Origin: a virus
Taxonomy: Duplodnaviria; Heunggongvirae; Uroviricota; Caudoviricetes
Length of the DNA: 64,000 nucleotides
IMG/VR virus record: IMGVR_UViG_3300042401_001499
Direction: 5' to 3' (one strand)
In this document: positions 1-64,000 of the stretch, in pieces
Layout: each line of letters starts with the position of its first letter
Numbering within the stretch: position 1 is the first letter of the stretch
Translations under genes and position numbers: made by a program
The notes under the pieces: generated by a model
Seen by the model: the letters and a program-made list of their open reading frames with translations, nothing else
Database searches by the model: none
What the model was told of the DNA's origin: nothing

Positions 1-224
1 CTCAAGAGTTTGCTTTCTATTCAGATTATAAATGGATATACTCTTTAGATACTTCCAATCCAGTTGTTCACGGAATAAAAGGAATTGAATACAGAGAAGA
101 CGGACTATGGTCAAAAGAATCTCAGAAGTTATTTGAATTAATAAATCATCAGGTAGAAGATATTAATCCAATACTATATAATATCAATAAGTTCAAATGG
201 TTTACAAATGGAAGCAAAGTATAA
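1..224 (+). CDS. C-terminal fragment of an upstream gene (5-prime partial), unknown function
   Basis: Open frame from the window edge to TAA at 222-224. It is co-oriented with the downstream operon. Confidence 0.35.
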   Translation, partial: QEFAFYSDYKWIYSLDTSNPVVHGIKGIEYREDGLWSKESQKLFELINHQVEDINPILYNINKFKWFTNGSKV

Positions 225-384
225 AGTAGGACAAAAAGTTGATATTAATCGTGATAATGAAATACTAGAAGTACAGATATTCGGACATTTTAAAATGAGA
301 GAAAGAGTACTTTACAGTGTTAGATCAGAAGGAAAGTTTCACGTAATAGAAGAATCAGAAATATTAGAAAGAGTAAATGATTAG
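208..384 (+). CDS. Small hypothetical protein (58 aa), overlaps neighbours at both ends
   Basis: ATG at 208 to TAG at 382-384. Not in the ORF track (under 60 aa). The tight overlap is typical of this operon. Confidence 0.25.
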   Translation: MEAKYKVGQKVDINRDNEILEVQIFGHFKMRERVLYSVRSEGKFHVIEESEILERVND

Positions 385-904
385 ACCTTGGATAGCATTT
401 TTTAGTCAAACAGGATCAGAGATCGTAGAAGTATCAAAGCTTCTAGGAAGATGGCCTGATATGATAGTAACAAACGAAAGACCAGAACATCTTAGAAAGA
501 TTCATCCGGCTTTAGAGAACAAGCATTTAATCTTCGTAGATAATAAACCTTCAGAAGAAGAATTAGGACTAATATTAGGTCACTATAAAGAACCTTTAGT
601 AACTCTTCATGGATGGTTAAGAGTTATGCCTCCGGATATCTGTAATAGGTTTGAAATCTATAATGGACATCCAGGACTTATAACTGAACATCCAGAACTA
701 AAAGGAAAAGATCCACAACAAAAAGCTTTTGACTTAGGATTAGAATCTTCCGGATGTGTTATTCATAGAGTAACAGAAGGAGTTGATGAAGGAGAGATAC
801 TTCGAAGTAGAAAAGTTTCTATAAAAGGGTTGGAAATAGGAGAATTATTTCATATCTTACATAGTATATCAGTAAGTCTTTGGGTAGACTTCTTAAAAAA
901 TTAG
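377..904 (+). CDS. Formyltransferase-domain protein (PurN/Fmt family), candidate 7-deazaguanine-modifying formyltransferase
   Basis: NGHPGLITEHP...GCVIHRVTEGVDEGEIL matches the N10-formyl-THF transferase core (N-x-HPSLLP ... GxTxH ... DxG). It sits in an operon with QueF. Confidence 0.7.
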   Translation: MIRPWIAFFSQTGSEIVEVSKLLGRWPDMIVTNERPEHLRKIHPALENKHLIFVDNKPSEEELGLILGHYKEPLVTLHGWLRVMPPDICNRFEIYNGHPGLITEHPELKGKDPQQKAFDLGLESSGCVIHRVTEGVDEGEILRSRKVSIKGLEIGELFHILHSISVSLWVDFLKN

Positions 905-1431
905 TTATGAAAAGAATAGCATTAGTAGGAGCATCATCAGTAGGTAAGACTACGGTATATGAATTACTTAAAAGTAAATTACCTGAGTATGATTTCATAA
1001 ATGAATCAACAAGAACGGTTGGTAAATTTGGATTTCCTATTAATGAAGCAGGAACTTCTGAAACACAGCTTGCTATTTCTTCTTTCCATTTAGAAGCTCT
1101 ATTAGCTCCTAAGGATGTAATCTTAGATAGATGTTATTTGGATTTGGTAGTATACTCTACTTATATGGATAAGTTATCTACTAGCGCATATGATTACATA
1201 TTAGATACTTGGGTAAGAGTTAGGCATCAGTATACACATTTTATTTACTTCCCTATCGAATTTGCATCAGTAGACGATGGAGTAAGAAGTGTAAACGAAG
1301 AATGGAGAGAGGCAATTGATAAGCAGTTTGAAATTAACTTAAAAGCAATTAAATTTGCTGGAGGAGATTATTTAACAGTAACAGGAAGTCCTAATCAAAG
1401 AGTTGAACAAATATTAAACTACATAAAATAA
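880..1431 (+). CDS. P-loop NTPase / putative kinase
   Basis: Walker A motif ALVGASSVGKTT. Start overlaps the upstream stop. Lies between the formyltransferase and QueF. Confidence 0.55.
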   Translation: MGRLLKKLVMKRIALVGASSVGKTTVYELLKSKLPEYDFINESTRTVGKFGFPINEAGTSETQLAISSFHLEALLAPKDVILDRCYLDLVVYSTYMDKLSTSAYDYILDTWVRVRHQYTHFIYFPIEFASVDDGVRSVNEEWREAIDKQFEINLKAIKFAGGDYLTVTGSPNQRVEQILNYIK

Positions 1432-1432
1432 T

Positions 1433-2359
1433 ATGACACAAGAATTAAATCAAGCAGAAGTTGTAAAGATTGCAGGAAAGCATCTAGGACAAGTAGGTGG
1501 AGCAGGTTATAGCGATACTTATGATCCAAGCCTATTGGTAGAAATTCCACGTTACTTGAATAGAGAAGCGTATGGAATTGATGATAACAGTTTACCATTC
1601 GTGGGAGGAGATGTATGGAATGCATACGAAGTATCTGCAATTACTACAAAAGGACTTCCAGTTGTTGGAATGTTAAAGATTTGGTATCCAGCAGATTCAA
1701 AACTTCACGTAGAGTCTAAATCAATTAAATTGTATTTGAATTCATTCAATATGACTCAATTGGGAGAAACAGATCATGAATGTATCAAGTTACTAAAACA
1801 AAGAGTAAAGAAAGACTTATCTGACTTACTACAAACAAAAGTACAGGTAGAGATGTTTACCTCAGAGCATTCTCCAAGCTATGCCTTCAAAGGATATGCA
1901 CCACTAGATGCTTTAGTAGATCTAAATGCAATTGAATTTACTTCTTACCATTCAGACGCTACACAATTGGAAACAGAAGAAGTAGATGAGGATGTTGAAA
2001 TAGGAGAAATAAAAGTACAATCAAATCTTTTAAGATCAAATTGTAGAGTAACAAATCAACCAGACTGGGGTGATGTATTTATTCACATCAAGCCTAAAGC
2101 AGGAGTTGTTCCTAATCTACAATCACTAGCAAAATATATTGTAAGTCATAGACAAGTAAGTCACTTCCATGAAGAGATTTGTGAAATGATCTACATGCAC
2201 TTAAAAGAAGCTTACAATCCAGAAGAATTAATGGTAGCTTGTCTTTACACTCGTAGAGGAGGATTAGATATTAATCCAATTAGAGCTTCACATAAGAAAC
2301 TAATACCAGGATTCTTTACAGACATTACTTGTAGAATGGCTAAAACATTACGTCAATAA
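1433..2359 (+). CDS. queF: NADPH-dependent 7-cyano-7-deazaguanine (preQ0) reductase QueF, bimodular type
   Basis: QueF motif E(S/L)K(S/A)hK(L/Y)(Y/F/W) is present as ESKSIKLYL. Catalytic Cys context NCRVTNQPDWGD matches E. coli QueF (C..T.QPDWG). 308 aa, bimodular T-fold. Confidence 0.85.
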   Translation: MTQELNQAEVVKIAGKHLGQVGGAGYSDTYDPSLLVEIPRYLNREAYGIDDNSLPFVGGDVWNAYEVSAITTKGLPVVGMLKIWYPADSKLHVESKSIKLYLNSFNMTQLGETDHECIKLLKQRVKKDLSDLLQTKVQVEMFTSEHSPSYAFKGYAPLDALVDLNAIEFTSYHSDATQLETEEVDEDVEIGEIKVQSNLLRSNCRVTNQPDWGDVFIHIKPKAGVVPNLQSLAKYIVSHRQVSHFHEEICEMIYMHLKEAYNPEELMVACLYTRRGGLDINPIRASHKKLIPGFFTDITCRMAKTLRQ

Positions 2360-2640
2360 TGTCAGAAGGTAGGCAGATAACTGAAATGCGATTCAGAGTA
2401 ATTGCAAAAAGAGAAGCTCCAGGAGATAGATGGAGACTAGTAGATGATAATCATAAACCTTCTGGAGAGATCATAGAAGGTTTAGTTGAGACTTTGTCAG
2501 CTTACATGAAAAAAACCGGACACAAAGAAGGTTATCGATTGGAGCCTTTGAGAGGAACTTTGATGGCAATAGAGTGGGCAGAGCCAGAAGCAGTAATACC
2601 ACCACCTCCAAAAACTTATGATCTTTACGGGGAATTTTAA
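2359..2640 (+). CDS. Hypothetical protein (93 aa), proline-rich C-terminus
   Basis: ORF with TAATG coupling to queF. No recognisable domain. Confidence 0.4.
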   Translation: MSEGRQITEMRFRVIAKREAPGDRWRLVDDNHKPSGEIIEGLVETLSAYMKKTGHKEGYRLEPLRGTLMAIEWAEPEAVIPPPPKTYDLYGEF

Positions 2641-2644
2641 TACA

Positions 2645-2675
2645 AAAGAGTTGTTTAATCGCAACTCTTTTCTTA
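2645..2675 (+). terminator. Rho-independent terminator after the queF operon
   Basis: 9-bp stem AAAGAGTTG / CAACTCTTT with an 8-nt loop, followed by a T-rich tract. Confidence 0.55.
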
Positions 2676-2694
2676 TCTTTATAGTATATAAAAT
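2669..2694 (+). promoter_or_regulatory. Promoter-like motif, class 2 (TTTTCTTATCTTTATAGTATATAAAAT) upstream of polA
   Basis: Near-identical motif recurs at 10300-10324 upstream of another gene. Contains a TAnnTTT-like -7 element. Confidence 0.4.
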
Positions 2695-2699
2695 CAGTT

Positions 2700-5033
2700 A
2701 TGCAAATAGAAAAAAAGTACTACCATGTTGACAGTATCGAGACTGTTAATCTTCTTATCGAACATATTAATCAGTCAGAGGTTATTGCCTATGATACTGA
2801 GACAAGTGGCTTAAATGTTAGAAAAGGATCTATCGTAGGATGGTCCATATCAGGAGAAGAAGGAATAGGATTTTATCTCCCTACTCAGAAATGGAATACA
2901 GAAACAAATCAATTGGAAGAATGTAGTATTGGTGGCAAAGGAGCACATGGTATTACTAAAAAGTTACTCCCGCTGCTTAAGGGTAAGAAACTAGTAATGC
3001 ACAATGCTTCTTTTGACTGCCGTTTTACAAAGAACTATTACGGAGTATCTTTATTAGAAGATCTTTGGGTAGATACAGCTCTACTTGTTCATACAGTACA
3101 GGAAGAGGGAGCAGGTATGGGAGTATTTGGATTAAAAGCATTAGCAATCTCTATTCAGAAAGAGATTGGATTAGATGTACAAGAAGCAGCCAATAAGGAA
3201 CAAGTAGAGTTAAAAGAATCTATTAAAGCAAACGGAGGATCAACCACGAAAGACCTCTATGAAATTTTCAAAGCAGATATGGCAATTCTGTCAAAGTATG
3301 CTGCAGCCGATACAGATTTAACCCTCAGGGTTTGTAATCACTTCCTAAAAGTGTTAAAGGCGGAAGGATTAGAGAAATTCTTCTTTGAAGAAGAAGTAAT
3401 GCCTCTTTATAGAGAAGTAACTATTCCAATGGAAGAGTTAGGAGTAGCATTAGATCTTCCACTACTGGAAAAGACTAAAGAGGATATTACAAATGATTTA
3501 CAGTCAAATAAAAAGATTGTAATCGATAGCATTTTAAGTATTCCAGAGGCCAAGGAATGGGTAGTCGATACAGCACTATATACTTATCCACCTTCGCATA
3601 AAGGAAACTGGGCACAGAATTTAATTATGCTTCATTCACTTCCCCTAGAAAGAAGCGAGAAGACTAGAAAGTATTCTTTAACTAAGAAAGCTATTGACGA
3701 ATTAGATGAGAGTAACATAAAACAATTTCTACTAACAGGAGATTTATCTCTACTAGACGAAATGGAAGTTGTTAGAATCTCTATGTCAATGTGGAAGGAA
3801 GACAATGAAGGAGACTATTTGAATATACAATCAAAGAAACACTTAGGTGAGATTGCATTTAAGTATATGGGAATTAAACCTCTTACTCAGACTAAAAAAG
3901 GACAAGATCAATTCGATATGGATATGTTAGAGGAACTAGCCAAGACATATGAATGGGCAAATAATCTTAGAACATATAATAAGTTACTAAAGATTAAATC
4001 AACCTACATCGATAGATTCCTAGACGGTCAAGAAGACGGAAGATACTATTTCTATTATAAGCAGCATGGTACAGTATCAGGACGATATGGTTCAGATGCA
4101 CAACAATTACCTAAACCTAAAGAAGAAGGAGAAGATACCCCACTACTTGTAAAATATACAAATGTAGTAAGAGAGTTCTTAATTGCAGGAGAAGGAAGAA
4201 AGTTAATCGATAATGATTATACTTCTCTAGAACCTCACTGCTTTGCTTCTGTAGCAGGTGATATTAATCTTCAAGAGATCTTTAACAACGGATGGGATTT
4301 TTATTCTACTGTTGCCATAAGAACTGAGAAGCTAGATCAAGATAAAGTAAAGTATCCAAATGGTGTTTCACCTGATACTAAATCTCCTATCTTCTTAAAG
4401 AAATTAGATCCAGTAAAAAGAAATCAAGCAAAGGCTTATTCATTAGGAATTGCATACGGAATGGAAGCATACGCATTGGCTAAAACTCTAGATATATCTC
4501 AGAAAGAAGCTGATACTCTTGTAGCAGGTTACCTAGATGGTTTTCCTCAATTAAAAGAGTGGAGAGTTAATTCTAGAGAGCAAGTAAAACAACATGGGTA
4601 TATCCAAAATAAAGTAGGACGAATCAGACACTTACCAAAAGTAAAACTTATCTTTGAGAAATTTGGAGATCAAGTATTGGATTGGAGATTTAGAAAGAGT
4701 CTAGAGAATCAATACGGAAAAGAGCCTGTAATGCAGATGTATAGAGATTATCGAAATGGATTGAACAACTGCTTGAATTATCAGCTACAGTCACTAGCAG
4801 CGGCGGTTGTGAATAGAGCAGCAGTACAGATCAACAGAAAGGCAAAAGAGTTAGGAATAGATGCTAGAGTACAGGCACAGATTCATGATCAACTTATCAT
4901 AAACATTAGAGAAGATCAAGCAGAAATGTTTATGCCTTATGTAAAAGAGCTAATGGAACTAACAACACAACTTCCAGGAGTAACTCTAAAGGCACCACCA
5001 CAAATAGCAAATAACTTTGCAGAAGGTCATTAG
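2700..5033 (+). CDS. polA: DNA polymerase I (family A) with 3-prime to 5-prime exonuclease domain
   Basis: Exo I motif YDTETSGL. Motif A DYTSLEPHCFA. Motif B KRNQAKAYSLGIAYGM (R..K...G..YG). Motif C IHDQLII. Confidence 0.9.
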   Translation: MQIEKKYYHVDSIETVNLLIEHINQSEVIAYDTETSGLNVRKGSIVGWSISGEEGIGFYLPTQKWNTETNQLEECSIGGKGAHGITKKLLPLLKGKKLVMHNASFDCRFTKNYYGVSLLEDLWVDTALLVHTVQEEGAGMGVFGLKALAISIQKEIGLDVQEAANKEQVELKESIKANGGSTTKDLYEIFKADMAILSKYAAADTDLTLRVCNHFLKVLKAEGLEKFFFEEEVMPLYREVTIPMEELGVALDLPLLEKTKEDITNDLQSNKKIVIDSILSIPEAKEWVVDTALYTYPPSHKGNWAQNLIMLHSLPLERSEKTRKYSLTKKAIDELDESNIKQFLLTGDLSLLDEMEVVRISMSMWKEDNEGDYLNIQSKKHLGEIAFKYMGIKPLTQTKKGQDQFDMDMLEELAKTYEWANNLRTYNKLLKIKSTYIDRFLDGQEDGRYYFYYKQHGTVSGRYGSDAQQLPKPKEEGEDTPLLVKYTNVVREFLIAGEGRKLIDNDYTSLEPHCFASVAGDINLQEIFNNGWDFYSTVAIRTEKLDQDKVKYPNGVSPDTKSPIFLKKLDPVKRNQAKAYSLGIAYGMEAYALAKTLDISQKEADTLVAGYLDGFPQLKEWRVNSREQVKQHGYIQNKVGRIRHLPKVKLIFEKFGDQVLDWRFRKSLENQYGKEPVMQMYRDYRNGLNNCLNYQLQSLAAAVVNRAAVQINRKAKELGIDARVQAQIHDQLIINIREDQAEMFMPYVKELMELTTQLPGVTLKAPPQIANNFAEGH

Positions 5034-5096
5034 AAGTTGTTTCCTTAGATATTTATTCATATATTAATAAAATAAGTTATAAATTAAAATCAGTTT

Positions 5097-7045
<1,949 letters not shown>

Positions 7046-7068
7046 TATTAATTAAACAAATAAAAAAA

Positions 7069-7236
7069 ATGAACAAGCAAGAATTATTCGAACAAATCGA
7101 TGAATTGTATCAAAGTTTTGTAGCAAGCCATAACGGAACTACTAAAAAATCACAAGCAGGAGCAAGAAAATCTATTGGAGAGGTTAAGAAATTAATCACG
7201 GACTATAGAAAAGCTTCAACAGCAGAGAGTAAATAA
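7069..7236 (+). CDS. Small Lys-rich protein (55 aa), histone-H1-like / nucleoid-associated candidate
   Basis: ATG at 7069 to TAA at 7234-7236. Not in the track (under 60 aa). Fills an otherwise gene-free gap after groEL. Confidence 0.35.
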   Translation: MNKQELFEQIDELYQSFVASHNGTTKKSQAGARKSIGEVKKLITDYRKASTAESK

Positions 7237-7246
7237 GAAGGGACCG

Positions 7247-7294
7247 AGAGGGGAGGGGGCGTCAAAACCTCCTCACCGAAGGTGTCACGCGCAA
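7247..7294 (+). repeat. GC-rich conserved intergenic element, copy 1 (GAGGGGAGGGGGCG ... CTCACCGAAGGTGTCACGCGCAA)
   Basis: A 13-mer plus a 23-mer are identical to a second copy at 32822-32865. The GC content is strikingly above the local AT-rich background. Confidence 0.6.
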
Positions 7295-7315
7295 AATTAA
7301 CCAATTAACAAACAT

Positions 7316-7687
7316 ATGACAATTTTAACATCATTTATTCTAGTAGTAGCTATCACAGCAATAGCTCTATTCATTGCATACAATGTGCAAAAAGGTACAA
7401 AAACCTTAAAAGAATTTAAAACAGACTTCGATAACAACGAGGAAGCTCAAGAGTTAGTACAGTTATCTAAAGAATTGTATAACAAAGACCTACGTCCAGT
7501 TACAGCAAAGAAAGCACCTAAGAAAGAAAAGGTAGCAGAAATAACACCAGAGGTTGTAGAGAAAGTAGTAGAGATTGCCCAAGTAACACCAGACACTACA
7601 ACAGTAAACGTTGAAGCAGTAGTGGAATCAACCAAGCCTAAGAAAAAAAGAAAGTATTATCCAAAAGCTCCTAAGGGGAAGGCATAA
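7316..7687 (+). CDS. Membrane-anchored Lys-rich protein
   Basis: N-terminal transmembrane helix (ILTSFILVVAITAIALFIAY) and a KKxPKK-rich C-terminus. Confidence 0.45.
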   Translation: MTILTSFILVVAITAIALFIAYNVQKGTKTLKEFKTDFDNNEEAQELVQLSKELYNKDLRPVTAKKAPKKEKVAEITPEVVEKVVEIAQVTPDTTTVNVEAVVESTKPKKKRKYYPKAPKGKA

Positions 7688-7941
7688 TGTCAGATTCAAG
7701 AGCCAAGTACGAGGAATTAAGAGAGAAGCCTACCTTTGTTGAAAATACAGAACAGCAAAGAAGCGTGGCCATTATTGTAGAAATTCTACAGGCAAGTGAT
7801 CATACCTCTCTCACCAAGCACCTTTTATCAAAAGTGTTAGAAGTATCAAAGGAGGGTCCAAACCTTTCACCGGCCACTGTCTTTCAAATAGCAGCAGATG
7901 CTACAAAGGTAGATGAATTATGCAATGCAAAACAAAACTAA
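7687..7941 (+). CDS. Hypothetical protein
   Basis: ORF with ATGA-type coupling to its neighbours. Confidence 0.4.
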   Translation: MSDSRAKYEELREKPTFVENTEQQRSVAIIVEILQASDHTSLTKHLLSKVLEVSKEGPNLSPATVFQIAADATKVDELCNAKQN

Positions 7942-8179
7942 AATGGAACAACAACCAAGAATGAATCTATCGATTGATCAAACACTTCCGGTAGAATGCG
8001 AAAAATGTGGACACACCTTCTTTGAAGAAGCACTTCATATTAGAAAAGCATCGGGAATACTTACAGGTACAGGTCAAACAACCTACATGCCTATTCCGGT
8101 ATTTGCGTGCAAGGCCTGCGGCCATGTCAACACAGAATTTCTTCCAAAGGAATTAAAAGGGTTGAATTCTGAGGAATAA
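7913..8179 (+). CDS. Double zinc-ribbon protein
   Basis: Motifs CEKCGH ... CKACGH. Confidence 0.45.
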   Translation: MNYAMQNKTKMEQQPRMNLSIDQTLPVECEKCGHTFFEEALHIRKASGILTGTGQTTYMPIPVFACKACGHVNTEFLPKELKGLNSEE

Positions 8180-8200
8180 ACCAGACTTTACTTAAACTTC

Positions 8201-8228
8201 AAAGAGGCCTCGTGCCTCTTTTTTTTGT
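8201..8228 (+). terminator. Rho-independent terminator
   Basis: Stem AGAGGC / GCCTCT with loop CTCGT, followed by TTTTTTTT. Confidence 0.6.
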
Positions 8229-8560
8229 GCTATTTATATCAAAGAGTTACTATGAAAATTTTGTTACTACCAATTAGTTACGTCCTAACTAACTTAAAAA
8301 AATATTTTATGGGATTTTTCAGTATCTTTAAAAAATCAAATGATTACAATGAAAAGGTTGTAATTGGATTCATGTCATTCATGGTGATGGTAATTGCCAT
8401 TGCAGTAGACCTTGTAACAGGTTACATGGGTAAAGCTTTAGAATTAAACGAGTACATCTTTGATGCATTCATGTACATCACATTAGGTTCATTCCTTCCA
8501 GATGTATTGGAGAAATTTGCAGCAATGAAAAACGGAGGTAAATCAAACAACGAAGAATAA
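8225..8560 (+). CDS. Small membrane protein, holin candidate
   Basis: Two predicted transmembrane segments. Sits immediately upstream of the endolysin. Confidence 0.4.
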   Translation: MCYLYQRVTMKILLLPISYVLTNLKKYFMGFFSIFKKSNDYNEKVVIGFMSFMVMVIAIAVDLVTGYMGKALELNEYIFDAFMYITLGSFLPDVLEKFAAMKNGGKSNNEE

Positions 8561-8570
8561 AAATTAGATT

Positions 8571-9182
8571 ATGAGCTTAAAAAGTTTACAAGAAAAAGTA
8601 GGAGTAACAGCCGATGGTGCTTTTGGTCCAGGAACAATGAAAAAAGCAATGGAGTTTTATAAATTAACTCCAGTAAGAGCAGCACATTTCTTTGCACAAA
8701 CAGCACACGAAACAGGAGGGTTTAAAGCATTTGCAGAAAATCTAAACTACTCAGGAGATGGATTAAAAGGTATCTTTGGAAAATACTTTCCAGGTAACTT
8801 AAATGAACTATACGCTCGTAATCCTGAAAAGATTGCCAATAGAGTATACGGATCAAGAATGGGTAATGGAGCAGAAGCTTCAGGAGATGGATACAAGTTC
8901 AGAGGAAGAGGAGCTCTTCAATTGACAGGAAAAGAAAACTACAAAGCATTTTCAGATTATTTGAAAAAGCCAGAAATCATGACCAATCCAGATCTAGTAG
9001 CAACTACTTACTCTTTTGAATCAGCAATGTTCTTTTTTGATAAAAATAAATTATGGTCAATATGTGACCAAGGAGTGAACGATGCTTCAATCCTAGCTCT
9101 TACAAAAAGAATTAACGGCGGTACTCATGGTTTAGCAGATCGTTCTGAGAAAACTAAAAAATATTACGAATACGTTAAATAG
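8571..9182 (+). CDS. Endolysin: N-terminal peptidoglycan-binding domain plus GH19 (chitinase-like lysozyme) catalytic domain
   Basis: PG_binding-like motif ADGAFGPGTMKKA. GH19 motifs FFAQTAHETGGF and RGRGALQLTGKENY. Confidence 0.8.
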   Translation: MSLKSLQEKVGVTADGAFGPGTMKKAMEFYKLTPVRAAHFFAQTAHETGGFKAFAENLNYSGDGLKGIFGKYFPGNLNELYARNPEKIANRVYGSRMGNGAEASGDGYKFRGRGALQLTGKENYKAFSDYLKKPEIMTNPDLVATTYSFESAMFFFDKNKLWSICDQGVNDASILALTKRINGGTHGLADRSEKTKKYYEYVK

Positions 9183-9193
9183 GTAAATATAAG

Positions 9194-9619
9194 ATGAAAA
9201 CTTCACTATTAATCACATTATCATTGACAACAGCATTAGCATTTATTGGTACATATTTTATGCACCTAACAGCAGATAACATCGAACAATACCTTTCAGT
9301 AGGGTTGGTTGTCTTTGCTGATGGCTTCTTTGGTATATGGGCAGGAGTTAAGAGAGAAGGTTTTCAGACTTTTAAAGCATTAAGCGTATTAAAAACATTT
9401 GGCTTTTGGGTAGTAATGCTATCAGCTATCTTATCAATAGAAAAAGGATTTACTGGAACAGCTTGGTTAAGCGAGACTATTATGGCTCCCTTCTTAGTAT
9501 TCCAGTTAATTTCTATTTTAAAAAATGCCTCAATGGTAGGTTTAGTAAAAAATGAATTAGCAGTTCAGATATTGGACAGACTAGATAAACACAAAGGAGA
9601 AAGAGATGTTACAGAATAA
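9194..9619 (+). CDS. Holin-like multi-pass membrane protein
   Basis: Three to four hydrophobic helices and a charged C-terminus. Directly follows the endolysin. Confidence 0.45.
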   Translation: MKTSLLITLSLTTALAFIGTYFMHLTADNIEQYLSVGLVVFADGFFGIWAGVKREGFQTFKALSVLKTFGFWVVMLSAILSIEKGFTGTAWLSETIMAPFLVFQLISILKNASMVGLVKNELAVQILDRLDKHKGERDVTE

Positions 9620-9959
9620 ACAAAACTTATTACTGGTTATAGTAGTTGTATTAATTGGTTATAATATTTTCAATACAAATAGCATCAGAACAGATGTAAA
9701 AGGGTACAAAGCTGAAATAGAATTATTACAAACTAAAGTAGATTCAGCTAAGACAGTAAACAAACAAATCGATACTAAAATCGATTCAGTAAAAGAAAAG
9801 GTAGTTTCTATTTCAAAAGAAATACATCACATAGACAATACAATAACAATCGTAAAAAATCAAACAAATGAAAAAGCTGCTAATGCTGGTAAGTTTTCTA
9901 ATGTTGAGCTTGAGCAGTTTTTCGCAAGCAGATACAACAAAAGTCTTACTCCCAACTAA
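9606..9959 (+). CDS. Spanin-like protein (N-terminal TM plus coiled coil; i-spanin candidate)
   Basis: Single N-terminal transmembrane segment followed by a heptad-rich periplasmic domain. Confidence 0.35.
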   Translation: MLQNKQNLLLVIVVVLIGYNIFNTNSIRTDVKGYKAEIELLQTKVDSAKTVNKQIDTKIDSVKEKVVSISKEIHHIDNTITIVKNQTNEKAANAGKFSNVELEQFFASRYNKSLTPN

Positions 9960-10263
9960 AATTGCTAGACAAGTTGCAAAAGACCTTATTAGGTATGATG
10001 GTTGCAAACAAGAACTAAAACTTACTCAAGAAAAAATTATCAAGTTAGAAGAAAGAGAAGTACAAAAAGATACTATCATCAAGCTTCTAAACGATAAGGA
10101 TGAGAACAATAAATACATCATTCATCAGAATGAACTTCAAATTGGACAGTACGAACATATGACTGACGATTTACAAAAAGAGTTAAAGGCCTCTAGAACA
10201 AAAACCTTCCTCTATAAAGTAGGAACATTTGTCGGATTGGCATTAGCACTCTACCTCTACTAA
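9868..10263 (+). CDS. Overlapping, out-of-frame ORF with signal peptide and C-terminal TM (o-/u-spanin-like candidate)
   Basis: Overlaps the upstream ORF by 92 nt in another frame, reminiscent of Rz/Rz1 architecture. No lipobox Cys is seen, so the call is tentative. Confidence 0.3.
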   Translation: MKKLLMLVSFLMLSLSSFSQADTTKVLLPTKIARQVAKDLIRYDGCKQELKLTQEKIIKLEEREVQKDTIIKLLNDKDENNKYIIHQNELQIGQYEHMTDDLQKELKASRTKTFLYKVGTFVGLALALYLY

Positions 10264-10276
10264 AATAATTAAATTA

Positions 10277-10302
10277 AGGCTTGCTTTTGCAGGCCTTTTT
10301 TC
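10277..10302 (+). terminator. Rho-independent terminator after the lysis cassette
   Basis: GGCTTGC-TTTT-GCAGGCC hairpin plus a T-run. Confidence 0.55.
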
Positions 10303-10324
10303 TTATATTATAGTTATATAAAAT
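10300..10324 (+). promoter_or_regulatory. Promoter-like motif, class 2 (TTCTTATATTATAGTTATATAAAAT)
   Basis: Same motif as upstream of polA (2669-2694). Confidence 0.4.
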
Positions 10325-10329
10325 ACGTT

Positions 10330-10620
10330 ATGACAAAGAACAGTGATGTAAAACCTTTAGTAAAAGAGAAGGTTGTAAACAAAATGGTCGACCATCCTCA
10401 ACACTACGGAGGTAAGGGAAACAAATACGAAGCCATAAAAGTAATTGAAGCATGGGACTTAGGTTTCTGTTTAGGAAATACTGTGAAGTATATCTCCAGA
10501 GCAGGAAAGAAAGATAACATAGTTCAAGAATTAGAAAAAGCTCTTTGGTATTTAAAAAGAGAAATCAAAACACTAAAGAAAAATGGCCAAGAAAATACTC
10601 AAGCAGGTAAGTCTAATTAA
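10330..10620 (+). CDS. DUF3310-like small phage protein
   Basis: Pattern HPQHYGG ... KYEAIKVIEAW ... GNTVKYISRAGKK ... LEKALWYL is typical of DUF3310. Confidence 0.4.
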   Translation: MTKNSDVKPLVKEKVVNKMVDHPQHYGGKGNKYEAIKVIEAWDLGFCLGNTVKYISRAGKKDNIVQELEKALWYLKREIKTLKKNGQENTQAGKSN

Positions 10621-11524
10621 GGACTTCTGCAATCCAGTTATAGATTATAACATCAGCAAATCAATATCGTATAGTCAAACTCTAGCATACAATACTTGTC
10701 CGCACCAATGGGCATTAAAATATGTTAAAGGACTGCAGGAGTATAAGCCCTCCATTCATACAGTCTTTGGAACAGCCTTACACGAAGTTGTACAGGAATG
10801 GCTAACAGAACTCTATGAAGGGACTGTAAAGAAAGCAACTGAGATGGATCTTGGAGCACTTCTACATGAAAAGCTCTTTAGTATTTATGCTCAAGAAAAA
10901 GATAAGTACGGAAAACATTTCTCTACCTCTGAGCAGTTATCTGAGTTTCATAATGATGGAGTTGAAATATTGAATTACGTACGTAAGAAACGCTCTATTT
11001 ACTTCGGTACCAAGTATTATAAGTTGGTAGGAGTAGAGATTCCTTTGATACATCAAATAGCTGAGAATATTTTCTTCAAAGGATTTATTGATATTGTTCT
11101 CTATGATGAGCAGGATGACAGGTATATCATTTTAGATATCAAAACATCAACCTCAGGATGGAATGATTATGCAAAGAAGGATGATAAAAAGCTAGCACAA
11201 TTACTTCTCTATAAAGAATTCCTAGCAAGACAATTTGATATAGATGTTGATAAGGTAGATGTAAAGTACTTCATCGTAAAGAGAAAAGTACCTGCCGATC
11301 CAGAATATCCAGCCATGGGTAGAAGAGTTCAAGAGTTTGTACCACCTTCAGGAAAAATTAAAAGAGGACAAGCAACCACAGCTCTTACAAAATTTATTGA
11401 CGATGCTTTCGATTCACATGGAAAGTATATTGATAAGGAATATGATAAGAAGCCATCCAAGTCCAATTGTATGTTCTGTGATTTTAAAGGTACAGAGCAT
11501 TGCCATGCAGGTGTTTTGATATAA
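10583..11524 (+). CDS. PD-(D/E)xK nuclease with C-terminal Cys cluster (Cas4 / RecB-family exonuclease-like)
   Basis: GFIDIV ... ILDIKTS core. C-terminal CMFCDFKGTEHCHAG looks like an Fe-S-type Cys cluster. Confidence 0.65.
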   Translation: MAKKILKQVSLIKDFCNPVIDYNISKSISYSQTLAYNTCPHQWALKYVKGLQEYKPSIHTVFGTALHEVVQEWLTELYEGTVKKATEMDLGALLHEKLFSIYAQEKDKYGKHFSTSEQLSEFHNDGVEILNYVRKKRSIYFGTKYYKLVGVEIPLIHQIAENIFFKGFIDIVLYDEQDDRYIILDIKTSTSGWNDYAKKDDKKLAQLLLYKEFLARQFDIDVDKVDVKYFIVKRKVPADPEYPAMGRRVQEFVPPSGKIKRGQATTALTKFIDDAFDSHGKYIDKEYDKKPSKSNCMFCDFKGTEHCHAGVLI

Positions 11525-11559
11525 GGGTATATTTATATATACATATAATTATATAAACA

Positions 11560-11742
11560 ATGAACACAAAAAAATTAACATCGGTTAAGGTAGAAGAGGA
11601 TCTTCTACAAGAATTTAAAGAGCAATGCGTAAGAGATAAATTTTCTTTACAGAAGCTTGTAGACAGAGCAATTTTTCTTTATATTACAGAAGAGAGCTTT
11701 AAACAAAAATTACGCACACAAACAGATATTAAATTAAAATAG
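11560..11742 (+). CDS. Small hypothetical protein (possible ribbon-helix-helix)
   Basis: 60-aa ORF. Weak call. Confidence 0.3.
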   Translation: MNTKKLTSVKVEEDLLQEFKEQCVRDKFSLQKLVDRAIFLYITEESFKQKLRTQTDIKLK

Positions 11743-11746
11743 TTAC

Positions 11747-13189
11747 ATGAAAGAAAAATTTCGTTATGTTAAGAAAGAAGATCGTAAAAAGATACTTCTG
11801 TTATGCGATGATATTAGGATGCATTCCGGTATCGCAACGATGGCTAGAGAGATTGTTGTAGGAACATCTCATCACTTTAACTGGATCAATCTAGGAGCTG
11901 CAATTAACCACCCCGAAGCAGGAAAAGGATTTGACATCTCAGGAGAGGTTAATAGGTTAACAGGGCTAGAAGATTCAGATGTAAAGGTATTGCCTAACAA
12001 TGGTTATGGAGATGCTATGCAAATTAGAGCTTTAATTGCACAAGAAAAGCCAGATGCTATTTTTATCTTTACAGATCCAAGGTACTGGGTATGGTTATTT
12101 GAAATAGAAAGAGAGATTAGAAATGAAATTCCTTTGATGTACTTAAACATTTGGGATGACTATCCAGCTCCTCTTTATAACAAACCGTACTACGAGTCAT
12201 GTGATTTGTTAATGGCAATCTCAAAACAAACTAAAAATATTAATGAAATAGTTTTAGGAGAAGCAGTTGAGAATAAGATTTTAAAATATGTTCCTCATGG
12301 AATAAATGAAGAGCACTTCTTTCCAATGACCTCAGTAGATCAACTTGAGACTTTAGGTCAATTTAAAAAAGACTTATTTCAAGGAAAGGATATCGAATTC
12401 GTAGCATTCTTCAATTCAAGAAACATCAGAAGAAAATCTCCAGGAGATGTAATTCTATCTTATAGAATGTTCTGTGATTTAATCGGAGAAGAGAAAGCTA
12501 AGAAATGTGCTTTAGTAATGCACACACAGGCTGTAGATGAAAACGGTACAGACCTTTATGCAGTAAGAGAAGCAATTTGTGATGAGAGTTATGTAAATGT
12601 ATTCTTCTCACAAGAGAGATTAGATACTCCACAAATTAATTTACTTTATAACATAGCTGATGTAGGATTGCTTATCACTTCAAATGAAGGATGGGGATTA
12701 TCTCTAACTGAGACTATGATGGCAGGTAAAATGATCATAGCCAACGTAACAGGCGGTATGCAAGATCAAATGAGATTTACAGATGAGAATGGTGAGTGGA
12801 TTAACTTCACTCCTGACTTCCCTTCTAACCATAGAGGTACTTATAAAGAGCATGGAGAGTGGGCAGTGCCTGTCTATCCTTCAAACATCTCAATGGTAGG
12901 TTCAGTTCCAACTCCATACATCTTCGATGATAGGTGTGCACCAGAAGACGTAGCTAAAGCTTTAGAAGAGGTTTACAACATGGGGAAAGAAGAGAGAGAT
13001 AGAAGAGGATTATTAGCTAGAGAATGGGTAACATCAGATGAATCAGGAATGTCAGCACGTCAAATGTGTACAAACGTTATTGATGCAATGGATGAGACAT
13101 TTGAAAAGTTTACTCCAAGATCTAGATTTGACCTATATAAAGTAACAGACAGACCAAAAAAATATATCACACATAAATTAATATACTAG
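11747..13189 (+). CDS. Glycosyltransferase, GT-B fold (GT4-like)
   Basis: ITSNEGWGLSLTETMMAGKMIIA matches the GT4 E-x7-E region (EGFGLP..EAMA.G.PVIA). Confidence 0.6.
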   Translation: MKEKFRYVKKEDRKKILLLCDDIRMHSGIATMAREIVVGTSHHFNWINLGAAINHPEAGKGFDISGEVNRLTGLEDSDVKVLPNNGYGDAMQIRALIAQEKPDAIFIFTDPRYWVWLFEIEREIRNEIPLMYLNIWDDYPAPLYNKPYYESCDLLMAISKQTKNINEIVLGEAVENKILKYVPHGINEEHFFPMTSVDQLETLGQFKKDLFQGKDIEFVAFFNSRNIRRKSPGDVILSYRMFCDLIGEEKAKKCALVMHTQAVDENGTDLYAVREAICDESYVNVFFSQERLDTPQINLLYNIADVGLLITSNEGWGLSLTETMMAGKMIIANVTGGMQDQMRFTDENGEWINFTPDFPSNHRGTYKEHGEWAVPVYPSNISMVGSVPTPYIFDDRCAPEDVAKALEEVYNMGKEERDRRGLLAREWVTSDESGMSARQMCTNVIDAMDETFEKFTPRSRFDLYKVTDRPKKYITHKLIY

Positions 13190-13191
13190 TT

Positions 13192-14478
13192 ATGAGTAAA
13201 CCTACATTAGTAGTAAGCTGTCCAGTAGACACTTACTCAGGATATGGAGCAAGAGCAAGAGACTTTGTACAATCAATTATCGATACAGATAAGTACGAAG
13301 TAAAGATCCTATCACAAAGATGGGGAGGTACTAGATTTGGATATCTTAAAGATCATAAGAATGAATCTTTAGCCTCTAGAATTATACCACAACTAACACA
13401 ACAGCCAGACATCTGGATTCAAATTACAGTACCGAATGAATTTCAAAAGGTTGGTAAATACAATATTGGACTAACAGCAGGAATTGAAACTACAATCTGT
13501 GATCCTTCCTGGATTGAAGGATGTAACAGAATGGACTTAGTATTAGTATCAGCACAACATGCTAAGAAAGTATTTGAAGATAGTAAATTCAATATGCAAG
13601 ATTCAAATACAGGACAAGTAACAGGACAGTTAGCACTTAGTACAAAGGTAGAAGTTCTATTTGAAGGAGCTGATATAGAGAAGTATGCACCATTGTCATG
13701 GCCAGTCACATTAGATCTTTCAACTATACCGGAAATGTTCTGCTTCCTAACAGTAGGTCACTGGCTTCAGGGGTCTCTTGGAGAGGATAGAAAGAATATT
13801 GGATACACTATTAAAGCATTCTTAGAAACATTTAAGAATAAAAAAGATCAACCGGCACTTATTTTAAAAGTACAAGCAGGAGCAGGAACCTCTATCATGG
13901 ATAGGGAAGCAGTGTTGGATAAAATTGATGCAATCAGAAAGACAGTAAAGGGAAAGTTACCAAACATTTACGTACTACATGGAGAAATGTCTGATGCTGA
14001 AGTAAATGAACTATACAACCACGGTAAGGTAAAGGCGATGATCTCTTTAACAAAAGGAGAAGGATTTGGAAGACCTCTACTAGAATTTAGTTTAATAAAC
14101 AAACCAATCATAGCTTCAGGATGGTCAGGGCATATTGACTTCCTTGATAATCGATATACAAAACAAATAGGAGGAACTCTTACAAACGTACATCCATCAG
14201 CAGCTGTAGACAAAATGATCTTACAAGAAAGCCAGTGGTTTACACCAGACGATGCTCTTGTAGGAAAAGCTCTTAAGGATGTATTTGAGGATTATAAACC
14301 ATATAAGGAATTAGCCAAAAGACAGGGGTATAAGAGTAGAACTGAGTTCTCGTATGATAAGATGAGAGAGACGCTAGATACTCTTCTAACACAGTACATT
14401 CCTGAATTCCCTAAGCAAGTACAGTTAAAGTTACCTCAACTTAAGAAAATAGAACTACCAAAATTAACTAAAATATAA
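13192..14478 (+). CDS. Glycosyltransferase, GT-B fold (GT4-like)
   Basis: TKGEGFGRPLLEFSLINKPIIAS matches the GT4 signature. Confidence 0.6.
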   Translation: MSKPTLVVSCPVDTYSGYGARARDFVQSIIDTDKYEVKILSQRWGGTRFGYLKDHKNESLASRIIPQLTQQPDIWIQITVPNEFQKVGKYNIGLTAGIETTICDPSWIEGCNRMDLVLVSAQHAKKVFEDSKFNMQDSNTGQVTGQLALSTKVEVLFEGADIEKYAPLSWPVTLDLSTIPEMFCFLTVGHWLQGSLGEDRKNIGYTIKAFLETFKNKKDQPALILKVQAGAGTSIMDREAVLDKIDAIRKTVKGKLPNIYVLHGEMSDAEVNELYNHGKVKAMISLTKGEGFGRPLLEFSLINKPIIASGWSGHIDFLDNRYTKQIGGTLTNVHPSAAVDKMILQESQWFTPDDALVGKALKDVFEDYKPYKELAKRQGYKSRTEFSYDKMRETLDTLLTQYIPEFPKQVQLKLPQLKKIELPKLTKI

Positions 14479-14936
14479 TGGAAGAAAAAATGTCAATCTG
14501 TCCACATTGTGGAGGAAATGCTTGCTATGAACAAGCAGTAACAGAAGAAGTAACAACAAGCTTTTGCTTTGGATGCGGGTATTCAACTTCAACTCTAATG
14601 GTTGAAGGAGGAGATTTAGTAAACAAAACACTAGAAGCATCACCAGAACTTTATAAAGATCTTATGTTTGTAAGTGAAGATAAGAAAGTATGGTTCCCTT
14701 CTACAGTTACTCTTCCAAATAAAGGAATGGTATTCTTAGACGGAACAGCAAAAGAGAATTGGAGATGGGCAGCAGTAACCTCAGTAGAGATTCTAGAAGA
14801 AGAGAAAGCTAAATTTCCAAAAGGTCAGACAACTAAAATGGATATGAAAAATATCAAACATTTTGAGAAAGAAGATTTTATGGAAGCATTAGATGCTATC
14901 AAATTCTTTGATGTAGAAGTTGCTGAATCAGAATAA
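14478..14936 (+). CDS. Zinc-ribbon protein
   Basis: Motifs CPHCGG ... CFGCGY. Start is ATGA-coupled. Confidence 0.4.
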   Translation: MEEKMSICPHCGGNACYEQAVTEEVTTSFCFGCGYSTSTLMVEGGDLVNKTLEASPELYKDLMFVSEDKKVWFPSTVTLPNKGMVFLDGTAKENWRWAAVTSVEILEEEKAKFPKGQTTKMDMKNIKHFEKEDFMEALDAIKFFDVEVAESE

Positions 14937-14954
14937 ATTTCTTATCTTAATAGG

Positions 14955-15572
14955 ATGAAAATAAGTTATGCAATAACAGTTTGTAATGAGTTGGAGGAGA
15001 TTAAACGCTTAGTGACTTTCCTCCTTCTTACTAAACGTAAAGAAGACGAAGTAGTTATTTTATTTGATGAGAAGAACGGAACAGATGAAGTATTTGATTA
15101 CATAGAGTCTCAAGTTTATCACTGTGAAGTATTCTGTGAAAAGTTTGAAGGACACTTTGCTGATTGGAAAAATGAACTTACATCACACTGTACAGGAAAG
15201 TACATCTTTCAAATAGATGCAGACGAACTTCCAACTGAAGACCTTATTGTAAACCTTCCGTACATCTTAGAAGTTAATCAAGATGTAGATGTATTTCTTG
15301 TACCAAGAATTAATACAGTAGAAGGACTAACACTTCAACATATTCAGAAATGGGGATGGAATGTAAATGATAAAGGTTGGGTAAACTTCCCAGACTACCA
15401 ATGGAGAATTTATAGAAATGATCCTAGTATAAAATGGAAGAACAGAGTACACGAAGTACTAGAAGGATTTAAAACATCCACACTACTTCCAGCAGAGGAG
15501 ATGTATTGCCTATATCATCCAAAGACAATCGACAGACAAGAGAAACAGAATAATTATTACGATACATTATAA
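14955..15572 (+). CDS. Glycosyltransferase family 2-like (GT-A)
   Basis: N-terminal YAITVCNE typical of GT2, with DxD-like acidic motifs. Confidence 0.4.
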   Translation: MKISYAITVCNELEEIKRLVTFLLLTKRKEDEVVILFDEKNGTDEVFDYIESQVYHCEVFCEKFEGHFADWKNELTSHCTGKYIFQIDADELPTEDLIVNLPYILEVNQDVDVFLVPRINTVEGLTLQHIQKWGWNVNDKGWVNFPDYQWRIYRNDPSIKWKNRVHEVLEGFKTSTLLPAEEMYCLYHPKTIDRQEKQNNYYDTL

Positions 15573-15579
15573 ATTAGTT

Positions 15580-16890
15580 ATGGATAGTATTTTAAATTTA
15601 GTACAAGAGTACATTACAAAGAAGGATAGCGAGAAGAAATGGGTAGCAGGAGAAGACTTAGTTCAATATGCTGGACCTTACTTCGATGGTCAAGAAGCTC
15701 AAGCGGTTGTTAGGACTATGCTTGAAGGATGGTTAGTTCTAGGAAAAGAAGGAGCAATGTTTGAAAGACGTTTCCCTAAAAAATTAGGGCAGAAGACTGG
15801 AGTCATTGTTAATAGCGGTTCAAGTGCTAATTTACTAATGATGTTAGCCTTAACATCTAAGAGAGGAATGAACTTACCAAAAGGTACAAAAGTAATTACT
15901 CCAATAGCAGGATTCCCTGCAACACTTAGTCCTACTATTCAAGTAGGCTTTACACCAATCTTTGTTGATATTGAATTAGAATCTCTTAATCTAGACTTAG
16001 ATCAAGTAGAGCAAGCATGCATTGATCATCCGGATGCAAAGATAATTACATTTGCTCACGTATTAGGTAATCCACCTAACATGGATCGATTAATGGAAAT
16101 TGTAAACAAATATAATTTAATTCTATTAGAAGACTGTTGTGATGCTTTAGGAACGACATACGATGGTAAGATGTTAGGATCATTTGGTAAAATGTCTTCA
16201 TGCTCATTCTATCCAGCACATCACATTACAATGGGTGAAGGAGGATTTGTAGCTTGTGGAGATGCTCATACAGAAAAGATACTAAGAAGTTTTAGAGACT
16301 GGGGTAGAGGGTGTTTCTGTCAAGGTAAAGCAAATGCTTTAGAATGTGGTTCATGTGGTATTAGATTTAGTAATTGGTTACCAAGTCTTCCTAATGAGAT
16401 CTTTGATCACAAATATACTTATGAAGAGATTGGATACAATTTAAAACCTACAGAGTTACAAGCAGCAATGGGTAATGTTCAGTTAGGTAAGTTAGAAGAG
16501 ATTGGAGTACTGAGAAGAAGAAATCATAAAGCAATTGTTGACATCTTTAAGAAGTATGAAGATAAATTTATCCTTCCTAAAGCTACAGATAAATCAGATC
16601 CAGATTGGTTTGCAGTAGCATTAACATTAAGAGACGGAGTAGGATTTACAAGATCTGAATTCTGTCAATACTTAGAAGCAAATAAGATTCAAACAAGACC
16701 TTACTTTGCAGGTAACATTATGTTACAGCCAGGCTATTCACATTTAATTGATTCAAAAGAAGTTATTGAGAAATATCCAGTATCAAGAAAAGTAACAACA
16801 GATACTTTCTTCTTAGGATGCTCACCAATCATTACATTGGAACAAATAGAATACATTGGAACAATTGTAGATAAATTCTTCAGTAAATAG
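15580..16890 (+). CDS. ddhC: E1-type PMP-dependent, Fe-S NDP-4-keto-6-deoxyhexose 3-dehydrase (DdhC/AscC/RfbH family)
   Basis: DegT/AHBA-synthase fold. The Schiff-base Lys is replaced by His (SFYPAHHITMGEGG), the E1/ColD hallmark. The Cys spacing C-x57-C-x1-C-x8-C (CC ... CFCQGKANALEC) matches the E1 [2Fe-2S] site. Confidence 0.8.
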   Translation: MDSILNLVQEYITKKDSEKKWVAGEDLVQYAGPYFDGQEAQAVVRTMLEGWLVLGKEGAMFERRFPKKLGQKTGVIVNSGSSANLLMMLALTSKRGMNLPKGTKVITPIAGFPATLSPTIQVGFTPIFVDIELESLNLDLDQVEQACIDHPDAKIITFAHVLGNPPNMDRLMEIVNKYNLILLEDCCDALGTTYDGKMLGSFGKMSSCSFYPAHHITMGEGGFVACGDAHTEKILRSFRDWGRGCFCQGKANALECGSCGIRFSNWLPSLPNEIFDHKYTYEEIGYNLKPTELQAAMGNVQLGKLEEIGVLRRRNHKAIVDIFKKYEDKFILPKATDKSDPDWFAVALTLRDGVGFTRSEFCQYLEANKIQTRPYFAGNIMLQPGYSHLIDSKEVIEKYPVSRKVTTDTFFLGCSPIITLEQIEYIGTIVDKFFSK

Positions 16891-16891
16891 T

Positions 16892-17737
16892 ATGAAAAAA
16901 TTTGTAATAAGTACACATGGGTTTGATATGGGAATAGGAGGCTTAAAGGTTTTACATAAACTTTGTCACCTTCTAAATGAAAATGGATACGACGCATATC
17001 TAATACCAGTAAATTTTAATGAACCATTCGGCATGTATGAGGGGTATAATACCAAAATGATTACACAAGACATACTAGATAATCTGGAAGAGGCCATAGT
17101 AGTGTACCCTGAAAGCTGGAACGGTAACTACCTCAATGCACCAAACGTAGTTAGGTGGATGATAGGACCTCCTACCAAGGATGTTGCTGCTACATGGTCT
17201 AGCAAGGACCTATGGTTTTGGTATATTCCTTTTTATAAGTCTTCTGAGTTTACTAAGCATTTAGAAAATCAACTGTATATAGGAGAGCAGCATAGGGATA
17301 TCTTTTTTAATAGAAACTTAGAAAGGACTATTACTAGTTGGACTTTAAGAAAAGCTCAAGGGTTAGTACAAGAAGTAAATTACAAACACCCTAAGGATAG
17401 TTTGTTTCTTCCGTATCATGCAGCAGGAGATTTAGCCTCTCTTTCTGATATATTTAATAGATCTAAAGCATTCTACTGCTACGATACATATACCTACTTA
17501 ACAATACAGAGCCTACTATGCGGTACAGAGGCCATAGTGCTTCCAAATAGTTGGACCGAGAAAGAACATTTTCTAAAAGGATTTGCACTAAGCAAGTATG
17601 TAGCCTATGGAATAGACGATCTACCCAGAGCCAGAAGTATCCGTAATGAATTTTTAGAAGAAGTAGAAGAGATTGAAACATTAACAATAAAACAGTTACA
17701 TGAATTTACAGAAAAATGCTCTACCTACTTTAGCTGA
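16892..17737 (+). CDS. Hypothetical protein in the sugar island
   Basis: 281-aa ORF with no clear motif. Confidence 0.35.
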   Translation: MKKFVISTHGFDMGIGGLKVLHKLCHLLNENGYDAYLIPVNFNEPFGMYEGYNTKMITQDILDNLEEAIVVYPESWNGNYLNAPNVVRWMIGPPTKDVAATWSSKDLWFWYIPFYKSSEFTKHLENQLYIGEQHRDIFFNRNLERTITSWTLRKAQGLVQEVNYKHPKDSLFLPYHAAGDLASLSDIFNRSKAFYCYDTYTYLTIQSLLCGTEAIVLPNSWTEKEHFLKGFALSKYVAYGIDDLPRARSIRNEFLEEVEEIETLTIKQLHEFTEKCSTYFS

Positions 17738-18728
17738 GTTTAGCTTCTTGATCGTAACTGCAGCAAGAGATGAGAATAGACTAAGAGAAGCCTACAGGTC
17801 AATAAGGCTACAATACCCGGAAAATGAAATAGTAGTAGTATATGATAACACTGGTGTTTTATTACTAAATAGAGAAGATATAAACCTACTGGAGATTCCA
17901 ACTTCGGAAAGAGTGTATGTTAGTAGGGGATATAATATAGCATTAAAAAACTGCTCTAAGCCATATTTTGTATTTCTACATGATGATACTTTTATTGCTC
18001 CTAACTTTCTAGAAAACATATTACCCCATATAAGCGAAAGTCAGTTTTGTAACTTCACTGCAATAGAGCCTCCAGTATTTGGCAACATCGATTCAGCAAC
18101 AGCACCAATTAGGGATTTTGGTAGAAGCTTAGATACGTTTGTAGTAGAGAACTTTAATAAATATACAGAAAAGTATGTACAGACCTTAGAACACAGAACA
18201 GTAGAATCTCCTTTTGGAGGATTTTTTATGGTGGGAAGTACTAAGAGTATATTAAGTATAGGAGGATTTGATGAAACCTTTCAACCCTATTTCTTTGAAG
18301 ACAGTGACTTAATGGTACGGCTACACCTAGCAAACTTTAGGTTTATACAGGTACTAGATAGTTTAGTATATCATATGGTAAGCCTAACCTCTAGAGGAAC
18401 TCCGGAGAGTAGGGTAGCTGAGAGTATCACTCATAAGTTGTTTGTTAAGAAATGGAAGGTAGAATTCAATTACTTCAGACAGTATACAATGTCAGCAGGT
18501 ATTCCATATAAGAAGATACCAGTCTTAATTAAACACACAAACTGTAGTGAATCATTACAAGAGTACCTATCCTTAATAAGTGAACCTAGTACAGTAGAGC
18601 TAATAGTAGACGGACTGCAAATATCTCAAGAAGATGTAGGATATATACAATCATTACCGTATATTATACAGGATACAATACTATCAGGTAGCTACCAACT
18701 GGGAAGTATGCAACTAAATTTTAACTAA
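17700..18728 (+). CDS. Glycosyltransferase family 2-like
   Basis: VVVYDN ... LHDDTFIAP (DxD) GT-A pattern. Confidence 0.4.
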   Translation: MNLQKNALPTLAEFSFLIVTAARDENRLREAYRSIRLQYPENEIVVVYDNTGVLLLNREDINLLEIPTSERVYVSRGYNIALKNCSKPYFVFLHDDTFIAPNFLENILPHISESQFCNFTAIEPPVFGNIDSATAPIRDFGRSLDTFVVENFNKYTEKYVQTLEHRTVESPFGGFFMVGSTKSILSIGGFDETFQPYFFEDSDLMVRLHLANFRFIQVLDSLVYHMVSLTSRGTPESRVAESITHKLFVKKWKVEFNYFRQYTMSAGIPYKKIPVLIKHTNCSESLQEYLSLISEPSTVELIVDGLQISQEDVGYIQSLPYIIQDTILSGSYQLGSMQLNFN

Positions 18729-18755
18729 ATAACATAAAAAGATAATTTTATAAAG

Positions 18756-19712
18756 ATGAAAAAAGTAGTTTACGTTACCGGTTGTTTAGGATTTATTGGA
18801 TCCTACGTAACAAGGAAGTGTTTAGATAGAGGATGGTACGTTAAGGGAGTTGATAAGAAGACCTATGCAGCTAATAAAGACTTATTAAAAGAGTTTAAAG
18901 AGTATGAAAACTTTTCATTTGTAGATTGTGATATAAATGATTTGAAGTTCCTATATGACTGTGACTATATAATTAATACAGCAGCTGAGACTCATGTAGG
19001 AAACTCTATAATGGATTCGGATGTATTTGTACATTCAAATGTAAATGGAGTTCACAATCTACTAGAGTTAATAAAAAATCATAGAGGAGAGAATGCTACT
19101 AAGCCTACACTCCTTCACTTTAGTACAGACGAAGTTTATGGAGATATCGAAGAAGGAGAGCATATCGAGACTGACATACTTAAACCATCTAATCCATACT
19201 CAGCTACTAAAGCTGCAGCAGATATGCTAATAACAGCTTGGGCAAGAACTTACAAACTTCCTTATATTATAATAAGGCCAACAAACAATTACGGAATAGG
19301 GCAGTATGTAGAGAAGTTAATACCTAAAGCCTGTAAGTACTTACGACTTGGTAAAAAGATTCCTCTACACAATAACGGTACTCCAATTAGAAACTGGCTC
19401 CATGCCCAGGATACAGCTGAGGCTGTAATTAGAATTATTGAATCAGGAGTGCAGAATGAAATCTATAATATTTGTGGAGGATTTGAGCAAACTAATTTGG
19501 ATACTATTAAAAAAGTTCTTATATTGTACTATAAGGATTTAGGAGTAGACATAGAAGCTAACTTAGACCTAAAATGTAATAGACAAGGACAAGATGTTAG
19601 GTATGCCTTAAATGATGATAAATTAAGAGCATTAGGATGGAAACCTACAATTGACTTTGACTTGGAATTAAAAAATGTTGTAGAATATTATAGAGAAAAA
19701 TTCATATGGTAA
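18756..19712 (+). CDS. rfbB: NDP-hexose 4,6-dehydratase (RfbB-like extended SDR)
   Basis: Rossmann motif VTGCLGFIGS. FSTDEVYG and catalytic PYSATKAAADM (YxxxK), followed by NNYGIGQYVEKLIP, closely match dTDP/CDP-glucose 4,6-dehydratases. Confidence 0.75.
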   Translation: MKKVVYVTGCLGFIGSYVTRKCLDRGWYVKGVDKKTYAANKDLLKEFKEYENFSFVDCDINDLKFLYDCDYIINTAAETHVGNSIMDSDVFVHSNVNGVHNLLELIKNHRGENATKPTLLHFSTDEVYGDIEEGEHIETDILKPSNPYSATKAAADMLITAWARTYKLPYIIIRPTNNYGIGQYVEKLIPKACKYLRLGKKIPLHNNGTPIRNWLHAQDTAEAVIRIIESGVQNEIYNICGGFEQTNLDTIKKVLILYYKDLGVDIEANLDLKCNRQGQDVRYALNDDKLRALGWKPTIDFDLELKNVVEYYREKFIW

Positions 19713-21460
19713 AAGTAAGTGATGTAATCGTTCAATACCTTAAAGCTAATAAGATAGAGATTGTATTTGGAATAATTGGCTCAGCTAATTCTCACATATT
19801 CAATTCGATATTAGAAGAAGGAAGTATCAAATTGGTATCGGTACATCATGAACAAGCCGCTGTAATGGCTATGGGAGCTTATTACCGTTCAACCGGAAAG
19901 ATGGCTGTTGCATTAGTAACAGCAGGAGGAGGAGCATCAAATGCTTCAACAGGAATTCTTTCCAACTGGGCTGACTCCATTCCAGGAATAACTATCTCAG
20001 GACAAGAACAATCCTACTACTTAGCTGAATATAAAGATATGAGAATGTTTGGAGTACAAGGTTATGATGCAACTAAAGCATATGAAAACTGTACTAAAAT
20101 GTCTTATGTACTTACAGAAAATACCTTACATTCAATAATGCCTTTTGCATTTGCTTTAACACAAGAAGGTAGACCAGGGCCAGTATTCCTGGAAGTACCT
20201 TTCGATGTTCAAAGTAAAATGATAGAAGAAGTAGAAATAAAAGTAACTCCAATTGTAGAAATATACCCTGAGACTTCTTCTGATACAGACTATATCCTCT
20301 CTGCACTTTCACAAGCAGAGCGACCAGTTATACTAGGAGGTCACGGCGTTAAGCTAGCTAAAGCAGAAGAATTATTTAAACAATTTGTAGGAGACTATAA
20401 CATACCAACAGTATTAAGCTGGTCAGCAGTAGACTTACTTGATGATAATGATCCTAACTATTTCGGAAGACCAGGAGTACAGGGTCAGAGAGCAGCTAAC
20501 TTTATAGTACAGAACTCTGATTTACTAATTGTATTAGGAAGCAGACTATCATTACTTCAGACAGGCTACAAAAGAGAAGACTTTGCTCCATATGCTAATA
20601 TCATTCATGTTGATGTAGATGATACAGAAATTAATAAGTTCAACGGAAAGAATATAAAAGCAGATGTAGGAGAATTACTTACAAGTTTAAATTCTAAATG
20701 GAAAGCTGAGATTGAAATAGAGGAATGGATACAATACTGTAATCAAATTAAAGAAAAGTATCCTTTAGTAATGCCTGAGCATTTAGCAGACCCTACCAAT
20801 TCATATACATTTATTGATAAATTCTCACAAAAAGTATCGGACAATTATACAATCGTTACTGATATGGGAACAGCTTTATTAAGTGGATTCTATGGATGGA
20901 GAATTAAACCTAACCAAAAGATGTTTACCTCTCTAGGATTAGGAGAGATGGGATATGGATTAGCAGCAGCAGTTGGAGCTGGATTTGGAGAAAGACCAGT
21001 GATGTGTTTAAATTGTGATGGAGGTATGATGATGAACATACAAGAGTTACAAACAATTAAGACACATAACCTTCCAGTAAAGATTATCATATTCAACAAT
21101 GACGGATACTTAATGATCAAACATACTCAGAATATGTTATTTAAAGGAGCACGTACTTGTGTTGACAAAGAGACAGGAGTAACACTTCCTGATTATAAAA
21201 AAGTAGCACATGCATTTGATTTTGAATACTTCACAGAAGATAACGTAGATGACTTCTTAGCATTTGAAGGCCAGGCTATCATGGAAGTATTTATGGATCC
21301 AAATCAAGAATTTATTCCTAAGGTAAGAGGAATGAAGCTAGAAGATAGTACAATCCAAGCAGGACTATTAGAGGAGATGTCTCCACTTCTTCCGTTAGAA
21401 GAAATAGAACAAGCAATGGTTGCAGGAATTAACCAAAGAAGTAAAACAGTTGTAAGATGA
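19706..21460 (+). CDS. ThDP-dependent enzyme of the acetolactate-synthase family (YerE-like sugar C-branching enzyme candidate)
   Basis: 584 aa. ThDP motif GDG-x~26-NN (CDGGMMMN ... IIFNNDGY). Located inside a deoxysugar cluster. Confidence 0.7.
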   Translation: MVKVSDVIVQYLKANKIEIVFGIIGSANSHIFNSILEEGSIKLVSVHHEQAAVMAMGAYYRSTGKMAVALVTAGGGASNASTGILSNWADSIPGITISGQEQSYYLAEYKDMRMFGVQGYDATKAYENCTKMSYVLTENTLHSIMPFAFALTQEGRPGPVFLEVPFDVQSKMIEEVEIKVTPIVEIYPETSSDTDYILSALSQAERPVILGGHGVKLAKAEELFKQFVGDYNIPTVLSWSAVDLLDDNDPNYFGRPGVQGQRAANFIVQNSDLLIVLGSRLSLLQTGYKREDFAPYANIIHVDVDDTEINKFNGKNIKADVGELLTSLNSKWKAEIEIEEWIQYCNQIKEKYPLVMPEHLADPTNSYTFIDKFSQKVSDNYTIVTDMGTALLSGFYGWRIKPNQKMFTSLGLGEMGYGLAAAVGAGFGERPVMCLNCDGGMMMNIQELQTIKTHNLPVKIIIFNNDGYLMIKHTQNMLFKGARTCVDKETGVTLPDYKKVAHAFDFEYFTEDNVDDFLAFEGQAIMEVFMDPNQEFIPKVRGMKLEDSTIQAGLLEEMSPLLPLEEIEQAMVAGINQRSKTVVR

Positions 21461-22314
21461 AAATAAAAGTAGCAATTATTGGTACAGGTAATATCGGAAC
21501 AGATTTATTACTCAAAGCCTTAAAGACAGACTTCATGGATGTAGTAGCATTCGTAGGTCGTAGATTAGATTCAGATGGAATGCTAACAGCTAAGAAATAC
21601 AATGTACTGATATCAGATCAAGGTATTCAATACTTTATTGACAATCCAAAGTGTTGTGATGTAGTTTACGATTGTACCTCAGCAGCAGATGCTATTGAAC
21701 ATGCTAAGATATTTAAAGACCAGGAAATAAAAGTAATTGACCTAACACCAGCCAAGGTAGGAGATATGTGCGTACCAGATGTTAACTCTGAGATTATATT
21801 GACAGATGATAATGTAAATATGATTACTTGCGGAGGACAAGCTTCAATGCCTATGCTTCATTTACTATCAAAAGAGTGCATAGGATTAGAATACATCGAA
21901 GTAGTATCACAGATTGCATCTAAGAGTGCAGGAATGGCTACAAGAATAAACGTAGACAATTACATTCAAACAACTCAGAAAGCTATAACAAAGTTTACTG
22001 GTTGTTCAAATAACAAAGTAATACTAAACCTTAACCCTGCTGAACCCTGTGTTGATATGCAGACAACTATCTTTATCAAAGCAAAGAAAGTTAATTTTGA
22101 AAATCTAACAGAGAAGGTCTTAGAAAAAATTGAAGAGTTAAGAACATACATTCCATATTACGAAATGGTGCTTCCTCCAACTATGAACGATAATGGTGTA
22201 GTTGTAATGAGTATTAAAGTAAGAGGTACAGGAGACTATCTTCCAGCCTATGCTGGTAACCTGGATATTATTAACTGTGCAGCAATTAAAGTAACAGAAA
22301 GATTGGTAAAATGA
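21457..22314 (+). CDS. Acetaldehyde dehydrogenase (acetylating), DmpF/MhpF family
   Basis: N-terminus MKIKVAIIGTGNIGTDLLLK closely matches DmpF/MhpF. ~290 aa. Confidence 0.75.
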   Translation: MKIKVAIIGTGNIGTDLLLKALKTDFMDVVAFVGRRLDSDGMLTAKKYNVLISDQGIQYFIDNPKCCDVVYDCTSAADAIEHAKIFKDQEIKVIDLTPAKVGDMCVPDVNSEIILTDDNVNMITCGGQASMPMLHLLSKECIGLEYIEVVSQIASKSAGMATRINVDNYIQTTQKAITKFTGCSNNKVILNLNPAEPCVDMQTTIFIKAKKVNFENLTEKVLEKIEELRTYIPYYEMVLPPTMNDNGVVVMSIKVRGTGDYLPAYAGNLDIINCAAIKVTERLVK

Positions 22315-23309
22315 GAAAAGTAATCATAACAGATTCAAGTCTTAGAGATGGAAATCATAGTGTTAAGCATACTATAAGTTTAGATAGTATAGCAAGGTAT
22401 TGTCAATTTGCTGATAGAGCTGGCGTACCAATTGTAGAGGTAGGTCACGGAAATGGATTAGCAGCATCCTCTTTACTTGTAGGTAAGTCTGTTAATACAG
22501 ATGAAGAGATGCTAACAACTGCTAGAAAGAATCTAAAGAATTCTAAACTAGGAATTCATATGATACCAGGACTAGCAACACTAGAACATACTAGGAGAGC
22601 AATTGATCTAGGAGTAGATGTAGTGAGAGTGGCAACACATTGTACAGAAGCAACACTATCTAAATCTCATATTGAAGCACTAGCAAAAGCAAATGTAGAA
22701 GTGTTCGGAGTATTGATGATGAGTGCTTTAATTACTCCTCTAGAATTATTAGAGCAAGCTAAAATAATGGAAGGGTATGGAGCTAAGGCTATTATTATAA
22801 TGGACTCTACAGGAACATATCTACCATTTGATGTACAGCAGAGAATTGCCCTACTGACAAGCAATCTAAATATTGCAGTAGGATTTCATGCTCATAACAA
22901 CTTAGGATGTGCAGTAGCCAATTCCCTAACAGCAGTAGAATTTGGAGCAGACTATATTGACGGATGTATTAGAGGATTTGGAGCCGGAGCAGGAAATGCA
23001 CCACTAGAAATACTTATACCAGTATTAGAGCAAACAGGCTTTCAAGTAGGAATAAACTTCCAGGAGACGATCAAAGAAGCTGATAATGTAATGAACTACT
23101 TAGTTCCATCAGCTCCTATCACAACTCCAATTAACATACTAACCGGACTTAAGAAACTATTCTCAGGATTTGAAAAGCCTATCGTAAGTGCTTCTAAGTT
23201 GTATGGAATAGAATATTCATCTCTTATCTTTGAATTAGGTAATAGAAAGTTGGTAGCCGGGCAAGAAGATCTTATCTTAGAGGTAGCACAGAAGCTAAAG
23301 AAGAGATAG
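22311..23309 (+). CDS. 4-hydroxy-2-oxovalerate aldolase-like (DmpG/MhpE DRE-TIM family)
   Basis: SLRDGNHSVKH and VEVGHGNGL motifs of the HOA aldolase family. Overlaps and pairs with the DmpF homolog. Confidence 0.75.
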   Translation: MRKVIITDSSLRDGNHSVKHTISLDSIARYCQFADRAGVPIVEVGHGNGLAASSLLVGKSVNTDEEMLTTARKNLKNSKLGIHMIPGLATLEHTRRAIDLGVDVVRVATHCTEATLSKSHIEALAKANVEVFGVLMMSALITPLELLEQAKIMEGYGAKAIIIMDSTGTYLPFDVQQRIALLTSNLNIAVGFHAHNNLGCAVANSLTAVEFGADYIDGCIRGFGAGAGNAPLEILIPVLEQTGFQVGINFQETIKEADNVMNYLVPSAPITTPINILTGLKKLFSGFEKPIVSASKLYGIEYSSLIFELGNRKLVAGQEDLILEVAQKLKKR

Positions 23310-24221
23310 ATGAACATATTAATTACAGGAGGGAATGGATTCTTAGGATCTAATATTGTTAGAAAGCTGTTAAAGGAAGGACATAGTGTCTACTTATTTT
23401 CAAACAATACAAATAACATAGAGGACATACTTCCTCAAGTTTTATTTGACTACAGTAGTACTAATTCACTACCTATGTTTAAGAAGAAAATAGAGACATT
23501 TTCACCAGACATAGTAATACATTGTGGATGGAGTGGAGGAAATAGTTACGCAGATACTAATAGTATGGATCAGTTTTATGAAAATGTAGATCCAAGTATC
23601 TCTCTACTACAACTACTAAGTAAGCTCAAGAAGAAGCCTAAGTTTGTAGGTTTTGGAAGTTTTGCAGAGTATGGAGAGATGTTCAATCCAGTAAGTGAAA
23701 CAGTCCAAGAAGTTCCTACAAACCTATATGGACTATCAAAGTATACTTTTAAGAAGTATAGTGAAATGATATGCAACCAACACAGTATAGAATGGGTATG
23801 GATAAGGCCCTGCTACGTTTACGGACCAGGAGATGTAAGCACAAGACTTCTTCCTAGTATAATTAAGAAGTTCTTAAGGAATGAAGCAGTAATACTTGAT
23901 GAGTGTACTTCTACTGTAGATTATATTTATATAGATGATTTTGTTAATTCAATTTATTTTCTTATATTAACAAAACATACAGGAGTGTACAACATATGCT
24001 CAGGAAAACAATACAAGATAAGAGATATAGTTGAGCAAGTTCATAAACAAATTGAGAGTAGTAGTACTATTGAATTTAGTGCTAATCTAAAAAGAACCTC
24101 TACATACTCTTATGTATGTGGGGACAGACGAAAGATTGATGCTGTTGCAAATATTCCAACTCAGATATCTTTAAATGAAGGATTAGTTAAAACAATAACA
24201 TATTATAAAGTAAGAAAATGA
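23310..24221 (+). CDS. NAD(P)-dependent SDR epimerase/reductase (sugar ketoreductase candidate)
   Basis: ILITGGNGFLGSNIV Rossmann motif and a YxxxK-type core (YGLSK). Confidence 0.6.
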   Translation: MNILITGGNGFLGSNIVRKLLKEGHSVYLFSNNTNNIEDILPQVLFDYSSTNSLPMFKKKIETFSPDIVIHCGWSGGNSYADTNSMDQFYENVDPSISLLQLLSKLKKKPKFVGFGSFAEYGEMFNPVSETVQEVPTNLYGLSKYTFKKYSEMICNQHSIEWVWIRPCYVYGPGDVSTRLLPSIIKKFLRNEAVILDECTSTVDYIYIDDFVNSIYFLILTKHTGVYNICSGKQYKIRDIVEQVHKQIESSSTIEFSANLKRTSTYSYVCGDRRKIDAVANIPTQISLNEGLVKTITYYKVRK

Positions 24222-24859
24222 AAAACGAAGTTGTAGTAAAAGAAGGAGGCTGGATTTGGCCTAAGAAGGATGAGAGAAGTTGGCAAGGTCAAATAAAACA
24301 AAAGGAACTAGCTCAATACATACTTCCCTATGTAGTGAAGAATGATGTAATGATACAAGCAGGTGGTAATTGTGGATTCATTCTAAGTACCTTTGTTCCC
24401 TACTTTAACAACATCTATACATTTGAACCAGATCCAATAAACTTTTATTGCTTGAATCAGAATGTTACAGCACCAAGTGTTATTAAGATGCAATGTTGCT
24501 TAGGAAAAGAAAGTACACCAGTAGCTGTACAACATCTACAAAGAGGTATAGGAGAGGGAATAGACATAGGGGGAGTACATGTTAGTGGAGTAGGGTTTAC
24601 TCCTACTATTGTTATCGACAAATTAAACCTACAGGCATGTGACTTAATTCAACTAGACATAGAAGGGTATGAACTCAATGCACTACTGGGTGCAGTAGAG
24701 ACTATTAAGAAATATAAACCTGTACTATGTATAGAGTTCTGTGAAAACTGGTTAAATAGGTATGAAGCTACGTCAGATAGTGTTGAAACTCTTTTAGTTG
24801 AATTAGGATACAAACATGTAGAATCGTACCAAGCAGATAGAATTTACATAACACAATAG
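24218..24859 (+). CDS. FkbM-family methyltransferase
   Basis: IQAGGNCGF ... YTFEPDPINFYCLNQN matches the FkbM domain signature. Confidence 0.55.
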   Translation: MKNEVVVKEGGWIWPKKDERSWQGQIKQKELAQYILPYVVKNDVMIQAGGNCGFILSTFVPYFNNIYTFEPDPINFYCLNQNVTAPSVIKMQCCLGKESTPVAVQHLQRGIGEGIDIGGVHVSGVGFTPTIVIDKLNLQACDLIQLDIEGYELNALLGAVETIKKYKPVLCIEFCENWLNRYEATSDSVETLLVELGYKHVESYQADRIYITQ

Positions 24860-24877
24860 GTTACATATATACATACA

Positions 24878-26155
24878 ATGGAAAATTCAATTAGTTTTTG
24901 CATCAATACAGCAGTAGATGAACTACCTTATTTAAAACTACTAATGAAGTCGTTAAAAGAAAATCTTAAGTACGACCACCACGAGGTAATTGTGTTTGTT
25001 GATTCTGATAATCAAAAAACCTTCGAATGGCTGACTACTCAAAAGTTAGAGTTTAAGAATCTAAAAATACTTAAAAACATACTCCCAGTATGTTATGGCC
25101 CTATTAGGAATATAAATGAAATGTTTAAATTTGCTTCTCATGAAATAGTTTCTTACCTACAGTCTGATATGGTTGTTTCTAGAAACTATGATGAGTATCT
25201 CTTAAAGCATATTAAACCTAATACGATACTATCTAGCACTAGAATTGAACCACCACTACATGGACCAGGTCCTGAGAAGCATACTGTGAACTTTGGACTA
25301 ACTCCCTCTGAGTTTGATTATGAGGGGTTTTTAAACTACTGTGACATATGTAGAGAAGATAAAACAACAAGTTACTATTTTGCACCATTTACTTTATATA
25401 GAGAGATTTGGAACACTATAGGAGGGCAAGACAACACCTTTAGACGGTCAAGAGATGACTCTGATATTTTAAATAGGTTTATACTTTCAGGAGTAGAGAT
25501 TGTTCAAACATGGGAAGCACTGGTATACCATTTTACTTGTACTTCTAGTAGAGGACCGGGCTGGCATGAGCCAAGTAATACAAAGGCACAGGAAAAGTTA
25601 CAACTCCAAGCAAGAGCAGATAAGGTAGAACTTACTAGAATATTTAGAAAGTGGGGAGAATTTAGCCATGGACATCCAACACCGTACTACTATAATATAG
25701 TCTCAGAAATTAATATAGATATAGATATAGGTAACTTAGAGTTATTTAAAAACGTTGAGATGTTTTTTATAAAAAACTACATAACTTCTAAAAAACTATA
25801 TAACGAGTTTATAAATGAGAATGAACATCTATATGCTAATATACTTTACAAGTACTCTCAAGAACAGTGGGAGGAGTACAAGTACATGTGCAACATAGAG
25901 AGATTAGAGGATAGAGTTTGTATAGGAGAACCAGAAGGAGATGTGGTAGTTTCATTTAACCTTAGTAGTATTAACCAAAATACATTTAATAATGTACTAA
26001 GTAAGTTACAACACATAATACACGAAGCAGAACCAGGTGATTATGAATTCGAAGGATTTACTTTCTCAATAAAGAACAAAGAGAATATTATAGAGACTAA
26101 ACTTAAAGTAAACAATCCTGATATAAAACCAGAACATCTATATAAGGTATACTAG
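24878..26155 (+). CDS. Glycosyltransferase family 2-like, with C-terminal extension
   Basis: VIVFVDSDN acidic motif within a GT-A-like N-terminal half. Confidence 0.4.
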   Translation: MENSISFCINTAVDELPYLKLLMKSLKENLKYDHHEVIVFVDSDNQKTFEWLTTQKLEFKNLKILKNILPVCYGPIRNINEMFKFASHEIVSYLQSDMVVSRNYDEYLLKHIKPNTILSSTRIEPPLHGPGPEKHTVNFGLTPSEFDYEGFLNYCDICREDKTTSYYFAPFTLYREIWNTIGGQDNTFRRSRDDSDILNRFILSGVEIVQTWEALVYHFTCTSSRGPGWHEPSNTKAQEKLQLQARADKVELTRIFRKWGEFSHGHPTPYYYNIVSEINIDIDIGNLELFKNVEMFFIKNYITSKKLYNEFINENEHLYANILYKYSQEQWEEYKYMCNIERLEDRVCIGEPEGDVVVSFNLSSINQNTFNNVLSKLQHIIHEAEPGDYEFEGFTFSIKNKENIIETKLKVNNPDIKPEHLYKVY

Positions 26156-26182
26156 AAAATAAACTATTTATAACAAAAACAT

Positions 26183-26533
26183 ATGAGCTTAATCAACGAA
26201 ATAAAAGAGATGCTATCAGAAGTTACCAAAGTAAACTTCAAAGGAAATAAATTTGTCCTTAAGATAGATGTAAATGAAGATCCAAATAAGAAAGGAATTA
26301 AAGTACAATTCCTTCCAACAACATTCTCAGGTATGTCTAAACAACAACAAGACGATATCGCTATGGACTTAGGAGCTAAATTAAATCAAGGATTAGCACC
26401 TCTAGGGTTAGCAGTAGAGAGAGACAGAGAGTTAAAGGATAAGACAATTGTAGGCTTCTTTATCTATATCGAATATCTAGATAAGATTATTATCAATGCT
26501 CTAAATCAAGCAGCACAAACAAGTAACGACTAA
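26183..26533 (+). CDS. Hypothetical protein
   Basis: ORF only. Confidence 0.4.
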   Translation: MSLINEIKEMLSEVTKVNFKGNKFVLKIDVNEDPNKKGIKVQFLPTTFSGMSKQQQDDIAMDLGAKLNQGLAPLGLAVERDRELKDKTIVGFFIYIEYLDKIIINALNQAAQTSND

Positions 26534-26544
26534 ATAAAAAAGAT

Positions 26545-26757
26545 ATGCCACAGTTTTGTTTTTATTCAAAGAATAACCCTACACAAGAACCAGTAGGAGT
26601 TCTACACGCAGCAAGTAGAGAAGAAGCAATAAAATTCTTCTCATTGTCAAAACAATTATCAACAAATGATTTTCTAACAATTTTCGAAGTAAAAAACTAT
26701 ACGTATGGAGCTCAAGAAGGAATTAAGGAAAACGCTAAACAATTACTTAAAGGGTAA
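26545..26757 (+). CDS. Hypothetical protein
   Basis: ORF only. Confidence 0.4.
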   Translation: MPQFCFYSKNNPTQEPVGVLHAASREEAIKFFSLSKQLSTNDFLTIFEVKNYTYGAQEGIKENAKQLLKG

Positions 26758-26779
26758 TATTAGGATAAAAGAAAGAGAT

Positions 26780-27103
26780 ATGGCTAGAGATACAATGGAA
26801 AAGAAACTTTTTATCGAAAGCATAATCCTTTTAAGAGAGATAGAAGATAGAAGAGACTTTATGGAGGAAGAGATTGGAATGGATATGTCTATGTATGAAG
26901 AGAAGTTCTTACAGATTATAGAGAATCTATTTAAAGTTCATTTTACAAAAGAACAATTTGCTTTAATACAATACTACCTATATAAAGTTCCGGAGATTGA
27001 AGATTGGGATGGAAAGATTGATATTACAGACGGAAAGGAAATGATTACTGTTGACTTTGAAACTCCTGATCAAGTATGGAATGTTATATCCAGCTTAAAA
27101 TAA
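26780..27103 (+). CDS. Hypothetical protein (start moved to the internal ATG after the upstream stop)
   Basis: Track ORF 26705 overlaps the upstream gene. ATG at 26780 is in frame and non-overlapping. Confidence 0.4.
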   Translation: MARDTMEKKLFIESIILLREIEDRRDFMEEEIGMDMSMYEEKFLQIIENLFKVHFTKEQFALIQYYLYKVPEIEDWDGKIDITDGKEMITVDFETPDQVWNVISSLK

Positions 27104-27114
27104 ATAAGAAAATA

Positions 27115-27151
27115 GTTGCTAGATAAGACTATTGTTCGTATATTTAGGTAT
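27115..27151 (+). promoter_or_regulatory. Conserved phage promoter, copy 1 (AGTTGC - ~20 nt - TATATTTAGGTAT)
   Basis: First of more than 21 near-identical copies. Bacteroidetes-type -33 TTG / -7 TAnnTTT architecture. Gene ATG at 27173. Confidence 0.6.
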
Positions 27152-27172
27152 AAATAATAAATTAAAACGGTT

Positions 27173-27580
27173 ATGAGCTTAGAACAAATTAAATGTACAA
27201 GGTGTAGGAATGATATGCCTAAACTTAGATTGGACAATTACGGATACGATTTCTGTATAGAATGTTCAGATGTAAAGCCTAAGGTAGGACGTATTAGAGT
27301 AGTTGGGGAAGGAGACTATACAGTCACTGAACTTGATATCTTAGACCAGGATACAGCTAGAAGACTTCAAGAGCTGGAGAATACCTCTAGAGGAGTTAGA
27401 AATGTTCCATTAGAGATCTTAAACTTTGATGAGGATGAAATGTCTGACGACAGTAGAGCAATCTCAGAAGCTACAGACAAAGCATTAGAAGGTGAATTAG
27501 AAGTCTTAGATGATGAAGAAGACTTAGAAGACCTAGAAGATGTTGAAGATGTAGAGCTTGAAGACGAAGACGACGAATAG
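27173..27580 (+). CDS. Zinc-ribbon protein with a highly acidic Asp/Glu-rich C-terminal tail
   Basis: CTRCRN ... CIEC C4 ribbon (DksA/TraR-like). Last 40 aa are almost entirely D/E/L. Confidence 0.5.
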   Translation: MSLEQIKCTRCRNDMPKLRLDNYGYDFCIECSDVKPKVGRIRVVGEGDYTVTELDILDQDTARRLQELENTSRGVRNVPLEILNFDEDEMSDDSRAISEATDKALEGELEVLDDEEDLEDLEDVEDVELEDEDDE

Positions 27581-28234
27581 ATGCCACCACCAAAATTCAT
27601 ATCGAAAGATGATTGCTTAAGAGCAATGCAAAATACTAGAAGTAACCGAGGAGCAGCTCGGTTTCTTCGATGTAGCTTTGTACACTATAAGAAGTATGCT
27701 AGAACGTATGTTAATGATCAAGGAGTAACTCTATGGGAGGCTCATAAGAATCAATCAGGCATAGGTATTCCTAAATATCTTCCTAACAAAGGTAAGCAAG
27801 CACCTCTTAAAGAATTGATTGAAGGGAAGATATCAGTAGCTTCTTTTGAGCCGGCTAAGATCAAACAGAGATTAATCTTTGAAGGCTATTTAAAAGAGGA
27901 ATGTAATCGATGTGGCTTTCATGAAGAGAGAGTAACAGATCATAAGATACCTTTGATACTTCAATTTAGAGATAAGAACAAAGTCAACTACGAGCTTTCT
28001 AATATAGAGCTTATGTGTTACAATTGCTCTTTCCTATACTCTGTATCACCTATCACCGATAGACAAGTAGCAGCAGCAGAGGATTCTGTAGACAGACAAG
28101 TAAGAGATTTTGATTGGGAGGTAGATGATGCAATGAAAGAGCATTTAGAATCATTAGGACTTTGGAATGAAGTACCAACAGATGGTTCACAATACATCTC
28201 AGAAAACTATAAAGGGAATGAAAAAGAAGACTAA
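27581..28234 (+). CDS. HNH-type endonuclease-like protein
   Basis: CNRCGFHEERVTDHKIP ... N ... CYNC resembles the HNH beta-beta-alpha-Me motif. Confidence 0.45.
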   Translation: MPPPKFISKDDCLRAMQNTRSNRGAARFLRCSFVHYKKYARTYVNDQGVTLWEAHKNQSGIGIPKYLPNKGKQAPLKELIEGKISVASFEPAKIKQRLIFEGYLKEECNRCGFHEERVTDHKIPLILQFRDKNKVNYELSNIELMCYNCSFLYSVSPITDRQVAAAEDSVDRQVRDFDWEVDDAMKEHLESLGLWNEVPTDGSQYISENYKGNEKED

Positions 28235-28345
28235 GCCCTCTAGGGAGAGAATTGTAGCTAACAAGCTTGTCAAACAATCTGAACAGAATGAAAAGCTGAG
28301 AGAGAAAACAATTAGTAATTCTTTTTGGAAATTATTTAGGAAATA

Positions 28346-28382
28346 GTTGCTAGAACAAACCTTTGTTCGTATATTTAGGTAT
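28346..28382 (+). promoter_or_regulatory. Conserved phage promoter, copy 2
   Basis: AGTTGCTAGAACAAACCTTTGTTCGTATATTTAGGTATGG. The ATG directly replaces the usual leader. Confidence 0.55.
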
Positions 28383-28707
28383 GGAAAAAACAGGTGCAAC
28401 AGTAAAGAAGCTTCATGACTTTAATACCTCAGGAGTATTAGAAGTATGTATAAAAGGTAACTGGTATAGGACTACTTGTAATGATTTTAGATCATTCGAT
28501 GGTAAGAGAAGAATAACTGAGCCAATCAAACAGCCAGGTATAGGGGATAGTTTTAATGATATAGAATTTAAGACCTATGACTATAACGGTCCAGTATATG
28601 TTCTTCAAACAAACTTAGAAGTAATCAGAATGGATACAGAGACAATTGTAACTAATCCATATATTGAATCAACACAAAAATCTTTACCTAACAGCAATCG
28701 TATATGA
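28381..28707 (+). CDS. Hypothetical protein (start at ATG 28381, probably leaderless)
   Basis: The track start at 28363 lies inside the promoter -7 element. ATG 28381 is in frame. Confidence 0.4.
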   Translation: MEKTGATVKKLHDFNTSGVLEVCIKGNWYRTTCNDFRSFDGKRRITEPIKQPGIGDSFNDIEFKTYDYNGPVYVLQTNLEVIRMDTETIVTNPYIESTQKSLPNSNRI

Positions 28708-29000
28708 AAAAATTAGTATTCAGATCCACAGATGAATTCTCAGAATTCTTTAAAGGAAAGAGCCCAGAGCTTACAAATGCAATAGTACATTCTATAAGAG
28801 AGGCTTTCATGTTTCATAAGAAGACAGCCAATCTATTTGAGATTACTTTTGATGAGAGTGATTCCGTATTTGAAATATCGCTATCGCATAAGGAATGGAT
28901 AATAGCATTAGAGAATTGTCTTTCTCACTATGAGGAGTGGGAGATGGGAGACGACGCAATAGATACATTTTTATTAATTAAAGAAATAAAAACATGGTAA
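28704..29000 (+). CDS. Hypothetical protein
   Basis: ORF, ATGA-coupled. Confidence 0.4.
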   Translation: MKKLVFRSTDEFSEFFKGKSPELTNAIVHSIREAFMFHKKTANLFEITFDESDSVFEISLSHKEWIIALENCLSHYEEWEMGDDAIDTFLLIKEIKTW

Positions 29001-29248
29001 AGCCTTATACTAAAACATTTACATGTGATATCACAGGAATTATAACGACCTACACTTACAACGGTGCTAGCATTGTAAATGGTATCATAAAAGCAGAGTT
29101 CGAATATCCTAAAGAATACTTAGATGAATTCAATAAAAAGGAAAAAAGACAGAGTAATCTTCCGAAAACAAAACAAATGTTCTTAAATCCTGCAACAGGA
29201 AAAGAAGTGGGATATTACAGAGCTAAGAATTTAGGCCTTGTAAAATAA
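28994..29248 (+). CDS. Hypothetical protein
   Basis: ORF only. Confidence 0.4.
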   Translation: MVKPYTKTFTCDITGIITTYTYNGASIVNGIIKAEFEYPKEYLDEFNKKEKRQSNLPKTKQMFLNPATGKEVGYYRAKNLGLVK

Positions 29249-29270
29249 ATTAAAAAAAGTTTGTATATTA

Positions 29271-29307
29271 GTTGCTAGAACGAATCTTTGTTCGTATATT
29301 TAGGTAT
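29271..29307 (+). promoter_or_regulatory. Conserved phage promoter, copy 3
   Basis: AGTTGCTAGAACGAATCTTTGTTCGTATATTTAGGTAT. Gene ATG at 29333. Confidence 0.6.
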
Positions 29308-29332
29308 AGAAATCAATTAAAAACAATAAGTT

Positions 29333-30157
29333 ATGTTAGCAAAATTCAACACAGGTTTAGATTCTTACCTTTCAAAAGATCAAGTAAAAGCTTTAGCACC
29401 AGTAGCATTCGCTACAGCACCAACAAGTGATAAAGTTAGTAAGGATTACTTACTAGTAAATACTGAGACTATCATCGATGACTTAGAAAAGTTAGGATGG
29501 CTTCCAGTTACAGCCTCTCAAAGAAAGGCTAGAAAGTCTGAAAAGGCTACAATCTTCTCCAAGCACATGGTATCCTTTCAGAATCCAGATCTTATGATCA
29601 AGGGTAAGAATGGTGATGATGCTTTTCCAAGAATCATTTTAACGAACTCCCATGATGGATTTAATTCTTTTCAGTTTAGAATTGGAATCTACAGATTGGT
29701 ATGTTCAAATGGATTGGTAGTAGCTGACGAGGAATTCTCAGCATTCAGAATACGTCACACAGGATATACCTTCGAAGAATTAAGAGGAGTAGTAGCACAA
29801 GCAGTAGCTGATCTTCCTAATAAGGTAATGATTTTAAATCAAATGCAGTTGAGAGAATTGTCTCCAGTAGAGCAAAGACAGTTAGCTATCGATGCAATGC
29901 AATTGAGAACAAATAGAATCGATGCTGTATGGGATGAAGAAACTATTCAAGACGTTTTAACTCCTATAAGAGATGCTGATAAAGGAAATGATCTTTGGAC
30001 AGTCTTTAATGTAATTCAAGAGAAGATTACTCAAGGAGGATATTCAGCAGCATTGAATGGTGCTAAGGTTAGAAAGGTTAGAAAGATCAAATCATTCGAG
30101 AAAGATCTTAAAGTGAATCAAGATTTATTCAAGCTAGCAGTAGCATTAGTAAACTAA
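29333..30157 (+). CDS. DUF932-family protein
   Basis: Size and the conserved stretch ILTNSHDGFNSFQFRIGIYRLVCSNGLV are typical of DUF932. Confidence 0.5.
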   Translation: MLAKFNTGLDSYLSKDQVKALAPVAFATAPTSDKVSKDYLLVNTETIIDDLEKLGWLPVTASQRKARKSEKATIFSKHMVSFQNPDLMIKGKNGDDAFPRIILTNSHDGFNSFQFRIGIYRLVCSNGLVVADEEFSAFRIRHTGYTFEELRGVVAQAVADLPNKVMILNQMQLRELSPVEQRQLAIDAMQLRTNRIDAVWDEETIQDVLTPIRDADKGNDLWTVFNVIQEKITQGGYSAALNGAKVRKVRKIKSFEKDLKVNQDLFKLAVALVN

Positions 30158-30396
30158 TGGATAGAGCAAAGTATATACAGATGAGAAAATCAGGCCAGTA
30201 TGATCTGGCTTGGTTTTACCAATACTTCCTGGAGAATAAGGATAAGAATAGAGTAACACCTCCCTTTGAAATATTTCAACAAGCCTTCAATATGTACTTC
30301 CAAATGAATGGAGCATTTATTCTAGAGCATATGGACAAGAAGATGGATGTATCAAAGATAGAAGATCAACAAGGAAATTTAATATACATAAACTAA
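30157..30396 (+). CDS. Hypothetical protein
   Basis: ORF only. Confidence 0.35.
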   Translation: MDRAKYIQMRKSGQYDLAWFYQYFLENKDKNRVTPPFEIFQQAFNMYFQMNGAFILEHMDKKMDVSKIEDQQGNLIYIN

Positions 30397-30398
30397 AC

Positions 30399-30638
30399 AT
30401 GGAAGGAAAAGTAAAAACACCGAAGGAATTAATGGCAGACTTAAAAGGAAATTACATTCAAGTAATTAAAAAGAATGGAAAGACTCACGATAAGCTTTAT
30501 AAAGATCCTCAGAGAGCAATCAGAGGAGTAGGAGGAGTAGAATATGTAAAGTACTTAAGAGAAGTTCTTAAAGAGCAAGTCAATTCAAGATACACAGAAG
30601 TAGATTCATTAACAGGAACACCAGAAAACGAATTATAA
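30399..30638 (+). CDS. Hypothetical protein
   Basis: ORF only. Confidence 0.35.
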   Translation: MEGKVKTPKELMADLKGNYIQVIKKNGKTHDKLYKDPQRAIRGVGGVEYVKYLREVLKEQVNSRYTEVDSLTGTPENEL

Positions 30639-30844
30639 TGGTAGAAAAAGTAGGATTAGCAGTAATGGCAGCTTTAGGAGTTGCAGTACTAACAGCAGTA
30701 TTATTGGCTTGGCCAACACAGTGGCTTTGGAATAACGCTCTAGTAGGAGCAGTGGATGGAATCAATCCAATAGGATTTTGGCAAGCATTAGGACTTACAT
30801 TCCTTTGCAATATATTATTCAAATCAACATCAAATAGTAAATAA
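30638..30844 (+). CDS. Small two-TM membrane protein
   Basis: Hydrophobic helices LAVMAALGVAVLTAVLLAW and GFWQALGLTFLCNILF. Confidence 0.4.
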   Translation: MVEKVGLAVMAALGVAVLTAVLLAWPTQWLWNNALVGAVDGINPIGFWQALGLTFLCNILFKSTSNSK

Positions 30845-30845
30845 G

Positions 30846-31133
30846 ATGAAGACAAAAACAATTTTAAAAGCAATTGGATTTTTTATAGGATGGTTGTTAT
30901 CATTCCAATTAATAGGTGTGGGAACATATCTAATGAATCAACCAAGCAATCTTTCATTTACATTTGGAGTATTAGCAGCACTATCAACAATTGGAGCCAT
31001 AGGGTACTTTGCATGGAACTTAGGAGGGTACATGGGTAAGTTATCAAAGGAGTATCTAGAGAGTAAAGAAGTTAAGCAAGAAGAGCCTGAGCAAGAAGTA
31101 GAAGAAGAAGTTAAACAAGTTAAACAAGAATAG
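30846..31133 (+). CDS. Small membrane protein with acidic C-terminal tail
   Basis: Two transmembrane helices and an EEPEQEVEEEVKQ tail. Confidence 0.4.
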   Translation: MKTKTILKAIGFFIGWLLSFQLIGVGTYLMNQPSNLSFTFGVLAALSTIGAIGYFAWNLGGYMGKLSKEYLESKEVKQEEPEQEVEEEVKQVKQE

Positions 31134-31135
31134 TT

Positions 31136-31498
31136 ATGGTATTTTTAATAGTAGTTTTAGTAGTACTGCTGCTTATATTCACAATAGTACTGGGAATATT
31201 TTTAGCAGAGAATGACGGTATATTAGATGACCAAACCGTAAAAGATTATCTAGATAAATTAGGAGATAGCTTTAACGTATACATCTCAGAATACACTCAC
31301 AGAATAGATCCAACATATTCAGCAAATGTAAAGAAGAGTATTGAACAATCTCCTGCAGTAATTCGATTAGTTTTCCCATATCACATAGAGTATGTAGGAG
31401 CAATTCCAGCATGGAGTAAATCAAAGCCTAGAATTGATGCAATGTTTGGACAAGGAACAAAAAGCAATTGGAAGAGAAAAAAATTAGGATTAGAGTAG
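31136..31498 (+). CDS. N-terminally anchored membrane protein
   Basis: Transmembrane helix VFLIVVLVVLLLIFTIVLGIFLA. Confidence 0.4.
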   Translation: MVFLIVVLVVLLLIFTIVLGIFLAENDGILDDQTVKDYLDKLGDSFNVYISEYTHRIDPTYSANVKKSIEQSPAVIRLVFPYHIEYVGAIPAWSKSKPRIDAMFGQGTKSNWKRKKLGLE

Positions 31499-31518
31499 AT
31501 TTATCGAAGTAAGTTTCG

Positions 31519-31531
31519 TATCTTTAAGTAT
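31519..31531 (+). promoter_or_regulatory. Variant promoter -7 box (TATCTTTAAGTAT)
   Basis: Degenerate copy of the conserved -7/leader core. Gene ATG at 31580. Confidence 0.35.
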
Positions 31532-31579
31532 TATTAAAAACAAATAAAAGTAAACAATTAAATTTAAACAAAAGTAGTT

Positions 31580-32437
31580 ATGAACAGAATTTTAGTAGTA
31601 GTAGCGTTGATCTTAGTAACATTAGGATTAGCAGGGTCATGTAAGATTGCCGATTCGGCAGAAGTAGCATTAGTGGTAGATCAAATTGGAACCAATAAAG
31701 GAGTTCCCAACATTGAAATGGCAAGTGGATTTATTTTCTATTTCCCGCCAACACAAGATGTATTTATGTATCCAACATCAGTTCAACACAAGGTATGGAC
31801 AGCATCAGTAGATGAAGACTCTCCAACAGATGAGCATATTGATGTAACGTCAGCAGATGGAGCGACATTTGGATTAGATGTATCTATTAACTTACAATTG
31901 CAGAGAGCAAGAGCAGCTGAATTATTTATCAAGTATAGAGTTGATATGGAAGATCTAATTAATTCAAGAGTAAGAACTATAGTTAGAAAAGAGTTACTAG
32001 ACAATGCAGTTAACTTCGCTTCAGATAGTTTATTACAGCATAGAAATATCTATGAAGGTAATGTAACAAGATCTTTAACAGCTTCTTTAGAGAAGGAAGG
32101 ATTCACATTAAATAACATTGCAATTCTTAAAATGCAATTGCCTAAATCATATAAAGCAGCTATTGAAAGAAAGATTGCAGTATTACAAGAGACAGCAACT
32201 ATTATCTCTCAGACAAAGCAAGCAGAGCAGACAGCATTAAAGAAAGTAGCATTAGCAAAAGGTAACTATGAAGCAGCACAATATGATGCTAAAACAAAAG
32301 AAATCTTATCTCAACCTAAGTTATTAGAATTGTACAAAGCAGAGACAGCTAGAATAAGAGCTACCAATGGTACATCAGAGTATGGATCTAATAACGTCTT
32401 TGGATCTACATCAGGAATACTCTTGAATAGAAACTAA
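31580..32437 (+). CDS. SPFH/band-7 (prohibitin/HflC-like) domain lipoprotein
   Basis: Signal peptide plus lipobox LAGSC, then an SPFH core with a C-terminal coiled coil. Confidence 0.65.
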   Translation: MNRILVVVALILVTLGLAGSCKIADSAEVALVVDQIGTNKGVPNIEMASGFIFYFPPTQDVFMYPTSVQHKVWTASVDEDSPTDEHIDVTSADGATFGLDVSINLQLQRARAAELFIKYRVDMEDLINSRVRTIVRKELLDNAVNFASDSLLQHRNIYEGNVTRSLTASLEKEGFTLNNIAILKMQLPKSYKAAIERKIAVLQETATIISQTKQAEQTALKKVALAKGNYEAAQYDAKTKEILSQPKLLELYKAETARIRATNGTSEYGSNNVFGSTSGILLNRN

Positions 32438-32457
32438 AATATATTAAAAATAAATGT

Positions 32458-32487
32458 AAAAAGGCTTGCTTATGTGAGCCTTTTTTC
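32458..32487 (+). terminator. Rho-independent terminator
   Basis: AGGCT - 10-nt loop - AGCCT followed by TTTTTT. Confidence 0.55.
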
Positions 32488-32488
32488 T

Positions 32489-32501
32489 TATCTTTAAGTA
32501 T
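32489..32501 (+). promoter_or_regulatory. Variant promoter -7 box (TATCTTTAAGTAT)
   Basis: Same variant as at 31519. Directly follows a terminator and precedes a small ORF. Confidence 0.35.
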
Positions 32502-32523
32502 TAGAAACAAACAAATAAAGGTT

Positions 32524-32700
32524 ATGAAAGTACAAGATTTAAAAGCAGGTGATAAGTTTAAGATGAATGGACTATCAGTAAGCGGTAAGCAGACTAAGGT
32601 TAAATGCGAGATGATTAGATACAATGGAATGGATAAGTACATTGTAGTATGCCAGGGTATTAGTATATTGGTAGATGGTACTGATGAAGTCTCTGTATAA
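32524..32700 (+). CDS. Small hypothetical protein (58 aa)
   Basis: ATG at 32524 to TAA at 32698-32700. Not in the track. Preceded by the variant promoter. Confidence 0.35.
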   Translation: MKVQDLKAGDKFKMNGLSVSGKQTKVKCEMIRYNGMDKYIVVCQGISILVDGTDEVSV

Positions 32701-32821
32701 CTAAAGGATAAGAGCTATGACAGAAGAAGAGTTACAGGCATTACTTGATGAGGAAGAGAAATACATCAATGAATGGAGAGATAGTTTAACACAGGAGCAG
32801 ATTGATTCGATTTAAAAACTT

Positions 32822-32894
32822 AGGGGAGGGGGCGCAAGACTACTCACCGAAGGTGTCACGCGCAATTTCTCCCAACCTTCCAGGTTGTTGGAGG
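32822..32894 (+). repeat. GC-rich conserved element, copy 2, plus adjacent bulged hairpin
   Basis: AGGGGAGGGGGCG ... CTCACCGAAGGTGTCACGCGCAA is identical to copy 1. It is followed by the stem TCTCCCAACC / GGTTGTTGGAG. Confidence 0.6.
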
Positions 32895-32915
32895 TAAAAT
32901 CTAAATAAAAACTAT

Positions 32916-33170
32916 ATGAAAACAATTTACAAGTACGAATTAAGATCACAAGATGCTAGTATAAAGCTTCCTCTAGGGGCAGAGATACTTACAGTACAGA
33001 TTCAAGACGGTAGGCCAATGATATGGGCTTTAGTAGATCCAGAGAATGTATTAGTGGATAGATTTATATCCATTGTAGGTACAGGATGGCAAGTAGAGGA
33101 CAATACGAAATATATTTGTACATTCATGGAAGGATATTTTGTGTGGCATGTATTTGAAATGATACAATAG
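32916..33170 (+). CDS. Hypothetical protein
   Basis: ORF only. Confidence 0.4.
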   Translation: MKTIYKYELRSQDASIKLPLGAEILTVQIQDGRPMIWALVDPENVLVDRFISIVGTGWQVEDNTKYICTFMEGYFVWHVFEMIQ

Positions 33171-33298
33171 TATGAAAGTAATCTATATGGAAAGAACTAT
33201 TGCTCTTATGTTACATGAAAGAGCCAAAGAGACAGAGATATTAATAGCCTCAGGAGAGGTTAAGAAGTCAGAACAAGGAGTTAATTATTTACTAACAA

Positions 33299-33493
33299 TT
33301 GAAGAGGATGGTGATAGTATTGTATCAGAAGAAGTATAAGGGGATGAAGGTCATGTTCAATTCTAGAAAAGGAAGCGGGATGATAATAGAGGGGATAGCC
33401 GTACAAGAGGTACCGGAACTAGATGTAGTAATTCTCAGAGATAGAGAAAACTTCTCACATGCAGTAAGTAAGAATTCAATAACAGAGATATGA
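33299..33493 (+). CDS. Hypothetical protein
   Basis: ORF only. Confidence 0.35.
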   Translation: MKRMVIVLYQKKYKGMKVMFNSRKGSGMIIEGIAVQEVPELDVVILRDRENFSHAVSKNSITEI

Positions 33494-33696
33494 AAAAGTT
33501 ACTTTGGATATTGTATTGGAGACTTACAGGAATGATAGGGTATACAATCGTCCTTAGCGATTGGTATGATCCGGAAACATTTACATTAAAGAGAAAGAAC
33601 AGTCACATGACCTTTCTCAAGATTCTAAGTAAGGAGGATGCAAACGGACATAGAAAAATAAAGGAAGTATTTAAAATACAAATAAGAAAGATATGA
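33490..33696 (+). CDS. Hypothetical protein
   Basis: ORF only. Confidence 0.35.
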   Translation: MKKLLWILYWRLTGMIGYTIVLSDWYDPETFTLKRKNSHMTFLKILSKEDANGHRKIKEVFKIQIRKI

Positions 33697-33842
33697 AAGA
33701 AATAACAATCAAAGATGTTTTTAATAAGGAGAAAGCCCAGGAAATAAAAACAACCTTAGATGAGATAAAAAGGCTTAGAAATGAAAATAAAATACTCAGA
33801 GAGGAATTAGAATACGAAAAAAGAAAGAACATTATAAAATAA
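33693..33842 (+). CDS. Small coiled-coil protein (49 aa)
   Basis: ATG at 33693 to TAA at 33840-33842. Fills a gap in an otherwise gap-free gene string. Not in the track. Confidence 0.3.
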   Translation: MKEITIKDVFNKEKAQEIKTTLDEIKRLRNENKILREELEYEKRKNIIK

Positions 33843-33847
33843 TAGAG

Positions 33848-34045
33848 ATGATAAAGACTAGAATGGTTATAATGAAAGGAGGTCATACAGAATATGATTT
33901 CGAAACAGAGATTATAAAGCCTAGAATAGGGGAGTTAATCTCCATAGGAGGTAATCATTATGAAGTAAAATTCATACAATACCTCTTTGATGATGAAAAA
34001 CAATTCAAACATATACTTGTAACAGCAATAAATGGAGGAAGATGA
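33848..34045 (+). CDS. Hypothetical protein
   Basis: ORF only. Confidence 0.35.
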   Translation: MIKTRMVIMKGGHTEYDFETEIIKPRIGELISIGGNHYEVKFIQYLFDDEKQFKHILVTAINGGR

Positions 34046-34302
34046 CAGTTAAAGAACTAATTGAAAGTCTAAGTAAGATAGAAGACAAGGACATAAGAGT
34101 AATAGTAAGTGGATATGAAGGAGGCGTAGATGATATAGTAATAGGAAACGGTATAGATAATAGTACTATAGTAATTCCAGCAATCATACATGTAGCCTTA
34201 GATGTAAATAAAGAATGGTATTACGGTAAACATAAAAGAGTAGATGATATGTATGGAGCGACTAATAGTGAATACCATATAGTAAAGGCAATTATACTAT
34301 AG
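34042..34302 (+). CDS. Hypothetical protein
   Basis: ORF only. Confidence 0.35.
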   Translation: MTVKELIESLSKIEDKDIRVIVSGYEGGVDDIVIGNGIDNSTIVIPAIIHVALDVNKEWYYGKHKRVDDMYGATNSEYHIVKAIIL

Positions 34303-34305
34303 AGA

Positions 34306-34396
34306 TACCCATTCATAGACCCGTTTACATACCCGTTTACATACCCAATTCGTTACCCATTTGTAACCCGTTTCTGTCCCCGTTTCATACCCATAC
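34306..34396 (+). repeat. Iteron array A: 8 copies of ACCC(G/A)TTT-like motif at ~12-bp phasing
   Basis: ACCC cores at 34307, 34319, 34331, 34343, 34355, 34366, 34379 and 34389. The region is non-coding. Confidence 0.7.
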
Positions 34397-34682
34397 ATAC
34401 ATGCATGTCACGTACGGAAGATACCTGGAGAGACATAGAGAGAACTACTGAGATACAATAAGAAAAGGTAAGACTTTGATTAAACATAAAGAGTAGTAAA
34501 ACCCTTTGAAGAGTATAAAGACATATAGTACTAGGTATGAAAAGGTACTGTAAAGGATATACGATGTGTAAGAAAAGAATAAAGGCACGGTAAAATAAAG
34601 TAAGGAAAAATGTGGGGACTGTGTCTCCTTATTACTTTTTTTTCTATATAGAGATAATCTATTGTCTATAGTGTAAGGAGAT

Positions 34683-34867
34683 ACCCGATTTCGATACCCA
34701 TTTGGTACCCGTTCCTATAGGCGACAGGGAGAGAGTGTAAGGAAAAACCCGTTCTAGCTACCCGTTTGTAACCCGTCCTGTTACCCGACCTAGTAACCCG
34801 TTTGGAAACCCCTCTAGTGACCCGGTTGAGACCCGTTTCTTTCCCCGTTTTCTACCCCCTTCGGGGG
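34683..34867 (+). repeat. Iteron array B: ~13 copies of (T/A)ACCCG(T)TT motif at 11-13-bp phasing, ending in a CCCCC-TTC-GGGGG hairpin
   Basis: ACCC cores at 34683, 34696, 34707, 34747, 34760, 34771, 34783, 34796, 34808, 34820, 34831, 34843 and 34854. Confidence 0.7.
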
Positions 34868-34884
34868 AAATAACTTAAAATAAA

Positions 34885-34921
34885 GTTGCCTAACATAACT
34901 ATTGTTCGTATCTTTAGGTAT
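34885..34921 (+). promoter_or_regulatory. Conserved phage promoter, copy 4 (TATCTTTAGGTAT variant)
   Basis: AGTTGCCTAACATAACTATTGTTCGTATCTTTAGGTAT immediately right of the iterons. Confidence 0.55.
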
Positions 34922-34942
34922 AAAGATAAAAAAACAGACACT

Positions 34943-35155
34943 ATGAGAACAATGAGAACAGAGAAGGTAGCAGAATGGTTAGGAAATCAAGGAATGGTTG
35001 AGGCTAAGGCTAACTTACTCAGCACCTTTGGTCATATGGAGAATATTGACTACGGAGGAATAGAAGGTTTCTTGTATATCTATTATAAAGACTTTGCTGG
35101 GGATGTTTTCCTCTCTATGCAGTGTCAGGTTTCTACAACTCTAACCTTTGATTAA
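34943..35155 (+). CDS. Hypothetical protein (start moved to ATG 34943)
   Basis: Track ORF 34886 starts inside the promoter. First ATG after the leader is in frame. Confidence 0.4.
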   Translation: MRTMRTEKVAEWLGNQGMVEAKANLLSTFGHMENIDYGGIEGFLYIYYKDFAGDVFLSMQCQVSTTLTFD

Positions 35156-35269
35156 ACACTATGAAGACAATTCAATTTACCATGCAAGAGAGATGGGCTG
35201 CCTCACGGCATACCGTACAGAAGTCTAAGAAGACCTACAACAGGAAGGAGAAGCACTCCTCAAAGAAAC

Positions 35270-35297
35270 AGGGGCCTCAAAAGGGTCCCTTTTATTA
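35270..35297 (+). terminator. Rho-independent terminator
   Basis: AGGGGCC - loop - GGTCCCT (7 bp including one G-U) followed by TTTTATTA. Confidence 0.45.
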
Positions 35298-35465
35298 TAC
35301 CTAAAGCTTTGCTTTAAGTGCCAGGACCAGTTAAAGCATCACTTTAAGTTAAAGCATCACTTTAAGTGGGTATGAAACAGTAGTGTGTATTACCTACTAC
35401 AGAATATAAGGTACCGGCCCGTCTACTCTTCCGACTCTCTTTCAAGATCAGGCCCCTTATCCTTC
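35298..35465 (-). ncRNA. Putative non-coding RNA transcribed leftward from the minus-strand promoter
   Basis: A full-consensus promoter on the minus strand points into ~170 nt. That stretch has no ORF longer than 3 codons on either strand and contains the 18-mer tandem repeat. Confidence 0.3.
35331..35366. repeat. Perfect tandem duplication of an 18-mer (TTAAAGCATCACTTTAAG x2)
   Basis: Exact direct repeat. Lies inside the antisense transcript region. Confidence 0.8.
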
Positions 35466-35469
35466 TAAC

Positions 35470-35507
35470 ATACCTAAAGATACGAACATAACTCCTCTCT
35501 AGCAACT
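35470..35507 (-). promoter_or_regulatory. Conserved phage promoter, minus-strand copy (only one in the window)
   Basis: The reverse complement reads AGTTGCTAGAGAGGAGTTATGTTCGTATCTTTAGGTATG. Confidence 0.55.
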
Positions 35508-35556
35508 ATTTTTACATTTATTTTGTTATTAATAATGAATATAAATAACGTACAGG

Positions 35557-35593
35557 AGTTGCCTCCTATGTACTTATTCCTTATCTTTAGGTA
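35557..35593 (+). promoter_or_regulatory. Conserved phage promoter, copy 6
   Basis: AGTTGCC ... CTTATCTTTAGGTATCAATAATTAAAACA. Gene ATG at 35618. Confidence 0.55.
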
Positions 35594-35617
35594 TCAATAA
35601 TTAAAACAATAAAGGTC

Positions 35618-35872
35618 ATGACTAAATCAGAAACATTCAAATTACATTTTCCAGAGTTTAAAGGAGTGGTACATTTCTTCACCTCAGATTGTGAGCAATT
35701 AAACTTTATAGATGTACCTAATGATACAGTTGAATTCACTACTTCTTTTACATTGAGTTGTGGATGTTGTTCTGACTTTGATCAGAGAGAGGGATCTCTA
35801 AGTCATATCATGGATCTTATGAGTGGAGGTGAATTTGTAGAACTTTTATCAATAGTAAATAATTTAAAATAA
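35618..35872 (+). CDS. Hypothetical small protein
   Basis: ORF behind a promoter copy. Confidence 0.45.
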   Translation: MTKSETFKLHFPEFKGVVHFFTSDCEQLNFIDVPNDTVEFTTSFTLSCGCCSDFDQREGSLSHIMDLMSGGEFVELLSIVNNLK

Positions 35873-35873
35873 A

Positions 35874-35910
35874 GTTGCTTAATTAAATTATAGTTCATAT
35901 ATTTAGGTAT
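35874..35910 (+). promoter_or_regulatory. Conserved phage promoter, copy 7
   Basis: AAATAAAGTTGC ... TAGTTCATATATTTAGGTAT. Confidence 0.6.
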
Positions 35911-35933
35911 CAATAATTAAAACGACATATATT

Positions 35934-36149
35934 ATGAATGCAATTTACAAATGTGAGGATTTTAAAATCGAAAATGGAGTATTAACAATATGGGGAGCTG
36001 AGCTAATAGGAATGGCTGCATCTGTTAATGATTTCAATAAGGTATATGAAATATTTTGTAAGGGTAAAGGAATCCTTCCTAATGGATTAATATGTCCAGC
36101 ATTATATTGTGAACAAAGGGAAATTAATATTGTGGTATTTGAAAAATAA
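35934..36149 (+). CDS. Hypothetical small protein
   Basis: ORF behind a promoter copy. Confidence 0.45.
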   Translation: MNAIYKCEDFKIENGVLTIWGAELIGMAASVNDFNKVYEIFCKGKGILPNGLICPALYCEQREINIVVFEK

Positions 36150-36150
36150 A

Positions 36151-36187
36151 GTTGCTCGTTTAAATTAAAGTTCATATATTTAGGTAT
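36151..36187 (+). promoter_or_regulatory. Conserved phage promoter, copy 8
   Basis: Consensus copy. Confidence 0.6.
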
Positions 36188-36210
36188 CAATAATTAAAAC
36201 GACATATATC

Positions 36211-36606
36211 ATGGTAAACAAAATTAAAGGATTAACAGTAGTAGACTTCATCGGAGGTAGAAAAGGTATCTTCCAGGCCATTACAAAAGTACCAGCAGGC
36301 TTTATGATAGCCTATGAGATAGGTACAGAATTACCTTCTCTTGATAGATGGAAGAAAGGAGCTCTTCAGACTATCCAATTTAAAGCTGAAGGAACTAGCC
36401 ATTGGACAACAGTATTTGCTAAGAAAGGCACAAAGGTAATCTTATTGGATCAGTCTTTGGCTGAGACTATAGAGGTAGGAACAATCAATTCTTTATTCTA
36501 CAATACAAATCTAATGGATCACAATCAGTATCAAGCTGTAAAGGCTAAGACATGGGCAGATAAAGTATTTGTAGTGAATGAAAATAATTTAGAAAAAGTT
36601 GTATAA
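36211..36606 (+). CDS. Hypothetical protein
   Basis: ORF behind a promoter copy. Confidence 0.45.
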   Translation: MVNKIKGLTVVDFIGGRKGIFQAITKVPAGFMIAYEIGTELPSLDRWKKGALQTIQFKAEGTSHWTTVFAKKGTKVILLDQSLAETIEVGTINSLFYNTNLMDHNQYQAVKAKTWADKVFVVNENNLEKVV

Positions 36607-36609
36607 ATA

Positions 36610-36646
36610 GTTGCTCGTTTAAATTATAGTTCATATATTTAGGTAT
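36610..36646 (+). promoter_or_regulatory. Conserved phage promoter, copy 9
   Basis: Consensus copy. Confidence 0.6.
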
Positions 36647-36668
36647 CAATAATTAAAACAATATAGAA

Positions 36669-36905
36669 ATGGAAAATCAAGAAATTAAAGATTATGTTTT
36701 AGATTTTATTTTTGATGATATGGATGTATTTGAAGATTGTACTTCAAAGAAATCTTTCATTGAACTTGCTATTACTATTTTAGATGCAAATCTTTTAGCT
36801 GAGTTTGATTTCAAGGGGGAAGATTTAAGCCAAGATCTCCAATATGAATTCTTAGAAGGGGTAAAAGTTGAATGGAAAATATTTAAAAAATTAAATGGAT
36901 TATAG
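36669..36905 (+). CDS. Hypothetical acidic small protein
   Basis: ORF behind a promoter copy. Confidence 0.45.
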   Translation: MENQEIKDYVLDFIFDDMDVFEDCTSKKSFIELAITILDANLLAEFDFKGEDLSQDLQYEFLEGVKVEWKIFKKLNGL

Positions 36906-36941
36906 TTGTTTAATTGAATCTTAGTTCGTATATTTAGGTAT
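36905..36941 (+). promoter_or_regulatory. Conserved phage promoter, copy 10
   Basis: Consensus copy with GTTGT at -33. Confidence 0.55.
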
Positions 36942-36964
36942 CAATAATTAAAACAATATAAACT

Positions 36965-37246
36965 ATGGGTTATTCTTCAATGTTATTAGGGAAAGGTTTT
37001 GACCAGCCTTATCGTTCAGTTAAAGAAATTGTTAGTTTTCTTCAAACTTCAAATTACCAAACAGAATCTCAAATACAAGAAAAAGTATTTGGTTACTTCA
37101 GAAATTCAACTTGGGAATCAAATAAGAAATATGCCGACATGTTGAGAAGAGGTTTGGAAAAAGGACTGTATAAGAGAATCCTATGGAAAAAGAAATCTGA
37201 TAGTAGAAATCTATACTACTATTATGTTGTAAATAAATCAAAATAA
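36965..37246 (+). CDS. Hypothetical protein
   Basis: ORF behind a promoter copy. Confidence 0.45.
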   Translation: MGYSSMLLGKGFDQPYRSVKEIVSFLQTSNYQTESQIQEKVFGYFRNSTWESNKKYADMLRRGLEKGLYKRILWKKKSDSRNLYYYYVVNKSK

Positions 37247-37247
37247 A

Positions 37248-37284
37248 GTTGCTCGTTTAAATTTTTATTCATATATTTAGGTAT
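37248..37284 (+). promoter_or_regulatory. Conserved phage promoter, copy 11
   Basis: Consensus copy. Confidence 0.6.
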
Positions 37285-37307
37285 CAATAATTAAAACATA
37301 TAAAAAC

Positions 37308-37580
37308 ATGGGAAATTTATTATCGACTGCAAAACAAGTATTAATTGACGGGGCTATTGAATTGTATGAAATGAGAAGATCAGATTTAGATTTTGATGTT
37401 CTTTCATATGAAAATCATTATCGAAATCTTGGAAGTTTAATTTTTCAAATCGATTCTTATAATTCATTAGGAGATATCTTAAATGATATGGAAAATGATA
37501 ATCTTCAGGAATTGGGATATTTCGGAGCTGATGAGTTTTTAATTGAAGAATTTTTAAAAGCTGTTAGAGAAAGTATTTAA
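37308..37580 (+). CDS. Hypothetical protein
   Basis: ORF behind a promoter copy. Confidence 0.45.
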   Translation: MGNLLSTAKQVLIDGAIELYEMRRSDLDFDVLSYENHYRNLGSLIFQIDSYNSLGDILNDMENDNLQELGYFGADEFLIEEFLKAVRESI

Positions 37581-37587
37581 AAAAATA

Positions 37588-37624
37588 GTTGCCTCTTCGG
37601 AGGCAATTTACTATCTTTAGGTAT
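37588..37624 (+). promoter_or_regulatory. Conserved phage promoter, copy 12, with embedded UUCG-tetraloop hairpin
   Basis: GTTGCCTCTTCGGAGGC ... TATCTTTAGGTATCATTAATTAAAACA. GCCTC-TTCG-GAGGC at 37591-37604. Confidence 0.55.
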
Positions 37625-37647
37625 CATTAATTAAAACAATATAAGTT

Positions 37648-37746
37648 ATGGAAGATGCAAATAAATTTTACGAGTGGATGTTAAAGATTAAAAGTATTCA
37701 TTTGGCTGACAATAATAAGATGGCTAAGGCTTTCGAAAAGTTTTCT
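37648..37746 (+). CDS. Tiny ORF (32 aa) behind a promoter copy
   Basis: Only ORF between this promoter and the tRNA-like elements. May be non-functional. Confidence 0.2.
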
Positions 37747-37761
37747 GAGAAATAAATAATA

Positions 37762-37864
37762 TTTGTTGTGTGGCGAAATTGGTATACGCTAAATCACCTC
37801 AAGTAGAATAGCCGGTAGACGTGGGTGACGTGCAAAGGCGTGAGGGTTCGAGTCCCTTCACAAC
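37762..37864 (+). other. tRNA-like element 1 (acceptor, D-arm and T-arm recognisable; 71-nt central segment with no canonical anticodon arm)
   Basis: TGTTGTG ... GCG-AAATTGGTATA-CGC ... GAGGG-TTCGAGT-CCCTT-CACAACA-T. The 7-bp acceptor pairs perfectly and the T-loop is canonical GTTCGAGTC. Confidence 0.35.
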
Positions 37865-37914
37865 ATCAAAATAATTAGCTTAGTCTGCATTAATTATTTG
37901 GATCTGCAGGTCCA

Positions 37915-37975
37915 GGAGAGGTCTGGTTAAAGTGGGCAGTGCCAACACAGGAAGTTCGAATCTTCCCTCTCCACA
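37915..37975 (+). other. tRNA-like element 2 (T-arm GGAAG-TTCGAAT-CTTCC plus 6-7-bp acceptor; about 61 nt, too short for a canonical tRNA)
   Basis: AGGAGAG ... CTG-GTTAAAGTGGG-CAG ... GGAAGTTCGAATCTTCC-CTCTCCA-C. Confidence 0.3.
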
Positions 37976-38003
37976 AAATAAATTAAAAATAAATAATAAA
38001 ATA

Positions 38004-38040
38004 GTTGTTAGATTAAATTAATGTTCGTATATTTAGGTAT
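38004..38040 (+). promoter_or_regulatory. Conserved phage promoter, copy 13
   Basis: Consensus copy. Confidence 0.6.
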
Positions 38041-38063
38041 CAATAATTAAAACATATAACATT

Positions 38064-38840
38064 ATGACAAGAATTCAAATTTTAGAAGATCAAAAAGCAA
38101 TCTTCGTAGCACAGAAAGAAGTATTAGAAAACAAAAGAGGAGACATTTATGTTAGAGAGCAACAAGCAATCTCAGATGCTTTGCTTCCTTTTTTTTATGA
38201 ATTTTCGGAAGAAGTAGAAATTGAAGTAACTAGAGGATCTGTTTATTTTAAAATGGCTCATCCAGAAGTAACTTACAAGAAAGAATTATTTAATCTTTAT
38301 TTAAGAGAGAATTGGGACGATAGTTTAGCTAAATCTTTTAAAGGAGTTGATCTTTCTTATTATACTACTCAAACAAAAGGGGAGTCAAAATGGGAATTAA
38401 AGAGATTGCAATTGTTAGGAAAGTTAGCTGAGATTGTAGATGAGTTTCAACAAAAAATGGTTTATGTTGTAAACGAAGCTGTATTTCCTTTTAAAGAAGA
38501 ATTCAAAGCAGTTTTTGCTCAAATGGAATTAGTAGGGAAAGCTATTAGAGAATTAGACGTTAAGATTGCATCCTTTGAAAAGGAAGTGATTGAATGGGAA
38601 TTGAGATATGCAAAGATTGAATTTGCAAAAGCAAGAGAGGTTCAAATGAAGTTTAATTATTCTCCAAGAATTGTATCTTTGAAATTATTTGAGTTCTCTA
38701 AATCCGGAAAGAAAGCTACTGCAATCTTTGAATGGGAAAAAGGAAGAGAATCTAGAGAAGAAAATGTAAGCGTTAGTTCCATAGTTGATCAAGTATTTGG
38801 ACTACGTAAAGATATTGTTCAGCACACTTTAGCTGAATAG
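38064..38840 (+). CDS. Hypothetical protein (258 aa), coiled-coil rich
   Basis: Largest ORF of the small-gene array. Confidence 0.5.
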   Translation: MTRIQILEDQKAIFVAQKEVLENKRGDIYVREQQAISDALLPFFYEFSEEVEIEVTRGSVYFKMAHPEVTYKKELFNLYLRENWDDSLAKSFKGVDLSYYTTQTKGESKWELKRLQLLGKLAEIVDEFQQKMVYVVNEAVFPFKEEFKAVFAQMELVGKAIRELDVKIASFEKEVIEWELRYAKIEFAKAREVQMKFNYSPRIVSLKLFEFSKSGKKATAIFEWEKGRESREENVSVSSIVDQVFGLRKDIVQHTLAE

Positions 38841-38860
38841 TTTTTAATTATTGATCGAAG

Positions 38861-38886
38861 AAAGGGCTCCTATTAGGGGCCTTTTT
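38861..38886 (+). terminator. Imperfect GC hairpin plus T-run (terminator-like)
   Basis: AAAGGGCTCCTATTAGGGGCCTTTTT. Confidence 0.35.
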
Positions 38887-38909
38887 GGGTTAAAATAGTT
38901 TGTGAAATA

Positions 38910-38946
38910 GTTGCTAGTTACAATCTTTGTTCGTATATTTAGGTAT
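38910..38946 (+). promoter_or_regulatory. Conserved phage promoter, copy 14
   Basis: Consensus copy. Confidence 0.6.
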
Positions 38947-38967
38947 CAATAATTAAATAGATATATT

Positions 38968-39150
38968 ATGAAAGAAGTTAGAGAGTACTTTGATTTGAAT
39001 TATGGTTATGTTGATCTAGGAGGAATAGATGATCATGTATTAGAGAGTTTTTTATCTCGATCTTATTTGATTGACTTAAGTTTTATAAGAAAGATGGATT
39101 GTTTATACGATTATATTCTTTCTCAGGATTTATGTAATGTTCAAGAATAA
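38968..39150 (+). CDS. Hypothetical small protein
   Basis: ORF behind a promoter copy. Confidence 0.4.
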   Translation: MKEVREYFDLNYGYVDLGGIDDHVLESFLSRSYLIDLSFIRKMDCLYDYILSQDLCNVQE

Positions 39151-39176
39151 TTAATAATAATTTAAAAAATAAGACT

Positions 39177-39530
39177 ATGACTAAATTATTCAGAGATGTA
39201 AACTACTACATCGTACAAGCTTCTAATAGCACACAGAGAGAATTTGAATTGGACTTCGCAGATGTCATAGAGGTCTATGATACAAATTCCATAACTTTAA
39301 CTACTGAAGATAAAAGAGAGGTAGTTATTAGTTGGGATGAAAAAGGTTATTTTAAATCTTACTTCATACAGGAAGAAACAATACTAATGAGATCACATCC
39401 GGGAATGGTAGAAGAAGTAATCTCTATGTTAAGACATATGGAGATAGATGGAGAAACAATGGAGTACATTCTAGATAAAGTAGGAATGACAGATCAAATG
39501 TTAAAACAACTCTCAGGGAAATACTTATAA
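39177..39530 (+). CDS. Hypothetical protein
   Basis: ORF with no dedicated promoter copy; probably co-transcribed. Confidence 0.4.
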   Translation: MTKLFRDVNYYIVQASNSTQREFELDFADVIEVYDTNSITLTTEDKREVVISWDEKGYFKSYFIQEETILMRSHPGMVEEVISMLRHMEIDGETMEYILDKVGMTDQMLKQLSGKYL

Positions 39531-39535
39531 AAAAA

Positions 39536-39572
39536 GTTGCTAGTTACAAAGTTAGTTCATATATTTAGGTAT
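39536..39572 (+). promoter_or_regulatory. Conserved phage promoter, copy 15
   Basis: Consensus copy. Confidence 0.6.
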
Positions 39573-39595
39573 CAATAATTAAAACAATATAAATC

Positions 39596-39832
39596 ATGGC
39601 TACATTAATCAAAGATCAAAAAGAAGTTACATTTGCACAAGGAGAGAGAGTTCAATTCAGAATGTTAGATTCTAAAGCTCCTGGAGATAATTACTCTCCA
39701 CCACAAAAGACAGTTTATGGAACAGTTGGAAATATAAACAAAGTTTCAATGATTGTTCAAGGAGTGGATGGAAATCTATATAGAGTAATGAAGAATGAAG
39801 TTAAAAAATATGTTGATCCTTTTGCAAAATAA
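39596..39832 (+). CDS. Hypothetical small protein
   Basis: ORF behind a promoter copy. Confidence 0.45.
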   Translation: MATLIKDQKEVTFAQGERVQFRMLDSKAPGDNYSPPQKTVYGTVGNINKVSMIVQGVDGNLYRVMKNEVKKYVDPFAK

Positions 39833-39833
39833 A

Positions 39834-39870
39834 GTTGCTAGTTACAAAGTTAGTTCATATATTTAGGTAT
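39834..39870 (+). promoter_or_regulatory. Conserved phage promoter, copy 16
   Basis: Consensus copy. Confidence 0.6.
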
Positions 39871-39890
39871 CAATAATTAAAACAAACAAT

Positions 39891-40070
39891 ATGAAAAATT
39901 CAATTAGATTACAAAGTTCAATTTACATTTACGATGTAGAGTTTGATGAAGTTCAATATGAAGTTCAAGTAACAGATGGAGTAATAAGTGCTATGTATAG
40001 ATCAGATGGCTTCAATATTTCAGGGGTAGAGGGAGAAGACCTTAGGGATTTTATCTACAATAATAAGTAA
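39891..40070 (+). CDS. Small hypothetical protein (59 aa)
   Basis: ATG at 39891 to TAA at 40068-40070. Sits behind a promoter copy. Not in the track. Confidence 0.4.
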   Translation: MKNSIRLQSSIYIYDVEFDEVQYEVQVTDGVISAMYRSDGFNISGVEGEDLRDFIYNNK

Positions 40071-40077
40071 AAATAAA

Positions 40078-40114
40078 GTTGCTAGTTACAATTAAAGTTC
40101 ATATATTTAGGTAT
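40078..40114 (+). promoter_or_regulatory. Conserved phage promoter, copy 17 (extended leader)
   Basis: Consensus copy. The leader carries an extra AATTAATCAATCAATAATTAAAAACA. Confidence 0.55.
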
Positions 40115-40150
40115 CAAAATTAATCAATCAATAATTAAAAACAAAACATT

Positions 40151-40489
40151 ATGAAAAAAGTAAATGTATTAGAGTCAGTTCAAAATTCAGTTAGTTCAAT
40201 CTTTAGTAAAGAAGATGTAATCAATCTTATCAATTCAATTGAAGGAGAAGGAGGAAGAGTTATTACAGTTACAGAAATTGGAGCAGCTATTGATAGATTA
40301 GTTGATAGCTTGGAAAATAATGAAGATGAAATAGTTGATACAGATTCAGTAGAGTTCAGTATTGCTTATGATAATCGAATTGAAGTTGATAGGGTAAGAG
40401 TAAACTTTGATTACATCAGAGAAGCTCTTGAAAATACTTTTATGGACTTTGGTGAAGCTGAAGAAGAAGTTACAGAAAATGAATTGTAA
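40151..40489 (+). CDS. Acidic hypothetical protein
   Basis: ORF behind a promoter copy. Strongly D/E-rich. Confidence 0.45.
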   Translation: MKKVNVLESVQNSVSSIFSKEDVINLINSIEGEGGRVITVTEIGAAIDRLVDSLENNEDEIVDTDSVEFSIAYDNRIEVDRVRVNFDYIREALENTFMDFGEAEEEVTENEL

Positions 40490-40494
40490 ATAAA

Positions 40495-40531
40495 GTTGCC
40501 TCTTCGGAGGCTTCTTCTTATCTTTAGGTAT
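40495..40531 (+). promoter_or_regulatory. Conserved phage promoter, copy 18, with embedded UUCG-tetraloop hairpin
   Basis: GCCTC-TTCG-GAGGC at 40498-40511, followed by TATCTTTAGGTATCATTAATTAAAACA. Confidence 0.55.
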
Positions 40532-40554
40532 CATTAATTAAAACATATAACATC

Positions 40555-40752
40555 ATGAAAGAATTTTTCGAAGCACAGTTTAAAATGTTGGACAGAGGAA
40601 TAGTTGCAACTCCTAAAACAAGAGAAGATCTTGAATACTTTGCAAAGGCTAATCAAGGGTCGATGGATATCTTATTAATGCAAATGGCTATGAACTTTGG
40701 TTATAAAATGGCATTAGAGAATGTTCAAGAAGAACTAGAGAAAGTGGCATAG
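40555..40752 (+). CDS. Hypothetical small protein
   Basis: ORF only. Confidence 0.4.
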   Translation: MKEFFEAQFKMLDRGIVATPKTREDLEYFAKANQGSMDILLMQMAMNFGYKMALENVQEELEKVA

Positions 40753-40980
40753 ATGTCTGAGTTGTATAAGAGCTGGAAAGGAAAAGGAAAGAAGGTCGCT
40801 AAGGTCTTCTCTCCGATGGTAGGGATGGTATATCAAGGACAAGATAAGTTCTTTGGAAAGATAGTAATAGGAATGTTAGTCGAGATGTTTGATCAGAACG
40901 ATGAAGCAGTACTAAGAACAAAAGACAATAAATTAATCTCAGTAGATATTAAATCTTTAAAAGCAATCATATGTCATTAA
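40753..40980 (+). CDS. Hypothetical small protein
   Basis: ORF only. Confidence 0.4.
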   Translation: MSELYKSWKGKGKKVAKVFSPMVGMVYQGQDKFFGKIVIGMLVEMFDQNDEAVLRTKDNKLISVDIKSLKAIICH

Positions 40981-41168
40981 ATGTAGATCAAAGATTATCT
41001 TTCACATCCTCTGAAGGAGTAGAGGTAACAGTAAGCCAATATGGAGGCAGTAAGATGGTTCAGTTAACATTGAAAGATGTAGATGAGGATGGAAAGGCAG
41101 TAGCTCTTATCTCTTTCTTAAACAAAGATGAAGTAGTAGCCCTTATAAGTATGCTGGAAGAGATTTAA
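40971..41168 (+). CDS. Hypothetical small protein
   Basis: ORF only. Confidence 0.4.
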   Translation: MSLNVDQRLSFTSSEGVEVTVSQYGGSKMVQLTLKDVDEDGKAVALISFLNKDEVVALISMLEEI

Positions 41169-41174
41169 TAAAGA

Positions 41175-41211
41175 GTTGCTATTCTGTAAAAGAGTTCTTA
41201 TATTTAGGTAT
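41175..41211 (+). promoter_or_regulatory. Conserved phage promoter, copy 19
   Basis: Consensus copy. Confidence 0.55.
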
Positions 41212-41234
41212 CAATAATTAAAAAGAGATACATT

Positions 41235-41483
41235 ATGACAAGAGAAGATTTTATTGCAGGGGTAGAGTTCGAGATTAAAGGCAATTACTTTAAGCTGGAT
41301 AGGGATCAAAGATCTATTACAAAGGTCTTTAGAACATCTGATAGGAGTAGAGTAGTAATGGAGGACTATCATATGAATGTAGAAATGATAGGCAGGGTAA
41401 GGTTTGAATGCTACAGCTACATGATGGGTAGGAAAGTAGAAAGAAGAATTAGGTTTGAGGACCTAGAAGTTTTTAAAGGTTAG
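41235..41483 (+). CDS. Hypothetical small protein
   Basis: ORF behind a promoter copy. Confidence 0.45.
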   Translation: MTREDFIAGVEFEIKGNYFKLDRDQRSITKVFRTSDRSRVVMEDYHMNVEMIGRVRFECYSYMMGRKVERRIRFEDLEVFKG

Positions 41484-41506
41484 TCTTCGGACTAACTTTT
41501 TTTTTG
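41480..41506 (+). terminator. Rho-independent terminator (UUCG-type loop)
   Basis: TTAGTC-TTCG-GACTAA followed by a T10 tract. Confidence 0.7.
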
Positions 41507-41513
41507 ACCGGTG

Positions 41514-41546
41514 GTCAAGGTGACGTCAAGGTGAGGTCAAGTTGAG
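41514..41546. repeat. Three tandem 11-mers (GTCAAGGTGAC / GTCAAGGTGAG / GTCAAGTTGAG)
   Basis: Direct repeats inside a 450-bp non-coding island. Confidence 0.6.
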
Positions 41547-41941
41547 AGAAGTTTGATAGTTAAGTTCCCTCAACGGGTAGCCACTCGGGTATTTGGGCCC
41601 ACATAGAGTTGTATATTTCTGATGAAAATTGAGGTATGGGGGTATATATTTATATATACTATGTAGCTTTAAGAAAGATGTTGTTATGAGCCCAACCTAC
41701 CTAACCTAGTCCCTCCGAAGAAGAATTACTGCTCAAGGTGTCCTCCTTCTTTAAGTTTGGTCTATATAGCTGCTAAACCCTAGCACGGTTACCACCTATA
41801 CCCCTAACCTACCTCTTATGTTGTATTACTATGTGTTTGTTTCTTATATTTAATATAGAACATTTCCAGCAATTCTCCAACTACCCAAGGGATTTTTTCC
41901 GGACAATTTTTCGTTATACAAACATTATATATTTATATAAG

Positions 41942-42355
41942 ATGAAGAAGCTTAATAGTAACGACCTTTTTGATATATTCTCCCAGGGGGATGAAGCTGT
42001 CTATAGAGAAAACCATGTAGAGGAGGTATTGGACAATTCCTTTGTATTATTCGGTATGGTGATAAGAGGGGTAGAGAATTATTTCATCATAGATAAGATC
42101 TATTCAAATAGATACGGAAAAGACTATGCCTCTATGTCCGATTCTATAAAACTAAAGTACTTTAACGGCCTTATTGGATACCTTGAGAGAATCAATCTAT
42201 CACAGTCAGACACGGTTTTAGAACTTGTTGATGAATTCGGACCTCAAGCTATCAAATACGCCTTGGAAGAATTATTAGAATTCTATGAAGAGAGAGAGTA
42301 TTACGAGAAATGTGCAATTATTTTTAAGTTTTACGACCTTTTCTTTAAGAAATAG
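41942..42355 (+). CDS. Hypothetical protein (start moved to ATG 41942)
   Basis: The first 37 codons of the track ORF lie in the AT-rich leader. MKKLNSND starts right after a TATATTTAT-like box. Confidence 0.4.
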   Translation: MKKLNSNDLFDIFSQGDEAVYRENHVEEVLDNSFVLFGMVIRGVENYFIIDKIYSNRYGKDYASMSDSIKLKYFNGLIGYLERINLSQSDTVLELVDEFGPQAIKYALEELLEFYEEREYYEKCAIIFKFYDLFFKK

Positions 42356-42391
42356 TTGCTAGAAGTGACCTTTATTCGTATATTTAGGTAT
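42355..42391 (+). promoter_or_regulatory. Conserved phage promoter, copy 20
   Basis: Consensus copy. Confidence 0.6.
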
Positions 42392-42415
42392 AGAAATCAA
42401 TTAAACAAATAGGTT

Positions 42416-42610
42416 ATGGAAAATTTAATTTTAAACATCGCAATTGGTTATTTCATTACAGGGGGGATTCTTTCAGTTATTACCGACATCTCTATAAGAT
42501 TGATCAAGGTAAGCCCTCCATTCACATTCAAGGATGTAATCATTGTTGCCCTCATCTGGCCGACGGTTATATCTGTATTGGTAACGGATTACTTAAACGG
42601 AGATTTTTAA
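42416..42610 (+). CDS. Small two-TM membrane protein, paralog 1
   Basis: DISIRxxKxSxPFTF ... WP ... NGD(F/Y) is shared with the next ORF. Confidence 0.5.
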   Translation: MENLILNIAIGYFITGGILSVITDISIRLIKVSPPFTFKDVIIVALIWPTVISVLVTDYLNGDF

Positions 42611-42795
42611 TGATAGTAGATTACATGTTAACATACCTCGGTATAGGTGTTTTTATATACATTCTATCGGATATCTCCATTCGGGAGATGAAAACAAGTG
42701 AACCTTTTACTTTTATAGAGATAATATCATGTGTGTTATTCTGGCCTTTTGTAGTGTTTGCTTTTATAAGAGAATTTTTTAATGGAGATTATTAA
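42610..42795 (+). CDS. Small two-TM membrane protein, paralog 2 (tandem duplicate)
   Basis: Clear paralog of the 42416 ORF. ATGA-coupled. Confidence 0.5.
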   Translation: MIVDYMLTYLGIGVFIYILSDISIREMKTSEPFTFIEIISCVLFWPFVVFAFIREFFNGDY

Positions 42796-42810
42796 TTAAA
42801 CAAATAAGTT

Positions 42811-43443
42811 ATGTATAAAGACAAAATAAGTATGGGAGAGGCCATGTCTCTTGAATTATTAGGAGAGATTACAATTGTTGATGCTTCGCCAGAGTCTGCC
42901 ACCCCTTTTGGAGAAAACGGAAAACAGTGGAAAGAAGCATTTATAAAACTACAATCCAAACACAGGCATATATCCCCAGATAAACTCCTTAACTTCCTTT
43001 CGGCAAAATACCTTATAGAGGTATCTGAAGGCATAGTGGATACAGATAGTAATACTTATTCCTGGAGATATTTCCATGGTATAGAGAATAGACAAATAAA
43101 AGAGAAATCTAAAGATAATATCGAGTATGTCTATATTCTGGTTAATCCGGGTTATCCTTCCTTGGTTAAGATAGGAATGACCATTAAGGAAGTTCATAGC
43201 AGAGTCACGTCAATTAACGCTACTGCGACAGTTGAGGAGTGGGTTCCAAAATTTGCTCTTCCGGTAGAGAAAGGTACTGCCTTTTATGTAGAACAGGCTG
43301 TTCACACTTTCTTTGCCCCTGTAAGGGTTTCTTCCGATCTTGGTTCTTCAAGAGAGTTTTTTACCCTAGATCCATTAACGGCTTTTGATAAGGTTCGTGA
43401 GGTAGGGGCAGTGTTTGCTATAGGAAATCCTATTACTTATTAA
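42811..43443 (+). CDS. T5orf172 / GIY-YIG-like domain protein
   Basis: YVYILVNPGYPSLVKIGMT ... R ... EWV ... matches the T5orf172 (MUG113) signature. Confidence 0.5.
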   Translation: MYKDKISMGEAMSLELLGEITIVDASPESATPFGENGKQWKEAFIKLQSKHRHISPDKLLNFLSAKYLIEVSEGIVDTDSNTYSWRYFHGIENRQIKEKSKDNIEYVYILVNPGYPSLVKIGMTIKEVHSRVTSINATATVEEWVPKFALPVEKGTAFYVEQAVHTFFAPVRVSSDLGSSREFFTLDPLTAFDKVREVGAVFAIGNPITY

Positions 43444-43525
43444 GGATTAACAGGAAATTAACAGAGGTTAGGCAAGGATATATAAAATCTTGCGCGGCGA
43501 TTCTTCGAAAATAAATTAAAAAATA

Positions 43526-43562
43526 GTTGCCTCCTTTAGTTTTTCTTCTTATATTTAGGTGT
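43526..43562 (+). promoter_or_regulatory. Conserved phage promoter, copy 21 (last; degenerate leader)
   Basis: AGTTGCC ... CTTATATTTAGGTGT. Confidence 0.5.
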
Positions 43563-43579
43563 AATCAAAAAGATATATT

Positions 43580-44233
43580 ATGAAACAGTTTAAATTTTTA
43601 TTTTTAGCATTAGTATCGTTATTTATTTTTAGCTGTACTCCTGATGAGATTCAACAAGATGTTTGTTTAAATGGGGATTGCGGTGTAGAATTCTGGATTG
43701 ATACTCTAGGTCATCCTGGGACCTACCAAGACCCACAAGGGGTATGGCATATAAAACATGCTGATCTAGACTATTTTACTGTAAAAGGTCGTATAAATGA
43801 GTTGGATCCTCACTATGTTATAAATGGAGTTCCTTTAGTAGAAACAGGATTTGATTCTAATTTCTTCTATACTCTTGGAAATGTTATTTGGACTTACCCT
43901 ACTTATTCTTTTCTAGGACTTTGGTCAAGTAGTCAGATGAACACACCAATTCCTTACGGAACTGCTTCTTATACATTTCCGCAACTAATAGGACAGACTA
44001 CTATAATCAACCTAGCAGGGTATGAGATTCAACGTAATCCTCATGTTAATACAAATCACCCGGCTTACCAAGGATATTTCGCAACTTACAGCAAATACAC
44101 GTATACTCCTCAGCAGAGCATGGTTTTCTTTGACGATTTTGAAGGGATGACAGCAACAATATATTTAGAGGTGACTTTAGGAGAAAATAAAAAAACTATT
44201 AACAAAGAGATAAAGATATCTTTTGAACCTTAA
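43580..44233 (+). CDS. Lipoprotein (signal peptide plus Cys)
   Basis: LALVSLFIFSCTPDE lipobox-like Cys after a signal peptide. Confidence 0.5.
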   Translation: MKQFKFLFLALVSLFIFSCTPDEIQQDVCLNGDCGVEFWIDTLGHPGTYQDPQGVWHIKHADLDYFTVKGRINELDPHYVINGVPLVETGFDSNFFYTLGNVIWTYPTYSFLGLWSSSQMNTPIPYGTASYTFPQLIGQTTIINLAGYEIQRNPHVNTNHPAYQGYFATYSKYTYTPQQSMVFFDDFEGMTATIYLEVTLGENKKTINKEIKISFEP

Positions 44234-44341
44234 TAGTTGTTTCCCAAAAAAAAAGTTCATACCTTACCTCTATAAGAAATTATCCCGGACTAAAAAAGGA
44301 ATAAAAACTTAAAAAAATAGTAATTAATAAAAATAAACAAA

Positions 44342-44515
44342 ATGAGAAACAAAGATTTATTCGAACAAAAGTTAGAAAGATTTGAAGCAGAAGTAAAAAA
44401 TATGGGGTATAATATTCATAAAAATGAATTAGATGTTGCATATGGTTTGGTAGAGGTATTATTAGAGAAGATAGGTGATCTTAGAACTCTATTGAATACC
44501 GAACACCAAGACTAA
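44342..44515 (+). CDS. Small hypothetical protein (57 aa)
   Basis: ATG at 44342 to TAA at 44513-44515. Overlaps the next start in a TAATG junction. Not in the track. Confidence 0.35.
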   Translation: MRNKDLFEQKLERFEAEVKNMGYNIHKNELDVAYGLVEVLLEKIGDLRTLLNTEHQD

Positions 44516-45252
44516 TGAATCTTTCGGCAGAACAAATAGAACGTAATTGGGATAAACATCTTAAAATCGTTGATACTTTTATAACAGGTGATCGTAAAGA
44601 GAAGTTAAAAGCTCTTTACCTTGACCTTGCCGATGAAATGGTTATGGCTCCTGCCTCCGGAAAGACTTTTTACCATAATGCTTTCCCGGGAGGGTATATT
44701 GACCATGTTAATCGTGTTGTTCATTGTGCTTTAAAAACTAAAGCATTATGGGAAGAGATGGGTACCTCTATAGATTTTACAGATGAAGAGTTAGTTTTTG
44801 CAGCTCTTAATCATGATTTAGGTAAAATAGGTTCTAAAGGAAAACCTAACTATATTCAACAAACAGATAAGTGGAGACAGGATAAATTAAATGAAATGTA
44901 TACTCCTAATAAGGATTTAACTTTTATGCTTATTCAAGACCGTTCTCTTTTTACTCTACAGCAATATGGTATAGCTTTAACAGAAAGAGAATTCTTAGCT
45001 ATTAAATTACATGATGGATTATATGATGATGTAAATAAGCCTTACTATATGTCTTTTAGTCCTGATGCTAAATTTAAAACTAATTTAGTCTATATTCTTC
45101 ATAATGCAGACTTCCTAGCTTCTAAAATAGAATACGATAACTGGAAGTCCTTAGGAGGTTCTACGGAGAATAAGGCAGAGAAAACCAAAGCAAGTACAGG
45201 TAGAACAGTTAATGCTTCAGAGGGATTAATGAATTTAGTAAAAAATATTTAA
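44515..45252 (+). CDS. HD-domain phosphohydrolase
   Basis: H ... HDLGK ... D pattern (VHCAL ... LNHDLGKIG ... LHDGLYDD). Confidence 0.65.
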   Translation: MNLSAEQIERNWDKHLKIVDTFITGDRKEKLKALYLDLADEMVMAPASGKTFYHNAFPGGYIDHVNRVVHCALKTKALWEEMGTSIDFTDEELVFAALNHDLGKIGSKGKPNYIQQTDKWRQDKLNEMYTPNKDLTFMLIQDRSLFTLQQYGIALTEREFLAIKLHDGLYDDVNKPYYMSFSPDAKFKTNLVYILHNADFLASKIEYDNWKSLGGSTENKAEKTKASTGRTVNASEGLMNLVKNI

Positions 45253-45253
45253 A

Positions 45254-45547
45254 ATGGAAATCTTATTAATAATATCAGCAATAGTAATTTTAGCACTAGC
45301 TTATATAACTTTCAACTTAAACCGTAAGGTAATTAAGCAAGAAGAGATCTTAGAATACCAAGTAGGTTACCTTAGAAATGTTTCGTACCTTATACAAGAA
45401 TCAAAAATTTATGTTGAACAATTAGATGAGAAAGGTGCATTTAGAGCAGATGATGAAGTTGGAGTTTTCTTCAATTTTATGAAAGAAATACAGGAAACTA
45501 TAAATGCTTACCGTCTCCCAGAAGACTATGGCAAAGCCACCAAATAA
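45254..45547 (+). CDS. N-terminally anchored membrane protein
   Basis: Transmembrane helix ILLIISAIVILALAYITF. Confidence 0.4.
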   Translation: MEILLIISAIVILALAYITFNLNRKVIKQEEILEYQVGYLRNVSYLIQESKIYVEQLDEKGAFRADDEVGVFFNFMKEIQETINAYRLPEDYGKATK

Positions 45548-46226
45548 AGATAATTACTATTTTACACAAGAGACAGAGGATGCAATCGTAAGATATAACG
45601 CATCCTCTGACCCTATTTTCCGAGACACGGTATTTAAGAAAGAAATATACCACCCACTTTATAAGCTAGCAGAAAATATTATACATACTTTTAAGTTTTA
45701 TTACTTAGATGTAGATAGTATTGAAGATTTAAAGCTAGATGTAGTGAGTATGCTTGTTGAAGAGAAACTCTATAGGTTTGATGCAACCAACGGCGCTAAG
45801 GCGTTTTCCTATTTTCAAACAATAGTGAAGAGGTGGCTTATCAACTATAATAACCGTAACTATAAAAAACTAAAACAAGTAGGATCTTTCGAAGAAATGG
45901 AAGATTCTTACGAAGTAGAAGGTTTACCTGATTCTGAAAGAAGAATAACTCTAGCAGTAGTGGTGAATCTTTTTGTTGAAAGTAGTTATGAAAATATAGA
46001 AGAGCTATTTCCTAGAGAACAAGACCAAAAGGTAGCAGACGCCATACTCACACTCTTTAGAACACGTCACGACTTAGAAATTTTTAGAAAGAAAGCTCTA
46101 TACATATACATAAGAGAGATGACCGATTGTGAAACCCCTACACTTACTAAGGTAATCTCTAAACTTAAAGAAGAATTTTATAGAATATATAAAACCTACC
46201 AAGAAGCAGGATTTACTATTCAATAA
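45504..46226 (+). CDS. Sigma-70-family-like transcription factor (candidate late sigma)
   Basis: GAKAFSYFQTIVKRWLINY resembles sigma region 2.2-2.4 (G.KFSTYA.WWI). Sits immediately upstream of the structural module. Confidence 0.45.
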   Translation: MLTVSQKTMAKPPNKDNYYFTQETEDAIVRYNASSDPIFRDTVFKKEIYHPLYKLAENIIHTFKFYYLDVDSIEDLKLDVVSMLVEEKLYRFDATNGAKAFSYFQTIVKRWLINYNNRNYKKLKQVGSFEEMEDSYEVEGLPDSERRITLAVVVNLFVESSYENIEELFPREQDQKVADAILTLFRTRHDLEIFRKKALYIYIREMTDCETPTLTKVISKLKEEFYRIYKTYQEAGFTIQ

Positions 46227-46259
46227 CATATCTTTCGATATTTATATAATAAATAGACT

Positions 46260-46607
46260 ATGGGATTAGAGACAACAATATTCGGAAAAAAGACTGTTTC
46301 TGATGTTTTGAAAGAAATTTACGACAATTCTCGAAATAAGGACAAACAAATCAATGCTCTTATTGGAGAACTAAAACCTCTTGTTGAGAACATAGGTGAT
46401 GCAACTTTAGTTGTTCCTATGATAAAAGAGTATTTAGAGGTAGGAGTAAAGAATGATGAACATCTTATTAAAATGGTAGCACTTGTTCAAAGACTAGAAG
46501 GAGGAGCAAAAGGATCTGAAGCAGACTTTTTCAACCCTGAAGAGCTTGCAAAGCTAATGGAACAGAGTGAAGAGCTTGGAAAGCAATTAGATAAAAAAGA
46601 CGAGTAA
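46260..46607 (+). CDS. Hypothetical protein
   Basis: ORF at the start of the structural module. Confidence 0.45.
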   Translation: MGLETTIFGKKTVSDVLKEIYDNSRNKDKQINALIGELKPLVENIGDATLVVPMIKEYLEVGVKNDEHLIKMVALVQRLEGGAKGSEADFFNPEELAKLMEQSEELGKQLDKKDE

Positions 46608-47758
46608 TGGCAGCAGGTAATTATTTCTTAGGAAGTAAGATAGGGGGCATAGTACAGTCTCAAAATGGAGGAGGATCTCAACAAGCTTCCCCTGTTTTCG
46701 GAAGAGTTATGAAGATTGCTCTAGATGAAAGTACAGAAATCCTAGATGCACAAGGAAATTCTTTACCTATCGGAACTATCCTGTACAGGGATATTACAGC
46801 TGAGAAAGAAACAACAGCAACTGAATATCCAGCACTACCCCTACAAAGTAACTTCAAGCAATTTCCATTACTAAACGAAGTAGTACTGTTAATACAAGGA
46901 CCTACCTCAGATATTCAAACAAACGTAAGTACAAAAGATGTATACTACTCAACAGTAGTAAATCTCTGGGGGAGTAGTCATCACAATGCCCTACCTGAAC
47001 CCAACACAGATATTAGTACAATTTTAGGTAAAGATGTAAAAGAGCTTTCTGACGTAAACCCTATGTACCCATACCCAGGAGACGTACTAATAGAAGGAAG
47101 ACAGGGTCAGTCTATAAGAATAGGAGGAAATATGTCTCCTAAAAATACATTAGTAGACTCTATTAATAATGCAAAGCCTTTTATTTTAATAAGTAACGGG
47201 CAAATTAAGACAGATAACGGGATAGATCATATTGTAGAAGATATAAACAAAGATCCTAACTCGTTATACTTTTTATCTGATCATAAATCTGATTTAGTAG
47301 CTGCTAATACAAAGAGAGATTCTTATGACCTAGTTCCTCTAAACTCAGATCAATATATAGGAAATCAAGTAATTATAAACGGAGGAAGACTTTTTTTTAA
47401 TGCAAAAGAAGATTCAATCTTACTATCTGCTAAAGAATCAGTAGGATTAAATGCAAGAACTTTAAATTTAGATGCAACAGAGTACTTCTGCGCCGATTCA
47501 AAAAAGATATACCTAGGTAAAGCAGCTAGAACCTCAGGAGGTAAAGAGCCGGTAATACTCGGAGCACAGTTAGAGAACTGGTTAACCACCTTATTAGATA
47601 CTTTGAATAACCTAGCAATCGCTATGACTACTGCAACATCGGTAATAGGCGGCCCAGTAGTACAGCTAAATGCTGCAGGTCCAGAACTACAAGCAGTTGT
47701 TAACTCTTTGAAGACTCAAATTAAGTTATTTCAATCTAAAAAGGTATTTACAGAATAA
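46607..47758 (+). CDS. Baseplate/tail structural protein (hub or spike candidate)
   Basis: 383 aa, ATGA-coupled in the baseplate gene string. Confidence 0.4.
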   Translation: MAAGNYFLGSKIGGIVQSQNGGGSQQASPVFGRVMKIALDESTEILDAQGNSLPIGTILYRDITAEKETTATEYPALPLQSNFKQFPLLNEVVLLIQGPTSDIQTNVSTKDVYYSTVVNLWGSSHHNALPEPNTDISTILGKDVKELSDVNPMYPYPGDVLIEGRQGQSIRIGGNMSPKNTLVDSINNAKPFILISNGQIKTDNGIDHIVEDINKDPNSLYFLSDHKSDLVAANTKRDSYDLVPLNSDQYIGNQVIINGGRLFFNAKEDSILLSAKESVGLNARTLNLDATEYFCADSKKIYLGKAARTSGGKEPVILGAQLENWLTTLLDTLNNLAIAMTTATSVIGGPVVQLNAAGPELQAVVNSLKTQIKLFQSKKVFTE

Positions 47759-48759
47759 TGGCAGAGCAGATACAAAATCAAGAAGATTCTATAGCAAAAG
47801 CTAGAGAAGCTCAAAAGAAATACGAAGAGGCTAAAAGTAAAGCAGAGGCATCTAGTAAAAAAGCAGCTGACGCTACCAAAAGAGCAAAAGAGCTTCAAAA
47901 GAGAATAAAAGAAACACAGGCTATAAGTAAGGTGGCTGGAAAAGTAACTGGAGGAATAGCAGCAGTAGTAGCTATACAAGTAGGTGGGTTACGTGGGAAG
48001 ATAGTAGCTCAAGTACAAGCTCAAGTACTTACATTATTGAATAAGTTCTCAAATAAATGCCCAGATCCAGCAGAACTACAGGAGATTATTAAAATAAGAA
48101 ACACCCTTATAAACCATTTATCTAGTTTTGAAAAAAGGGTATCTAAATTCTCTACAATAGCAACTCAGATATTAGCAATTGTCGCTATAGTTAAGATTGC
48201 TATTAAGATAATAACCTCCATCCCAATACCAACAGCAATTATACCCCCAATGTCAGGGGGAATAGGTATTCCAATTAGTATACTAACAAAGTATAGTAAA
48301 GCCTTAGTAGCACTAGATAAGACATTAGATAAGTTATTAGGAGAAGCAGCAGCTATAACAGTAACAATTGCATCTATAACTCCTATAATACAGAACTTAA
48401 AGAATAGATTAACCTCTATAGATCAAGCAATAGAGCAATGTAGCTTAGGTAACCCTGCTGATTTGAATGAAATAATAGCAACTGCACAACCACCAGAGAA
48501 TACAGGTTCAGAAGGAACTCCGACAGATACCCAGGGTAATATTGATCCAAATTATATTCATACAAGTGCTACAACAGGAAAGGTATACACATTAGCTATC
48601 AATCAAGATCCAGATTCTCCTAAAATAGCTCCAAAAAGATACGCAACTGCAATAGACAATAGGGGAATAGTAGTACTAAAAGGACCTTCCTCATTTAGTT
48701 CATCAACACAGGTACTATTGGATGAGGTAAAATTTAGAATAGATAATCAATTATTATAA
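47758..48759 (+). CDS. Coiled-coil plus multi-TM virion protein (tape-measure-like or ejection protein candidate)
   Basis: N-terminal Lys/Glu/Ala coiled coil, then several hydrophobic Gly/Ile/Ala helices. Confidence 0.4.
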   Translation: MAEQIQNQEDSIAKAREAQKKYEEAKSKAEASSKKAADATKRAKELQKRIKETQAISKVAGKVTGGIAAVVAIQVGGLRGKIVAQVQAQVLTLLNKFSNKCPDPAELQEIIKIRNTLINHLSSFEKRVSKFSTIATQILAIVAIVKIAIKIITSIPIPTAIIPPMSGGIGIPISILTKYSKALVALDKTLDKLLGEAAAITVTIASITPIIQNLKNRLTSIDQAIEQCSLGNPADLNEIIATAQPPENTGSEGTPTDTQGNIDPNYIHTSATTGKVYTLAINQDPDSPKIAPKRYATAIDNRGIVVLKGPSSFSSSTQVLLDEVKFRIDNQLL

Positions 48760-48776
48760 CATAACTATTTATTAAT

Positions 48777-49190
48777 ATGAAGTTAGACTTATTAAAAAAA
48801 TTAATCAAAGAAGCTGTAAGTGAAGCAGTTCGAGAGGAATTAGGTAAAATTCTTTCTGAAGATGTGAAACCTGTTCAAACACAAGTACAGCAAGTAACGA
48901 AGTATGCAGAACATAAACCAGTTATTGCAAAACCGGTTGCTACAGGTAATCCACTTATGGATTTAATGAACGAGACAAAGTATTCAATGACTCAAGGAGA
49001 GTATCAAAACCTAGTAAGTGCAACATCAGACATGGTATCAGCACCAGGAATGGGAATGCAAACAGGTTTAGAGCAGTTTAGACCAGGTGTAGAACCGGGA
49101 TTAGATATTTCTCAATTTGACTTCATGATGAGAGCAGGAGACGTATATAAAGCATCAGTACAGAAAGATAAAGAAAGATTCGGAGCATAA
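48777..49190 (+). CDS. Hypothetical structural protein
   Basis: ORF only. Confidence 0.4.
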   Translation: MKLDLLKKLIKEAVSEAVREELGKILSEDVKPVQTQVQQVTKYAEHKPVIAKPVATGNPLMDLMNETKYSMTQGEYQNLVSATSDMVSAPGMGMQTGLEQFRPGVEPGLDISQFDFMMRAGDVYKASVQKDKERFGA

Positions 49191-49600
49191 TGGCGTTTAA
49201 TGTACAAAAAATAAATCCACTAGATCTACAACCTAGGAAAGCAGTTGGAGTTAGCTTACCCTTCTCCTCTACCTCTGTGTTTAACTCTACATACTCCACT
49301 CAAGACGCTTTAAAATCTAATTTAGTTAATCACTTTCTTACAGAAAAAGGAGAGAGATTCCTAAACCCTAACCTAGGTGCAGGATTAAGGAGATTGTTAT
49401 TTGATCAGATAACAGTGGATAAACAGGATGAGATAGAGGGAGTAGTTAGGACAGAAATATCAACCTGGTTTCCAAATCTACAGGTGAACGATATAAAGGT
49501 AGCAACCTCACCAGATACAAATACAGTAACAGTCTATATAAAATATAGCGTCACTCAAACAAATATACAAGACGAATTGTTAATTAACTTCGAACAATAA
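49190..49600 (+). CDS. Baseplate wedge protein, gp25/GPW family
   Basis: TEKGERFLNPNLGAGLRRLLFDQ matches the gp25/GPW T.kGER..P.fG..l..llF core. 136 aa. Confidence 0.6.
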   Translation: MAFNVQKINPLDLQPRKAVGVSLPFSSTSVFNSTYSTQDALKSNLVNHFLTEKGERFLNPNLGAGLRRLLFDQITVDKQDEIEGVVRTEISTWFPNLQVNDIKVATSPDTNTVTVYIKYSVTQTNIQDELLINFEQ

Positions 49601-51420
49601 TGGCTCAGGATAGAGATATAAAATATGTAAATAAAGACTTTGGAGACTTTAGAAGTCAACTAACAGAGTACGCTAAAAACTACTTCCCAGACACTTACAA
49701 CGACTTCTCACCTTCATCACCAGGTATGATGTTTATTGAGATGGCTGCATATGTAGGAGATGTTTTATCATTCTACCAAGATACACAGCTACAAGAAACA
49801 TACCTCCAACATGCAAAAAATCCTGCTAACTTATACAATCTAGCATACATGATGGGATATAGACCTAAGATAACATCTCCCTCAGAAGTTGATTTAGAAA
49901 TTTCTCAAATAGTAGGAGCAGTAGGCGGGGAGCCTAACTGGGGTCAAGCACTATACATACCAGCCTATACAAGATTAAAGTCAACAGTAGCAGATCAAGT
50001 TAACTTTTTTATAGATAAGCATATAGACTTCACTTTCTCAAGCTCTTACGACAATACTGAAGTAACAGTAGAAACCCTATCAGGAGCTAACCCTAGTCAG
50101 TTCAGGTTAACAAAAACAGCAAAAGCAATATCAGGAGAAGTAAAGACTATAACAGAGACTATTACATCTGTAGAGAAGTTTAAGACACTTATAATAGATG
50201 ATGTAAATATTATCGGTATTCAATCAATAGTAGATAGTAATAGTAATATTTGGTATGAAGTTCCTTTCTTAGGACAAGATACTATCTTTGTAGATAATAC
50301 AAATAATACACCGGACAAGCAGGTTGTTCCTTACAGTTTGGCTCTTCAAAAAGTACCAAGAAGGTTTGTAACAAGATTTACAGCAACCGGACAATTACAA
50401 GTACAATTTGGAGCAGGAATTAATGGACAAGACGATTCAATAATAACACCTGACCCAACTAATGTAGGGTTCGGATCAAATCAAGGAATTTCAAGAATTG
50501 ATTATGCATTCGATCCTTCTAACTTTTTATCAACAAAGTCTTACGGACTCGCACCCTCAAATACAACACTTACAATAAAGTACCTAGTAGGAGGAGGAGT
50601 AGCAGCAAATGCCCCTGCAAATACGATTAACACGTTAGTAGGTTATAGCGGTACACCGACAGCAGTAGATACTTCACAATTATCAACAGTTACATTTAAC
50701 AATATACTCCCAGCAGCTGGAGGAAGAGATGGAGATACAGTTGATGAGTTAAGAGAAAATTCAATGAGAGCTTTTAACGAACAAGGAAGAGCGGTAACAC
50801 TACAAGATTACACTGTAAGAGCATTATCAATGGATTCTAAATACGGTTCTATTGCAAAAGTTTATGTTACACAAGATCAATTAACAAATCCAAATAGCTC
50901 TACAGATAGTATAGTAGATAGTAATCCACTATCATTATCGATATATACACTAGCTTACGATAACAATAAGAATCTAACACCTGCAACAACTACACTAAAG
51001 AATAACTTAAAGACATATCTTGCAGAGTATATGATGTTAACAGACGCTCTTAATATAAAAGATGCTTTTGTAGTAAATATTGGTATTAACTTTGACATAA
51101 TAGTAAAACCTAACTTCTCAGGAAGAGATGTATTACTTGCTTGTACAAACAGAATAAAAGATTATTTTAATATTACAAAATGGAATATTAACCAACCAAT
51201 TAACCTATCGAGTATATACACACTCTTAGATCAAGAAAAAGGGGTTCAAACAGTACAAAAAGTAGAAGCAATTAACAATGCAGGAGGAATATACTCTCAG
51301 TATGCATATGATATAGTAGGAGCAACAAGGAGTAATATAGTATACCCATCTTACGATCCATGCATATTTGAAGTAAAATACCCGGATACAGATATTAAAG
51401 GAAGAATAACAACACTATAA
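49600..51420 (+). CDS. Baseplate J / gp6-like wedge protein
   Basis: 606 aa directly after the gp25-like gene, with ATGG-overlap coupling. Confidence 0.45.
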   Translation: MAQDRDIKYVNKDFGDFRSQLTEYAKNYFPDTYNDFSPSSPGMMFIEMAAYVGDVLSFYQDTQLQETYLQHAKNPANLYNLAYMMGYRPKITSPSEVDLEISQIVGAVGGEPNWGQALYIPAYTRLKSTVADQVNFFIDKHIDFTFSSSYDNTEVTVETLSGANPSQFRLTKTAKAISGEVKTITETITSVEKFKTLIIDDVNIIGIQSIVDSNSNIWYEVPFLGQDTIFVDNTNNTPDKQVVPYSLALQKVPRRFVTRFTATGQLQVQFGAGINGQDDSIITPDPTNVGFGSNQGISRIDYAFDPSNFLSTKSYGLAPSNTTLTIKYLVGGGVAANAPANTINTLVGYSGTPTAVDTSQLSTVTFNNILPAAGGRDGDTVDELRENSMRAFNEQGRAVTLQDYTVRALSMDSKYGSIAKVYVTQDQLTNPNSSTDSIVDSNPLSLSIYTLAYDNNKNLTPATTTLKNNLKTYLAEYMMLTDALNIKDAFVVNIGINFDIIVKPNFSGRDVLLACTNRIKDYFNITKWNINQPINLSSIYTLLDQEKGVQTVQKVEAINNAGGIYSQYAYDIVGATRSNIVYPSYDPCIFEVKYPDTDIKGRITTL

Positions 51421-51421
51421 C

Positions 51422-52534
51422 ATGGCAGTATACAGAATATTTCCCGAAAAAGATACATTTATATCAACAGAAGTTCCTACAGGTAATGCTGGAAAGGATG
51501 AAATAATTGAAATAGGAGGGTATGTAGATATATCAGATACAGGAGAAACTAACCGTATATTAATACAGTATAGTACTTCCGAAATTCAAGATGTAATAGC
51601 TAATAAAATAGGAGCAGCAACTTATAGTGCTAGTTTAAACCTATACCTAGCAGATGCTTATGAAATACCAGTTAACTACAGTCTCTATGCCTATCCGGTA
51701 TACGGAGCATGGGATAACGGGGTAGGAAAGTTTGGAGATATTCCAACAAATACAACAGGAGTTTCCTGGCAGTATAAAAAAGCAGGAGGAACAGATGCAT
51801 GGACAGTAACAGGATTTGTAGCAAATACAACCGGTTCATACTTATCTGGATCAATAGCAGGAGGAGGAAACTGGTATACAACCGTAGGGGGTATTAGTCA
51901 GGAATTTACACAGTCACATGCTTTCAATTCTAGTAACGATGTTAACATAAATGTTACAAAAGCTATTCAACTCTTTAATATAGGTACAATTGATAATAAC
52001 GGGTTTATAATAAAACTGCCTAATAATTTAGAATATAATACTACATCCTCTATCCGACTTAAATACTATGGTGCAGATACAAATACTATCTACCCACCAT
52101 TCTTAGAGTTTAAATGGGATGACAGTGTATACAGTACAGGATCTTTATCAGTTCTTTCAAATAGTATTTCAATTGTTAACCTAACAAATAATAAAGGGAA
52201 GTATGCCGATGTAGGAAAGCAAAGATTTAGAGTATCTGCAAGACCTAAATACCCGGTTAGATCATTCACAACCTCTTCAGCATATTTAACAAACCACGCC
52301 CTACCCTCAGGTTCATACTGGGGATTAAGAGATGAGAACACAGAAGAGATGGTTGTTGATTTTGATACTAAGTTTACTAAGATAAGTTGTGATTCAAATG
52401 GATCATTCTTCGATGTGTATATGGATGGCTTGCAACCGGAGAGATATTATCGTATATTAGTAAAAACGACTTTAGATGGAAGCACTACAGTAGTAGATAA
52501 CCAAAATATATTTAAAGTAGTAAGAAATGGCTAA
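51422..52534 (+). CDS. Baseplate/tail-fiber structural protein
   Basis: 370 aa, Ser/Thr/Asn/Tyr-rich. Confidence 0.4.
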   Translation: MAVYRIFPEKDTFISTEVPTGNAGKDEIIEIGGYVDISDTGETNRILIQYSTSEIQDVIANKIGAATYSASLNLYLADAYEIPVNYSLYAYPVYGAWDNGVGKFGDIPTNTTGVSWQYKKAGGTDAWTVTGFVANTTGSYLSGSIAGGGNWYTTVGGISQEFTQSHAFNSSNDVNINVTKAIQLFNIGTIDNNGFIIKLPNNLEYNTTSSIRLKYYGADTNTIYPPFLEFKWDDSVYSTGSLSVLSNSISIVNLTNNKGKYADVGKQRFRVSARPKYPVRSFTTSSAYLTNHALPSGSYWGLRDENTEEMVVDFDTKFTKISCDSNGSFFDVYMDGLQPERYYRILVKTTLDGSTTVVDNQNIFKVVRNG

Positions 52535-52865
52535 TGATATTAACATACAGAAAACTGTATTTAGCTCCACAGAGTTTAATAAAGTTATTGATAATAATTT
52601 TAAAACCTTCACTCAACCAGTACCAGAGGAAGATACAGATACTCCGGAAGAGTTATTTAGGTTATACGAAAAGCTTTACTATGTTATAGATGTAACTGGA
52701 GATACAGATTCACATGAATACCTAGTAAAAAAGAGCTCTGAATTACTAACTTTTGATAGAGTAACAGAAGATATTCAACCTTTACTGGATGAAATAGCAC
52801 AATTAAGACAAGAAAACCTAGCACTAAGTCAGGAAGTACTTACATTAGAAACAAAGACAGCATAG
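52527..52865 (+). CDS. Small acidic protein with C-terminal coiled coil (fiber assembly/chaperone candidate)
   Basis: LLDEIAQLRQENLALSQEVLTLETK heptads. Sits upstream of the large fiber gene. Confidence 0.35.
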   Translation: MANDINIQKTVFSSTEFNKVIDNNFKTFTQPVPEEDTDTPEELFRLYEKLYYVIDVTGDTDSHEYLVKKSSELLTFDRVTEDIQPLLDEIAQLRQENLALSQEVLTLETKTA

Positions 52866-55800
52866 ATGGCAGATATAGTTTATACAGCTTACCAAGACTC
52901 ACCAGAAGCTATAACAGGCTTTGAACAATTCTCTCAGGAAGATCAAGCCCTAGTAAGCTCATTTGAGATCAACAGCGTATTTGACCCAGCCAAGCATTAC
53001 TCGGAAATACATATACTATCTCTAGCAGATGAATTACTAGAAAGTAGTTACAATTACACCTCGTATAAGTTACTAGGAAATGCCCAATCTGCCGGACAGT
53101 CAGGAGCATCGGTACTAACTCTAGACCCTATACAGGATAGTAAGGCTTATGGATACGAAAATGGAGGAGTAAAACTACTTTACCATTTTCTAGATGATCT
53201 GTACACCGAAGATAATAATACCCTAGAGTTCTTTATACAAGATATCTCAGCTGATAGAACAGAATTATCACTATCTACTTTAAATCTAATACCAGAGACT
53301 ATTACTGCAATAACCTCTAAAATTAAAACTAACCTACAAAGCCAATCTTACTTTACCGGGTTTAGGTTAAATTTTAAAGATAACGATTTATTCATTGCAA
53401 CAAACATAGATACTTTAGATACAAGCGCTGGAACGGTAGTTGTAGTTAAGTTATACGAACCGCTACCTACTCTTTATGATATAAAAAGTAAACTAAATAT
53501 AGTAGATGTAGTATCAAACTCAGTAGCTTATGAGGTAGATGCAGAAACAGTTATACCCCCTACAGTAGCTCCAACCTTAAGATCTCCTAATTTTAACATT
53601 GATATAACAGATCAAAGCATAATACCTACAGGGTATTATAATTACGACGAATTATTTAGCTACCCAGTTAATAACGCTAACAGCCAAATATTTTCAACCG
53701 TTAGTGAAAAGGGAATAGACATAAGTGTTGATTATACTACATTTAATGACTTTGTACATTTCTCATCAGCACAAGAACGACTTTTAAACTTTAAGTATAA
53801 AGTAGACTTATTAGAGACTTACTCTGGAAGCATAGCCTCAATTGCAAACGCAACCCTAGGCTCTACAGGGATATCTGGAAGTAGAACATACTACGAAGGA
53901 TTAATGGCAGGAGTTGTAGATAATTTTGATCATTACGAAAGATTCTTATACTACGAATCAGGAAGTAGTTCTTGGCCAAAGAGTAATACTACAAAACCAT
54001 ACGTAAACAAACTTAGCACAGATCCAGAATCGGTAACTTGGTATACAAGTCAAATTGCAACTGCAGTCGAGTATGATTTAGTAAATTATAACTCGCTGGT
54101 ATATAGTATTCCAACCTACCTAAGAGATGATGCAAACAATGAAAACTATTTGACATTTGTTTACATGGTAGGGCAGCACTTTGATAACTTGTGGTTATAC
54201 GCAAAAGCAGTAACAGATAAGTATGATGCTGATAATAGAATAGATTTTGGTATATCAAAAGACTTAGTTGCAGAGGCGTTAAGAAACTTTGGAGTAAAGT
54301 TATATACCTCTAATAAATCAGTAGAAGATCTTTTTAGTACATTTATAGGACAATCATACCAGTCAGGAAGCGAGGTAATTAACCACTACATAACAGGTTC
54401 TTTAACAGGATCAAATACCCCTATTCAACCTACCTCATATAATGATTACCAAAAAGAAGTACAAAAACGTGTTTACCACAACTTACCTTTACTTTTAAAA
54501 TCTAAAGGAACTGAAAGAGGATTAAGAGCATTAATAAACTGTTACGGCATACCAGGAGATATTTTAGACATAAAACTATCAGGCGGTAGAGATACGAATA
54601 ATCTTCCATTTTTTGGGGACTACAGAGCATCTACTTCATCTATAGATAAAGTACGTTTAGATAATACCGGTAGCATAGTAACGGGAAGTACCTTATCAAA
54701 CTTTACTTCTATAGTAAAGCGAGATTCAAAATACACAGACGATTTACACCTTATCGAGGTAGGGTTCTCCCCTACAGATAATGTTGATGAATATATCTTA
54801 TCAAACTCAATATCCACCTTTACCATTGACAGGTATTTAGGGGATCCAAGCAACCTAACATCTGACAACTATTCAGGACTAGGAGCATTAGCAGAAGGAA
54901 TCTTAGGTAACCTACAGCAGTATAACCTGCAAGATTATGTAAGATTAATCAAATTTTTTGATAATACAATCTTTAAAACAATTAAAGATTTTATACCAGC
55001 TAAAGCAACTGCCGACACAGGTATAGTTATTAAACCAAACTTACTTAATAGGTCTAAAGCAAAATCAGTAACTGTTACCGGAACACAACCAGAGTATACA
55101 GGATCAATCGATACTGCTTTTATAACAGGATCAGATGGTGGAGCATTTACAACCTCTACAAGACACTCAGATCCTTCTTGGACAGAGGTATTACAAACCC
55201 CTCAAGGTTTAGCAAATAGCTACATTAATCAAGGTACAGATCAACCACTCTATACAGGAGAGTTAGGAGGAACAGAAATAAGAGTATCAAATGGAGAATT
55301 AAACGAAGCAAATCCGCACAAATACATAGATACATATAGTACAATACCTAAGAATGTAATATTAATAAAGGACTTCCCAGCAGATATCTGTGCAATAGAA
55401 TCAGCATATCCTTCAGTGAATATTTCACTCCCTCAAAACGTAGATGTAAGAACTGCATTTAATATACCGGGAGACAACTACGTCACATATTACTCAGGAT
55501 CAACAGATATAACAACTACCGCTAGTGCTTTCCCAATGACTACTAACTACACCACTTTCGCTATTACTGCATCAAAGACAGGTATAGCAGGGTGTACAGG
55601 GTCAAAAGTATATACAACAAGTTTTTGTTCAATATCATTAACATCATCAGGATCAACAACACTTGTACAGCAAAACACTTCATACGATCTTACAACATGG
55701 TTTACATCTTCATACAATACAAACTTAACATACACCCTGTATACTAACAATGGAACCGTTTCTTCTAATATTAGCAATTCAGGAAGTTATATATTTACAG

Positions 55801-56504
55801 TTGATACTGGAAGTTACATTTATGTAGAAGTAAGTGATCCAATTACCATAGATTCATGTACTCAAAAAACAAGGGACATACTGGTACAACCACAGGTAAC
55901 AGTAACAATGGATACATCAGGAAGTAATTATTTATACGATGGGCTGCCATTAGGACCAAGTACAAGTACACTACTTAATAGATTCTACCCAGATACACCA
56001 GGTGCAAGAACGTATTACTATTACGGAAGTCCATTTACAGGCTCAACATATACAACACAATCAAACCAGCCAACAGCTAGTGGAAATTACGAAGTATACG
56101 TAAGAGTTCCATCAGATATATACTACCCAGAAATAACATCTTCACGTTTACCATTTACTATCTATAAAAACATATTAACAATAGAAGCAAACGATAGATT
56201 AATACCTACAGAAGGAACAGCTTCAGAATACGTTACAAGTTCTACAAACAATACTTATACAGTATTTAATCTACAGAATAACGAAACAACAAGTAGTGTA
56301 ATTTCAGGAACAGTAACGTATACATCAAACTATACAGAATCAACACCAGGAGGAACAACAGGTATTTATATCCGTCCAATAGTAACAGAACTATCAGCAA
56401 TTAACTACACATTTATAAGTAGTGACGGAGTGGTAACAATAGGAGGTACAACGTACAATCCTTCCGACTACTCAGCAGATGATTACATAACAGGTTCAGT
56501 ATAA
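52866..56504 (+). CDS. Large tail fiber / structural protein (1212 aa)
   Basis: Extremely Ser/Thr/Tyr/Asn-rich, consistent with a beta-structure-rich fiber-like composition. Confidence 0.5.
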   Translation: MADIVYTAYQDSPEAITGFEQFSQEDQALVSSFEINSVFDPAKHYSEIHILSLADELLESSYNYTSYKLLGNAQSAGQSGASVLTLDPIQDSKAYGYENGGVKLLYHFLDDLYTEDNNTLEFFIQDISADRTELSLSTLNLIPETITAITSKIKTNLQSQSYFTGFRLNFKDNDLFIATNIDTLDTSAGTVVVVKLYEPLPTLYDIKSKLNIVDVVSNSVAYEVDAETVIPPTVAPTLRSPNFNIDITDQSIIPTGYYNYDELFSYPVNNANSQIFSTVSEKGIDISVDYTTFNDFVHFSSAQERLLNFKYKVDLLETYSGSIASIANATLGSTGISGSRTYYEGLMAGVVDNFDHYERFLYYESGSSSWPKSNTTKPYVNKLSTDPESVTWYTSQIATAVEYDLVNYNSLVYSIPTYLRDDANNENYLTFVYMVGQHFDNLWLYAKAVTDKYDADNRIDFGISKDLVAEALRNFGVKLYTSNKSVEDLFSTFIGQSYQSGSEVINHYITGSLTGSNTPIQPTSYNDYQKEVQKRVYHNLPLLLKSKGTERGLRALINCYGIPGDILDIKLSGGRDTNNLPFFGDYRASTSSIDKVRLDNTGSIVTGSTLSNFTSIVKRDSKYTDDLHLIEVGFSPTDNVDEYILSNSISTFTIDRYLGDPSNLTSDNYSGLGALAEGILGNLQQYNLQDYVRLIKFFDNTIFKTIKDFIPAKATADTGIVIKPNLLNRSKAKSVTVTGTQPEYTGSIDTAFITGSDGGAFTTSTRHSDPSWTEVLQTPQGLANSYINQGTDQPLYTGELGGTEIRVSNGELNEANPHKYIDTYSTIPKNVILIKDFPADICAIESAYPSVNISLPQNVDVRTAFNIPGDNYVTYYSGSTDITTTASAFPMTTNYTTFAITASKTGIAGCTGSKVYTTSFCSISLTSSGSTTLVQQNTSYDLTTWFTSSYNTNLTYTLYTNNGTVSSNISNSGSYIFTVDTGSYIYVEVSDPITIDSCTQKTRDILVQPQVTVTMDTSGSNYLYDGLPLGPSTSTLLNRFYPDTPGARTYYYYGSPFTGSTYTTQSNQPTASGNYEVYVRVPSDIYYPEITSSRLPFTIYKNILTIEANDRLIPTEGTASEYVTSSTNNTYTVFNLQNNETTSSVISGTVTYTSNYTESTPGGTTGIYIRPIVTELSAINYTFISSDGVVTIGGTTYNPSDYSADDYITGSV

Positions 56505-56522
56505 CAGAATAAATTAAAAATT

Positions 56523-56921
56523 ATGGCAACACCAAAAACAAAGACAGAACTAACCGCACTAATTAACAGTTATATAGCGGATACAGCTCCAAATATAAAA
56601 AAAGAAGAACATAAAGAGATTGAATTAGCAATACTTGATCGTGTAGATGCTAGAGTGCTTACTACAGGTACGTTTACCCATGGAAATATCACCAATTTTG
56701 AATCTAAAACTATTACCTTCACAAAAACAATATACACAACAAATTACTTAGTAAACATAACACCATTCGATCCACCACCCTATACCCTTTACTCCTATAG
56801 AACCTCTTGGGCAATAACAAACAAAACAACAACAGGATTCACAGCACAGTTAAAGAGAAACGGCTCACAAGGTTCAGGAAGGTTTTTTTATGTAGTTATT
56901 AATTTAAGTAATACAATATAA
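56523..56921 (+). CDS. Small structural protein, paralog A (132 aa)
   Basis: N-terminus MATPKTKTELTALINSYIAD ... EHKEIELAILDRVDA is shared with the next two ORFs. Confidence 0.45.
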   Translation: MATPKTKTELTALINSYIADTAPNIKKEEHKEIELAILDRVDARVLTTGTFTHGNITNFESKTITFTKTIYTTNYLVNITPFDPPPYTLYSYRTSWAITNKTTTGFTAQLKRNGSQGSGRFFYVVINLSNTI

Positions 56922-56961
56922 AGCAGGTAATTATATTAATATCTTTCAAATAAAGTAAATA

Positions 56962-57372
56962 ATGGCAAAGACAAGGGCAAAAATGAACGAGTTGATAATT
57001 GCAAACCTAAGTTCATCACCTGCAGATAAGATAACTGCACTAGAGCATAATGAGGTTGCAAGAGAATCTGTAGAGTATATTACAGGACAGGTTGTAGCAG
57101 GAGGTAGTGTACCTATAGGAAATATACTCGGAGGAGATAATAACTTTGGACCAATATCACTAGGGGTAACCCTACCAGACACAAACTACGGAATAGTAGG
57201 GCACTTGACATCCCTAATTGCAGGAGGAGGAAATCAGTGGGATTATGATAATGATGGAGTTTGGCAGTTGGCTGCAAAGACAACAACATCTTTTACAATA
57301 AGACTAGGAGAATGGGCAGGACATGGTCAAAATTTAAACTTTGACTGGTTAGCAATAATAGATCAAGTATAG
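56962..57372 (+). CDS. Small structural protein, paralog B (136 aa)
   Basis: MAKTRAKMNELIIANL ... EHNEVARESVEY. Confidence 0.45.
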   Translation: MAKTRAKMNELIIANLSSSPADKITALEHNEVARESVEYITGQVVAGGSVPIGNILGGDNNFGPISLGVTLPDTNYGIVGHLTSLIAGGGNQWDYDNDGVWQLAAKTTTSFTIRLGEWAGHGQNLNFDWLAIIDQV

Positions 57373-57412
57373 TAGTATACACTGTAGTAATTAACATAAG
57401 TACGTATATAAA

Positions 57413-57808
57413 ATGGCAACACAAAAGGCAACAACACTAGCTCTAATTAATACAAATATAGTAAATAAACCAGCTAAAATATCTCCTGCAGATCATAGAG
57501 AGGTATCACAGGCAATGGTAGGATGTATAGATAATAGGTTCCTAATAGCAGGAACCCAAGCATTAGTGAGAATAGACACACCCGATCAAAAATTTACAAT
57601 AGTATTCAATGCAATAGACACAATAAATTATACTGTAGTATATTCAATTAGCTCAGCAACAGTTTTTGCAAACAACGCTGCAAATTTTATTACAATAAAA
57701 GACAAAGGAACAACTCAATTTGATGTTTTAATGAGATCTGTTAATCAAACTCCAACAGCAAACATAACTTTTGAGTATGCATTATTTAGAACATCTGAAC
57801 CTTCGTAA
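57413..57808 (+). CDS. Small structural protein, paralog C (131 aa)
   Basis: MATQKATTLALINTNIVN ... DHREVSQAMVG. Confidence 0.45.
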   Translation: MATQKATTLALINTNIVNKPAKISPADHREVSQAMVGCIDNRFLIAGTQALVRIDTPDQKFTIVFNAIDTINYTVVYSISSATVFANNAANFITIKDKGTTQFDVLMRSVNQTPTANITFEYALFRTSEPS

Positions 57809-57820
57809 AAATAACAACTA

Positions 57821-59131
57821 ATGACTTTAGCAGAATTCAAATACTTAGCAGCAAATACTACTCAAGGTTTAATTACCTACGGGAACTATGTAGCACAGTT
57901 ATACTGGCCCTCAGGATATGTTGCCCCCAGTTATGGCACATACGGAAACGAAGTAATAATATTATTTAATATCTACCCAGGTAACGTAATAAGAGTAGAT
58001 GCAATAGGCTTGCAGATATCCAATTTTCCACTAGAAGTACTAGAACAAGTTATAGCAATAGATGTAAATATACCAGGAGTAGGTCCTATGCAAAACGTAC
58101 AAACTATGGATTCTGATGTACCTTATAGACGGGTAGAAAAAACTGTAAACGGGCCGTATTTTATATATGCATTTTCACCAGAAGATCAACGAATAGCCAT
58201 AAACTCTCCTACAACCGGTTCAGAAGGTTACGAAGAATATAGCTCATTTACAGCGCTAGAATATCCTAGTATATCTTTTTTCCGTAGAGCAGTAGACTAC
58301 GATTTAGAATTAATAATTAATAAACCTAGAGAATCTAGCTATATCTATAAATGTGATAGAGTAAACCCAACACTTACCTCAAAAACAAATCCTGTAAACC
58401 TACCTAATATCTTAGCCAATGCCGCACCATCTGCTACAGTACAAGACAGTAACTATACGAGTACACCATGGGTGAATGCAAGATATCAAGGAAGTAAACT
58501 AGATACAGCCACAAACACAGGTACAGATCCATTTATACAAGGAGCGTTTTTTAAAGGAGCATTTTTTACAAAAGACGTAACAGATAGTTACATAGAAAAC
58601 TTAGTATCTACAAGTAACATAACATATATAGATTATTTCGCAGTAAGTAAATTATCAACACCTGCATATACAGTAGAAAGCTTAAACTTAAAACTCTCAA
58701 CAAATATCAATACCAGCTCAATACTACAAACAGTAACAGATCTACTGCCAGCTTCAAATACAGACATAGCAATTGGAGATCTTCTACAAATAAGTAATAA
58801 GACTTCAGGAGACTTTACAGGAGAGGTATTAAGAGTAAATATACCGACTCCACCGGGACTGTACACTCCTTATGAATTTCTAACAAGAAATGTAATATCA
58901 GGAGAAACCTCAGCAATTAACACAGTAAGGAGTTATTCAAATACTCCCCGTACAGATTATTTAGCTCAAGATACTGTATACAGGATAGTACCTGTTCAGA
59001 TATTACAGATAGGTAAGGCAAAGACCACTGCTGTACAGGAGGGTAAGTTAAAGATAGAGGGTACTGAGGGGATTCTAACCCTTAGTATAGATGGATACGT
59101 AATAAGTGGAAGCACTAGAGCATTTATATAG
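57821..59131 (+). CDS. Structural protein (436 aa)
   Basis: ORF in the tail module. Confidence 0.45.
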   Translation: MTLAEFKYLAANTTQGLITYGNYVAQLYWPSGYVAPSYGTYGNEVIILFNIYPGNVIRVDAIGLQISNFPLEVLEQVIAIDVNIPGVGPMQNVQTMDSDVPYRRVEKTVNGPYFIYAFSPEDQRIAINSPTTGSEGYEEYSSFTALEYPSISFFRRAVDYDLELIINKPRESSYIYKCDRVNPTLTSKTNPVNLPNILANAAPSATVQDSNYTSTPWVNARYQGSKLDTATNTGTDPFIQGAFFKGAFFTKDVTDSYIENLVSTSNITYIDYFAVSKLSTPAYTVESLNLKLSTNINTSSILQTVTDLLPASNTDIAIGDLLQISNKTSGDFTGEVLRVNIPTPPGLYTPYEFLTRNVISGETSAINTVRSYSNTPRTDYLAQDTVYRIVPVQILQIGKAKTTAVQEGKLKIEGTEGILTLSIDGYVISGSTRAFI

Positions 59132-59172
59132 AAACAATAACACGATATATTTATTAATAAAAACAAAGTAAA

Positions 59173-59829
59173 ATGGGATACTTAAGTAATACAGTAGTAA
59201 CTGTAGATGCAATTTTAACAAAAAAAGGAAGAGAATTACTTGCAAGAGGAGATGGTTCTTTTAAAATAACACAATTTGCCTTAGCAGATGATGAAATAGA
59301 CTATACTCTTTACAATCCAGCTCATATATCCGGATCAGCTTACTACGGAGAAGCTATTGAAGCAATGCCGTTATTAGAAGCATTTCCTGATGAGTCACAA
59401 ATTATGAAGTACAAACTGACAACTCTTCCAAGAGGTACAGCCAAGCTACCAGTAATCGACCTAGGATTCTCAGCAATAGTATTAAAACAAGGAGCATCAC
59501 TTGCAATCACACCTCAAACACTAAACTACCTTAGTAGTACAAATACTTTTGAAGCAGGAGGATATGTAGCAACTATAGCAGATGCTAGAGTATTAAACAC
59601 ATTTAACGGAGTAGGAATTAATACAACAGAAGCAGTAGCATTAAATTCAACAACTACACTAGGTACTAATGTATCTAAAACAGTAATTGGAACTTCTATC
59701 AATTTAACTGCTACAACAGTTAATACTCTATTTGGAACAAATACATCACTACAAACAACCATTACAGTAGTAGGTAGAGATTCAGGAGCTAGATTAACAA
59801 TTCCAGTAACAATCACAAAAGTAAACTAA
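59173..59829 (+). CDS. Structural protein (218 aa)
   Basis: ORF only. Confidence 0.45.
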   Translation: MGYLSNTVVTVDAILTKKGRELLARGDGSFKITQFALADDEIDYTLYNPAHISGSAYYGEAIEAMPLLEAFPDESQIMKYKLTTLPRGTAKLPVIDLGFSAIVLKQGASLAITPQTLNYLSSTNTFEAGGYVATIADARVLNTFNGVGINTTEAVALNSTTTLGTNVSKTVIGTSINLTATTVNTLFGTNTSLQTTITVVGRDSGARLTIPVTITKVN

Positions 59830-59835
59830 TAAGAT

Positions 59836-60828
59836 ATGTCATTTAAAAGATTCGATACAGAAGATATAGCATTAAGTGCAGATTCAGTAGTAGCACCAGC
59901 TTGGTCAAATCAGATAACTAAGCTAACTTCTATGGCTCTTGGTACACAAGCAAACCTATCATCAGGAAAGTACTACTATAATGTTTATACCCCAACTGTG
60001 ACAGATACTCAATTCTCTACAGCATACGGAAATAGAAACGGAAGTGGTTCTACATTAATTACTTCTACAGAGGTGGGTAAGTCTCCTTCATCTGTGATAT
60101 ACGGACAGTATAGGACTTTAATTAATGGAGATGAGAATACAGATTTTAACTTCGGAGGACCTACACCAGACTCAGTACATGTAATAACAGTTAATAGAGC
60201 TAGATTTAAAGAAAAATTACTACCAGGTAGTTTTGAACTAACACTAACAAGCGGTAGCAACACAATTACACTTGTAGATAACAGTAGTACTATAAGTACA
60301 CTTTCTTATGTAGATGCAGGAAGAGTATACGACATAGTTAGTGGTTCAATTACAAATGGAGTTTATAGCGCTAATAGTACCTTTACAGCAGCATCAGGAT
60401 CTTTTGGTAAATTTTTACCAGATGTAGGTATCTTTATATTTAACGCTAACGCACTTAAAGACTCCACTTATGGAATTAATTTACTTGTATCTGAAAGTTA
60501 TAATGCAGAAGGAAATAATAAGCAAGCGTTTACTAATGCAATTATCTCTGGATCAAACTTCAGTGTAAGATCAGAAGAAACAATCACATCAAACTATGTA
60601 TTTGTTAGGGTTAGAAATACAGAGTTTAACTACTCAACAAATCCATCTAACATTTCAGGTTCAGGTGATTTAAGACATAGTATAATGATAAACAGTCCAC
60701 AAGCTTACATGACTACAGTTGGACTGTATAACGATAACAATGACTTACTAGGAGTGGCAAAACTATCAAAGCCATTAATTAAAGACTTTACAAAAGAAGC
60801 ATTAATACGAATTAAACTTGACTTTTAA
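59836..60828 (+). CDS. Structural protein, paralog 1 of a pair
   Basis: C-terminal YMTTVGLYNDNNDLLGVAKLSKPL ... IRIKLDF is shared with the 60832 ORF. Confidence 0.45.
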   Translation: MSFKRFDTEDIALSADSVVAPAWSNQITKLTSMALGTQANLSSGKYYYNVYTPTVTDTQFSTAYGNRNGSGSTLITSTEVGKSPSSVIYGQYRTLINGDENTDFNFGGPTPDSVHVITVNRARFKEKLLPGSFELTLTSGSNTITLVDNSSTISTLSYVDAGRVYDIVSGSITNGVYSANSTFTAASGSFGKFLPDVGIFIFNANALKDSTYGINLLVSESYNAEGNNKQAFTNAIISGSNFSVRSEETITSNYVFVRVRNTEFNYSTNPSNISGSGDLRHSIMINSPQAYMTTVGLYNDNNDLLGVAKLSKPLIKDFTKEALIRIKLDF

Positions 60829-60831
60829 TGA

Positions 60832-61653
60832 ATGGGTGCTTACAAAAAATTAAACAAACAGGATGCCTACATAACAACCTACGTTGCTCATAAGCAGTGG
60901 TCAATACCTCTCGCTCAGTATCCCACTTACGAGATATCCACAACATTAGCAGACGAAAGTTATAAAAGTAGCTTATCGCAACTATACTACCCTAGTAAAT
61001 CTCTAGGGAACATAGTTTCACATTCATTCGACTACTACCCGCAAACTACTCTATACAACTCAGAATCTAGAAACCTTACTGGAGACGCTTTAGTTGTATC
61101 AATTCCGAGAACATTATACGGAACAAGTATAAAACCGGGAGTTATACTAGGTTTTTACGGAGCAATCAACTCACAGTTTGTAAATAGAATTATTCTTGAT
61201 GATTTAGAAGGTAGTCTCTACATATCAGGGAGCTCCCCTAGACTGTATGTAGGAGATATTATATACACCCATGGAATAGCAGTAATTACTCAAGGAGAAT
61301 ATGTATATGGTAGTATTAGTAGCGTAGCTTTTAAATCAAGCCAACCTATTTATACATATAATTATCACTGTAAGATAAGAGAGTCGGAGTATAACTATAC
61401 CTATAACCCATCAGTATTGAGTGGATCTATAAAAACGATCTACGATAGTACCGGAAATGTTTATTCAACAACCGGAAGTGTTAATGATGGAGCATTAAAA
61501 AATAATGTAACAGGAAGTTCTTTTCAACCGTATATAACAACAGTAGGATTATATAATGATGCAAACGAATTAATTGCAGTGGGAAAAATGTCACAACCAG
61601 TACCTAAACCTGCTAATACAGAAATGACAATTGTAGTAAAAATAGATATTTAA
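60832..61653 (+). CDS. Structural protein, paralog 2 of a pair
   Basis: C-terminal YITTVGLYNDANELIAVGKMSQPV ... VVKIDI. Confidence 0.45.
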   Translation: MGAYKKLNKQDAYITTYVAHKQWSIPLAQYPTYEISTTLADESYKSSLSQLYYPSKSLGNIVSHSFDYYPQTTLYNSESRNLTGDALVVSIPRTLYGTSIKPGVILGFYGAINSQFVNRIILDDLEGSLYISGSSPRLYVGDIIYTHGIAVITQGEYVYGSISSVAFKSSQPIYTYNYHCKIRESEYNYTYNPSVLSGSIKTIYDSTGNVYSTTGSVNDGALKNNVTGSSFQPYITTVGLYNDANELIAVGKMSQPVPKPANTEMTIVVKIDI

Positions 61654-61663
61654 AAAATAAAAC

Positions 61664-64000
61664 ATGGGAATAACATTAAGAATAGTAACAGGATCAACAC
61701 TTACTTATGGACAGGTAGATACTAACTTTTCATCACTATACTACTCAGCATCTCAATCAGGAAATAACTTAGTACTGCATACAACGGGAAGTTTTGTACA
61801 AGCAGCAACAACAACTACTTTTAACTTAGGGTTAGGATATAATACAATAGCAACAGGTATATATTCACATGCAGAAGGAGATCAGACAATAGCATCAGGA
61901 CAAGGTTCGCATGCTGAAGGACTCTTTACATTCGCGAGTGGATCTTATTCACATGCAGAAGGTATGAACACAACCGCATCAGGAGCTAACTCACATGCAG
62001 AAGGTCAGAACACCCTAGCAAGTGATACCGCAGCACATGCAGAAGGTAACTATACAACCGCATCAGGACCTTATTCACATGCTGAAGGATATCAAACAAA
62101 TGCTGCATTTTGGGGATCACACACAGAAGGAACCGGTACAAGAACTACAAACTACTATGCACATGCTGAAGGACTTTCTACATTAGCATCAGGAGGATCT
62201 TCACATGCAGAAGGACATAGTGTAACTGCATCAGGAGACTACTCACATGCAGAAGGGCTTACTAATAAGTCATTAGGACCTTGGTCACATGCTGAAGGGC
62301 AGTCTACTATAGCATCTGGAACAGGTTCACATGCTGAAGGCTTTTATACAACAGCATTAGGAGATTTCCAACACGTACAGGGTCAATATAATATATCTTC
62401 ACCATTCCAATCAGCTTTCATTTTAGGAAACGGAACATCAGATGGTTCTAGATCAAATTTAATCTATGCATCAGGATCAGAAGTTCAAATATCAGGTTCA
62501 TTAACAGTAGGATCAGGATCATCTACTGTAGCTCCAACTTACGGGTTTACGCCTAATCTAGCTATAGGTATGCCTACTGGCTCTACAGGAGCAGTATTAG
62601 ATTTAAGCAATACAAGGGGAATTATAGTTGGAGGAGATACCTTAGGAATCTTACAATTCTCAGGACTAGCCTCAGGTACAAGCTATGCTTCTTCTCAAAT
62701 TAGAGCAACTGTAAATTCCTCAGCAGGTTCAGGAGATCCTGGAGGAGGTATTTTATCATTCTGGACTGGTAATGATTATGGAGGTGCATCCCCAGAAGAA
62801 CGTATGCGTATCACCCACCAAGGTAAAGTAGGTATCGGAACAACAGGTCCTAGTCATCCGTTAGATGTAAATGGTGTAGCTGTTTTTAGAAGTGATTTAT
62901 ACATGACAGCGGGAGGAGGTTCAGCTGTACCTGATTGGTATTTTGCAATAAATGGTGCTGGGGATTTAGTTATAGATGACGCAGTAGGTTCAAAAAATTT
63001 TATATTTAGTAATAGTGGTAGAGTAGGTATAGGAACAACAACACCAAATGCAAAACTAGATGTAAATGGTAGTACTATAATAACAGGTTCACTAACTGTA
63101 ACAAATGGTATAACAGGTTCATTCAAAGGAGATGGTTCTCAAATAACTGGTGTAACAGCTGAATGGGATGGTTCTCATAATGGTAATGCTTCAATAACAG
63201 GTTCATTGACTGTGACTGGAGATATAACGGGTTCTGGAAATCTATTGCTATCTAAAACAGGAACTAGGGTATTAACAATGGAAGCTCAAGTTGCTGGAGG
63301 TACAGAACTGAGACTACTTCCAAATAATGCAGGAGGTCATGCTAGGATAAACGTAGGTAATACTAATGCTCCATTAGACTTTCAAATGAACAGTGTTGAT
63401 GTAATGAGAATTACACAAGCAGGTAACATCCTTATAGGGACAACTGCAGATACTGGAGATATACTAAGGGTGCAAGGAAACACTAGTATTAGCGGTATTG
63501 CAAAAGTAACAGGTTCACTAATAGTAACGGATAAGTTATCAAACGGAAATGCAGTAAGTGCATTAGGAGGCTATTCACATGCTGAAGGAGGATATACAAA
63601 AGCTACAAACTATTACGCACATGCTGAAGGCTATTCTACAAAAGCAGGTACAGACAAAGCATATCTTGCTACTTCTTTTAATGAAGGAATTATTGAATTA
63701 TCTTCAATTTATGGAAATGTAACAAGTTCATTCCCTAGTGGTGATTTGTTTTTTTATGATGATAATCCCTATGACGGTGATTTAGGTGAAATCAATGAGT
63801 TTATATCAGATAGTCAATACAGTGGTGGAGTAACCACTATAGAATTAGCTGGTGATTGGACTTCTTACTATGGTAATAATGGTATTGTAGGAAACCTTAG
63901 TAAACCTCTAAGAACTTGGAATGGTAATATGAACTATAGAGGTGAGTGGAGTCATGCTGAAGGATATAGTAGTATATCATATGGCGTTGGCTCCCATGCT
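61664..64000 (+). CDS. Tail fiber protein with 14-residue SHAEG repeats (3-prime partial; runs off the window)
   Basis: Open frame from ATG 61664 to the window end (779 codons). More than 15 tandem (Y/S)SHAEGxxT(T/L)ASGxx repeats, then a GTTGPS/Gly-rich beta-helix-like region. Absent from the track because no stop codon falls inside the window. Confidence 0.6.
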   Translation, partial: MGITLRIVTGSTLTYGQVDTNFSSLYYSASQSGNNLVLHTTGSFVQAATTTTFNLGLGYNTIATGIYSHAEGDQTIASGQGSHAEGLFTFASGSYSHAEGMNTTASGANSHAEGQNTLASDTAAHAEGNYTTASGPYSHAEGYQTNAAFWGSHTEGTGTRTTNYYAHAEGLSTLASGGSSHAEGHSVTASGDYSHAEGLTNKSLGPWSHAEGQSTIASGTGSHAEGFYTTALGDFQHVQGQYNISSPFQSAFILGNGTSDGSRSNLIYASGSEVQISGSLTVGSGSSTVAPTYGFTPNLAIGMPTGSTGAVLDLSNTRGIIVGGDTLGILQFSGLASGTSYASSQIRATVNSSAGSGDPGGGILSFWTGNDYGGASPEERMRITHQGKVGIGTTGPSHPLDVNGVAVFRSDLYMTAGGGSAVPDWYFAINGAGDLVIDDAVGSKNFIFSNSGRVGIGTTTPNAKLDVNGSTIITGSLTVTNGITGSFKGDGSQITGVTAEWDGSHNGNASITGSLTVTGDITGSGNLLLSKTGTRVLTMEAQVAGGTELRLLPNNAGGHARINVGNTNAPLDFQMNSVDVMRITQAGNILIGTTADTGDILRVQGNTSISGIAKVTGSLIVTDKLSNGNAVSALGGYSHAEGGYTKATNYYAHAEGYSTKAGTDKAYLATSFNEGIIELSSIYGNVTSSFPSGDLFFYDDNPYDGDLGEINEFISDSQYSGGVTTIELAGDWTSYYGNNGIVGNLSKPLRTWNGNMNYRGEWSHAEGYSSISYGVGSHA

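What the first reader, a model, noticed from the sequence alone, without database searches (positions are those of the whole stretch)
11747..26155. Phage-borne 14.5-kb glycosylation island encoding a branched 3,6-dideoxyhexose-type pathway plus five to six glycosyltransferases
This contiguous co-directional block contains the full core of a dideoxy/branched sugar pathway. It has an RfbB-like NDP-hexose 4,6-dehydratase (18756-19712). It has an E1-type 3-dehydrase (15580-16890) with the Lys-to-His active-site substitution and the C-x57-C-x1-C-x8-C Fe-S spacing. It has an acetolactate-synthase-family ThDP enzyme (19706-21460) like YerE, which adds two-carbon branches in yersiniose biosynthesis. 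An SDR reductase, an FkbM methyltransferase, two GT4 and three to four GT2-like transferases complete the set. No nucleotidyltransferase (DdhA-like) and no E3 reductase partner for E1 are visible. These are either supplied by the host or lie elsewhere. The target of the glycan is unknown. It could be the virion, the host envelope (seroconversion or receptor masking), or conceivably the DNA. All of these would be unusual for a Bacteroidetes phage.
Basis: partly seen in the sequence, partly recalled or inferred. Interest (0 to 1): 0.85.

Follow-up and report, generated by a model that had tools for sequence, protein, structure and literature searches.

The report
Phage island for a branched rare sugar
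A relative of Flavobacterium phage immuto carries a 14.4-kb block of fifteen soluble enzymes, six of them glycosyltransferases, that most likely makes a rare four-carbon-branched dideoxy sugar (erwiniose type). The block sits in a genome slot where related phages carry different sugar genes, much like bacterial serotype loci.

Summary
These are the E1-type 3-dehydrase (His214, Cys187-x57-Cys245-x1-Cys247-x8-Cys256), a dTDP-glucose-type 4,6-dehydratase, a YerE-like ThDP enzyme, an SDR, an FkbM methyltransferase, two GT4 and three GT2.

They are an acylating acetaldehyde dehydrogenase (21457-22314) and a 4-hydroxy-2-oxovalerate aldolase (22311-23309). With the ThDP enzyme and a reductase they form the published erwiniose set (ErwE/F/I/J). 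The predicted branch is therefore four carbons, not two. The unannotated 281-aa ORF has a glycosyltransferase GT-B fold, giving six transferases.

[quoted passage not shown] The first four island genes are conserved in at least 133 viral contigs. The sugar cassette behind them is swapped at gene boundaries.

The closest cellular ThDP homologue found is 46% identical, while viral ones reach 97%. This is not a recent host fragment.

No island protein has a membrane segment, and immuto DNA carries no glycosylated nucleoside. I therefore favour virion proteins as the target (about 0.45), ahead of host-envelope remodelling (about 0.3). The target remains unproven.

The parts
11560..11742 (+). 60-aa Arc-like ribbon-helix-helix protein directly upstream of the island. 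It is a possible regulator. It belongs to the conserved left flank, not to the sugar chemistry.
   Evidence: PHROG phrog_3180 (Arc-like repressor) at 9e-7. Sequence read. Same position as immuto26A_89.
11747..13189 (+). GT4-family (GT-B) glycosyltransferase, 480 aa. Conserved anchor gene.
   Evidence: Pfam Glycos_transf_1 at 3.5e-7 and phrog_2170. 55-94% identical in at least 133 viral stretches. No membrane segment.
13192..14478 (+). Second GT4-family glycosyltransferase, 428 aa. Conserved anchor gene.
   Evidence: Pfam Glyco_trans_1_4 and Glycos_transf_1 and phrog_2170. Conserved with the first GT4.
14478..14936 (+). Conserved 152-aa protein with an N-terminal four-cysteine zinc ribbon. Function unknown.
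14955..15572 (+). Small GT2-family (GT-A) glycosyltransferase, 205 aa. Last conserved anchor gene.
   Evidence: Pfam Glycos_transf_2 at 8.8e-9. DNA homology to immuto ends at 15580.
15580..16890 (+). E1-type PMP/[2Fe-2S] NDP-4-keto-6-deoxyhexose 3-dehydrase.
   Evidence: NCBIfam RfbH 452 bits against a cut-off of 423. PDB 3BCX at 4e-102, with His214 aligned to E1 His220. Cysteine spacing. 99% identical to the copy in L002.
16892..17737 (+). Compact GT-B-fold glycosyltransferase, 281 aa, with no Pfam hit. Part of a two-gene module specific to this window.
17700..18728 (+). GT2-family glycosyltransferase, 342 aa. Second gene of the window-specific module.
   Evidence: Pfam Glycos_transf_2 at 2.3e-10. 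The non-homologous segment 16896-18734 is seen against L069/L002.
18756..19712 (+). NDP-glucose 4,6-dehydratase of the dTDP-glucose type.
   Evidence: TIGR01181 at 4e-89, against 1.3e-19 for the CDP type. PDB 2HUN at 1e-67. STDEVYG and YSATK motifs.
19706..21460 (+). YerE-like ThDP carboligase of the JanthE subtype, with a CDG cofactor motif. Predicted to add the branch at C4.
   Evidence: PDB 8RPH (JanthE) at 6e-150 and 5AHK at 2e-74. CDG at residues 437-439. PMC12188165 and PMC12247030.
21457..22314 (+). Acylating acetaldehyde dehydrogenase (DmpF/BphJ/ErwJ-like).
   Evidence: TIGR03215 322 bits against a cut-off of 282. PDB 7Z3S at 7e-73 and 1NVM_B at 5e-57. Catalytic Cys125 lies in the ITCGGQA motif.
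22311..23309 (+). Class II pyruvate aldolase (DmpG/BphI/ErwI-like). Predicted to be (4R)-selective.
   Evidence: TIGR03217 342 bits against a cut-off of 286. PDB 8IH7 at 7e-73 and 1NVM_A at 1e-66. Arg12, Asp13, His16 and the HAH metal ligands are kept. His83 and Phe284 occupy the BphI Leu87 and Tyr290 sites.
23310..24221 (+). Extended SDR. Predicted side-chain ketoreductase, the ErwF/YerF role.
   Evidence: Pfam Epimerase at 2.5e-37. GGNGFLG and YGLSK motifs, and no dehydratase TDE motif. Orthology to ErwF was not tested.
24218..24859 (+). FkbM-family SAM methyltransferase.
   Evidence: Pfam Methyltransf_21 at 8e-12. TIGR01444 45 bits against a cut-off of 38.
24878..26155 (+). GT2-family glycosyltransferase, 425 aa. 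Last gene of the island.
   Evidence: Pfam Glycos_transf_2 at 5e-7. DNA homology to immuto resumes at 26153.

Best explanation
The block is a phage-encoded, modular glycan-synthesis island in an Immutovirus-like Flavobacterium phage.

Backbone and slot (shown). A conserved backbone consists of an Arc-like protein, two GT4, a zinc-ribbon protein and one GT2. Behind it lies a slot that holds different sugar cassettes in different phages.

Inferred pathway for this window's cassette:
1. NDP-glucose, probably dTDP-glucose, is taken from the host.
2. The 4,6-dehydratase makes NDP-4-keto-6-deoxyglucose.
3. The E1-type dehydrase removes the 3-OH. Electrons probably come from general host ferredoxin or flavodoxin reductases, as for SpnQ.
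4. In parallel, the acetaldehyde dehydrogenase reduces acetyl-CoA to acetaldehyde. The aldolase joins it to pyruvate, giving (4R)-4-hydroxy-2-oxopentanoate.
5. The YerE/JanthE-like ThDP enzyme decarboxylates that acid and adds the four-carbon unit to the C4 ketone.
6. The SDR reduces the side-chain ketone. The product is an erwiniose-type C4-branched 3,6-dideoxyhexose, possibly methylated by the FkbM enzyme.

Assembly and target (inferred). Six soluble glycosyltransferases then build an oligosaccharide in the cytoplasm. The acceptor is not shown. I judge virion proteins most likely.

Confidence split: about 0.75 for the pathway and the modular-slot description, and about 0.45 for the virion target.
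For: Enzyme identities are established.

The erwiniose precedent:
- ErwE (ThDP), ErwF (reductase), ErwI (aldolase) and ErwJ (acetaldehyde dehydrogenase) are adjacent in Pectobacterium.
- ErwE rejects pyruvate and uses (R)-4-hydroxy-2-oxopentanoate (PMC9306805).

Aldolase stereochemistry:
- The phage aldolase has His and Phe where catabolic (4S)-specific BphI has Leu87 and Tyr290.
- The engineered BphI L87N/Y290F is (4R)-specific (PMC3962088).
- All 99 sugar-cluster aldolases in my loci lack the Tyr, and 95 have the His.

Co-occurrence: most of the 64 viral ThDP loci, and most cellular ones, also carry both partner genes.

Missing E3: SpnQ, an E1 homologue with a [2Fe-2S] cluster that acts on a dTDP-sugar, works with general reductase pairs (PMC8987622).

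Modularity:
- The slot between the 152-aa gene and the downstream conserved gene is 3.2-15.4 kb in eight loci. It holds at least six different gene sets, and every gene with a Pfam hit is sugar-modifying; several have none.
- Homology breakpoints fall at gene boundaries.
- A close relative (L086) has the same E1 (97%) and dehydratase (84%). Its ThDP enzyme is a different, GDG-type one (34%), and it has no aldolase pair.

Viral residency:
- At least 120 protein clusters are 68% or more identical, all from metagenomes.
- The best cellular hit is 46% identical.
- 60 of 64 viral sequences form one clade with the window in a neighbour-joining tree.
- G+C is uniform across the island and its flanks.

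Target:
- No membrane segment occurs in any island protein, and there is no flippase, polymerase or initiating transferase.
- Immuto DNA shows only dA, dC, dT and fdPreQ1.
- The same ThDP/dehydrogenase/aldolase triad sits beside giant multi-domain glycosyltransferases on a putative giant-virus contig. Giant viruses use clade-specific sugar clusters to glycosylate virion fibrils (PMC10117803).
Against: - No enzyme was assayed and no glycan was seen.
- JanthE, the closest solved relative, also accepts pyruvate. A two-carbon branch is therefore not excluded by sequence.
- The nucleotide carried by the sugar is inferred only from the dehydratase type. E1 itself is known with CDP-sugars.
- The window has no nucleotidyltransferase and no E3. 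Its nearest relative does carry a nucleotidyltransferase-HAD fusion, so this copy might be incomplete.
- The SDR has not been shown to be an ErwF orthologue.
- Bacterial O-antigen glycosyltransferases are also soluble or peripheral. Lack of membrane segments therefore does not exclude a host lipid-linked acceptor.
- The collection scans use a few exact peptide patterns. Moderately close cellular homologues may have been missed, and the tree rests on that biased sample.
Confidence: 0.6

Rival explanations
1. Host-envelope remodelling. The phage transferases act at the inner face of the membrane on host undecaprenyl-linked O-antigen, capsule or O-glycan precursors. The host's own flippase and ligase then export the altered glycan. 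This would change the infected cell's surface, for example to block superinfection or to stop progeny from sticking to debris.
For: - Bacterial O-antigen transferases of families GT2 and GT4 are likewise soluble or peripheral (general knowledge).
- Erwiniose, yersiniose and caryophyllose are all known from cell-envelope glycans.
- Cyanomyovirus sugar-gene clusters are usually interpreted this way (PMC12801897).
- A hypervariable cassette resembles O-antigen loci.
Against: - The island has no initiating phosphoglycosyltransferase, flippase, polymerase or ligase, and no membrane protein at all.
- Immuto is annotated as a 160-kb myovirus with lysis genes, and I saw no integrase in the stretches I read. 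Surface remodelling has little time to act in a lytic cycle.
- The three backbone transferases are 55-94% conserved across many phages. That fits a conserved phage-encoded acceptor better than strain-variable host glycans.
- The same triad occurs in a putative giant-virus contig whose host would be a eukaryote.
Confidence: 0.28
2. Yersiniose-type two-carbon branch. The ThDP enzyme would use pyruvate. The aldolase and dehydrogenase pair would only supply pyruvate or remove acetaldehyde.
For: YerE uses pyruvate. JanthE, the closest solved relative at 6e-150, accepts pyruvate among many donors.
Against: - ErwE, in the same gene arrangement, rejects pyruvate.
- The aldolase carries the residue pair that makes BphI (4R)-specific, matching ErwE's donor.
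- Pyruvate is an abundant central metabolite in cells (general knowledge). A dedicated two-enzyme supply in a phage genome is hard to justify.
- Sister phages that lack the pair carry a different, GDG-type ThDP enzyme. This suggests the pair and the CDG-type enzyme work together.
Confidence: 0.1
3. DNA hypermodification. The transferases would attach the glycan to a modified base of the phage genome to block restriction.
For: - The island lies among DNA-metabolism genes: polymerase at 2700-5033 and a PD-(D/E)XK nuclease at 10583-11524.
- Phage transferases can put diverse glycans on DNA (Pyle et al. 2024, as cited in PMC12619734).
- Phage YerA41 has a roughly 1-kDa substituent on thymidine (abstract of PMC9023294).
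Against: - Nucleoside analysis of immuto DNA found canonical dA, dC and dT plus fdPreQ1 replacing dG, with no glycosylated nucleoside. Immuto shares the conserved transferases.
- No hydroxymethylase-like gene turned up among the window ORFs scanned.
- The window already encodes the 7-deazaguanine route: DpdN-like formyltransferase at 377-904 and QueF at 1433-2359.
Confidence: 0.04
4. Recently captured host O-antigen fragment carried as a passenger with no phage function.
For: All the enzyme families are typical of bacterial O-antigen loci.
Against: - The best cellular ThDP homologue found is 46% identical and not from Bacteroidota.
- Viral and metagenomic copies reach 97% and number at least 120 clusters.
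- Composition equals that of the flanks.
- All catalytic motifs are intact.
- The module structure is conserved across many phage contigs.
Confidence: 0.03

Closest known systems
Erwiniose biosynthetic cluster of Pectobacterium atrosepticum SCRI1043 (ErwE/ErwF/ErwI/ErwJ; Steitz et al. 2022, PMC9306805)
   Same: Both have a YerE-like ThDP carboligase next to an acylating acetaldehyde dehydrogenase, a BphI/DmpG-type pyruvate aldolase and an NAD(P)H reductase. Both also have genes for the 4-keto-3,6-dideoxyhexose acceptor. The predicted product is the same: a four-carbon-branched 3,6-dideoxyhexose.
   Different: - This one is encoded by a virulent-type phage, not a bacterial LPS locus.
- The 4,6-dehydratase is of the dTDP-glucose type rather than the CDP type.
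- There is no nucleotidyltransferase and no E3.
- The ThDP enzyme has the CDG motif of JanthE.
- An FkbM methyltransferase and six transferases are attached.
Yersiniose A pathway (YerE/YerF with DdhA-D) of Yersinia pseudotuberculosis
   Same: E1-type 3-deoxygenation, followed by ThDP-dependent C4 branching and side-chain reduction.
   Different: YerE uses pyruvate and needs no aldolase pair. A dedicated E3 and a CDP-glucose route are present there. Some sister phages (L086 type) look closer to this variant.
Virion glycosylation clusters of mycobacteriophages (Freeman et al. 2023, cited in PMC12801897 and PMC12619734)
   Same: Soluble phage-encoded transferases in a non-structural genome region of a lytic phage. 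The glycans are made in the cytoplasm.
   Different: Those clusters are small. As far as I know they encode no complete rare-sugar pathway. Glycans on capsid and tail-tube C-termini were demonstrated there, whereas here the target is only inferred.
Clade-specific glycosylation gene clusters of Megavirinae giant viruses (Notaro et al. 2022, PMC10117803)
   Same: Virus-encoded pathways for rare bacterial-like sugars plus transferases. The gene sets differ between related viruses.
   Different: Those are eukaryotic viruses making different sugars, such as amino sugars. Branched-chain ThDP chemistry was not reported there. My loci suggest that some uncultured giant-virus contigs do carry the triad.
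Cell-wall or LPS gene clusters of cyanomyoviruses (P-SSM2, S-SCSM1, S-SCSM2R; PMC12801897). Synechococcus phages S-H68, S-B05 and S-B43 carry an E1-like gene.
   Same: Large lytic aquatic myoviruses with many transferases and NDP-sugar enzymes. An E1-like 3-dehydrase at 42% identity is annotated in some.
   Different: No deposited genuine phage genome has a YerE-like ThDP enzyme or a DmpG-like aldolase. The function of those clusters is also unknown.

Membership tests
Erwiniose-type acyl-branched sugar pathway (Steitz et al. 2022) | YerE-like ThDP carboligase | tested here: met
   The best solved relative is the YerE-like JanthE (8RPH) at 6e-150, followed by 5AHK at 2e-74, both ahead of acetolactate synthases. 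All three ThDP domains are present.
Erwiniose-type acyl-branched sugar pathway (Steitz et al. 2022) | Adjacent BphI/DmpG-type pyruvate aldolase and BphJ/DmpF-type acylating acetaldehyde dehydrogenase | tested here: met
   Both pass the NCBIfam equivalog cut-offs and overlap the ThDP gene's 3' end. The catalytic Cys and the metal ligands are kept.
Erwiniose-type acyl-branched sugar pathway (Steitz et al. 2022) | NAD(P)H-dependent side-chain reductase (ErwF/YerF) | tested here: inconclusive
   An intact extended SDR follows the aldolase. Orthology to ErwF was not tested. Cellular loci have only 22-28% matches.
Erwiniose-type acyl-branched sugar pathway (Steitz et al. 2022) | Full route to NDP-4-keto-3,6-dideoxyglucose (nucleotidyltransferase, 4,6-dehydratase, E1, E3) | tested here: not met
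   The dehydratase and E1 are present. The nucleotidyltransferase and E3 are absent from the 64-kb window. Supply by the host is inferred.
Erwiniose-type acyl-branched sugar pathway (Steitz et al. 2022) | ThDP enzyme uses (R)-4-hydroxy-2-oxopentanoate and not pyruvate; product is a C4-branched sugar | not testable with these tools
   Only indirect support is available: the aldolase residues His83 and Phe284 match the engineered (4R)-specific BphI.
E1 (CDP-6-deoxy-L-threo-D-glycero-4-hexulose 3-dehydrase, RfbH/DdhC) | Catalytic His in place of the aminotransferase Lys | tested here: met
   His214 aligns with E1 His220. The H220K mutant sequence 3BB8 shows Lys at that column.
E1 (CDP-6-deoxy-L-threo-D-glycero-4-hexulose 3-dehydrase, RfbH/DdhC) | Four-cysteine [2Fe-2S] motif | tested here: met
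   Cys187, Cys245 and Cys247 align with E1 Cys193, Cys251 and Cys253. Cys256 and Cys259 lie around a 4-residue insertion where E1 has Cys261.
E1 (CDP-6-deoxy-L-threo-D-glycero-4-hexulose 3-dehydrase, RfbH/DdhC) | Dedicated E3 reductase partner and a CDP-sugar substrate | tested here: not met
   No E3-like ORF was found. The neighbouring dehydratase is of the dTDP type. The enzyme probably works like SpnQ, with general reductases.
Complete O-antigen or capsule locus (Wzx/Wzy or ABC type) | Initiating phosphoglycosyltransferase, flippase or ABC transporter, polymerase or ligase | tested here: not met
   No such Pfam family and no hydrophobic segment was found in any of the island proteins.
Phage DNA glycosylation systems (T4-like and relatives) | Hydroxymethylated base as acceptor and a glycosylated nucleoside in virion DNA | tested here: not met
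   For the relative immuto, DNA has only dA, dC, dT and fdPreQ1. No hydroxymethylase was seen among the scanned window ORFs. This was not measured for this phage itself.
Phage virion glycosylation (mycobacteriophage type) | Glycan covalently attached to capsid or tail proteins | not testable with these tools
   Requires purified virions and mass spectrometry.

The most novel reading that the evidence does not exclude
Abundant aquatic Bacteroidota phages, and some uncultured giant viruses, coat their virions with a serotype-like, rapidly exchangeable glycan. Its outer sugars include ThDP-built branched-chain dideoxyhexoses otherwise known from only a few bacterial LPSs. The cassette would circulate mainly within the virosphere as a viral counterpart of O-antigen variation.
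Probability: 0.35. Interest if true: 0.8.

Novelty: new variant of a known kind. Interest (0 to 1): 0.62.

Why it matters
Acyl-branched sugars such as erwiniose are chemically rare. So far they are tied to bacterial cell envelopes. A 2025 review of these ThDP enzymes names viruses as unexplored (PMC12247030).

This work finds the full branch-forming enzyme set in a phage lineage with a cultured relative. It also finds the set in dozens of viral contigs, where public annotation calls the key enzyme "acetolactate synthase".

Three consequences follow:
- It extends this chemistry to viruses.
- It offers new carboligases and naturally (4R)-type aldolases for biocatalysis.
- It defines a hypervariable glycan locus in phages. 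Its target (virion, host surface or something else) can now be tested in the immuto system.

If virions are the target, phage surfaces vary antigenically through exchangeable sugar cassettes. That would matter for adsorption, for grazing and particle attachment in water, and for how phage host range is read from genomes.

Tried and rejected
- Lenient Pfam scan (E up to 5) of the four unannotated small proteins: nothing usable.
- Sigma-70 promoter scan and terminator scan of 10000-29000. Promoter counts were below the shuffle expectation. Terminator-like sites were 13, against 7.3 in shuffles. The few + strand terminator-like stems inside the island are short (5-7 pairs) and weak. Bacteroidota promoters are not covered by the tool.
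- tRNA scan of the window: none found.
- Search for a nucleotidyltransferase, using the fusion protein of the nearest relative as query: no match in the window.
- Regex search for a plant-type ferredoxin motif (an E3 partner): none found in the window, L002, L069 or L218.
- GenBank phage collection. No genuine phage carries the ThDP enzyme or the aldolase. The hits are bacterial acetolactate and isopropylmalate synthase genes in mislabelled or contaminated records.
- NCBI source names for close homologues: only "acetolactate synthase large subunit".
- Literature searches for erwiniose or caryophyllose together with phage or virus, and for glycosylation in Flavobacterium phages: nothing relevant.
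- The hypothesis that the small GT2 (14955-15572) is specific for the branched sugar was considered, because homologues sit in giant-virus-like loci. I dropped it. The gene is present in all relatives whatever their cassette, and its identity does not track cassette type.

Full report
**Observation**

The window is one long run of + strand genes with G+C of 0.33-0.36. From 11747 to 26155 there are fifteen ORFs, abutting or overlapping.

- Positions 18756-19712 encode a 4,6-dehydratase. TIGR01181 gives 4e-89 and PDB 2HUN 1e-67, and the motifs STDEVYG and YSATK are intact.
- Positions 15580-16890 exceed the curated cut-off of the RfbH/E1 equivalog model (452 bits against 423). The protein aligns end to end with Yersinia E1 (3BCX, 4e-102).
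- In that alignment, His214 falls on E1 His220. The cysteines are spaced Cys187-x57-Cys245-x1-Cys247-x8-Cys256-x2-Cys259.
- Positions 19706-21460 encode a three-domain ThDP enzyme.
- The SDR, the FkbM methyltransferase, two GT4 and three GT2 are all present.

Two genes between the ThDP enzyme and the SDR were not mentioned.

- 21457-22314 is an acylating acetaldehyde dehydrogenase. TIGR03215 gives 322 bits against a cut-off of 282, and the catalytic Cys125 lies in the ITCGGQA motif.
- 22311-23309 is a 4-hydroxy-2-oxovalerate aldolase. TIGR03217 gives 342 bits against 286. The Arg-Asp-x-x-His and His-x-His metal site is intact.

**Chemistry**

The ThDP enzyme's closest solved relative is JanthE (8RPH, 6e-150). 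JanthE is a YerE-like carboligase, and the two share the unusual CDG cofactor motif in place of GDG.

Steitz et al. (PMC9306805) showed the relevant precedent in Pectobacterium atrosepticum. There a YerE-like enzyme (ErwE) lies next to a reductase (ErwF), a BphI-like aldolase (ErwI) and an acetaldehyde dehydrogenase (ErwJ). ErwE refuses pyruvate. It uses (R)-4-hydroxy-2-oxopentanoate to put a four-carbon branch on CDP-4-keto-3,6-dideoxyglucose, giving erwiniose. The window has exactly this enzyme set.

A residue-level observation fits this reading. Catabolic aldolases (DmpG, BphI and the other solved homologues) have Leu and Tyr at BphI positions 87 and 290 and are (4S)-specific. The engineered BphI L87N/Y290F is (4R)-specific (PMC3962088). 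The phage aldolase has His83 and Phe284 at these sites.

Among 99 aldolases from ThDP-sugar loci that I collected, viral and cellular, none has the Tyr and 95 have the His.

I therefore infer a (4R)-hydroxy-oxo-acid donor and an erwiniose-type C4 branch, not the yersiniose C2 branch. This is inference from homology and gene context. JanthE also accepts pyruvate in vitro, so the C2 alternative keeps about 0.1.

**Missing steps**

The window holds no nucleotidyltransferase and no E3-like iron-sulfur flavoprotein. The dehydratase is of the dTDP-glucose type, so host dTDP-glucose is the likely entry point.

For E3 there is a precedent. SpnQ is an E1 homologue with a [2Fe-2S] cluster that acts on a dTDP-sugar. 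It works with general ferredoxin or flavodoxin reductase pairs (PMC8987622).

The nearest relative (L002/L069, a 162-kb IMG/VR contig) carries a 601-aa nucleotidyltransferase-HAD fusion just upstream of the dehydratase. The window's version is therefore a reduced variant.

**Genomic setting**

- The first 3.3 kb of the island is 85% identical in DNA to Flavobacterium phage vB_FspM_immuto. Structural genes are 74% identical.
- Synteny runs from DNA polymerase A through a PD-(D/E)XK nuclease, the island, DksA-like and HNH genes, to baseplate genes.
- Immuto has the same first four island genes, followed by a different cassette of aminotransferases, methyltransferase, acetyltransferase, epimerase and transferases.
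- The first GT4 was found in at least 133 viral stretches.
- A presence/identity matrix shows a conserved backbone and a variable interior.

**Variable slot**

In eight loci that span the whole slot, its length ranges from 3.2 to 15.4 kb. It holds at least six different gene sets, and every gene with a Pfam hit is sugar-modifying (several have none).

DNA comparisons place the breakpoints at gene boundaries:

- Against the nearest relative, homology covers 11569-16895 and 18735-29000. Only the two-gene module 16896-18734 is replaced.
- Against immuto, homology ends at 15580 and resumes at 26153.
- A close relative (L086) has E1 at 97% and the dehydratase at 84%. It then carries a GDG-type ThDP enzyme (34%) and no aldolase pair, which looks like a yersiniose-type sister cassette.

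**Origin**

The scan of one genome per species found ThDP-dehydrogenase-aldolase-E1 loci in many bacteria and archaea. The best is only 46% identical, and none comes from Flavobacterium.

The protein search found at least 120 clusters at 68-97% identity. All are from metagenomes, several on contigs of about 160 kb, and where named they are labelled "acetolactate synthase".

In a neighbour-joining tree, 60 of 64 viral sequences form one clade with the window.

Two caveats apply. The scans are seeded by a few exact peptides, and the tree inherits that bias.

No genuine GenBank phage record has the ThDP enzyme or the aldolase. An E1-like gene at 42% identity is annotated in some Synechococcus phages. 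G+C is uniform across the island. A recent host-derived fragment is therefore very unlikely.

**Target**

This is the weakest part of the argument.

- No island protein has a membrane-spanning segment. There is no initiating transferase, flippase, polymerase or ligase.
- Immuto DNA was analysed by LC-MS. It contains dA, dC, dT and fdPreQ1 only (PMC10516641). The window also encodes the DpdN-like formyltransferase and QueF. DNA is thus an unlikely acceptor.
- Demonstrated roles for soluble multi-transferase clusters in lytic viruses are virion glycosylation, in mycobacteriophages and giant viruses, and DNA glycosylation.
- The same triad occurs on a putative giant-virus contig, next to 1,460-aa and 1,832-aa multi-domain transferases.
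- The strong conservation of the three backbone transferases suggests a conserved, phage-encoded acceptor.

I therefore favour virion proteins (about 0.45) over host lipid-linked glycans (about 0.3). Only experiments can settle this. The conserved 152-aa zinc-ribbon protein gave no structural clue.

**Verdict**

It is wrong on the branch length, and it is wrong that such an island is exceptional for this phage lineage.

The finding is a new variant of known kinds. It joins a bacterial rare-sugar pathway with a viral glycosylation cluster, in a modular and hypervariable viral locus.

Noticed in passing
window 11560-11742: A 60-aa Arc-like ribbon-helix-helix protein (phrog_3180, 9e-7) sits directly upstream of the first glycosyltransferase, after an AT-rich stretch. 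It is conserved at the same place in immuto (immuto26A_89). It may regulate the island.
   Followed up: partly
window 377-904 and 1433-2359: A formyltransferase-domain protein lies in the position of immuto's DpdN, and a QueF follows. This phage probably also replaces dG with a 7-deazaguanine derivative, which is fdPreQ1 in immuto.
   Followed up: partly
window 22311-23309 and 99 aldolases in loci L002-L219: Aldolases in ThDP-sugar clusters, viral and cellular, share His at the BphI Leu87 site and Phe (or His) at the Tyr290 site. Solved catabolic homologues have Leu and Tyr. This may be a sequence signature of natural (4R)-selective class II pyruvate aldolases.
   Followed up: partly
L086 15144-21441 (also L084, L087, L119): Close relatives keep the same E1 (97%) and dehydratase (84%). 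They carry a different, GDG-type ThDP enzyme (34% identity) and no aldolase/dehydrogenase pair. This is probably a two-carbon-branch sister cassette.
   Followed up: partly
L218 8821-9993 (248-kb ENA contig): A phage-like contig carries a pyruvate-dehydrogenase-E1-like alpha/beta pair immediately upstream of the ThDP-dehydrogenase-aldolase triad. It also has a 624-aa nucleotidyltransferase and a GT61. This may be a second branching system in one cassette.
   Followed up: no
L055 (GVMAG-M-3300023184-178, 70.7-kb contig) 2624-20613; similar loci L025, L026, L037: Putative giant-virus contigs carry the ThDP, dehydrogenase and aldolase triad together with FkbM, SDR and DegT genes. These lie beside 1,832-aa and 1,460-aa multi-domain glycosyltransferases on mixed strands. 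Their ThDP enzymes group with the phage clade.
   Followed up: partly
L002 7182-8987: The nearest relative encodes a 601-aa fusion of a sugar-phosphate nucleotidyltransferase domain with a HAD-type hydrolase domain, just upstream of the dehydratase. The window lacks it.
   Followed up: partly
window 36000-41000: This stretch has lower G+C (0.29-0.30) and strong GC skew (up to 0.29). It contains few ORFs of 100 aa or more. Its content is unknown.
   Followed up: no
window 27581-28234 and 42811-43443: These are an HNH-endonuclease-like gene and a T5orf172 (GIY-YIG-related) domain gene. They are possible homing endonucleases, and the first lies just right of the island.
   Followed up: no
window 5097-5402 and 5405-7045: These ORFs have the length and position of immuto's annotated GroES and GroEL. 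The assignment rests on synteny only and was not scanned here.
   Followed up: no
L220 (immuto) 10527-11525, 12691-13422 and 26884-28155: Immuto is annotated with a C-type lectin domain protein, a cohesin domain protein and an unusually long (423-aa) thymidylate synthase. The lectin could be relevant to glycan biology.
   Followed up: no
window 61000-64000: G+C rises to 0.38-0.39 at the right end of the window.
   Followed up: no

What the first reader, a model, noticed from the sequence alone, without database searches (positions are those of the whole stretch)
19706..23309. ThDP branching enzyme followed by a DmpF/DmpG-like acetaldehyde-dehydrogenase plus aldolase pair inside a sugar cluster
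DmpG/DmpF (MhpE/MhpF) normally end aromatic meta-cleavage pathways, which is irrelevant to a phage. Here the pair is translationally coupled (ATGA overlaps) directly downstream of the YerE-like ThDP enzyme. One possibility is that it supplies or channels the two-carbon donor (acetyl-CoA to acetaldehyde, plus pyruvate handling) for C-branching of the keto-sugar. Another is that it performs an aldol addition on the sugar itself. Either would be a non-canonical use of this enzyme pair.
Basis: inference. Interest (0 to 1): 0.7.

Follow-up and report, generated by a model that had tools for sequence, protein, structure and literature searches.

The report
Phage-borne branched-sugar (erwiniose-type) donor module
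A Flavobacterium-type phage carries a known bacterial gene module in which an aldolase and dehydrogenase pair, normally read as aromatic-degradation enzymes, most likely builds a five-carbon keto acid that a thiamine enzyme attaches to a deoxysugar as a four-carbon branch. The chemistry is known from bacteria, and its presence in a phage appears to be new.

Summary
Three genes are joined by ATGA overlaps: a YerE-like ThDP carboligase (19706-21460), a DmpF-type acylating acetaldehyde dehydrogenase (21457-22314) and a DmpG-type pyruvate aldolase (22311-23309). They sit inside a glycan cassette of an Immutovirus-like Flavobacterium phage.

The use of this enzyme pair is not new. Steitz et al. 2022 (PMC9306805) described the same module (ErwE/F/J/I) for erwiniose in Pectobacterium atrosepticum. 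There, acetyl-CoA gives acetaldehyde, acetaldehyde plus pyruvate gives (4R)-4-hydroxy-2-oxopentanoate, and a ThDP-dependent decarboxylative addition joins this to NDP-4-keto-3,6-dideoxyhexose. The result is a C4 branch.

- **Co-occurrence:** the triad is found together in 60 of 61 bacterial and 52 of 52 viral loci that have enough flanking sequence.
- **Catalytic residues:** all are retained.
- **Stereocontrol positions:** the two BphI residues that control stereochemistry (Leu87, Tyr290) are His and Phe in 151 of 152 such aldolases. This mirrors the engineered 4R-specific BphI variant L87N/Y290F.
- **ThDP enzyme:** it belongs to the JanthE (CDG-motif) class, and JanthE's own locus has the same layout.

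What is new is the viral carrier, a dTDP-type dehydratase at the pathway entry, and a swappable cassette. I rate it a new member of a known kind, of moderate interest.

The parts
19706..21460 (+). YerE-like ThDP carboligase of the JanthE (CDG-motif) class. Inferred role: it decarboxylates 4-hydroxy-2-oxopentanoate and adds the acyl anion to C-4 of the NDP-4-keto-3,6-dideoxyhexose.
   Evidence: Pfam TPP_enzyme_N, M and C domains. The best solved homologue is JanthE, 8rph, at 503.6 bits, against 254.6 bits for PpYerE (5ahk). The enzyme is 43% identical to JanthE and about 31% identical to PpYerE. It carries the 'CLNCDGGMMMN' motif and the catalytic 'HHEQAA' Glu.
21457..22314 (+). DmpF/BphJ/ErwJ-type CoA-acylating acetaldehyde dehydrogenase. 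Inferred to run in the reductive direction (acetyl-CoA + NAD(P)H to acetaldehyde).
   Evidence: TIGR03215 at 321.6 bits, above the 282 cut-off, with AcetDehyd-dimer and Semialdhyde_dh domains. PDB matches are 7z3s, 4jn6_B and 1nvm_B, and the catalytic Cys in 'NMITCGGQA' is kept. dN/dS is 0.037 against the 96%-identical relative L088.
22311..23309 (+). DmpG/BphI/ErwI-type class II pyruvate aldolase with communication domain. Inferred to condense pyruvate with acetaldehyde to give (4R)-4-hydroxy-2-oxopentanoate.
   Evidence: TIGR03217 at 342 bits, above the 286 cut-off, with HMGL-like and DmpG_comm domains. Arg12, Asp13, His16, His193 and His195 correspond to DmpG Arg17, Asp18, His21, His200 and His202 and are kept. 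DmpG Leu88 (BphI Leu87) is His83, and DmpG Tyr291 (BphI Tyr290) is Phe284. dN/dS is 0.050.
18756..19712 (+). RmlB-type NDP-glucose 4,6-dehydratase. It is the first gene of the core conserved across viral relatives (dehydratase, ThDP, DmpF, DmpG).
   Evidence: TIGR01181 at 299 bits against 70.6 bits for the CDP-glucose type. All top PDB hits are dTDP-glucose 4,6-dehydratases. It sits directly upstream of the ThDP gene in most viral loci.
15580..16890 (+). E1/RfbH-type PMP- and Fe-S-dependent 3-dehydrase. It makes the 4-keto-3,6-dideoxyhexose acceptor.
   Evidence: NF011936 (RfbH) at 452 bits, above the 423 cut-off. The best PDB hit is Yersinia E1, 3bcx, at 345.6 bits. The 'YPAHHITMGEGG' stretch, which by my recollection holds the active-site His of E1, and a Cys-rich stretch are kept.
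23310..24221 (+). SDR-fold NAD(P)-dependent enzyme. It is the candidate ketoreductase for the branch carbonyl (the ErwF/YerF step).
   Evidence: Pfam Epimerase domain, 129 bits. It sits immediately after the aldolase gene here and in many viral loci. It is not the SDR lineage found in the bacterial loci, so the role is inferred from position only.
24218..24859 (+). FkbM-family methyltransferase, probably O-methylating the sugar.
   Evidence: PF05050 and TIGR01444. The same family follows the module in the JanthE locus L031 and in L008.
11747..15572 (+). Conserved left arm of the glycan cassette: two GT1-type glycosyltransferases, a 152-aa unknown ORF and a GT2.
   Evidence: The same four genes are annotated in Flavobacterium phage immuto_2-6A (immuto26A_90 to _93).
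16892..18728 (+). A 281-aa ORF with no family match (16892-17737), followed by a GT2 glycosyltransferase (17700-18728).
   Evidence: The pair recurs together in viral relatives such as L113 and L125 at 54-65% identity.
24878..26155 (+). GT2 glycosyltransferase closing the cassette.
   Evidence: PF00535. It is conserved after the FkbM gene in viral relatives.

Best explanation
The three genes are the core of a phage-borne version of the erwiniose-type pathway for acyl-branched sugars.

Proposed steps:
1. The DmpF-like enzyme reduces acetyl-CoA to acetaldehyde.
2. Acetaldehyde passes to the DmpG-like aldolase, which is bound to DmpF through its communication domain. The aldolase condenses it with pyruvate to give 4-hydroxy-2-oxopentanoate, probably the 4R enantiomer.
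3. The JanthE/ErwE-like ThDP enzyme decarboxylates this C5 keto acid and adds the resulting 3-hydroxybutanoyl anion equivalent to the C-4 carbonyl of an NDP-4-keto-3,6-dideoxyhexose.
4. That acceptor is made by the adjacent RmlB-type 4,6-dehydratase and the E1-type 3-dehydrase.
5. The SDR then reduces the branch ketone, the FkbM enzyme methylates, and the five glycosyltransferases install the sugar in a glycan.

The product would be an erwiniose-like sugar: 3,6-dideoxy-4-C-(1,3-dihydroxybutyl)hexose, which is the same as 3,6,8-trideoxy-4-C-(1-hydroxyethyl)octose.

What is shown: gene identities, conserved catalytic residues, conserved linkage and purifying selection.

What is inferred: direction of flux, donor identity, stereochemistry, the SDR's role, the nucleotide carrier and the glycan's target.
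For: (1) Published precedent. In P. atrosepticum, erwE (ThDP), erwF (reductase), erwJ (acetaldehyde dehydrogenase) and erwI (aldolase) are adjacent. ErwE couples 4-hydroxy-2-oxopentanoate to a ketone surrogate in vitro and rejects pyruvate (PMC9306805; review PMC12247030).

(2) Linkage.
- Among the 80 closest bacterial loci, from many phyla, DmpF lies directly upstream of the aldolase in 78.
- Of the 61 bacterial loci with at least 5 kb of flank on both sides, 60 have a ThDP enzyme within 5 kb and 57 have an RfbH-like 3-dehydrase.
- Among 66 IMG/VR viral loci, all 52 with enough flank have the ThDP enzyme.
- Rearranged viral loci (L145-L150) still keep all three genes.

(3) Glycan context. Annotated bacterial examples are clearly glycan loci.
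- L059, Chromobacterium haemolyticum: E3 reductase, DdhA, DdhB, RfbH, ThDP, SDR, DmpF, DmpG, SDR, GT2.
- L031, Rugamonas: nucleotidyltransferase, dehydratase, RfbH, ThDP, DmpF, DmpG, two SDRs, FkbM, GT2.
- L008, Flavobacteriaceae.

(4) ThDP enzyme. Its closest solved relative is JanthE, with which it shares the CDG motif. JanthE accepts 4-hydroxy-2-oxovalerate. The ThDP ORF of L031 is 99% identical to JanthE and lies in the same RfbH-ThDP-DmpF-DmpG arrangement.

(5) Aldolase active site. The metal and catalytic residues are intact. The two BphI stereocontrol positions are His and Phe in 151 of 152 sugar-locus aldolases, against Leu and Tyr in all four solved catabolic enzymes. In BphI, Y290F loses 4S control, and L87N/Y290F is 4R-specific (PMC3962088). 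ErwE uses the 4R acid.

(6) Selection. dN/dS is 0.04-0.05 for DmpF and DmpG and 0.12 for the ThDP gene, against an unsaturated relative.

(7) Context in the window. No meta-cleavage genes are nearby; every neighbour is a sugar gene.
Against: - No enzyme from this phage or its relatives has been assayed.
- ErwI and ErwJ themselves were not assayed in the 2022 paper, which used HpaI as a surrogate.
- JanthE, the closest characterised ThDP homologue at only 43% identity, is promiscuous and also accepts pyruvate. Homology alone therefore does not fix the donor.
- I could not retrieve the Erw protein sequences for a direct comparison.
- The phage SDR is not the lineage that follows the aldolase in bacterial loci.
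- The window has no nucleotidyltransferase and no E3 reductase.
- The 4,6-dehydratase is dTDP-glucose-type, whereas the closest E1 homologue acts on a CDP-sugar. The acceptor is therefore not fully defined.
- The His/Phe pair is also found in more distant family representatives whose context is unknown.
Confidence: 0.75

Rival explanations
1. The ThDP enzyme makes an ordinary yersiniose-type C2 (acetyl) branch. The DmpF/DmpG pair only supplies or balances the two-carbon donor: acetaldehyde from acetyl-CoA taken directly as ThDP donor, or pyruvate handling.
For: JanthE, the closest characterised homologue, accepts pyruvate. YerE uses pyruvate. It is established knowledge that ThDP carboligases can in general take aldehydes as donors.
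Against: Pyruvate is abundant in any host, so there is no need for a strictly conserved, strongly selected aldolase. If only acetaldehyde were needed, the aldolase would be superfluous, yet it is never lost. ErwE rejects both pyruvate and acetaldehyde. The retained communication domain and pyruvate-binding Arg and metal site argue that the aldolase reaction itself is wanted.
Confidence: 0.1
2. The logic is the same but the aldehyde or product differs. The pair uses a different acyl-CoA (for example propionyl-CoA giving 4-hydroxy-2-oxohexanoate), or the keto acid is elaborated further, giving a branch longer than C4. Alternatively, the SDR is an epimerase and the branch stays a ketone.
For: ErwE converts 4-hydroxy-2-oxohexanoate even better than the pentanoate, at 76% against 49%. 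BphI/BphJ-type pairs take propionaldehyde. Sixteen of 80 bacterial loci add an HpcH/HpaI aldolase next to the ThDP gene, which shows that the scheme is elaborated in nature. The phage SDR lineage differs from the bacterial one.
Against: The residue at the BphI Leu89 position, which limits aldehyde length, is Ile in all of these aldolases. That is similar in size to Leu. The window has no HpaI-type aldolase. Acetyl-CoA is the standard DmpF substrate.
Confidence: 0.1
3. The pair is a catabolic auxiliary metabolic gene. It cleaves 4-hydroxy-2-oxovalerate to pyruvate and acetyl-CoA, as in meta-cleavage pathways, and is unrelated to the neighbouring sugar genes.
For: Both proteins score above the curated equivalog cut-offs for the catabolic enzymes. 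Virome surveys list K01666 as a metabolic AMG.
Against: The window has no hydratase, dioxygenase or other meta-cleavage genes. Linkage to a ThDP enzyme and sugar genes is near-universal in 146 loci. The genes are joined by start/stop overlaps. The active-site pair differs from all solved catabolic enzymes.
Confidence: 0.03
4. The aldolase adds pyruvate to the keto-sugar itself, and the ThDP enzyme and dehydrogenase then process the resulting side chain.
For: None specific. It is chemically conceivable.
Against: ErwE-type enzymes have been shown to perform the C-C coupling to ketones. BphI/DmpG aldolases take small aldehydes, and pocket residues limit chain length. By established knowledge of 1NVM, the aldehyde is delivered through a narrow channel. 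An NDP-sugar would not fit that architecture, which is retained here in the DmpG_comm domain.
Confidence: 0.02

Closest known systems
ErwE/ErwF/ErwJ/ErwI erwiniose cluster of Pectobacterium atrosepticum SCRI1043 (Steitz et al. 2022, PMC9306805)
   Same: It has the same four enzyme types side by side: a YerE-like ThDP enzyme, an NAD(P)H reductase, a BphJ-like acetaldehyde dehydrogenase and a BphI-like aldolase. They sit next to genes for a 4-keto-3,6-dideoxyhexose, and the proposed chemistry is the same.
   Different: - Here the carrier is a phage.
- The gene order is E-J-I-F rather than E-F-J-I.
- The ThDP enzyme has the CDG motif, not GDG.
- The 4,6-dehydratase is dTDP-glucose-type.
- No nucleotidyltransferase or E3 reductase is present.
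- The SDR is from another lineage.
- A direct sequence comparison with the Erw proteins could not be made.
JanthE (PDB 8rph), a YerE-like ThDP enzyme of Janthinobacterium sp. HH01
   Same: It is the best solved homologue (503.6 bits). It shares the unusual CDG ThDP-binding motif, and the residues I mapped to its hot spots Y297 and K567 are conserved. An enzyme 99% identical to it in Rugamonas (L031) sits in the arrangement RfbH-ThDP-DmpF-DmpG-SDR-SDR-FkbM-GT2.
   Different: Identity is only 43%. JanthE is promiscuous in its donor, and its physiological substrate is stated to be unidentified.
YerE/YerF (yersiniose A, Yersinia pseudotuberculosis) and PpYerE (PDB 5ahk)
   Same: It belongs to the same ThDP subclass that adds an acyl anion to an NDP-4-keto-3,6-dideoxyhexose, followed by ketoreduction.
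   Different: YerE uses pyruvate (C2 branch) and needs no aldolase/dehydrogenase pair. It has the GDG motif. PpYerE is about 31% identical and scores 254.6 bits.
DmpG-DmpF (PDB 1nvm), BphI-BphJ and HsaF-HsaG catabolic aldolase-dehydrogenase complexes
   Same: The fold, the domain set including the communication domain, the metal ligands, Arg17, His21 and the catalytic Cys of the dehydrogenase are the same. Both proteins score above the equivalog cut-offs.
   Different: - The context is glycan synthesis, not meta-cleavage.
- The inferred direction is synthetic.
- BphI Leu87 and Tyr290 are replaced by His and Phe.
- The phage enzymes are about 36-46% identical to catabolic-type family members.
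Engineered BphI L87N/Y290F and L87W/Y290F (4R-specific variants; reviewed in PMC3962088)
   Same: The same two positions are changed in the same sense: the Tyr hydroxyl is removed, and Leu87 is replaced by a polar or bulkier residue.
   Different: Here the residue is His rather than Asn or Trp, the change is natural, and the stereochemical outcome is untested.
Caryophyllose and gastriose clusters (MMAR_2331/2332; MygI/MyGE)
   Same: They follow the same 'aldolase makes a hydroxy-keto acid, ThDP enzyme attaches it' scheme.
   Different: They use HpcH/HpaI-family aldolases and longer aldehydes, with no DmpF/DmpG pair.

Membership tests
Erwiniose-type acyl-branched-sugar module (ErwE/F/J/I scheme) | A YerE-like ThDP carboligase encoded next to the aldolase/dehydrogenase pair | tested here: met
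   The genes overlap. The best PDB hit is JanthE, followed by PpYerE.
Erwiniose-type acyl-branched-sugar module (ErwE/F/J/I scheme) | A BphJ-like acylating acetaldehyde dehydrogenase and a BphI-like pyruvate aldolase as an adjacent pair | tested here: met
   TIGR03215 and TIGR03217 score above their cut-offs, and the catalytic residues are kept.
Erwiniose-type acyl-branched-sugar module (ErwE/F/J/I scheme) | Genes for the NDP-4-keto-3,6-dideoxyhexose acceptor in the same locus | tested here: inconclusive
   An E1-type 3-dehydrase and a 4,6-dehydratase are present. The dehydratase is dTDP-type, and no nucleotidyltransferase or E3 reductase is found in the window.
Erwiniose-type acyl-branched-sugar module (ErwE/F/J/I scheme) | An NAD(P)H ketoreductase for the branch (ErwF/YerF step) | tested here: inconclusive
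   An SDR gene follows the aldolase directly. It is not the SDR lineage of the bacterial loci, and its activity is unknown.
Erwiniose-type acyl-branched-sugar module (ErwE/F/J/I scheme) | The ThDP enzyme uses 4-hydroxy-2-oxopentanoate rather than pyruvate as donor | not testable with these tools
   This needs enzymology. The homologue JanthE accepts both donors, whereas ErwE accepts only the hydroxy acids.
Erwiniose-type acyl-branched-sugar module (ErwE/F/J/I scheme) | Sequence orthology to ErwE, ErwJ and ErwI (WP_011093010, _012, _013) | not tested
   The sequences could not be obtained. No supplement is held. Pectobacterium was not among the 80 genome loci returned or among the 120 homologues of a bacterial member.
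DmpG/BphI class II pyruvate aldolase (TIGR03217; DRE-TIM metallolyase) | HMGL-like barrel plus DmpG communication domain, scoring above the equivalog cut-off | tested here: met
   PF00682 at 145.9 bits, PF07836 at 57.8 bits, and TIGR03217 at 342 bits against a cut-off of 286.
DmpG/BphI class II pyruvate aldolase (TIGR03217; DRE-TIM metallolyase) | Metal ligands Asp18, His200 and His202, pyruvate-binding Arg17 and catalytic His21 (DmpG numbering) | tested here: met
   All are present in the window protein and in all 152 sugar-locus homologues.
DmpG/BphI class II pyruvate aldolase (TIGR03217; DRE-TIM metallolyase) | Leu88 and Tyr291 (BphI Leu87 and Tyr290), which enforce 4S specificity | tested here: not met
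   His83 and Phe284 occupy these positions, as in 151 of 152 sugar-locus aldolases. All four solved catabolic enzymes have Leu/Tyr.
DmpG/BphI class II pyruvate aldolase (TIGR03217; DRE-TIM metallolyase) | Meta-cleavage operon context (hydratase, hydrolase, dioxygenase neighbours) | tested here: not met
   All neighbours are sugar or glycosyltransferase genes.
DmpF/BphJ acylating acetaldehyde dehydrogenase (TIGR03215) | Score above the equivalog cut-off, with NAD-binding and dimerisation domains and the catalytic Cys | tested here: met
   321.6 bits against a cut-off of 282, PF09290 at 138.5 bits, and 'ITCGGQA' aligned to 7z3s and 4jn6_B.
YerE proper (pyruvate-dependent C2 branching, yersiniose) | Closest relationship to characterised YerE enzymes, with the canonical GDG motif | tested here: not met
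   PpYerE scores 254.6 bits against 503.6 bits for JanthE, and the motif is CDG.
Biosynthetic acetolactate synthase | Score above the curated equivalog cut-offs | tested here: not met
   The best match is 334.5 bits against a cut-off of 738. All acetolactate synthase models score below their cut-offs.

The most novel reading that the evidence does not exclude
Immutovirus-like Flavobacterium phages carry a hypervariable, swappable glycan-synthesis cassette. This variant lets the phage make, from the universal metabolites acetyl-CoA and pyruvate plus host dTDP-glucose, an erwiniose-like C4-branched, O-methylated dideoxysugar. The phage would install it on its own virion proteins or on the host surface, for masking, superinfection exclusion or receptor mimicry of Flavobacteriaceae glycans. 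The His/Phe aldolases would be a natural 4R-selective branch of the DmpG family.
Probability: 0.3. Interest if true: 0.6.

Novelty: new member of a known kind. Interest (0 to 1): 0.42.

Why it matters
- **Annotation.** DmpF/DmpG homologues in viromes are automatically labelled as aromatic or amino-acid catabolism genes (example). Here they are best read as the donor-supply arm of a rare-sugar pathway.
- **Reach of the scheme.** The 2022 'unifying scheme' for acyl-branched sugars extends to viruses. At least 67 IMG/VR contigs carry the module, on contigs of up to 326 kb.
- **JanthE.** The analysis places this biocatalytically used enzyme in a native genomic context, next to a DmpF/DmpG pair.
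- **Aldolase stereochemistry.** It identifies a natural two-residue signature (His/Phe) that may mark 4R-selective pyruvate aldolases. This is useful for biocatalysis and for predicting branch stereochemistry from sequence.
- **Phage biology.** The slot holds a different sugar set in the isolated phage immuto_2-6A. This points to diversifying glycan cassettes in aquatic phages whose target is still unknown.

Tried and rejected
- **Nucleotide search.** Megablast of the cassette against 50,697 phage records found nothing. The phage was identified only through a protein search with its polymerase.
- **Aldolase in isolated phages.** tblastn of the aldolase against the phage collection found no isolated phage carrying it. 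The hits were a Salmonella contig with the catabolic enzyme and LeuA-like genes.
- **First literature query.** 'Aldolase + dehydrogenase + O-antigen' returned only aromatic-degradation genome papers.
- **Erw sequences.** Attempts to get ErwE/I/J failed. No supplement is held. Lanza 2024 and Krug 2024 are not held. A second homology search seeded with the Chromobacterium aldolase returned only relatives of 79% identity or more, with no Pectobacterium.
- **Promoter and terminator scan.** It was uninformative: fewer promoter-like sites than in shuffles, and Bacteroidota promoters are not covered.
- **tRNAs.** None in the window.
- **Ideas considered and rejected.**
  - Acetolactate synthase: all cut-offs missed.
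  - Catabolic AMG: wrong context and a different active-site pair.
  - Aldol addition on the sugar: see rival explanations.
- **Structure prediction.** Not run. Alignment to 1nvm at the key positions has no nearby indels, and model coordinates could not have been measured with these tools.

Full report
**1. What is there**

The window is part of a large myovirus-type phage. It encodes a family A DNA polymerase, GroEL and a baseplate wedge protein. The polymerase is 93.8% identical at the protein level to that of Flavobacterium phage vB_FspM_immuto_2-6A (genus Immutovirus, 160 kb, Baltic Sea), and gene order around it is the same. The exact aldolase protein of the window occurs on 20 metagenomic contigs, the longest 158 kb.

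From 11747 to 26155, every ORF on the + strand belongs to a glycan cassette:
- two GT1-type glycosyltransferases, a 152-aa unknown ORF and a GT2;
- an E1/RfbH-type 3-dehydrase (NF011936, 452 bits, cut-off 423; best PDB hit Yersinia E1 3bcx);
- a 281-aa unknown ORF and a GT2;
- an RmlB-type 4,6-dehydratase;
- the ThDP enzyme, the DmpF-like enzyme and the DmpG-like enzyme;
- an SDR, an FkbM methyltransferase and a GT2.

They are joined by ATGA overlaps, and the dehydratase overlaps the ThDP gene by 7 nt.

**2. The proteins**

- **DmpF-like protein.** It passes the curated equivalog cut-off for acylating acetaldehyde dehydrogenase (321.6 against 282 bits) and keeps the catalytic Cys.
- **DmpG-like protein.** It passes the cut-off for 4-hydroxy-2-oxovalerate aldolase (342 against 286 bits). 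It has the HMGL-like barrel and the DmpG communication domain. It keeps Arg17, Asp18, His21, His200 and His202 in DmpG numbering, which I checked by counting along the 1nvm alignment.
- **ThDP enzyme.** It misses every acetolactate synthase cut-off. Its best solved relative by a wide margin is 8rph (503.6 bits). Next come PpYerE 5ahk (254.6 bits) and the true acetohydroxyacid synthases. [quoted passage not shown] The phage enzyme has the same 'CLNCDGGMMMN' stretch and the cofactor-activating Glu.

**3. Already-known chemistry**

A literature search on rare branched sugars led to Steitz et al. 2022 (PMC9306805). Starting from yerE and yerF, they found in Pectobacterium atrosepticum SCRI1043 four adjacent genes:
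- a ThDP enzyme (ErwE);
- a reductase (ErwF);
- an acetaldehyde dehydrogenase (ErwJ, 41% identical to BphJ);
- a pyruvate aldolase (ErwI, 43% identical to BphI).

They proposed the following pathway. ErwJ supplies acetaldehyde from acetyl-CoA. ErwI condenses it with pyruvate to give (R)-4-hydroxy-2-oxopentanoate. ErwE couples this decarboxylatively to CDP-4-keto-3,6-dideoxyglucose. ErwF reduces the product to erwiniose, which carries a C4 branch.

ErwE performed the coupling in vitro with a surrogate ketone, selected the 4R acid, and did not accept pyruvate. ErwI and ErwJ were not assayed. The donor is a C5 keto acid, not a two-carbon unit.

**4. Does the triad co-occur elsewhere?**

*Bacterial genomes.* A scan of one genome per bacterial species, using an alignment of phage aldolases, found 266 relatives. 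The best 80 (50-75% identity) come from Oxalobacteraceae, Chromobacterium, Flavobacterium, Pedobacter, Mucilaginibacter, Bdellovibrionota, Planctomycetota and other groups. I mapped the window's proteins onto these loci.
- DmpF lies directly upstream of the aldolase in 78 of 80.
- Of the 61 loci with at least 5 kb of flank on both sides, 60 have a ThDP enzyme within 5 kb and 57 have an RfbH-like dehydrase.

*Annotated bacterial examples* are clear glycan loci.
- Chromobacterium haemolyticum: ManC, E3 reductase, DdhA, DdhB, RfbH, HpaI-type aldolase, ThDP (GDG), SDR, DmpF, DmpG, SDR, GT2. The order E-F-J-I matches the consecutive erw accession numbers.
- Rugamonas rivuli: GT41/TPR protein, nucleotidyltransferase, dehydratase, RfbH, ThDP, DmpF, DmpG, two SDRs, FkbM, GT2.
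- A Flavobacteriaceae MAG.

*Viral contigs.* The same scan of IMG/VR found 67 viral contigs, 45-94% identical and up to 326 kb long. All 52 with enough flank keep the ThDP enzyme. Sixty-one of 66 keep DmpF directly upstream, and the rearranged ones still keep all three genes.

*Conservation of the core.* In relatives of the window, the core of dehydratase, ThDP, DmpF and DmpG is constant while the flanking glycosyltransferases change.

*Selection.* Purifying selection is strong, and strongest on DmpF and DmpG. dN/dS is 0.037 and 0.050, against 0.115 for the ThDP gene, in comparison with an unsaturated relative.

**5. Two further points from the comparison**

*(a) JanthE's native context.* The JanthE sequence read from the PDB alignment is 99% identical to the ThDP ORF of the Rugamonas locus and 96-98% identical to those of two other Oxalobacteraceae loci. 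In each case the ORF sits directly between RfbH and DmpF-DmpG. A 2025 paper states that JanthE's physiological substrates are unidentified, although it accepts 4-hydroxy-2-oxovalerate. This context suggests that acid as the native donor.

Two ThDP lineages accompany the pair in these loci:
- the CDG class (47 JanthE-like loci plus 8 phage-like loci);
- a GDG class (about 22 loci).

*(b) The stereocontrol positions of the aldolase.* The positions equivalent to BphI Leu87 and Tyr290 are His and Phe in the window protein and in 151 of 152 sugar-locus aldolases. All four solved catabolic enzymes have Leu and Tyr.

In BphI, which is strictly 4S-specific, Y290F abolishes stereocontrol. L87N/Y290F and L87W/Y290F are 4R-specific (PMC3962088). 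ErwE consumes the 4R acid. It is therefore a reasonable inference that these aldolases are natural 4R-selective enzymes.

Two caveats apply. The 80 bacterial loci were selected with motifs elsewhere in the protein, so these two positions were not selected for. However, in a family-wide sample of the 150 best 50%-identity representatives, His/Phe also occurs in about 15 more distant representatives of unknown context. In the same sample Leu/Tyr occurs in 17, and a Phe/His combination occurs in 66, mostly 620-710-aa proteins.

**6. How the phage version differs from the bacterial module**

- The 4,6-dehydratase is dTDP-glucose-type. It is only 21-28% identical to most of the dehydratases in the bacterial loci, which are of the DdhB lineage in 66 of 80 loci.
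- The window has no nucleotidyltransferase and no E3 reductase, whereas 65 of 80 bacterial loci have a DdhA-like gene.
- The phage therefore probably draws on host dTDP-glucose and a host reductase system. This is inference.
- The SDR after the aldolase is from a different lineage than the bacterial one.

*Origin.* In a neighbour-joining tree, the viral aldolases form one clade containing three MAG contigs assigned to Bacteroidota or Ignavibacteria. One of these (L008) is clearly bacterial by context. This is consistent with acquisition from the host lineage.

*A swappable slot.* In the isolated phage immuto_2-6A, the same slot keeps the four left-arm genes. It then encodes a different sugar set: WecE-type aminotransferases, a methyltransferase, a mannosyltransferase, an acetyltransferase-like 'pilin glycosylation protein' and an epimerase. 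No isolated phage in the collection has the aldolase, so the cassette is exchangeable.

**7. Mechanism and confidence**

Best explanation (0.75): the triad is the donor-supply and branching core of an erwiniose-type pathway.

One further argument is inferential. 4-Hydroxy-2-oxopentanoate is not a general metabolite, so a phage that wants this sugar must bring its own supply route from acetyl-CoA and pyruvate. This would explain why DmpF and DmpG are the most conserved genes in the module. The irreversible decarboxylation by the ThDP enzyme would pull the reversible aldolase and dehydrogenase reactions in the synthetic direction.

Rival explanations:
- C2 branching with the pair as an accessory (0.10);
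- the same logic with a different aldehyde or product (0.10);
- a catabolic AMG (0.03);
- aldol addition on the sugar itself (0.02).

**8. Verdict**

The finding is a new, viral member of a known kind of module, with modest variations: a dTDP-type entry enzyme, a CDG-class ThDP enzyme and a different SDR.

Interest is moderate. The surprising element is not the enzyme pair's role, which was published in 2022. It is that aquatic phages carry and diversify a complete rare-sugar branch pathway whose glycan target is unknown. I found no paper in the searchable library linking YerE-like enzymes to phages, but that library is incomplete.

Noticed in passing
window 11747-26155 compared with L087 (MW353175.1 49172-59988): The glycan cassette is a swappable slot. 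The isolated phage immuto_2-6A shares the four left-arm genes (GT, GT, hypothetical, GT2). It then encodes a different sugar set (WecE-type aminotransferases, methyltransferase, mannosyltransferase, 'pilin glycosylation protein', epimerase, GT) in place of the RfbH/ThDP/DmpF/DmpG set.
   Followed up: partly
L031 5907-11020 (Rugamonas rivuli FT103W); also L029 and L045: The crystallised biocatalyst JanthE (8rph) is 96-99% identical to the ThDP ORFs of these loci. Each ORF lies between an RfbH-like dehydrase and a DmpF/DmpG pair. A 955-aa GT41/TPR/GT2 protein lies upstream in L031. The JanthE literature I could read calls its physiological substrate unidentified.
   Followed up: partly
L059 5495-6328, and 15 other bacterial loci: Sixteen of the 80 bacterial loci also encode an HpcH/HpaI-family aldolase next to the ThDP gene, in addition to the DmpF/DmpG pair. 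Two different pyruvate aldolases in one branched-sugar locus suggests a longer or doubly elaborated branch.
   Followed up: no
window 18756-19712, and the whole window: The phage uses a dTDP-glucose-type (RmlB-like) 4,6-dehydratase, where 66 of the 80 bacterial loci have a DdhB-like dehydratase (the CDP-glucose pathway type). The window has no nucleotidyltransferase or E3 reductase homologue. The nucleotide carrier of the phage sugar may therefore differ from that in the bacterial pathway.
   Followed up: partly
L004-L006 7366-10996 compared with window 19706-23309: There is mosaicism inside the module. In these relatives DmpF and DmpG are 81-84% identical to the window's proteins, but the ThDP enzyme is only 49% identical and the SDR 46%. 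This suggests recombination between module parts.
   Followed up: no
P0167-P0270 (family representatives, not in the window): Among the 150 best 50%-identity representatives of the aldolase family, 66 have Phe/His at the two stereocontrol positions. Most of these are 620-710 aa long, so they are presumably fusion proteins. I did not look at what the extra half is.
   Followed up: no
window 16892-17737 and 14478-14936: Two ORFs inside the cassette (281 aa and 152 aa) match no Pfam, NCBIfam or PHROG family. The 281-aa ORF travels with the following GT2 in several viral relatives at 44-65% identity.
   Followed up: no
window 377-2359: This stretch holds a formyltransferase-like ORF, an AAA/thymidylate-kinase-like ORF and an ORF matching a PHROG labelled GTP cyclohydrolase. 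The last is annotated as QueF (7-cyano-7-deazaguanine reductase) in immuto_2-6A. They may be nucleotide or DNA-modification genes.
   Followed up: no
window 5097-7045: The phage encodes a GroES/GroEL pair. The GroEL match to PHROG 5725 has E = 1e-163, and both genes are annotated in the immuto relative.
   Followed up: no
window about 32500-46000: This stretch has few ORFs of 100 aa or more, strongly positive GC skew (up to 0.29) and lower G+C (0.29-0.30 around 36-40 kb). No tRNAs were found. In immuto_2-6A the corresponding region is filled with very small hypothetical genes.
   Followed up: no
literature (PMC13303688): A 2026 virome survey lists viral 4-hydroxy-2-oxovalerate aldolase (K01666) as an 'amino acid metabolism' auxiliary gene. 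Genes of the kind analysed here would be labelled that way by KEGG-based pipelines.
   Followed up: no

What the first reader, a model, noticed from the sequence alone, without database searches (positions are those of the whole stretch)
27100..43570. Array of more than 21 near-identical promoter plus leader cassettes, each driving one or a few small ORFs
The ~40-bp unit AGTTGC - 19-21 nt - TATATTTAGGTAT with conserved leader CAATAATTAAAACA recurs before almost every gene from 27.1 to 43.6 kb. It often begins immediately after the preceding stop, within (T)AAATAAAGTTGC. The Bacteroidetes -33 TTG / -7 TAnnTTT geometry fits. Such per-gene promoters on about 40 mostly unannotatable small ORFs are the hallmark of a phage early, host-takeover and anti-defence region. 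Candidates there include the acidic proteins (27173, 40151), duplicated membrane proteins and DUF proteins. The minority variant TATCTTTAGGTATCATTAATTAAAACA co-occurs with embedded UUCG hairpins.
Basis: seen in the sequence. Interest (0 to 1): 0.7.

Follow-up and report, generated by a model that had tools for sequence, protein, structure and literature searches.

The report
Repeated phage promoter-leader cassettes
A Flavobacterium phage carries 22 copies of a standard "promoter plus translation leader" unit in front of small genes of unknown function, and the copies also mark where genes are swapped in and out between related phages; this is a Bacteroidota counterpart of an arrangement already described in T4-like phages.

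Summary
TTG-N20-TAT[AC]TTTA[AG] occurs 22 times in the window, against 0.26 expected. All copies lie at 27116-43558, 21 on the + strand and one on the - strand, and none is inside a long ORF. The window is an ~82%-identical relative of the 160-kb Flavobacterium myovirus immuto, which has the same array at the syntenic place, as do dozens of IMG/VR contigs (474 distinct cassettes). The geometry matches the Bacteroidota sigma-A -33/-7 promoter. The fixed 22-30 nt, A-rich, unstructured leader carries the Flavobacterium TAAAA signal, with A at -12/-13. The best reading is host-RNA-polymerase, probably early, promoters fused to a standard leader, driving mostly unannotatable small ORFs. They behave like T4-type PeSL cassettes: about 13% carry terminator hairpins across the -33 element or spacer, and gene modules present in one phage and absent in another are bounded by cassettes, including a gene flanked by 51-nt identical cassettes. 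The spacing is invariant. 472 of 474 cassettes have A where host promoters have a near-invariant G (-5). The one minus-strand cassette drives a conserved, structured non-coding RNA with no Rfam match. Timing and transcription start sites are untested. This is a new variant of a known kind, of moderate interest.

The parts
27114..27172 (+). Cassette 1 (AGTTGC-N19-TATATTTAGGTAT + leader) in front of the acidic Cys4 protein gene 27173-27580
   Evidence: (54.2 bits)
28345..28380 (+). Cassette 2. The ATG lies 3 nt after the -7 box because the leader has been deleted relative to immuto and L007, so the mRNA may be leaderless.
29270..29332 (+). Cassette 3, in front of the DUF932 gene and a 7-gene operon
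31494..31579 (+). Decayed cassette (-33 TTG lost, TATCTTTAAGTAT kept) in front of the SPFH/Band_7 gene. It is intact in relative L007.
   Evidence: (20.8 bits)
32464..32523 (+). Cassette 4. A terminator hairpin (32458-32485) encloses the -33 TTG.
34884..34942 (+). Cassette 5 (TATC variant)
35470..35507 (-). The only minus-strand cassette. It has the promoter module alone (no mRNA leader) and drives the non-coding RNA.
   Evidence: (48.4 bits)
35265..35469 (-). Conserved non-coding RNA (~200 nt). Its parts, in order: invariant GGGGCCUG; a hairpin with compensatory changes; invariant GGAAGAGUAGAC; 18-nt A/U hairpin repeats of variable number; a terminator (35270-35290).
   Evidence: z = -3.73; no Rfam match
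35557..35617 (+). Cassette 6. The -33 TTGC forms the loop of a hairpin (GGAG-TTGC-CTCC).
35873..35933 (+). Cassette 7
36150..36210 (+). Cassette 8
36609..36668 (+). Cassette 9
36904..36964 (+). Cassette 10
37247..37307 (+). Cassette 11
37587..37647 (+). Cassette 12. It has a GCCTC-TTCG-GAGGC hairpin in the spacer (terminator-like, 37587-37608).
38003..38063 (+). Cassette 13, in front of the conserved 258-aa gene
38909..38967 (+). Cassette 14
39535..39595 (+). Cassette 15. It shares 55 nt of exact identity with cassette 16.
39833..39890 (+). Cassette 16
40077..40150 (+). Cassette 17 (leader extended by an internal duplication), in front of the acidic 112-aa protein gene
40494..40554 (+). Cassette 18. 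It has a GCCTC-TTCG-GAGGC hairpin in the spacer (40498-40511).
41174..41234 (+). Cassette 19
42354..42415 (+). Cassette 20, in front of the paralogous 2-TM protein pair
43525..43579 (+). Cassette 21, the last of the array (TATATTTAGGTGT)
41475..41500 (+). Free-standing intrinsic terminator (11-bp stem, UUCG loop, T9) that ends the unit started by cassette 19
38814..38841 (+). Terminator-like hairpin at the end of the 258-aa gene

Best explanation
Each unit has two separable modules.

Module 1 is a promoter of the Bacteroidota sigma-A type, read by the host RNA polymerase. From 5' to 3' it has an A-rich upstream tract (often containing the previous stop codon), AGTTGC at -33, a 19-nt variable spacer, and TAT(A/C)TTTA at -12 to -5, followed by GGTAT. 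Transcription would start at the A/T of GGTAT.

Module 2 is a 22-30 nt Shine-Dalgarno-free leader, typically (A)UCAAUAAUUAAAACA. It is unstructured, contains no AUG, and places the TAAAA/A-tract at -15 to -12 and a purine at -3, the features that favour translation initiation in Flavobacterium.

Together the modules give each small ORF, or each short operon, strong and uniform expression. Expression is most likely immediately after infection, because the phage encodes no RNA polymerase of its own (none is annotated in immuto) and has no canonical host-type promoters elsewhere on the coding strand.

About one cassette in five in the window carries a G+C hairpin followed by a T-rich run across the -33 element or spacer. 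Across the clade the figure is 13%. This hairpin would stop transcription coming from upstream.

The copies share 26-55 nt exact cores, so they also serve as substrates for homologous recombination that inserts, deletes and swaps single-gene modules between related phages.

Shown here: the statistics, the placement, the conservation, the cassette-bounded indels and the hairpin covariation. Inferred: recognition by host sigma-A, the position of the transcription start, early timing, terminator activity and the effect of the leader on translation.
For: Enrichment and confinement:
- 22 copies against 0.26 expected.
- In the complete 160-kb relative, 23 of 31 PWM hits fall in 60.9-76.2 kb, the syntenic region.

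Placement:
- 0 of 22 copies lie in ORFs.
- The distance from the end of the -7 box to the ATG is 25-30 nt in 17 of 21.
- The previous stop codon ends 0-12 nt before the TTG in 13 of 21.
- In the collected relatives, 549 of 592 cassettes lie on the majority strand of their contig.

Match to host signals:
- The consensus is -33 TTTG / -7 TAnnTTTG, with the -7 box at -12 to -5 and the transcription start 4-5 nt after it.
- The median or mean 5' UTR is 24-33 nt (PMC6847099; PMC9723704).
- Adenines at -3, -6, -12 and -13 promote translation.
- TAAAA has been proposed as the Flavobacterium RBS (PMC2483708).
- In the window, A at -12/-13 occurs in 95% of cassette genes against about 60% of other genes. 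A purine occupies -3 in 100%, there is no upstream AUG, and the mean MFE is -0.41 against -1.7 kcal/mol.

Conservation:
- 474 distinct cassettes from 65 sequences keep AGTTG, TAT[AC]TTTAGGTAT and the leader while the spacer varies. This argues for selection on the boxes rather than simple copying.

Independent check of the promoter role:
- The single minus-strand copy lacks the leader.
- It is followed by a conserved RNA that ends in a terminator whose stem shows compensatory changes across relatives.

Terminator hairpins:
- They occur at 32458, 37587 and 40498.
- 60 of 474 cassettes have such a hairpin.
- Stem variants include GCCTC/GAGGC, GCCCC/GGGGC and GGCCC/GGGCC.

Recombination:
- Homology blocks between the window and immuto start or end inside cassettes.
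- Between immuto and L007, 13 of 26 block ends lie within -28..+62 of a cassette.
- The immuto gp136 module is flanked by cassettes identical over 51 nt and is replaced by one chimeric cassette in L007 and in the window.
- A three-module block (immuto 67655-68738) is likewise replaced by one chimeric cassette.
- The gene-order map shows that variable genes are mostly single-gene modules bounded by cassettes.

Absence of other promoter candidates:
- TTG-N18-21-TAHHTTTG occurs once on the + strand of the window and twice in immuto, at chance level, and never in front of a gene.
Against: - No transcription data exist for this phage group in the library searched, so start sites, strength and timing are all inferred.
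- 472 of 474 cassettes have A at -5, where F. johnsoniae promoters have a nearly invariant G.
- The -33 element is far better conserved than in host promoters. The cassettes are therefore not plain copies of the host consensus and might need a phage factor.
- A scan of 185,579 bacterial and archaeal genomes found the composite motif only 12 times, in scattered taxa and in no Flavobacterium, so there is no evidence that the host uses this exact form.
- Block ends at cassettes are partly expected anyway, because cassettes are the conserved islands between diverged genes.
- Most cassettes have no hairpin, so read-through between modules is likely and transcriptional insulation is incomplete.
Confidence: 0.68

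Rival explanations
1. The cassettes are promoters, but of a middle or phage-dependent class. A phage-encoded factor (a sigma-appropriation type activator or a sigma-like protein) reads the unusually conserved AGTTGC and/or GGTAT. This factor would compensate for the non-consensus A at -5, so the array would fire only after some phage protein has been made.
For: A replaces the near-invariant host G at -5 in 472 of 474 cassettes. The -33 hexamer and the 5 nt after the box are much more conserved than in host promoters. The composite motif is absent from Flavobacterium genomes. The genome shows at least two further promoter-like classes: TTG-N-TATATTAWWA in front of replication-type genes, and TATTTATAAT without a -33 element in front of structural genes. 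That suggests a temporal cascade.
Against: A phage without its own RNA polymerase needs some promoters that the unmodified host enzyme can read. No better candidates exist on the coding strand. No sigma-like or MotA/AsiA-like gene was recognised in the array or in the immuto annotation. The first gene of the array (a Cys4 acidic protein, annotated as DksA-like in immuto) is itself behind a cassette.
Confidence: 0.17
2. The repeats are primarily recombination or mobility sites (integron attC-like sites, homing-endonuclease targets or MITE-like elements), and the resemblance to promoters is incidental.
For: Gene modules are gained and lost exactly at the cassettes. HNH (27581) and T5orf172/GIY-YIG-like (42811) genes lie in the array. 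Within one genome the cassettes share their own flavour, for example in L005, which suggests gene conversion.
Against: The two conserved boxes match the host promoter in sequence, spacing (invariant 19 nt) and distance to the ATG. The spacer between them is free to vary, which is the opposite of what a recombinase site or a pure copy process would give. All copies are co-oriented with the genes. The minus-strand copy is followed by a terminated RNA. No integrase or transposase is present in the array. Homologous recombination between 26-55 nt cores explains the indels without a dedicated enzyme.
Confidence: 0.05
3. The conserved leader (AUCAAUAAUUAAAACA) is not only a generic translation start region. 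It is also an RNA operator for a phage-encoded translational repressor or endoribonuclease that shuts off the whole class together, in the manner of T4 RegA or RegB. This adds to the best explanation rather than replacing it.
For: The leader is conserved as a sequence (169 + 63 of 474 cassettes carry C/TAATAATTAAAACA exactly), well beyond the positional A preferences known for Flavobacterium translation. It is absent from the one cassette that drives a non-coding RNA, so it belongs to the mRNA function.
Against: No RegA- or RegB-like protein was identified. A third of the window cassettes have different A-rich leaders. Selection for one optimal unstructured TAAAA-containing leader, together with gene conversion, could suffice.
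Confidence: 0.2

Closest known systems
PeSL (promoter-early stem-loop) cassettes of T4-type phages (Arbiol et al. 2010, PMC2839356; Comeau et al. 2014, PMC4122927)
   Same: Both are ~100-bp composite intergenic units that run from the upstream stop codon in an AT-rich tract, through a strong host-type promoter, to the translation signal and ATG. Both are clustered in hyperplastic regions full of small ORFans. Stem-loops lie between the two promoter boxes or overlap one of them. ORFan modules are bounded by the repeats, with indels between close relatives at the repeats. The phage is a large myovirus with T4-like head and baseplate genes.
   Different: The promoter is of the Bacteroidota -33/-7 type, not sigma-70 -35/-10. 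A conserved A-rich leader with TAAAA replaces the Shine-Dalgarno sequence. Only about 13-20% of the cassettes have a stem-loop, which is a defining part of a PeSL. Mini-circles and promoter or terminator activity were shown experimentally for PeSLs and are untested here.
T4 early promoters (review PMC2988021)
   Same: Both are a large set of very similar strong promoters read by the unmodified host polymerase. They are conserved beyond the host consensus, have an A-rich upstream tract, and sit in front of small non-essential genes.
   Different: The host signal type differs. In this phage one near-invariant host position (-5) is systematically different. Timing is unknown.
Host Flavobacterium sigma-A promoters and translation start regions (PMC6847099, PMC9723704)
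   Same: TTG near -33, TAHHTTT at -12 to -6, a start 4-5 nt after the box, a ~24-33 nt leader, no SD, A at -3/-12/-13 and avoidance of upstream AUG.
   Different: The cassettes have A, not G, at -5. Their -33 hexamer AGTTGC is strongly conserved, whereas in the host the -33 element is weak. They also have a conserved GGTAT around the start, and the leader is conserved as a sequence.
Halovirus HF2 intergenic repeats that carry promoters (PMC8707807)
   Same: Both are repeated intergenic units in a virus genome that were first noticed as repeats. In HF2 they were then shown to be promoters.
   Different: HF2 has an archaeal host and transcription system, and the sequences are unrelated. Only the title and abstract were seen.

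Membership tests
Bacteroidota sigma-A (-33/-7) promoter | -7 element TAnnTTTG (TAHHTTTG), with T-12, A-11, T-8, T-7, T-6 and G-5 nearly invariant | tested here: inconclusive
   Five of the six positions are met in all 22 copies. G-5 is replaced by A in all window copies and in 472 of 474 clade copies.
Bacteroidota sigma-A (-33/-7) promoter | -33 element TTG/TTTG about 19-20 bp upstream of the -7 element | tested here: met
   TTG lies exactly 20 nt before TAT in all 22 copies. The local context is AGTTGC.
Bacteroidota sigma-A (-33/-7) promoter | Transcription starts 4-5 nt downstream of the -7 element | not testable with these tools
   No RNA data are available. Indirect support: the leader length would be 22-26 nt, close to the host median of 24 nt. 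In cassette 2 the conserved start codon sits exactly at the predicted start.
PeSL cassette (T4-type phages) | [quoted passage not shown] | tested here: met
   The sequence-level match and placement are met. Activity was not measured.
PeSL cassette (T4-type phages) | Stable stem-loop (terminator or attenuator) within or overlapping the promoter | tested here: not met
   A stem-loop is present in 4 of 21 + strand window cassettes and in 60 of 474 clade cassettes. The majority have none.
PeSL cassette (T4-type phages) | Located in hyperplastic regions rich in ORFans, with indels between close relatives bounded by the cassettes | tested here: met
   Only 4 of 30 ORFs have a Pfam family.
PeSL cassette (T4-type phages) | Formation of excised mini-circles by recombination between cassettes | not testable with these tools
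   This needs inverse PCR on infected cells or virions.
Phage early (pre-replicative) transcription class | Transcripts appear immediately after infection, independently of phage protein synthesis | not testable with these tools
   No transcriptome for immuto-like phages was found in the library.

The most novel reading that the evidence does not exclude
The cassettes may be a phage-private expression code rather than a copy of the host signal. In this reading the invariant A at -5 plus AGTTGC/GGTAT is read by host polymerase only together with a phage factor, either injected or made first. The sequence-conserved leader is the operator of a phage post-transcriptional switch. The central non-coding hub coordinates the class; that hub comprises the cassette-driven structured RNA with its hairpin repeats, next to two clusters of ACCCGTT iterons. 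This would be a new regulatory circuit for Bacteroidota phages and would include a new RNA family.
Probability: 0.15. Interest if true: 0.7.

Novelty: new variant of a known kind. Interest (0 to 1): 0.42.

Why it matters
Transcription signals of phages that infect Bacteroidota are almost unmapped, and those hosts use a promoter and translation code that differs from the E. coli paradigm. This array gives several hundred natural variants of one promoter-leader design, 474 across relatives. The variants could be used to define what a strong Flavobacterium promoter and leader look like, and to build expression tools for these bacteria. The array also shows that promoter cassettes can act as recombination linkers for ORFan modules outside the T4-like phages of Proteobacteria and with a different promoter type. 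That points to a general way in which large lytic phages turn over accessory genes. The small acidic proteins behind individual cassettes are a ready list of candidates for host-takeover or anti-defence functions. The cassette-driven non-coding RNA is a candidate new RNA family.

Tried and rejected
- tRNA and Rfam searches of the window at gathering thresholds found nothing. An Rfam search at E up to 10 on 34200-35640 gave only noise, none of it on the RNA's strand.
- The E. coli-type promoter scan is uninformative here: 65 found against 78 expected.
- Pfam on 30 ORFs and PHROGs on 10 gave only DUF932, Band_7/SPFH, DUF7352, T5orf172 and a weak HNH. The DksA-like annotation of the immuto orthologue of 27173 was not reproduced at E <= 0.01.
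- No anti-defence family could be assigned. PADLOC was not run.
- The scan of bacterial genomes for the composite motif gave 12 scattered hits, two of them probably mis-binned phage contigs, and none in Flavobacterium. It does not decide between host-type and phage-specific recognition.
- Literature searches for immuto-like phage promoters or transcriptomes found nothing. The Baltic Flavobacterium phage paper does not mention promoters or immuto.
- A realignment of the -7 box that would restore G at -5 (TATTTAGG) loses T-7 and T-6, so it was rejected.
- Treating the array as uniquely hyperplastic was rejected. Colinear DNA coverage against immuto is 60% in the array and 52-60% in the flanks, and a 10.6-kb glycosyltransferase block upstream (15.6-26.2 kb) is entirely replaced.
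- My first automatic gene call put two ORFs on the wrong strand (35945-36175 and 33671-33886). These were corrected by hand.

Full report
**1. What the sequence shows**

- The 13-mer TATATTTAGGTAT with up to two mismatches occurs 31 times, against 7.9 expected.
- The composite pattern TTG-N20-TATMTTTAR occurs 22 times, against 0.26 expected, with at most 2 in any shuffle. All 22 lie between 27116 and 43558, 21 on the + strand and one on the - strand at 35505..35474.
- An alignment of the 21 + copies carries about 70 bits. It reads: A-rich tract, AGTTGC, 19 variable nt (with GTTC[GA] or TTC[TC] at the 3' end), TAT(A/C)TTTAGGTAT, then an A-rich leader.
- The copies score 34-58 bits with a PWM whose best score in shuffled sequence is 10.4. 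A decayed copy without its TTG sits at 31496.
- The distance between the two boxes never varies.
- The end of the -7 box lies 25-30 nt from the ATG in 17 of 21 copies. The previous stop codon ends 0-12 nt before the TTG in 13 of 21. No copy lies inside a long ORF, although 88% of the window is coding.

It is not true for 27.1-35.5 kb, where five intact cassettes head operons of two to nine genes.

**2. Where the window comes from**

- The region is about 82% identical to Flavobacterium phage vB_FspM_immuto. That phage is a 160-kb myovirus with T4-like head and baseplate genes and nearly all genes on one strand.
- In the complete immuto genome, 23 of 31 PWM hits lie at 60.9-76.2 kb, the syntenic region. 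The rest are four near the tRNA genes and four isolated sites.
- Four IMG/VR relatives, found through the conserved 258-aa protein, each have 15-18 cassettes on the gene strand and one on the other strand.
- An exact search for the box-plus-leader 22-mer found 57 stretches in about 40 viral contigs, several of 157-167 kb.
- From all these sequences I collected 474 distinct cassettes. AGTTG, TAT[AC]TTTAGGTAT and C/TAATAATTAAAACA are kept while the spacer varies, and 549 of 592 occurrences lie on the majority strand of their contig.

**3. Why these are promoters with a standard leader**

Published work gives the following picture of the host signals:
- The Bacteroidota/Flavobacterium sigma-A consensus is -33 TTTG / -7 TAnnTTTG.
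- The -7 box lies at -12 to -5, and the start is 4-5 nt after it.
- Leaders have a median or mean length of 24-33 nt (PMC6847099; PMC9723704).
- Translation in Flavobacterium uses no Shine-Dalgarno sequence. It is favoured by A at -3, -6, -12 and -13, by low structure and by the absence of extra AUGs.
- TAAAA has been proposed as the ribosome-binding signal (PMC2483708).

The cassettes fit this picture. With a start at the A/T of GGTAT, the leader is 22-26 nt. In cassette-driven genes, A occupies -12 and -13 in 95%, against about 60% in the other genes of the window. A purine occupies -3 in all of them. No leader contains an AUG. The region from -25 to +20 is essentially unstructured, with a mean of -0.41 against -1.7 kcal/mol.

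The variable spacer between two conserved boxes argues against a simple copy process or a recombinase site.

The minus-strand copy gives an internal control. It has the promoter module but not the leader. It is followed by a conserved RNA that ends in a hairpin plus U run, and that stem changes by compensatory substitutions between phages. So the promoter and leader modules are separable, and the promoter module sits where a transcript begins.

**4. Hairpins**

- In the window, cassettes 4, 6, 12 and 18 have a G+C hairpin that encloses or follows the -33 TTG and is followed by a T-rich stretch. Three of these are picked up by the terminator scan.
- Across the clade, 60 of 474 cassettes have such hairpins, in several designs. 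One is TTG-CCTC-TTCG-GAGG-C, with the variants GCCCC/GGGGC and GGCCC/GGGCC. Another is AAAGRG-TTGC...-CYCTTT, with the TTG in the loop.
- These are most simply terminators for upstream transcription built into the next promoter.
- Free-standing terminators lie at 38814 and 41475.

**5. Cassettes as recombination linkers**

- 69 of 210 cassette pairs in the window share at least 20 nt of exact identity. 36 share at least 26 nt, and the best pair shares 55 nt.
- Homology blocks between the window and immuto begin or end inside cassettes: 36175-36658, 36923-37644, and blocks starting at 37999, 40070 and 41164.
- Between immuto and its relative L007, 13 of 26 block ends fall within -28..+62 of a cassette TTG.
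- Two events are clean. First, the immuto gp136 module is flanked by cassettes identical over 51 nt. In L007 it is replaced by one chimeric cassette, whose upstream side matches the left copy and whose downstream side matches the right copy. The window has the L007 arrangement at 38005. Second, a block of three modules (immuto 67655-68738) is likewise replaced by one chimeric cassette in L007.
- A protein-family order map of five phages shows a conserved scaffold. In it, the variable genes are mostly single-gene modules with a cassette on each side.
- L005 has homogenised its cassettes to its own flavour, as expected from gene conversion.

This is the behaviour described for PeSL cassettes of T4-type phages (PMC2839356, PMC4122927).

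**6. What does not fit the simple picture**

- In 472 of 474 cassettes the base at -5 is A, where F. johnsoniae promoters have a nearly invariant G.
- The canonical TTG...TAHHTTTG form is at chance level on the coding strand of both the window and immuto, and never precedes a gene. The TTTA form is enriched tenfold.
- The -33 hexamer and GGTAT are far more conserved than in host promoters.
- The composite motif was found only 12 times in 185,579 bacterial and archaeal genomes, in scattered taxa and in no Flavobacterium.
- Two other promoter-like classes exist. TTG-N-TATATTAWWA precedes replication-type genes, and TATTTATAAT without a -33 element precedes structural genes.

The phage needs some promoters that the unmodified host enzyme can read, and none better exist. 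I therefore take the cassettes to be that class (probability about 0.68). A phage-factor-dependent class remains possible (about 0.17).

**7. Gene content**

- There are 45 ORFs of 32-285 aa between 27173 and 44233.
- Of the 30 searched in Pfam, only DUF932, Band_7/SPFH, DUF7352 and T5orf172 pass the curated thresholds. PHROGs adds an HNH endonuclease.
- Many single-gene modules encode small acidic proteins with pI 4.1-4.9. The genes at 42416 and 42610 are paralogous two-helix membrane proteins.
- Host-takeover or anti-defence roles are plausible by analogy but were not tested.

**8. Comparison with what is known, and verdict**

The array works like T4 early promoters and PeSL cassettes. It is not a strict PeSL, because most copies lack the stem-loop. 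The promoter is of the Bacteroidota type, and a conserved A-rich leader replaces the Shine-Dalgarno sequence.

I found no description of it in the library.

It is a new variant of a known kind, of moderate interest. The A at -5, the sequence-conserved leader and the cassette-driven non-coding RNA are the parts most worth an experiment.

Noticed in passing
window 35265-35469 (- strand); homologues in L001, L005-L064: A conserved ~100-250 nt non-coding RNA is driven by the only minus-strand cassette. It has invariant GGGGCCUG and GGAAGAGUAGAC, a hairpin with compensatory changes, 0-6 copies of an 18-nt A/U hairpin repeat (ACUUAAAG-N5-CUUUA) and a covarying terminator. Some phages carry two tandem copies. 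There is no Rfam match. The fold z-score is -3.73.
   Followed up: partly
window 34307-34392 and 34682-34857 (ORF-free gap 34302-34886): Two clusters of ACCC(G/A)TT repeats, spaced about 12 nt apart, hold 8 of the 11 exact ACCCGTT copies in the window (1.7 expected). They flank a 290-nt non-coding stretch that is 84% identical to immuto 66464-66730. The arrangement is iteron-like and could be an origin of replication or a regulator-binding array next to the non-coding RNA.
   Followed up: partly
window 28370-28383; L007 1105; immuto 62173: In cassette 2 the leader has been precisely deleted, so the conserved start codon of the 108-aa protein sits 3 nt after the -7 box. This would give a leaderless mRNA if transcription starts at the predicted A.
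   Followed up: partly
immuto 90688, 95200, 117631, 119017, 128591, 130599, 147026, 149201 and others; window 8231, 11530, 41647, 46239: A second recurrent intergenic motif, (A/T)TATTTATA(A/T) without a -33 TTG, lies in front of structural genes. A third motif, TTG-N-TATATTAWWA, lies in front of replication-type genes. These are possibly late and middle promoter classes. One TATTTATAT copy lies inside the array at 41647, upstream of the 174-aa gene.
   Followed up: partly
window and immuto, - strand genome-wide: The canonical host-type TTG-N18-21-TAHHTTTG is enriched on the non-coding strand: 7 against 1.45 expected in the window and 12 against 2.3 in immuto. On the coding strand it is at chance level. 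This could reflect antisense promoters or a codon-composition effect.
   Followed up: no
window 15581-26152: A 10.6-kb block has no DNA similarity to the corresponding immuto segment (53.0-60.0 kb, glycosyltransferase and sugar-modification genes). The whole block has been replaced between the two phages.
   Followed up: no
L066 (CAZKLA010000166.1, 'Aquiluna' MAG) and L072 (CAJBLF010000034.1, 3 cassettes in 3.3 kb): Short contigs binned into bacterial MAGs carry the phage cassette motif. They are probably mis-binned immuto-like phage fragments.
   Followed up: no
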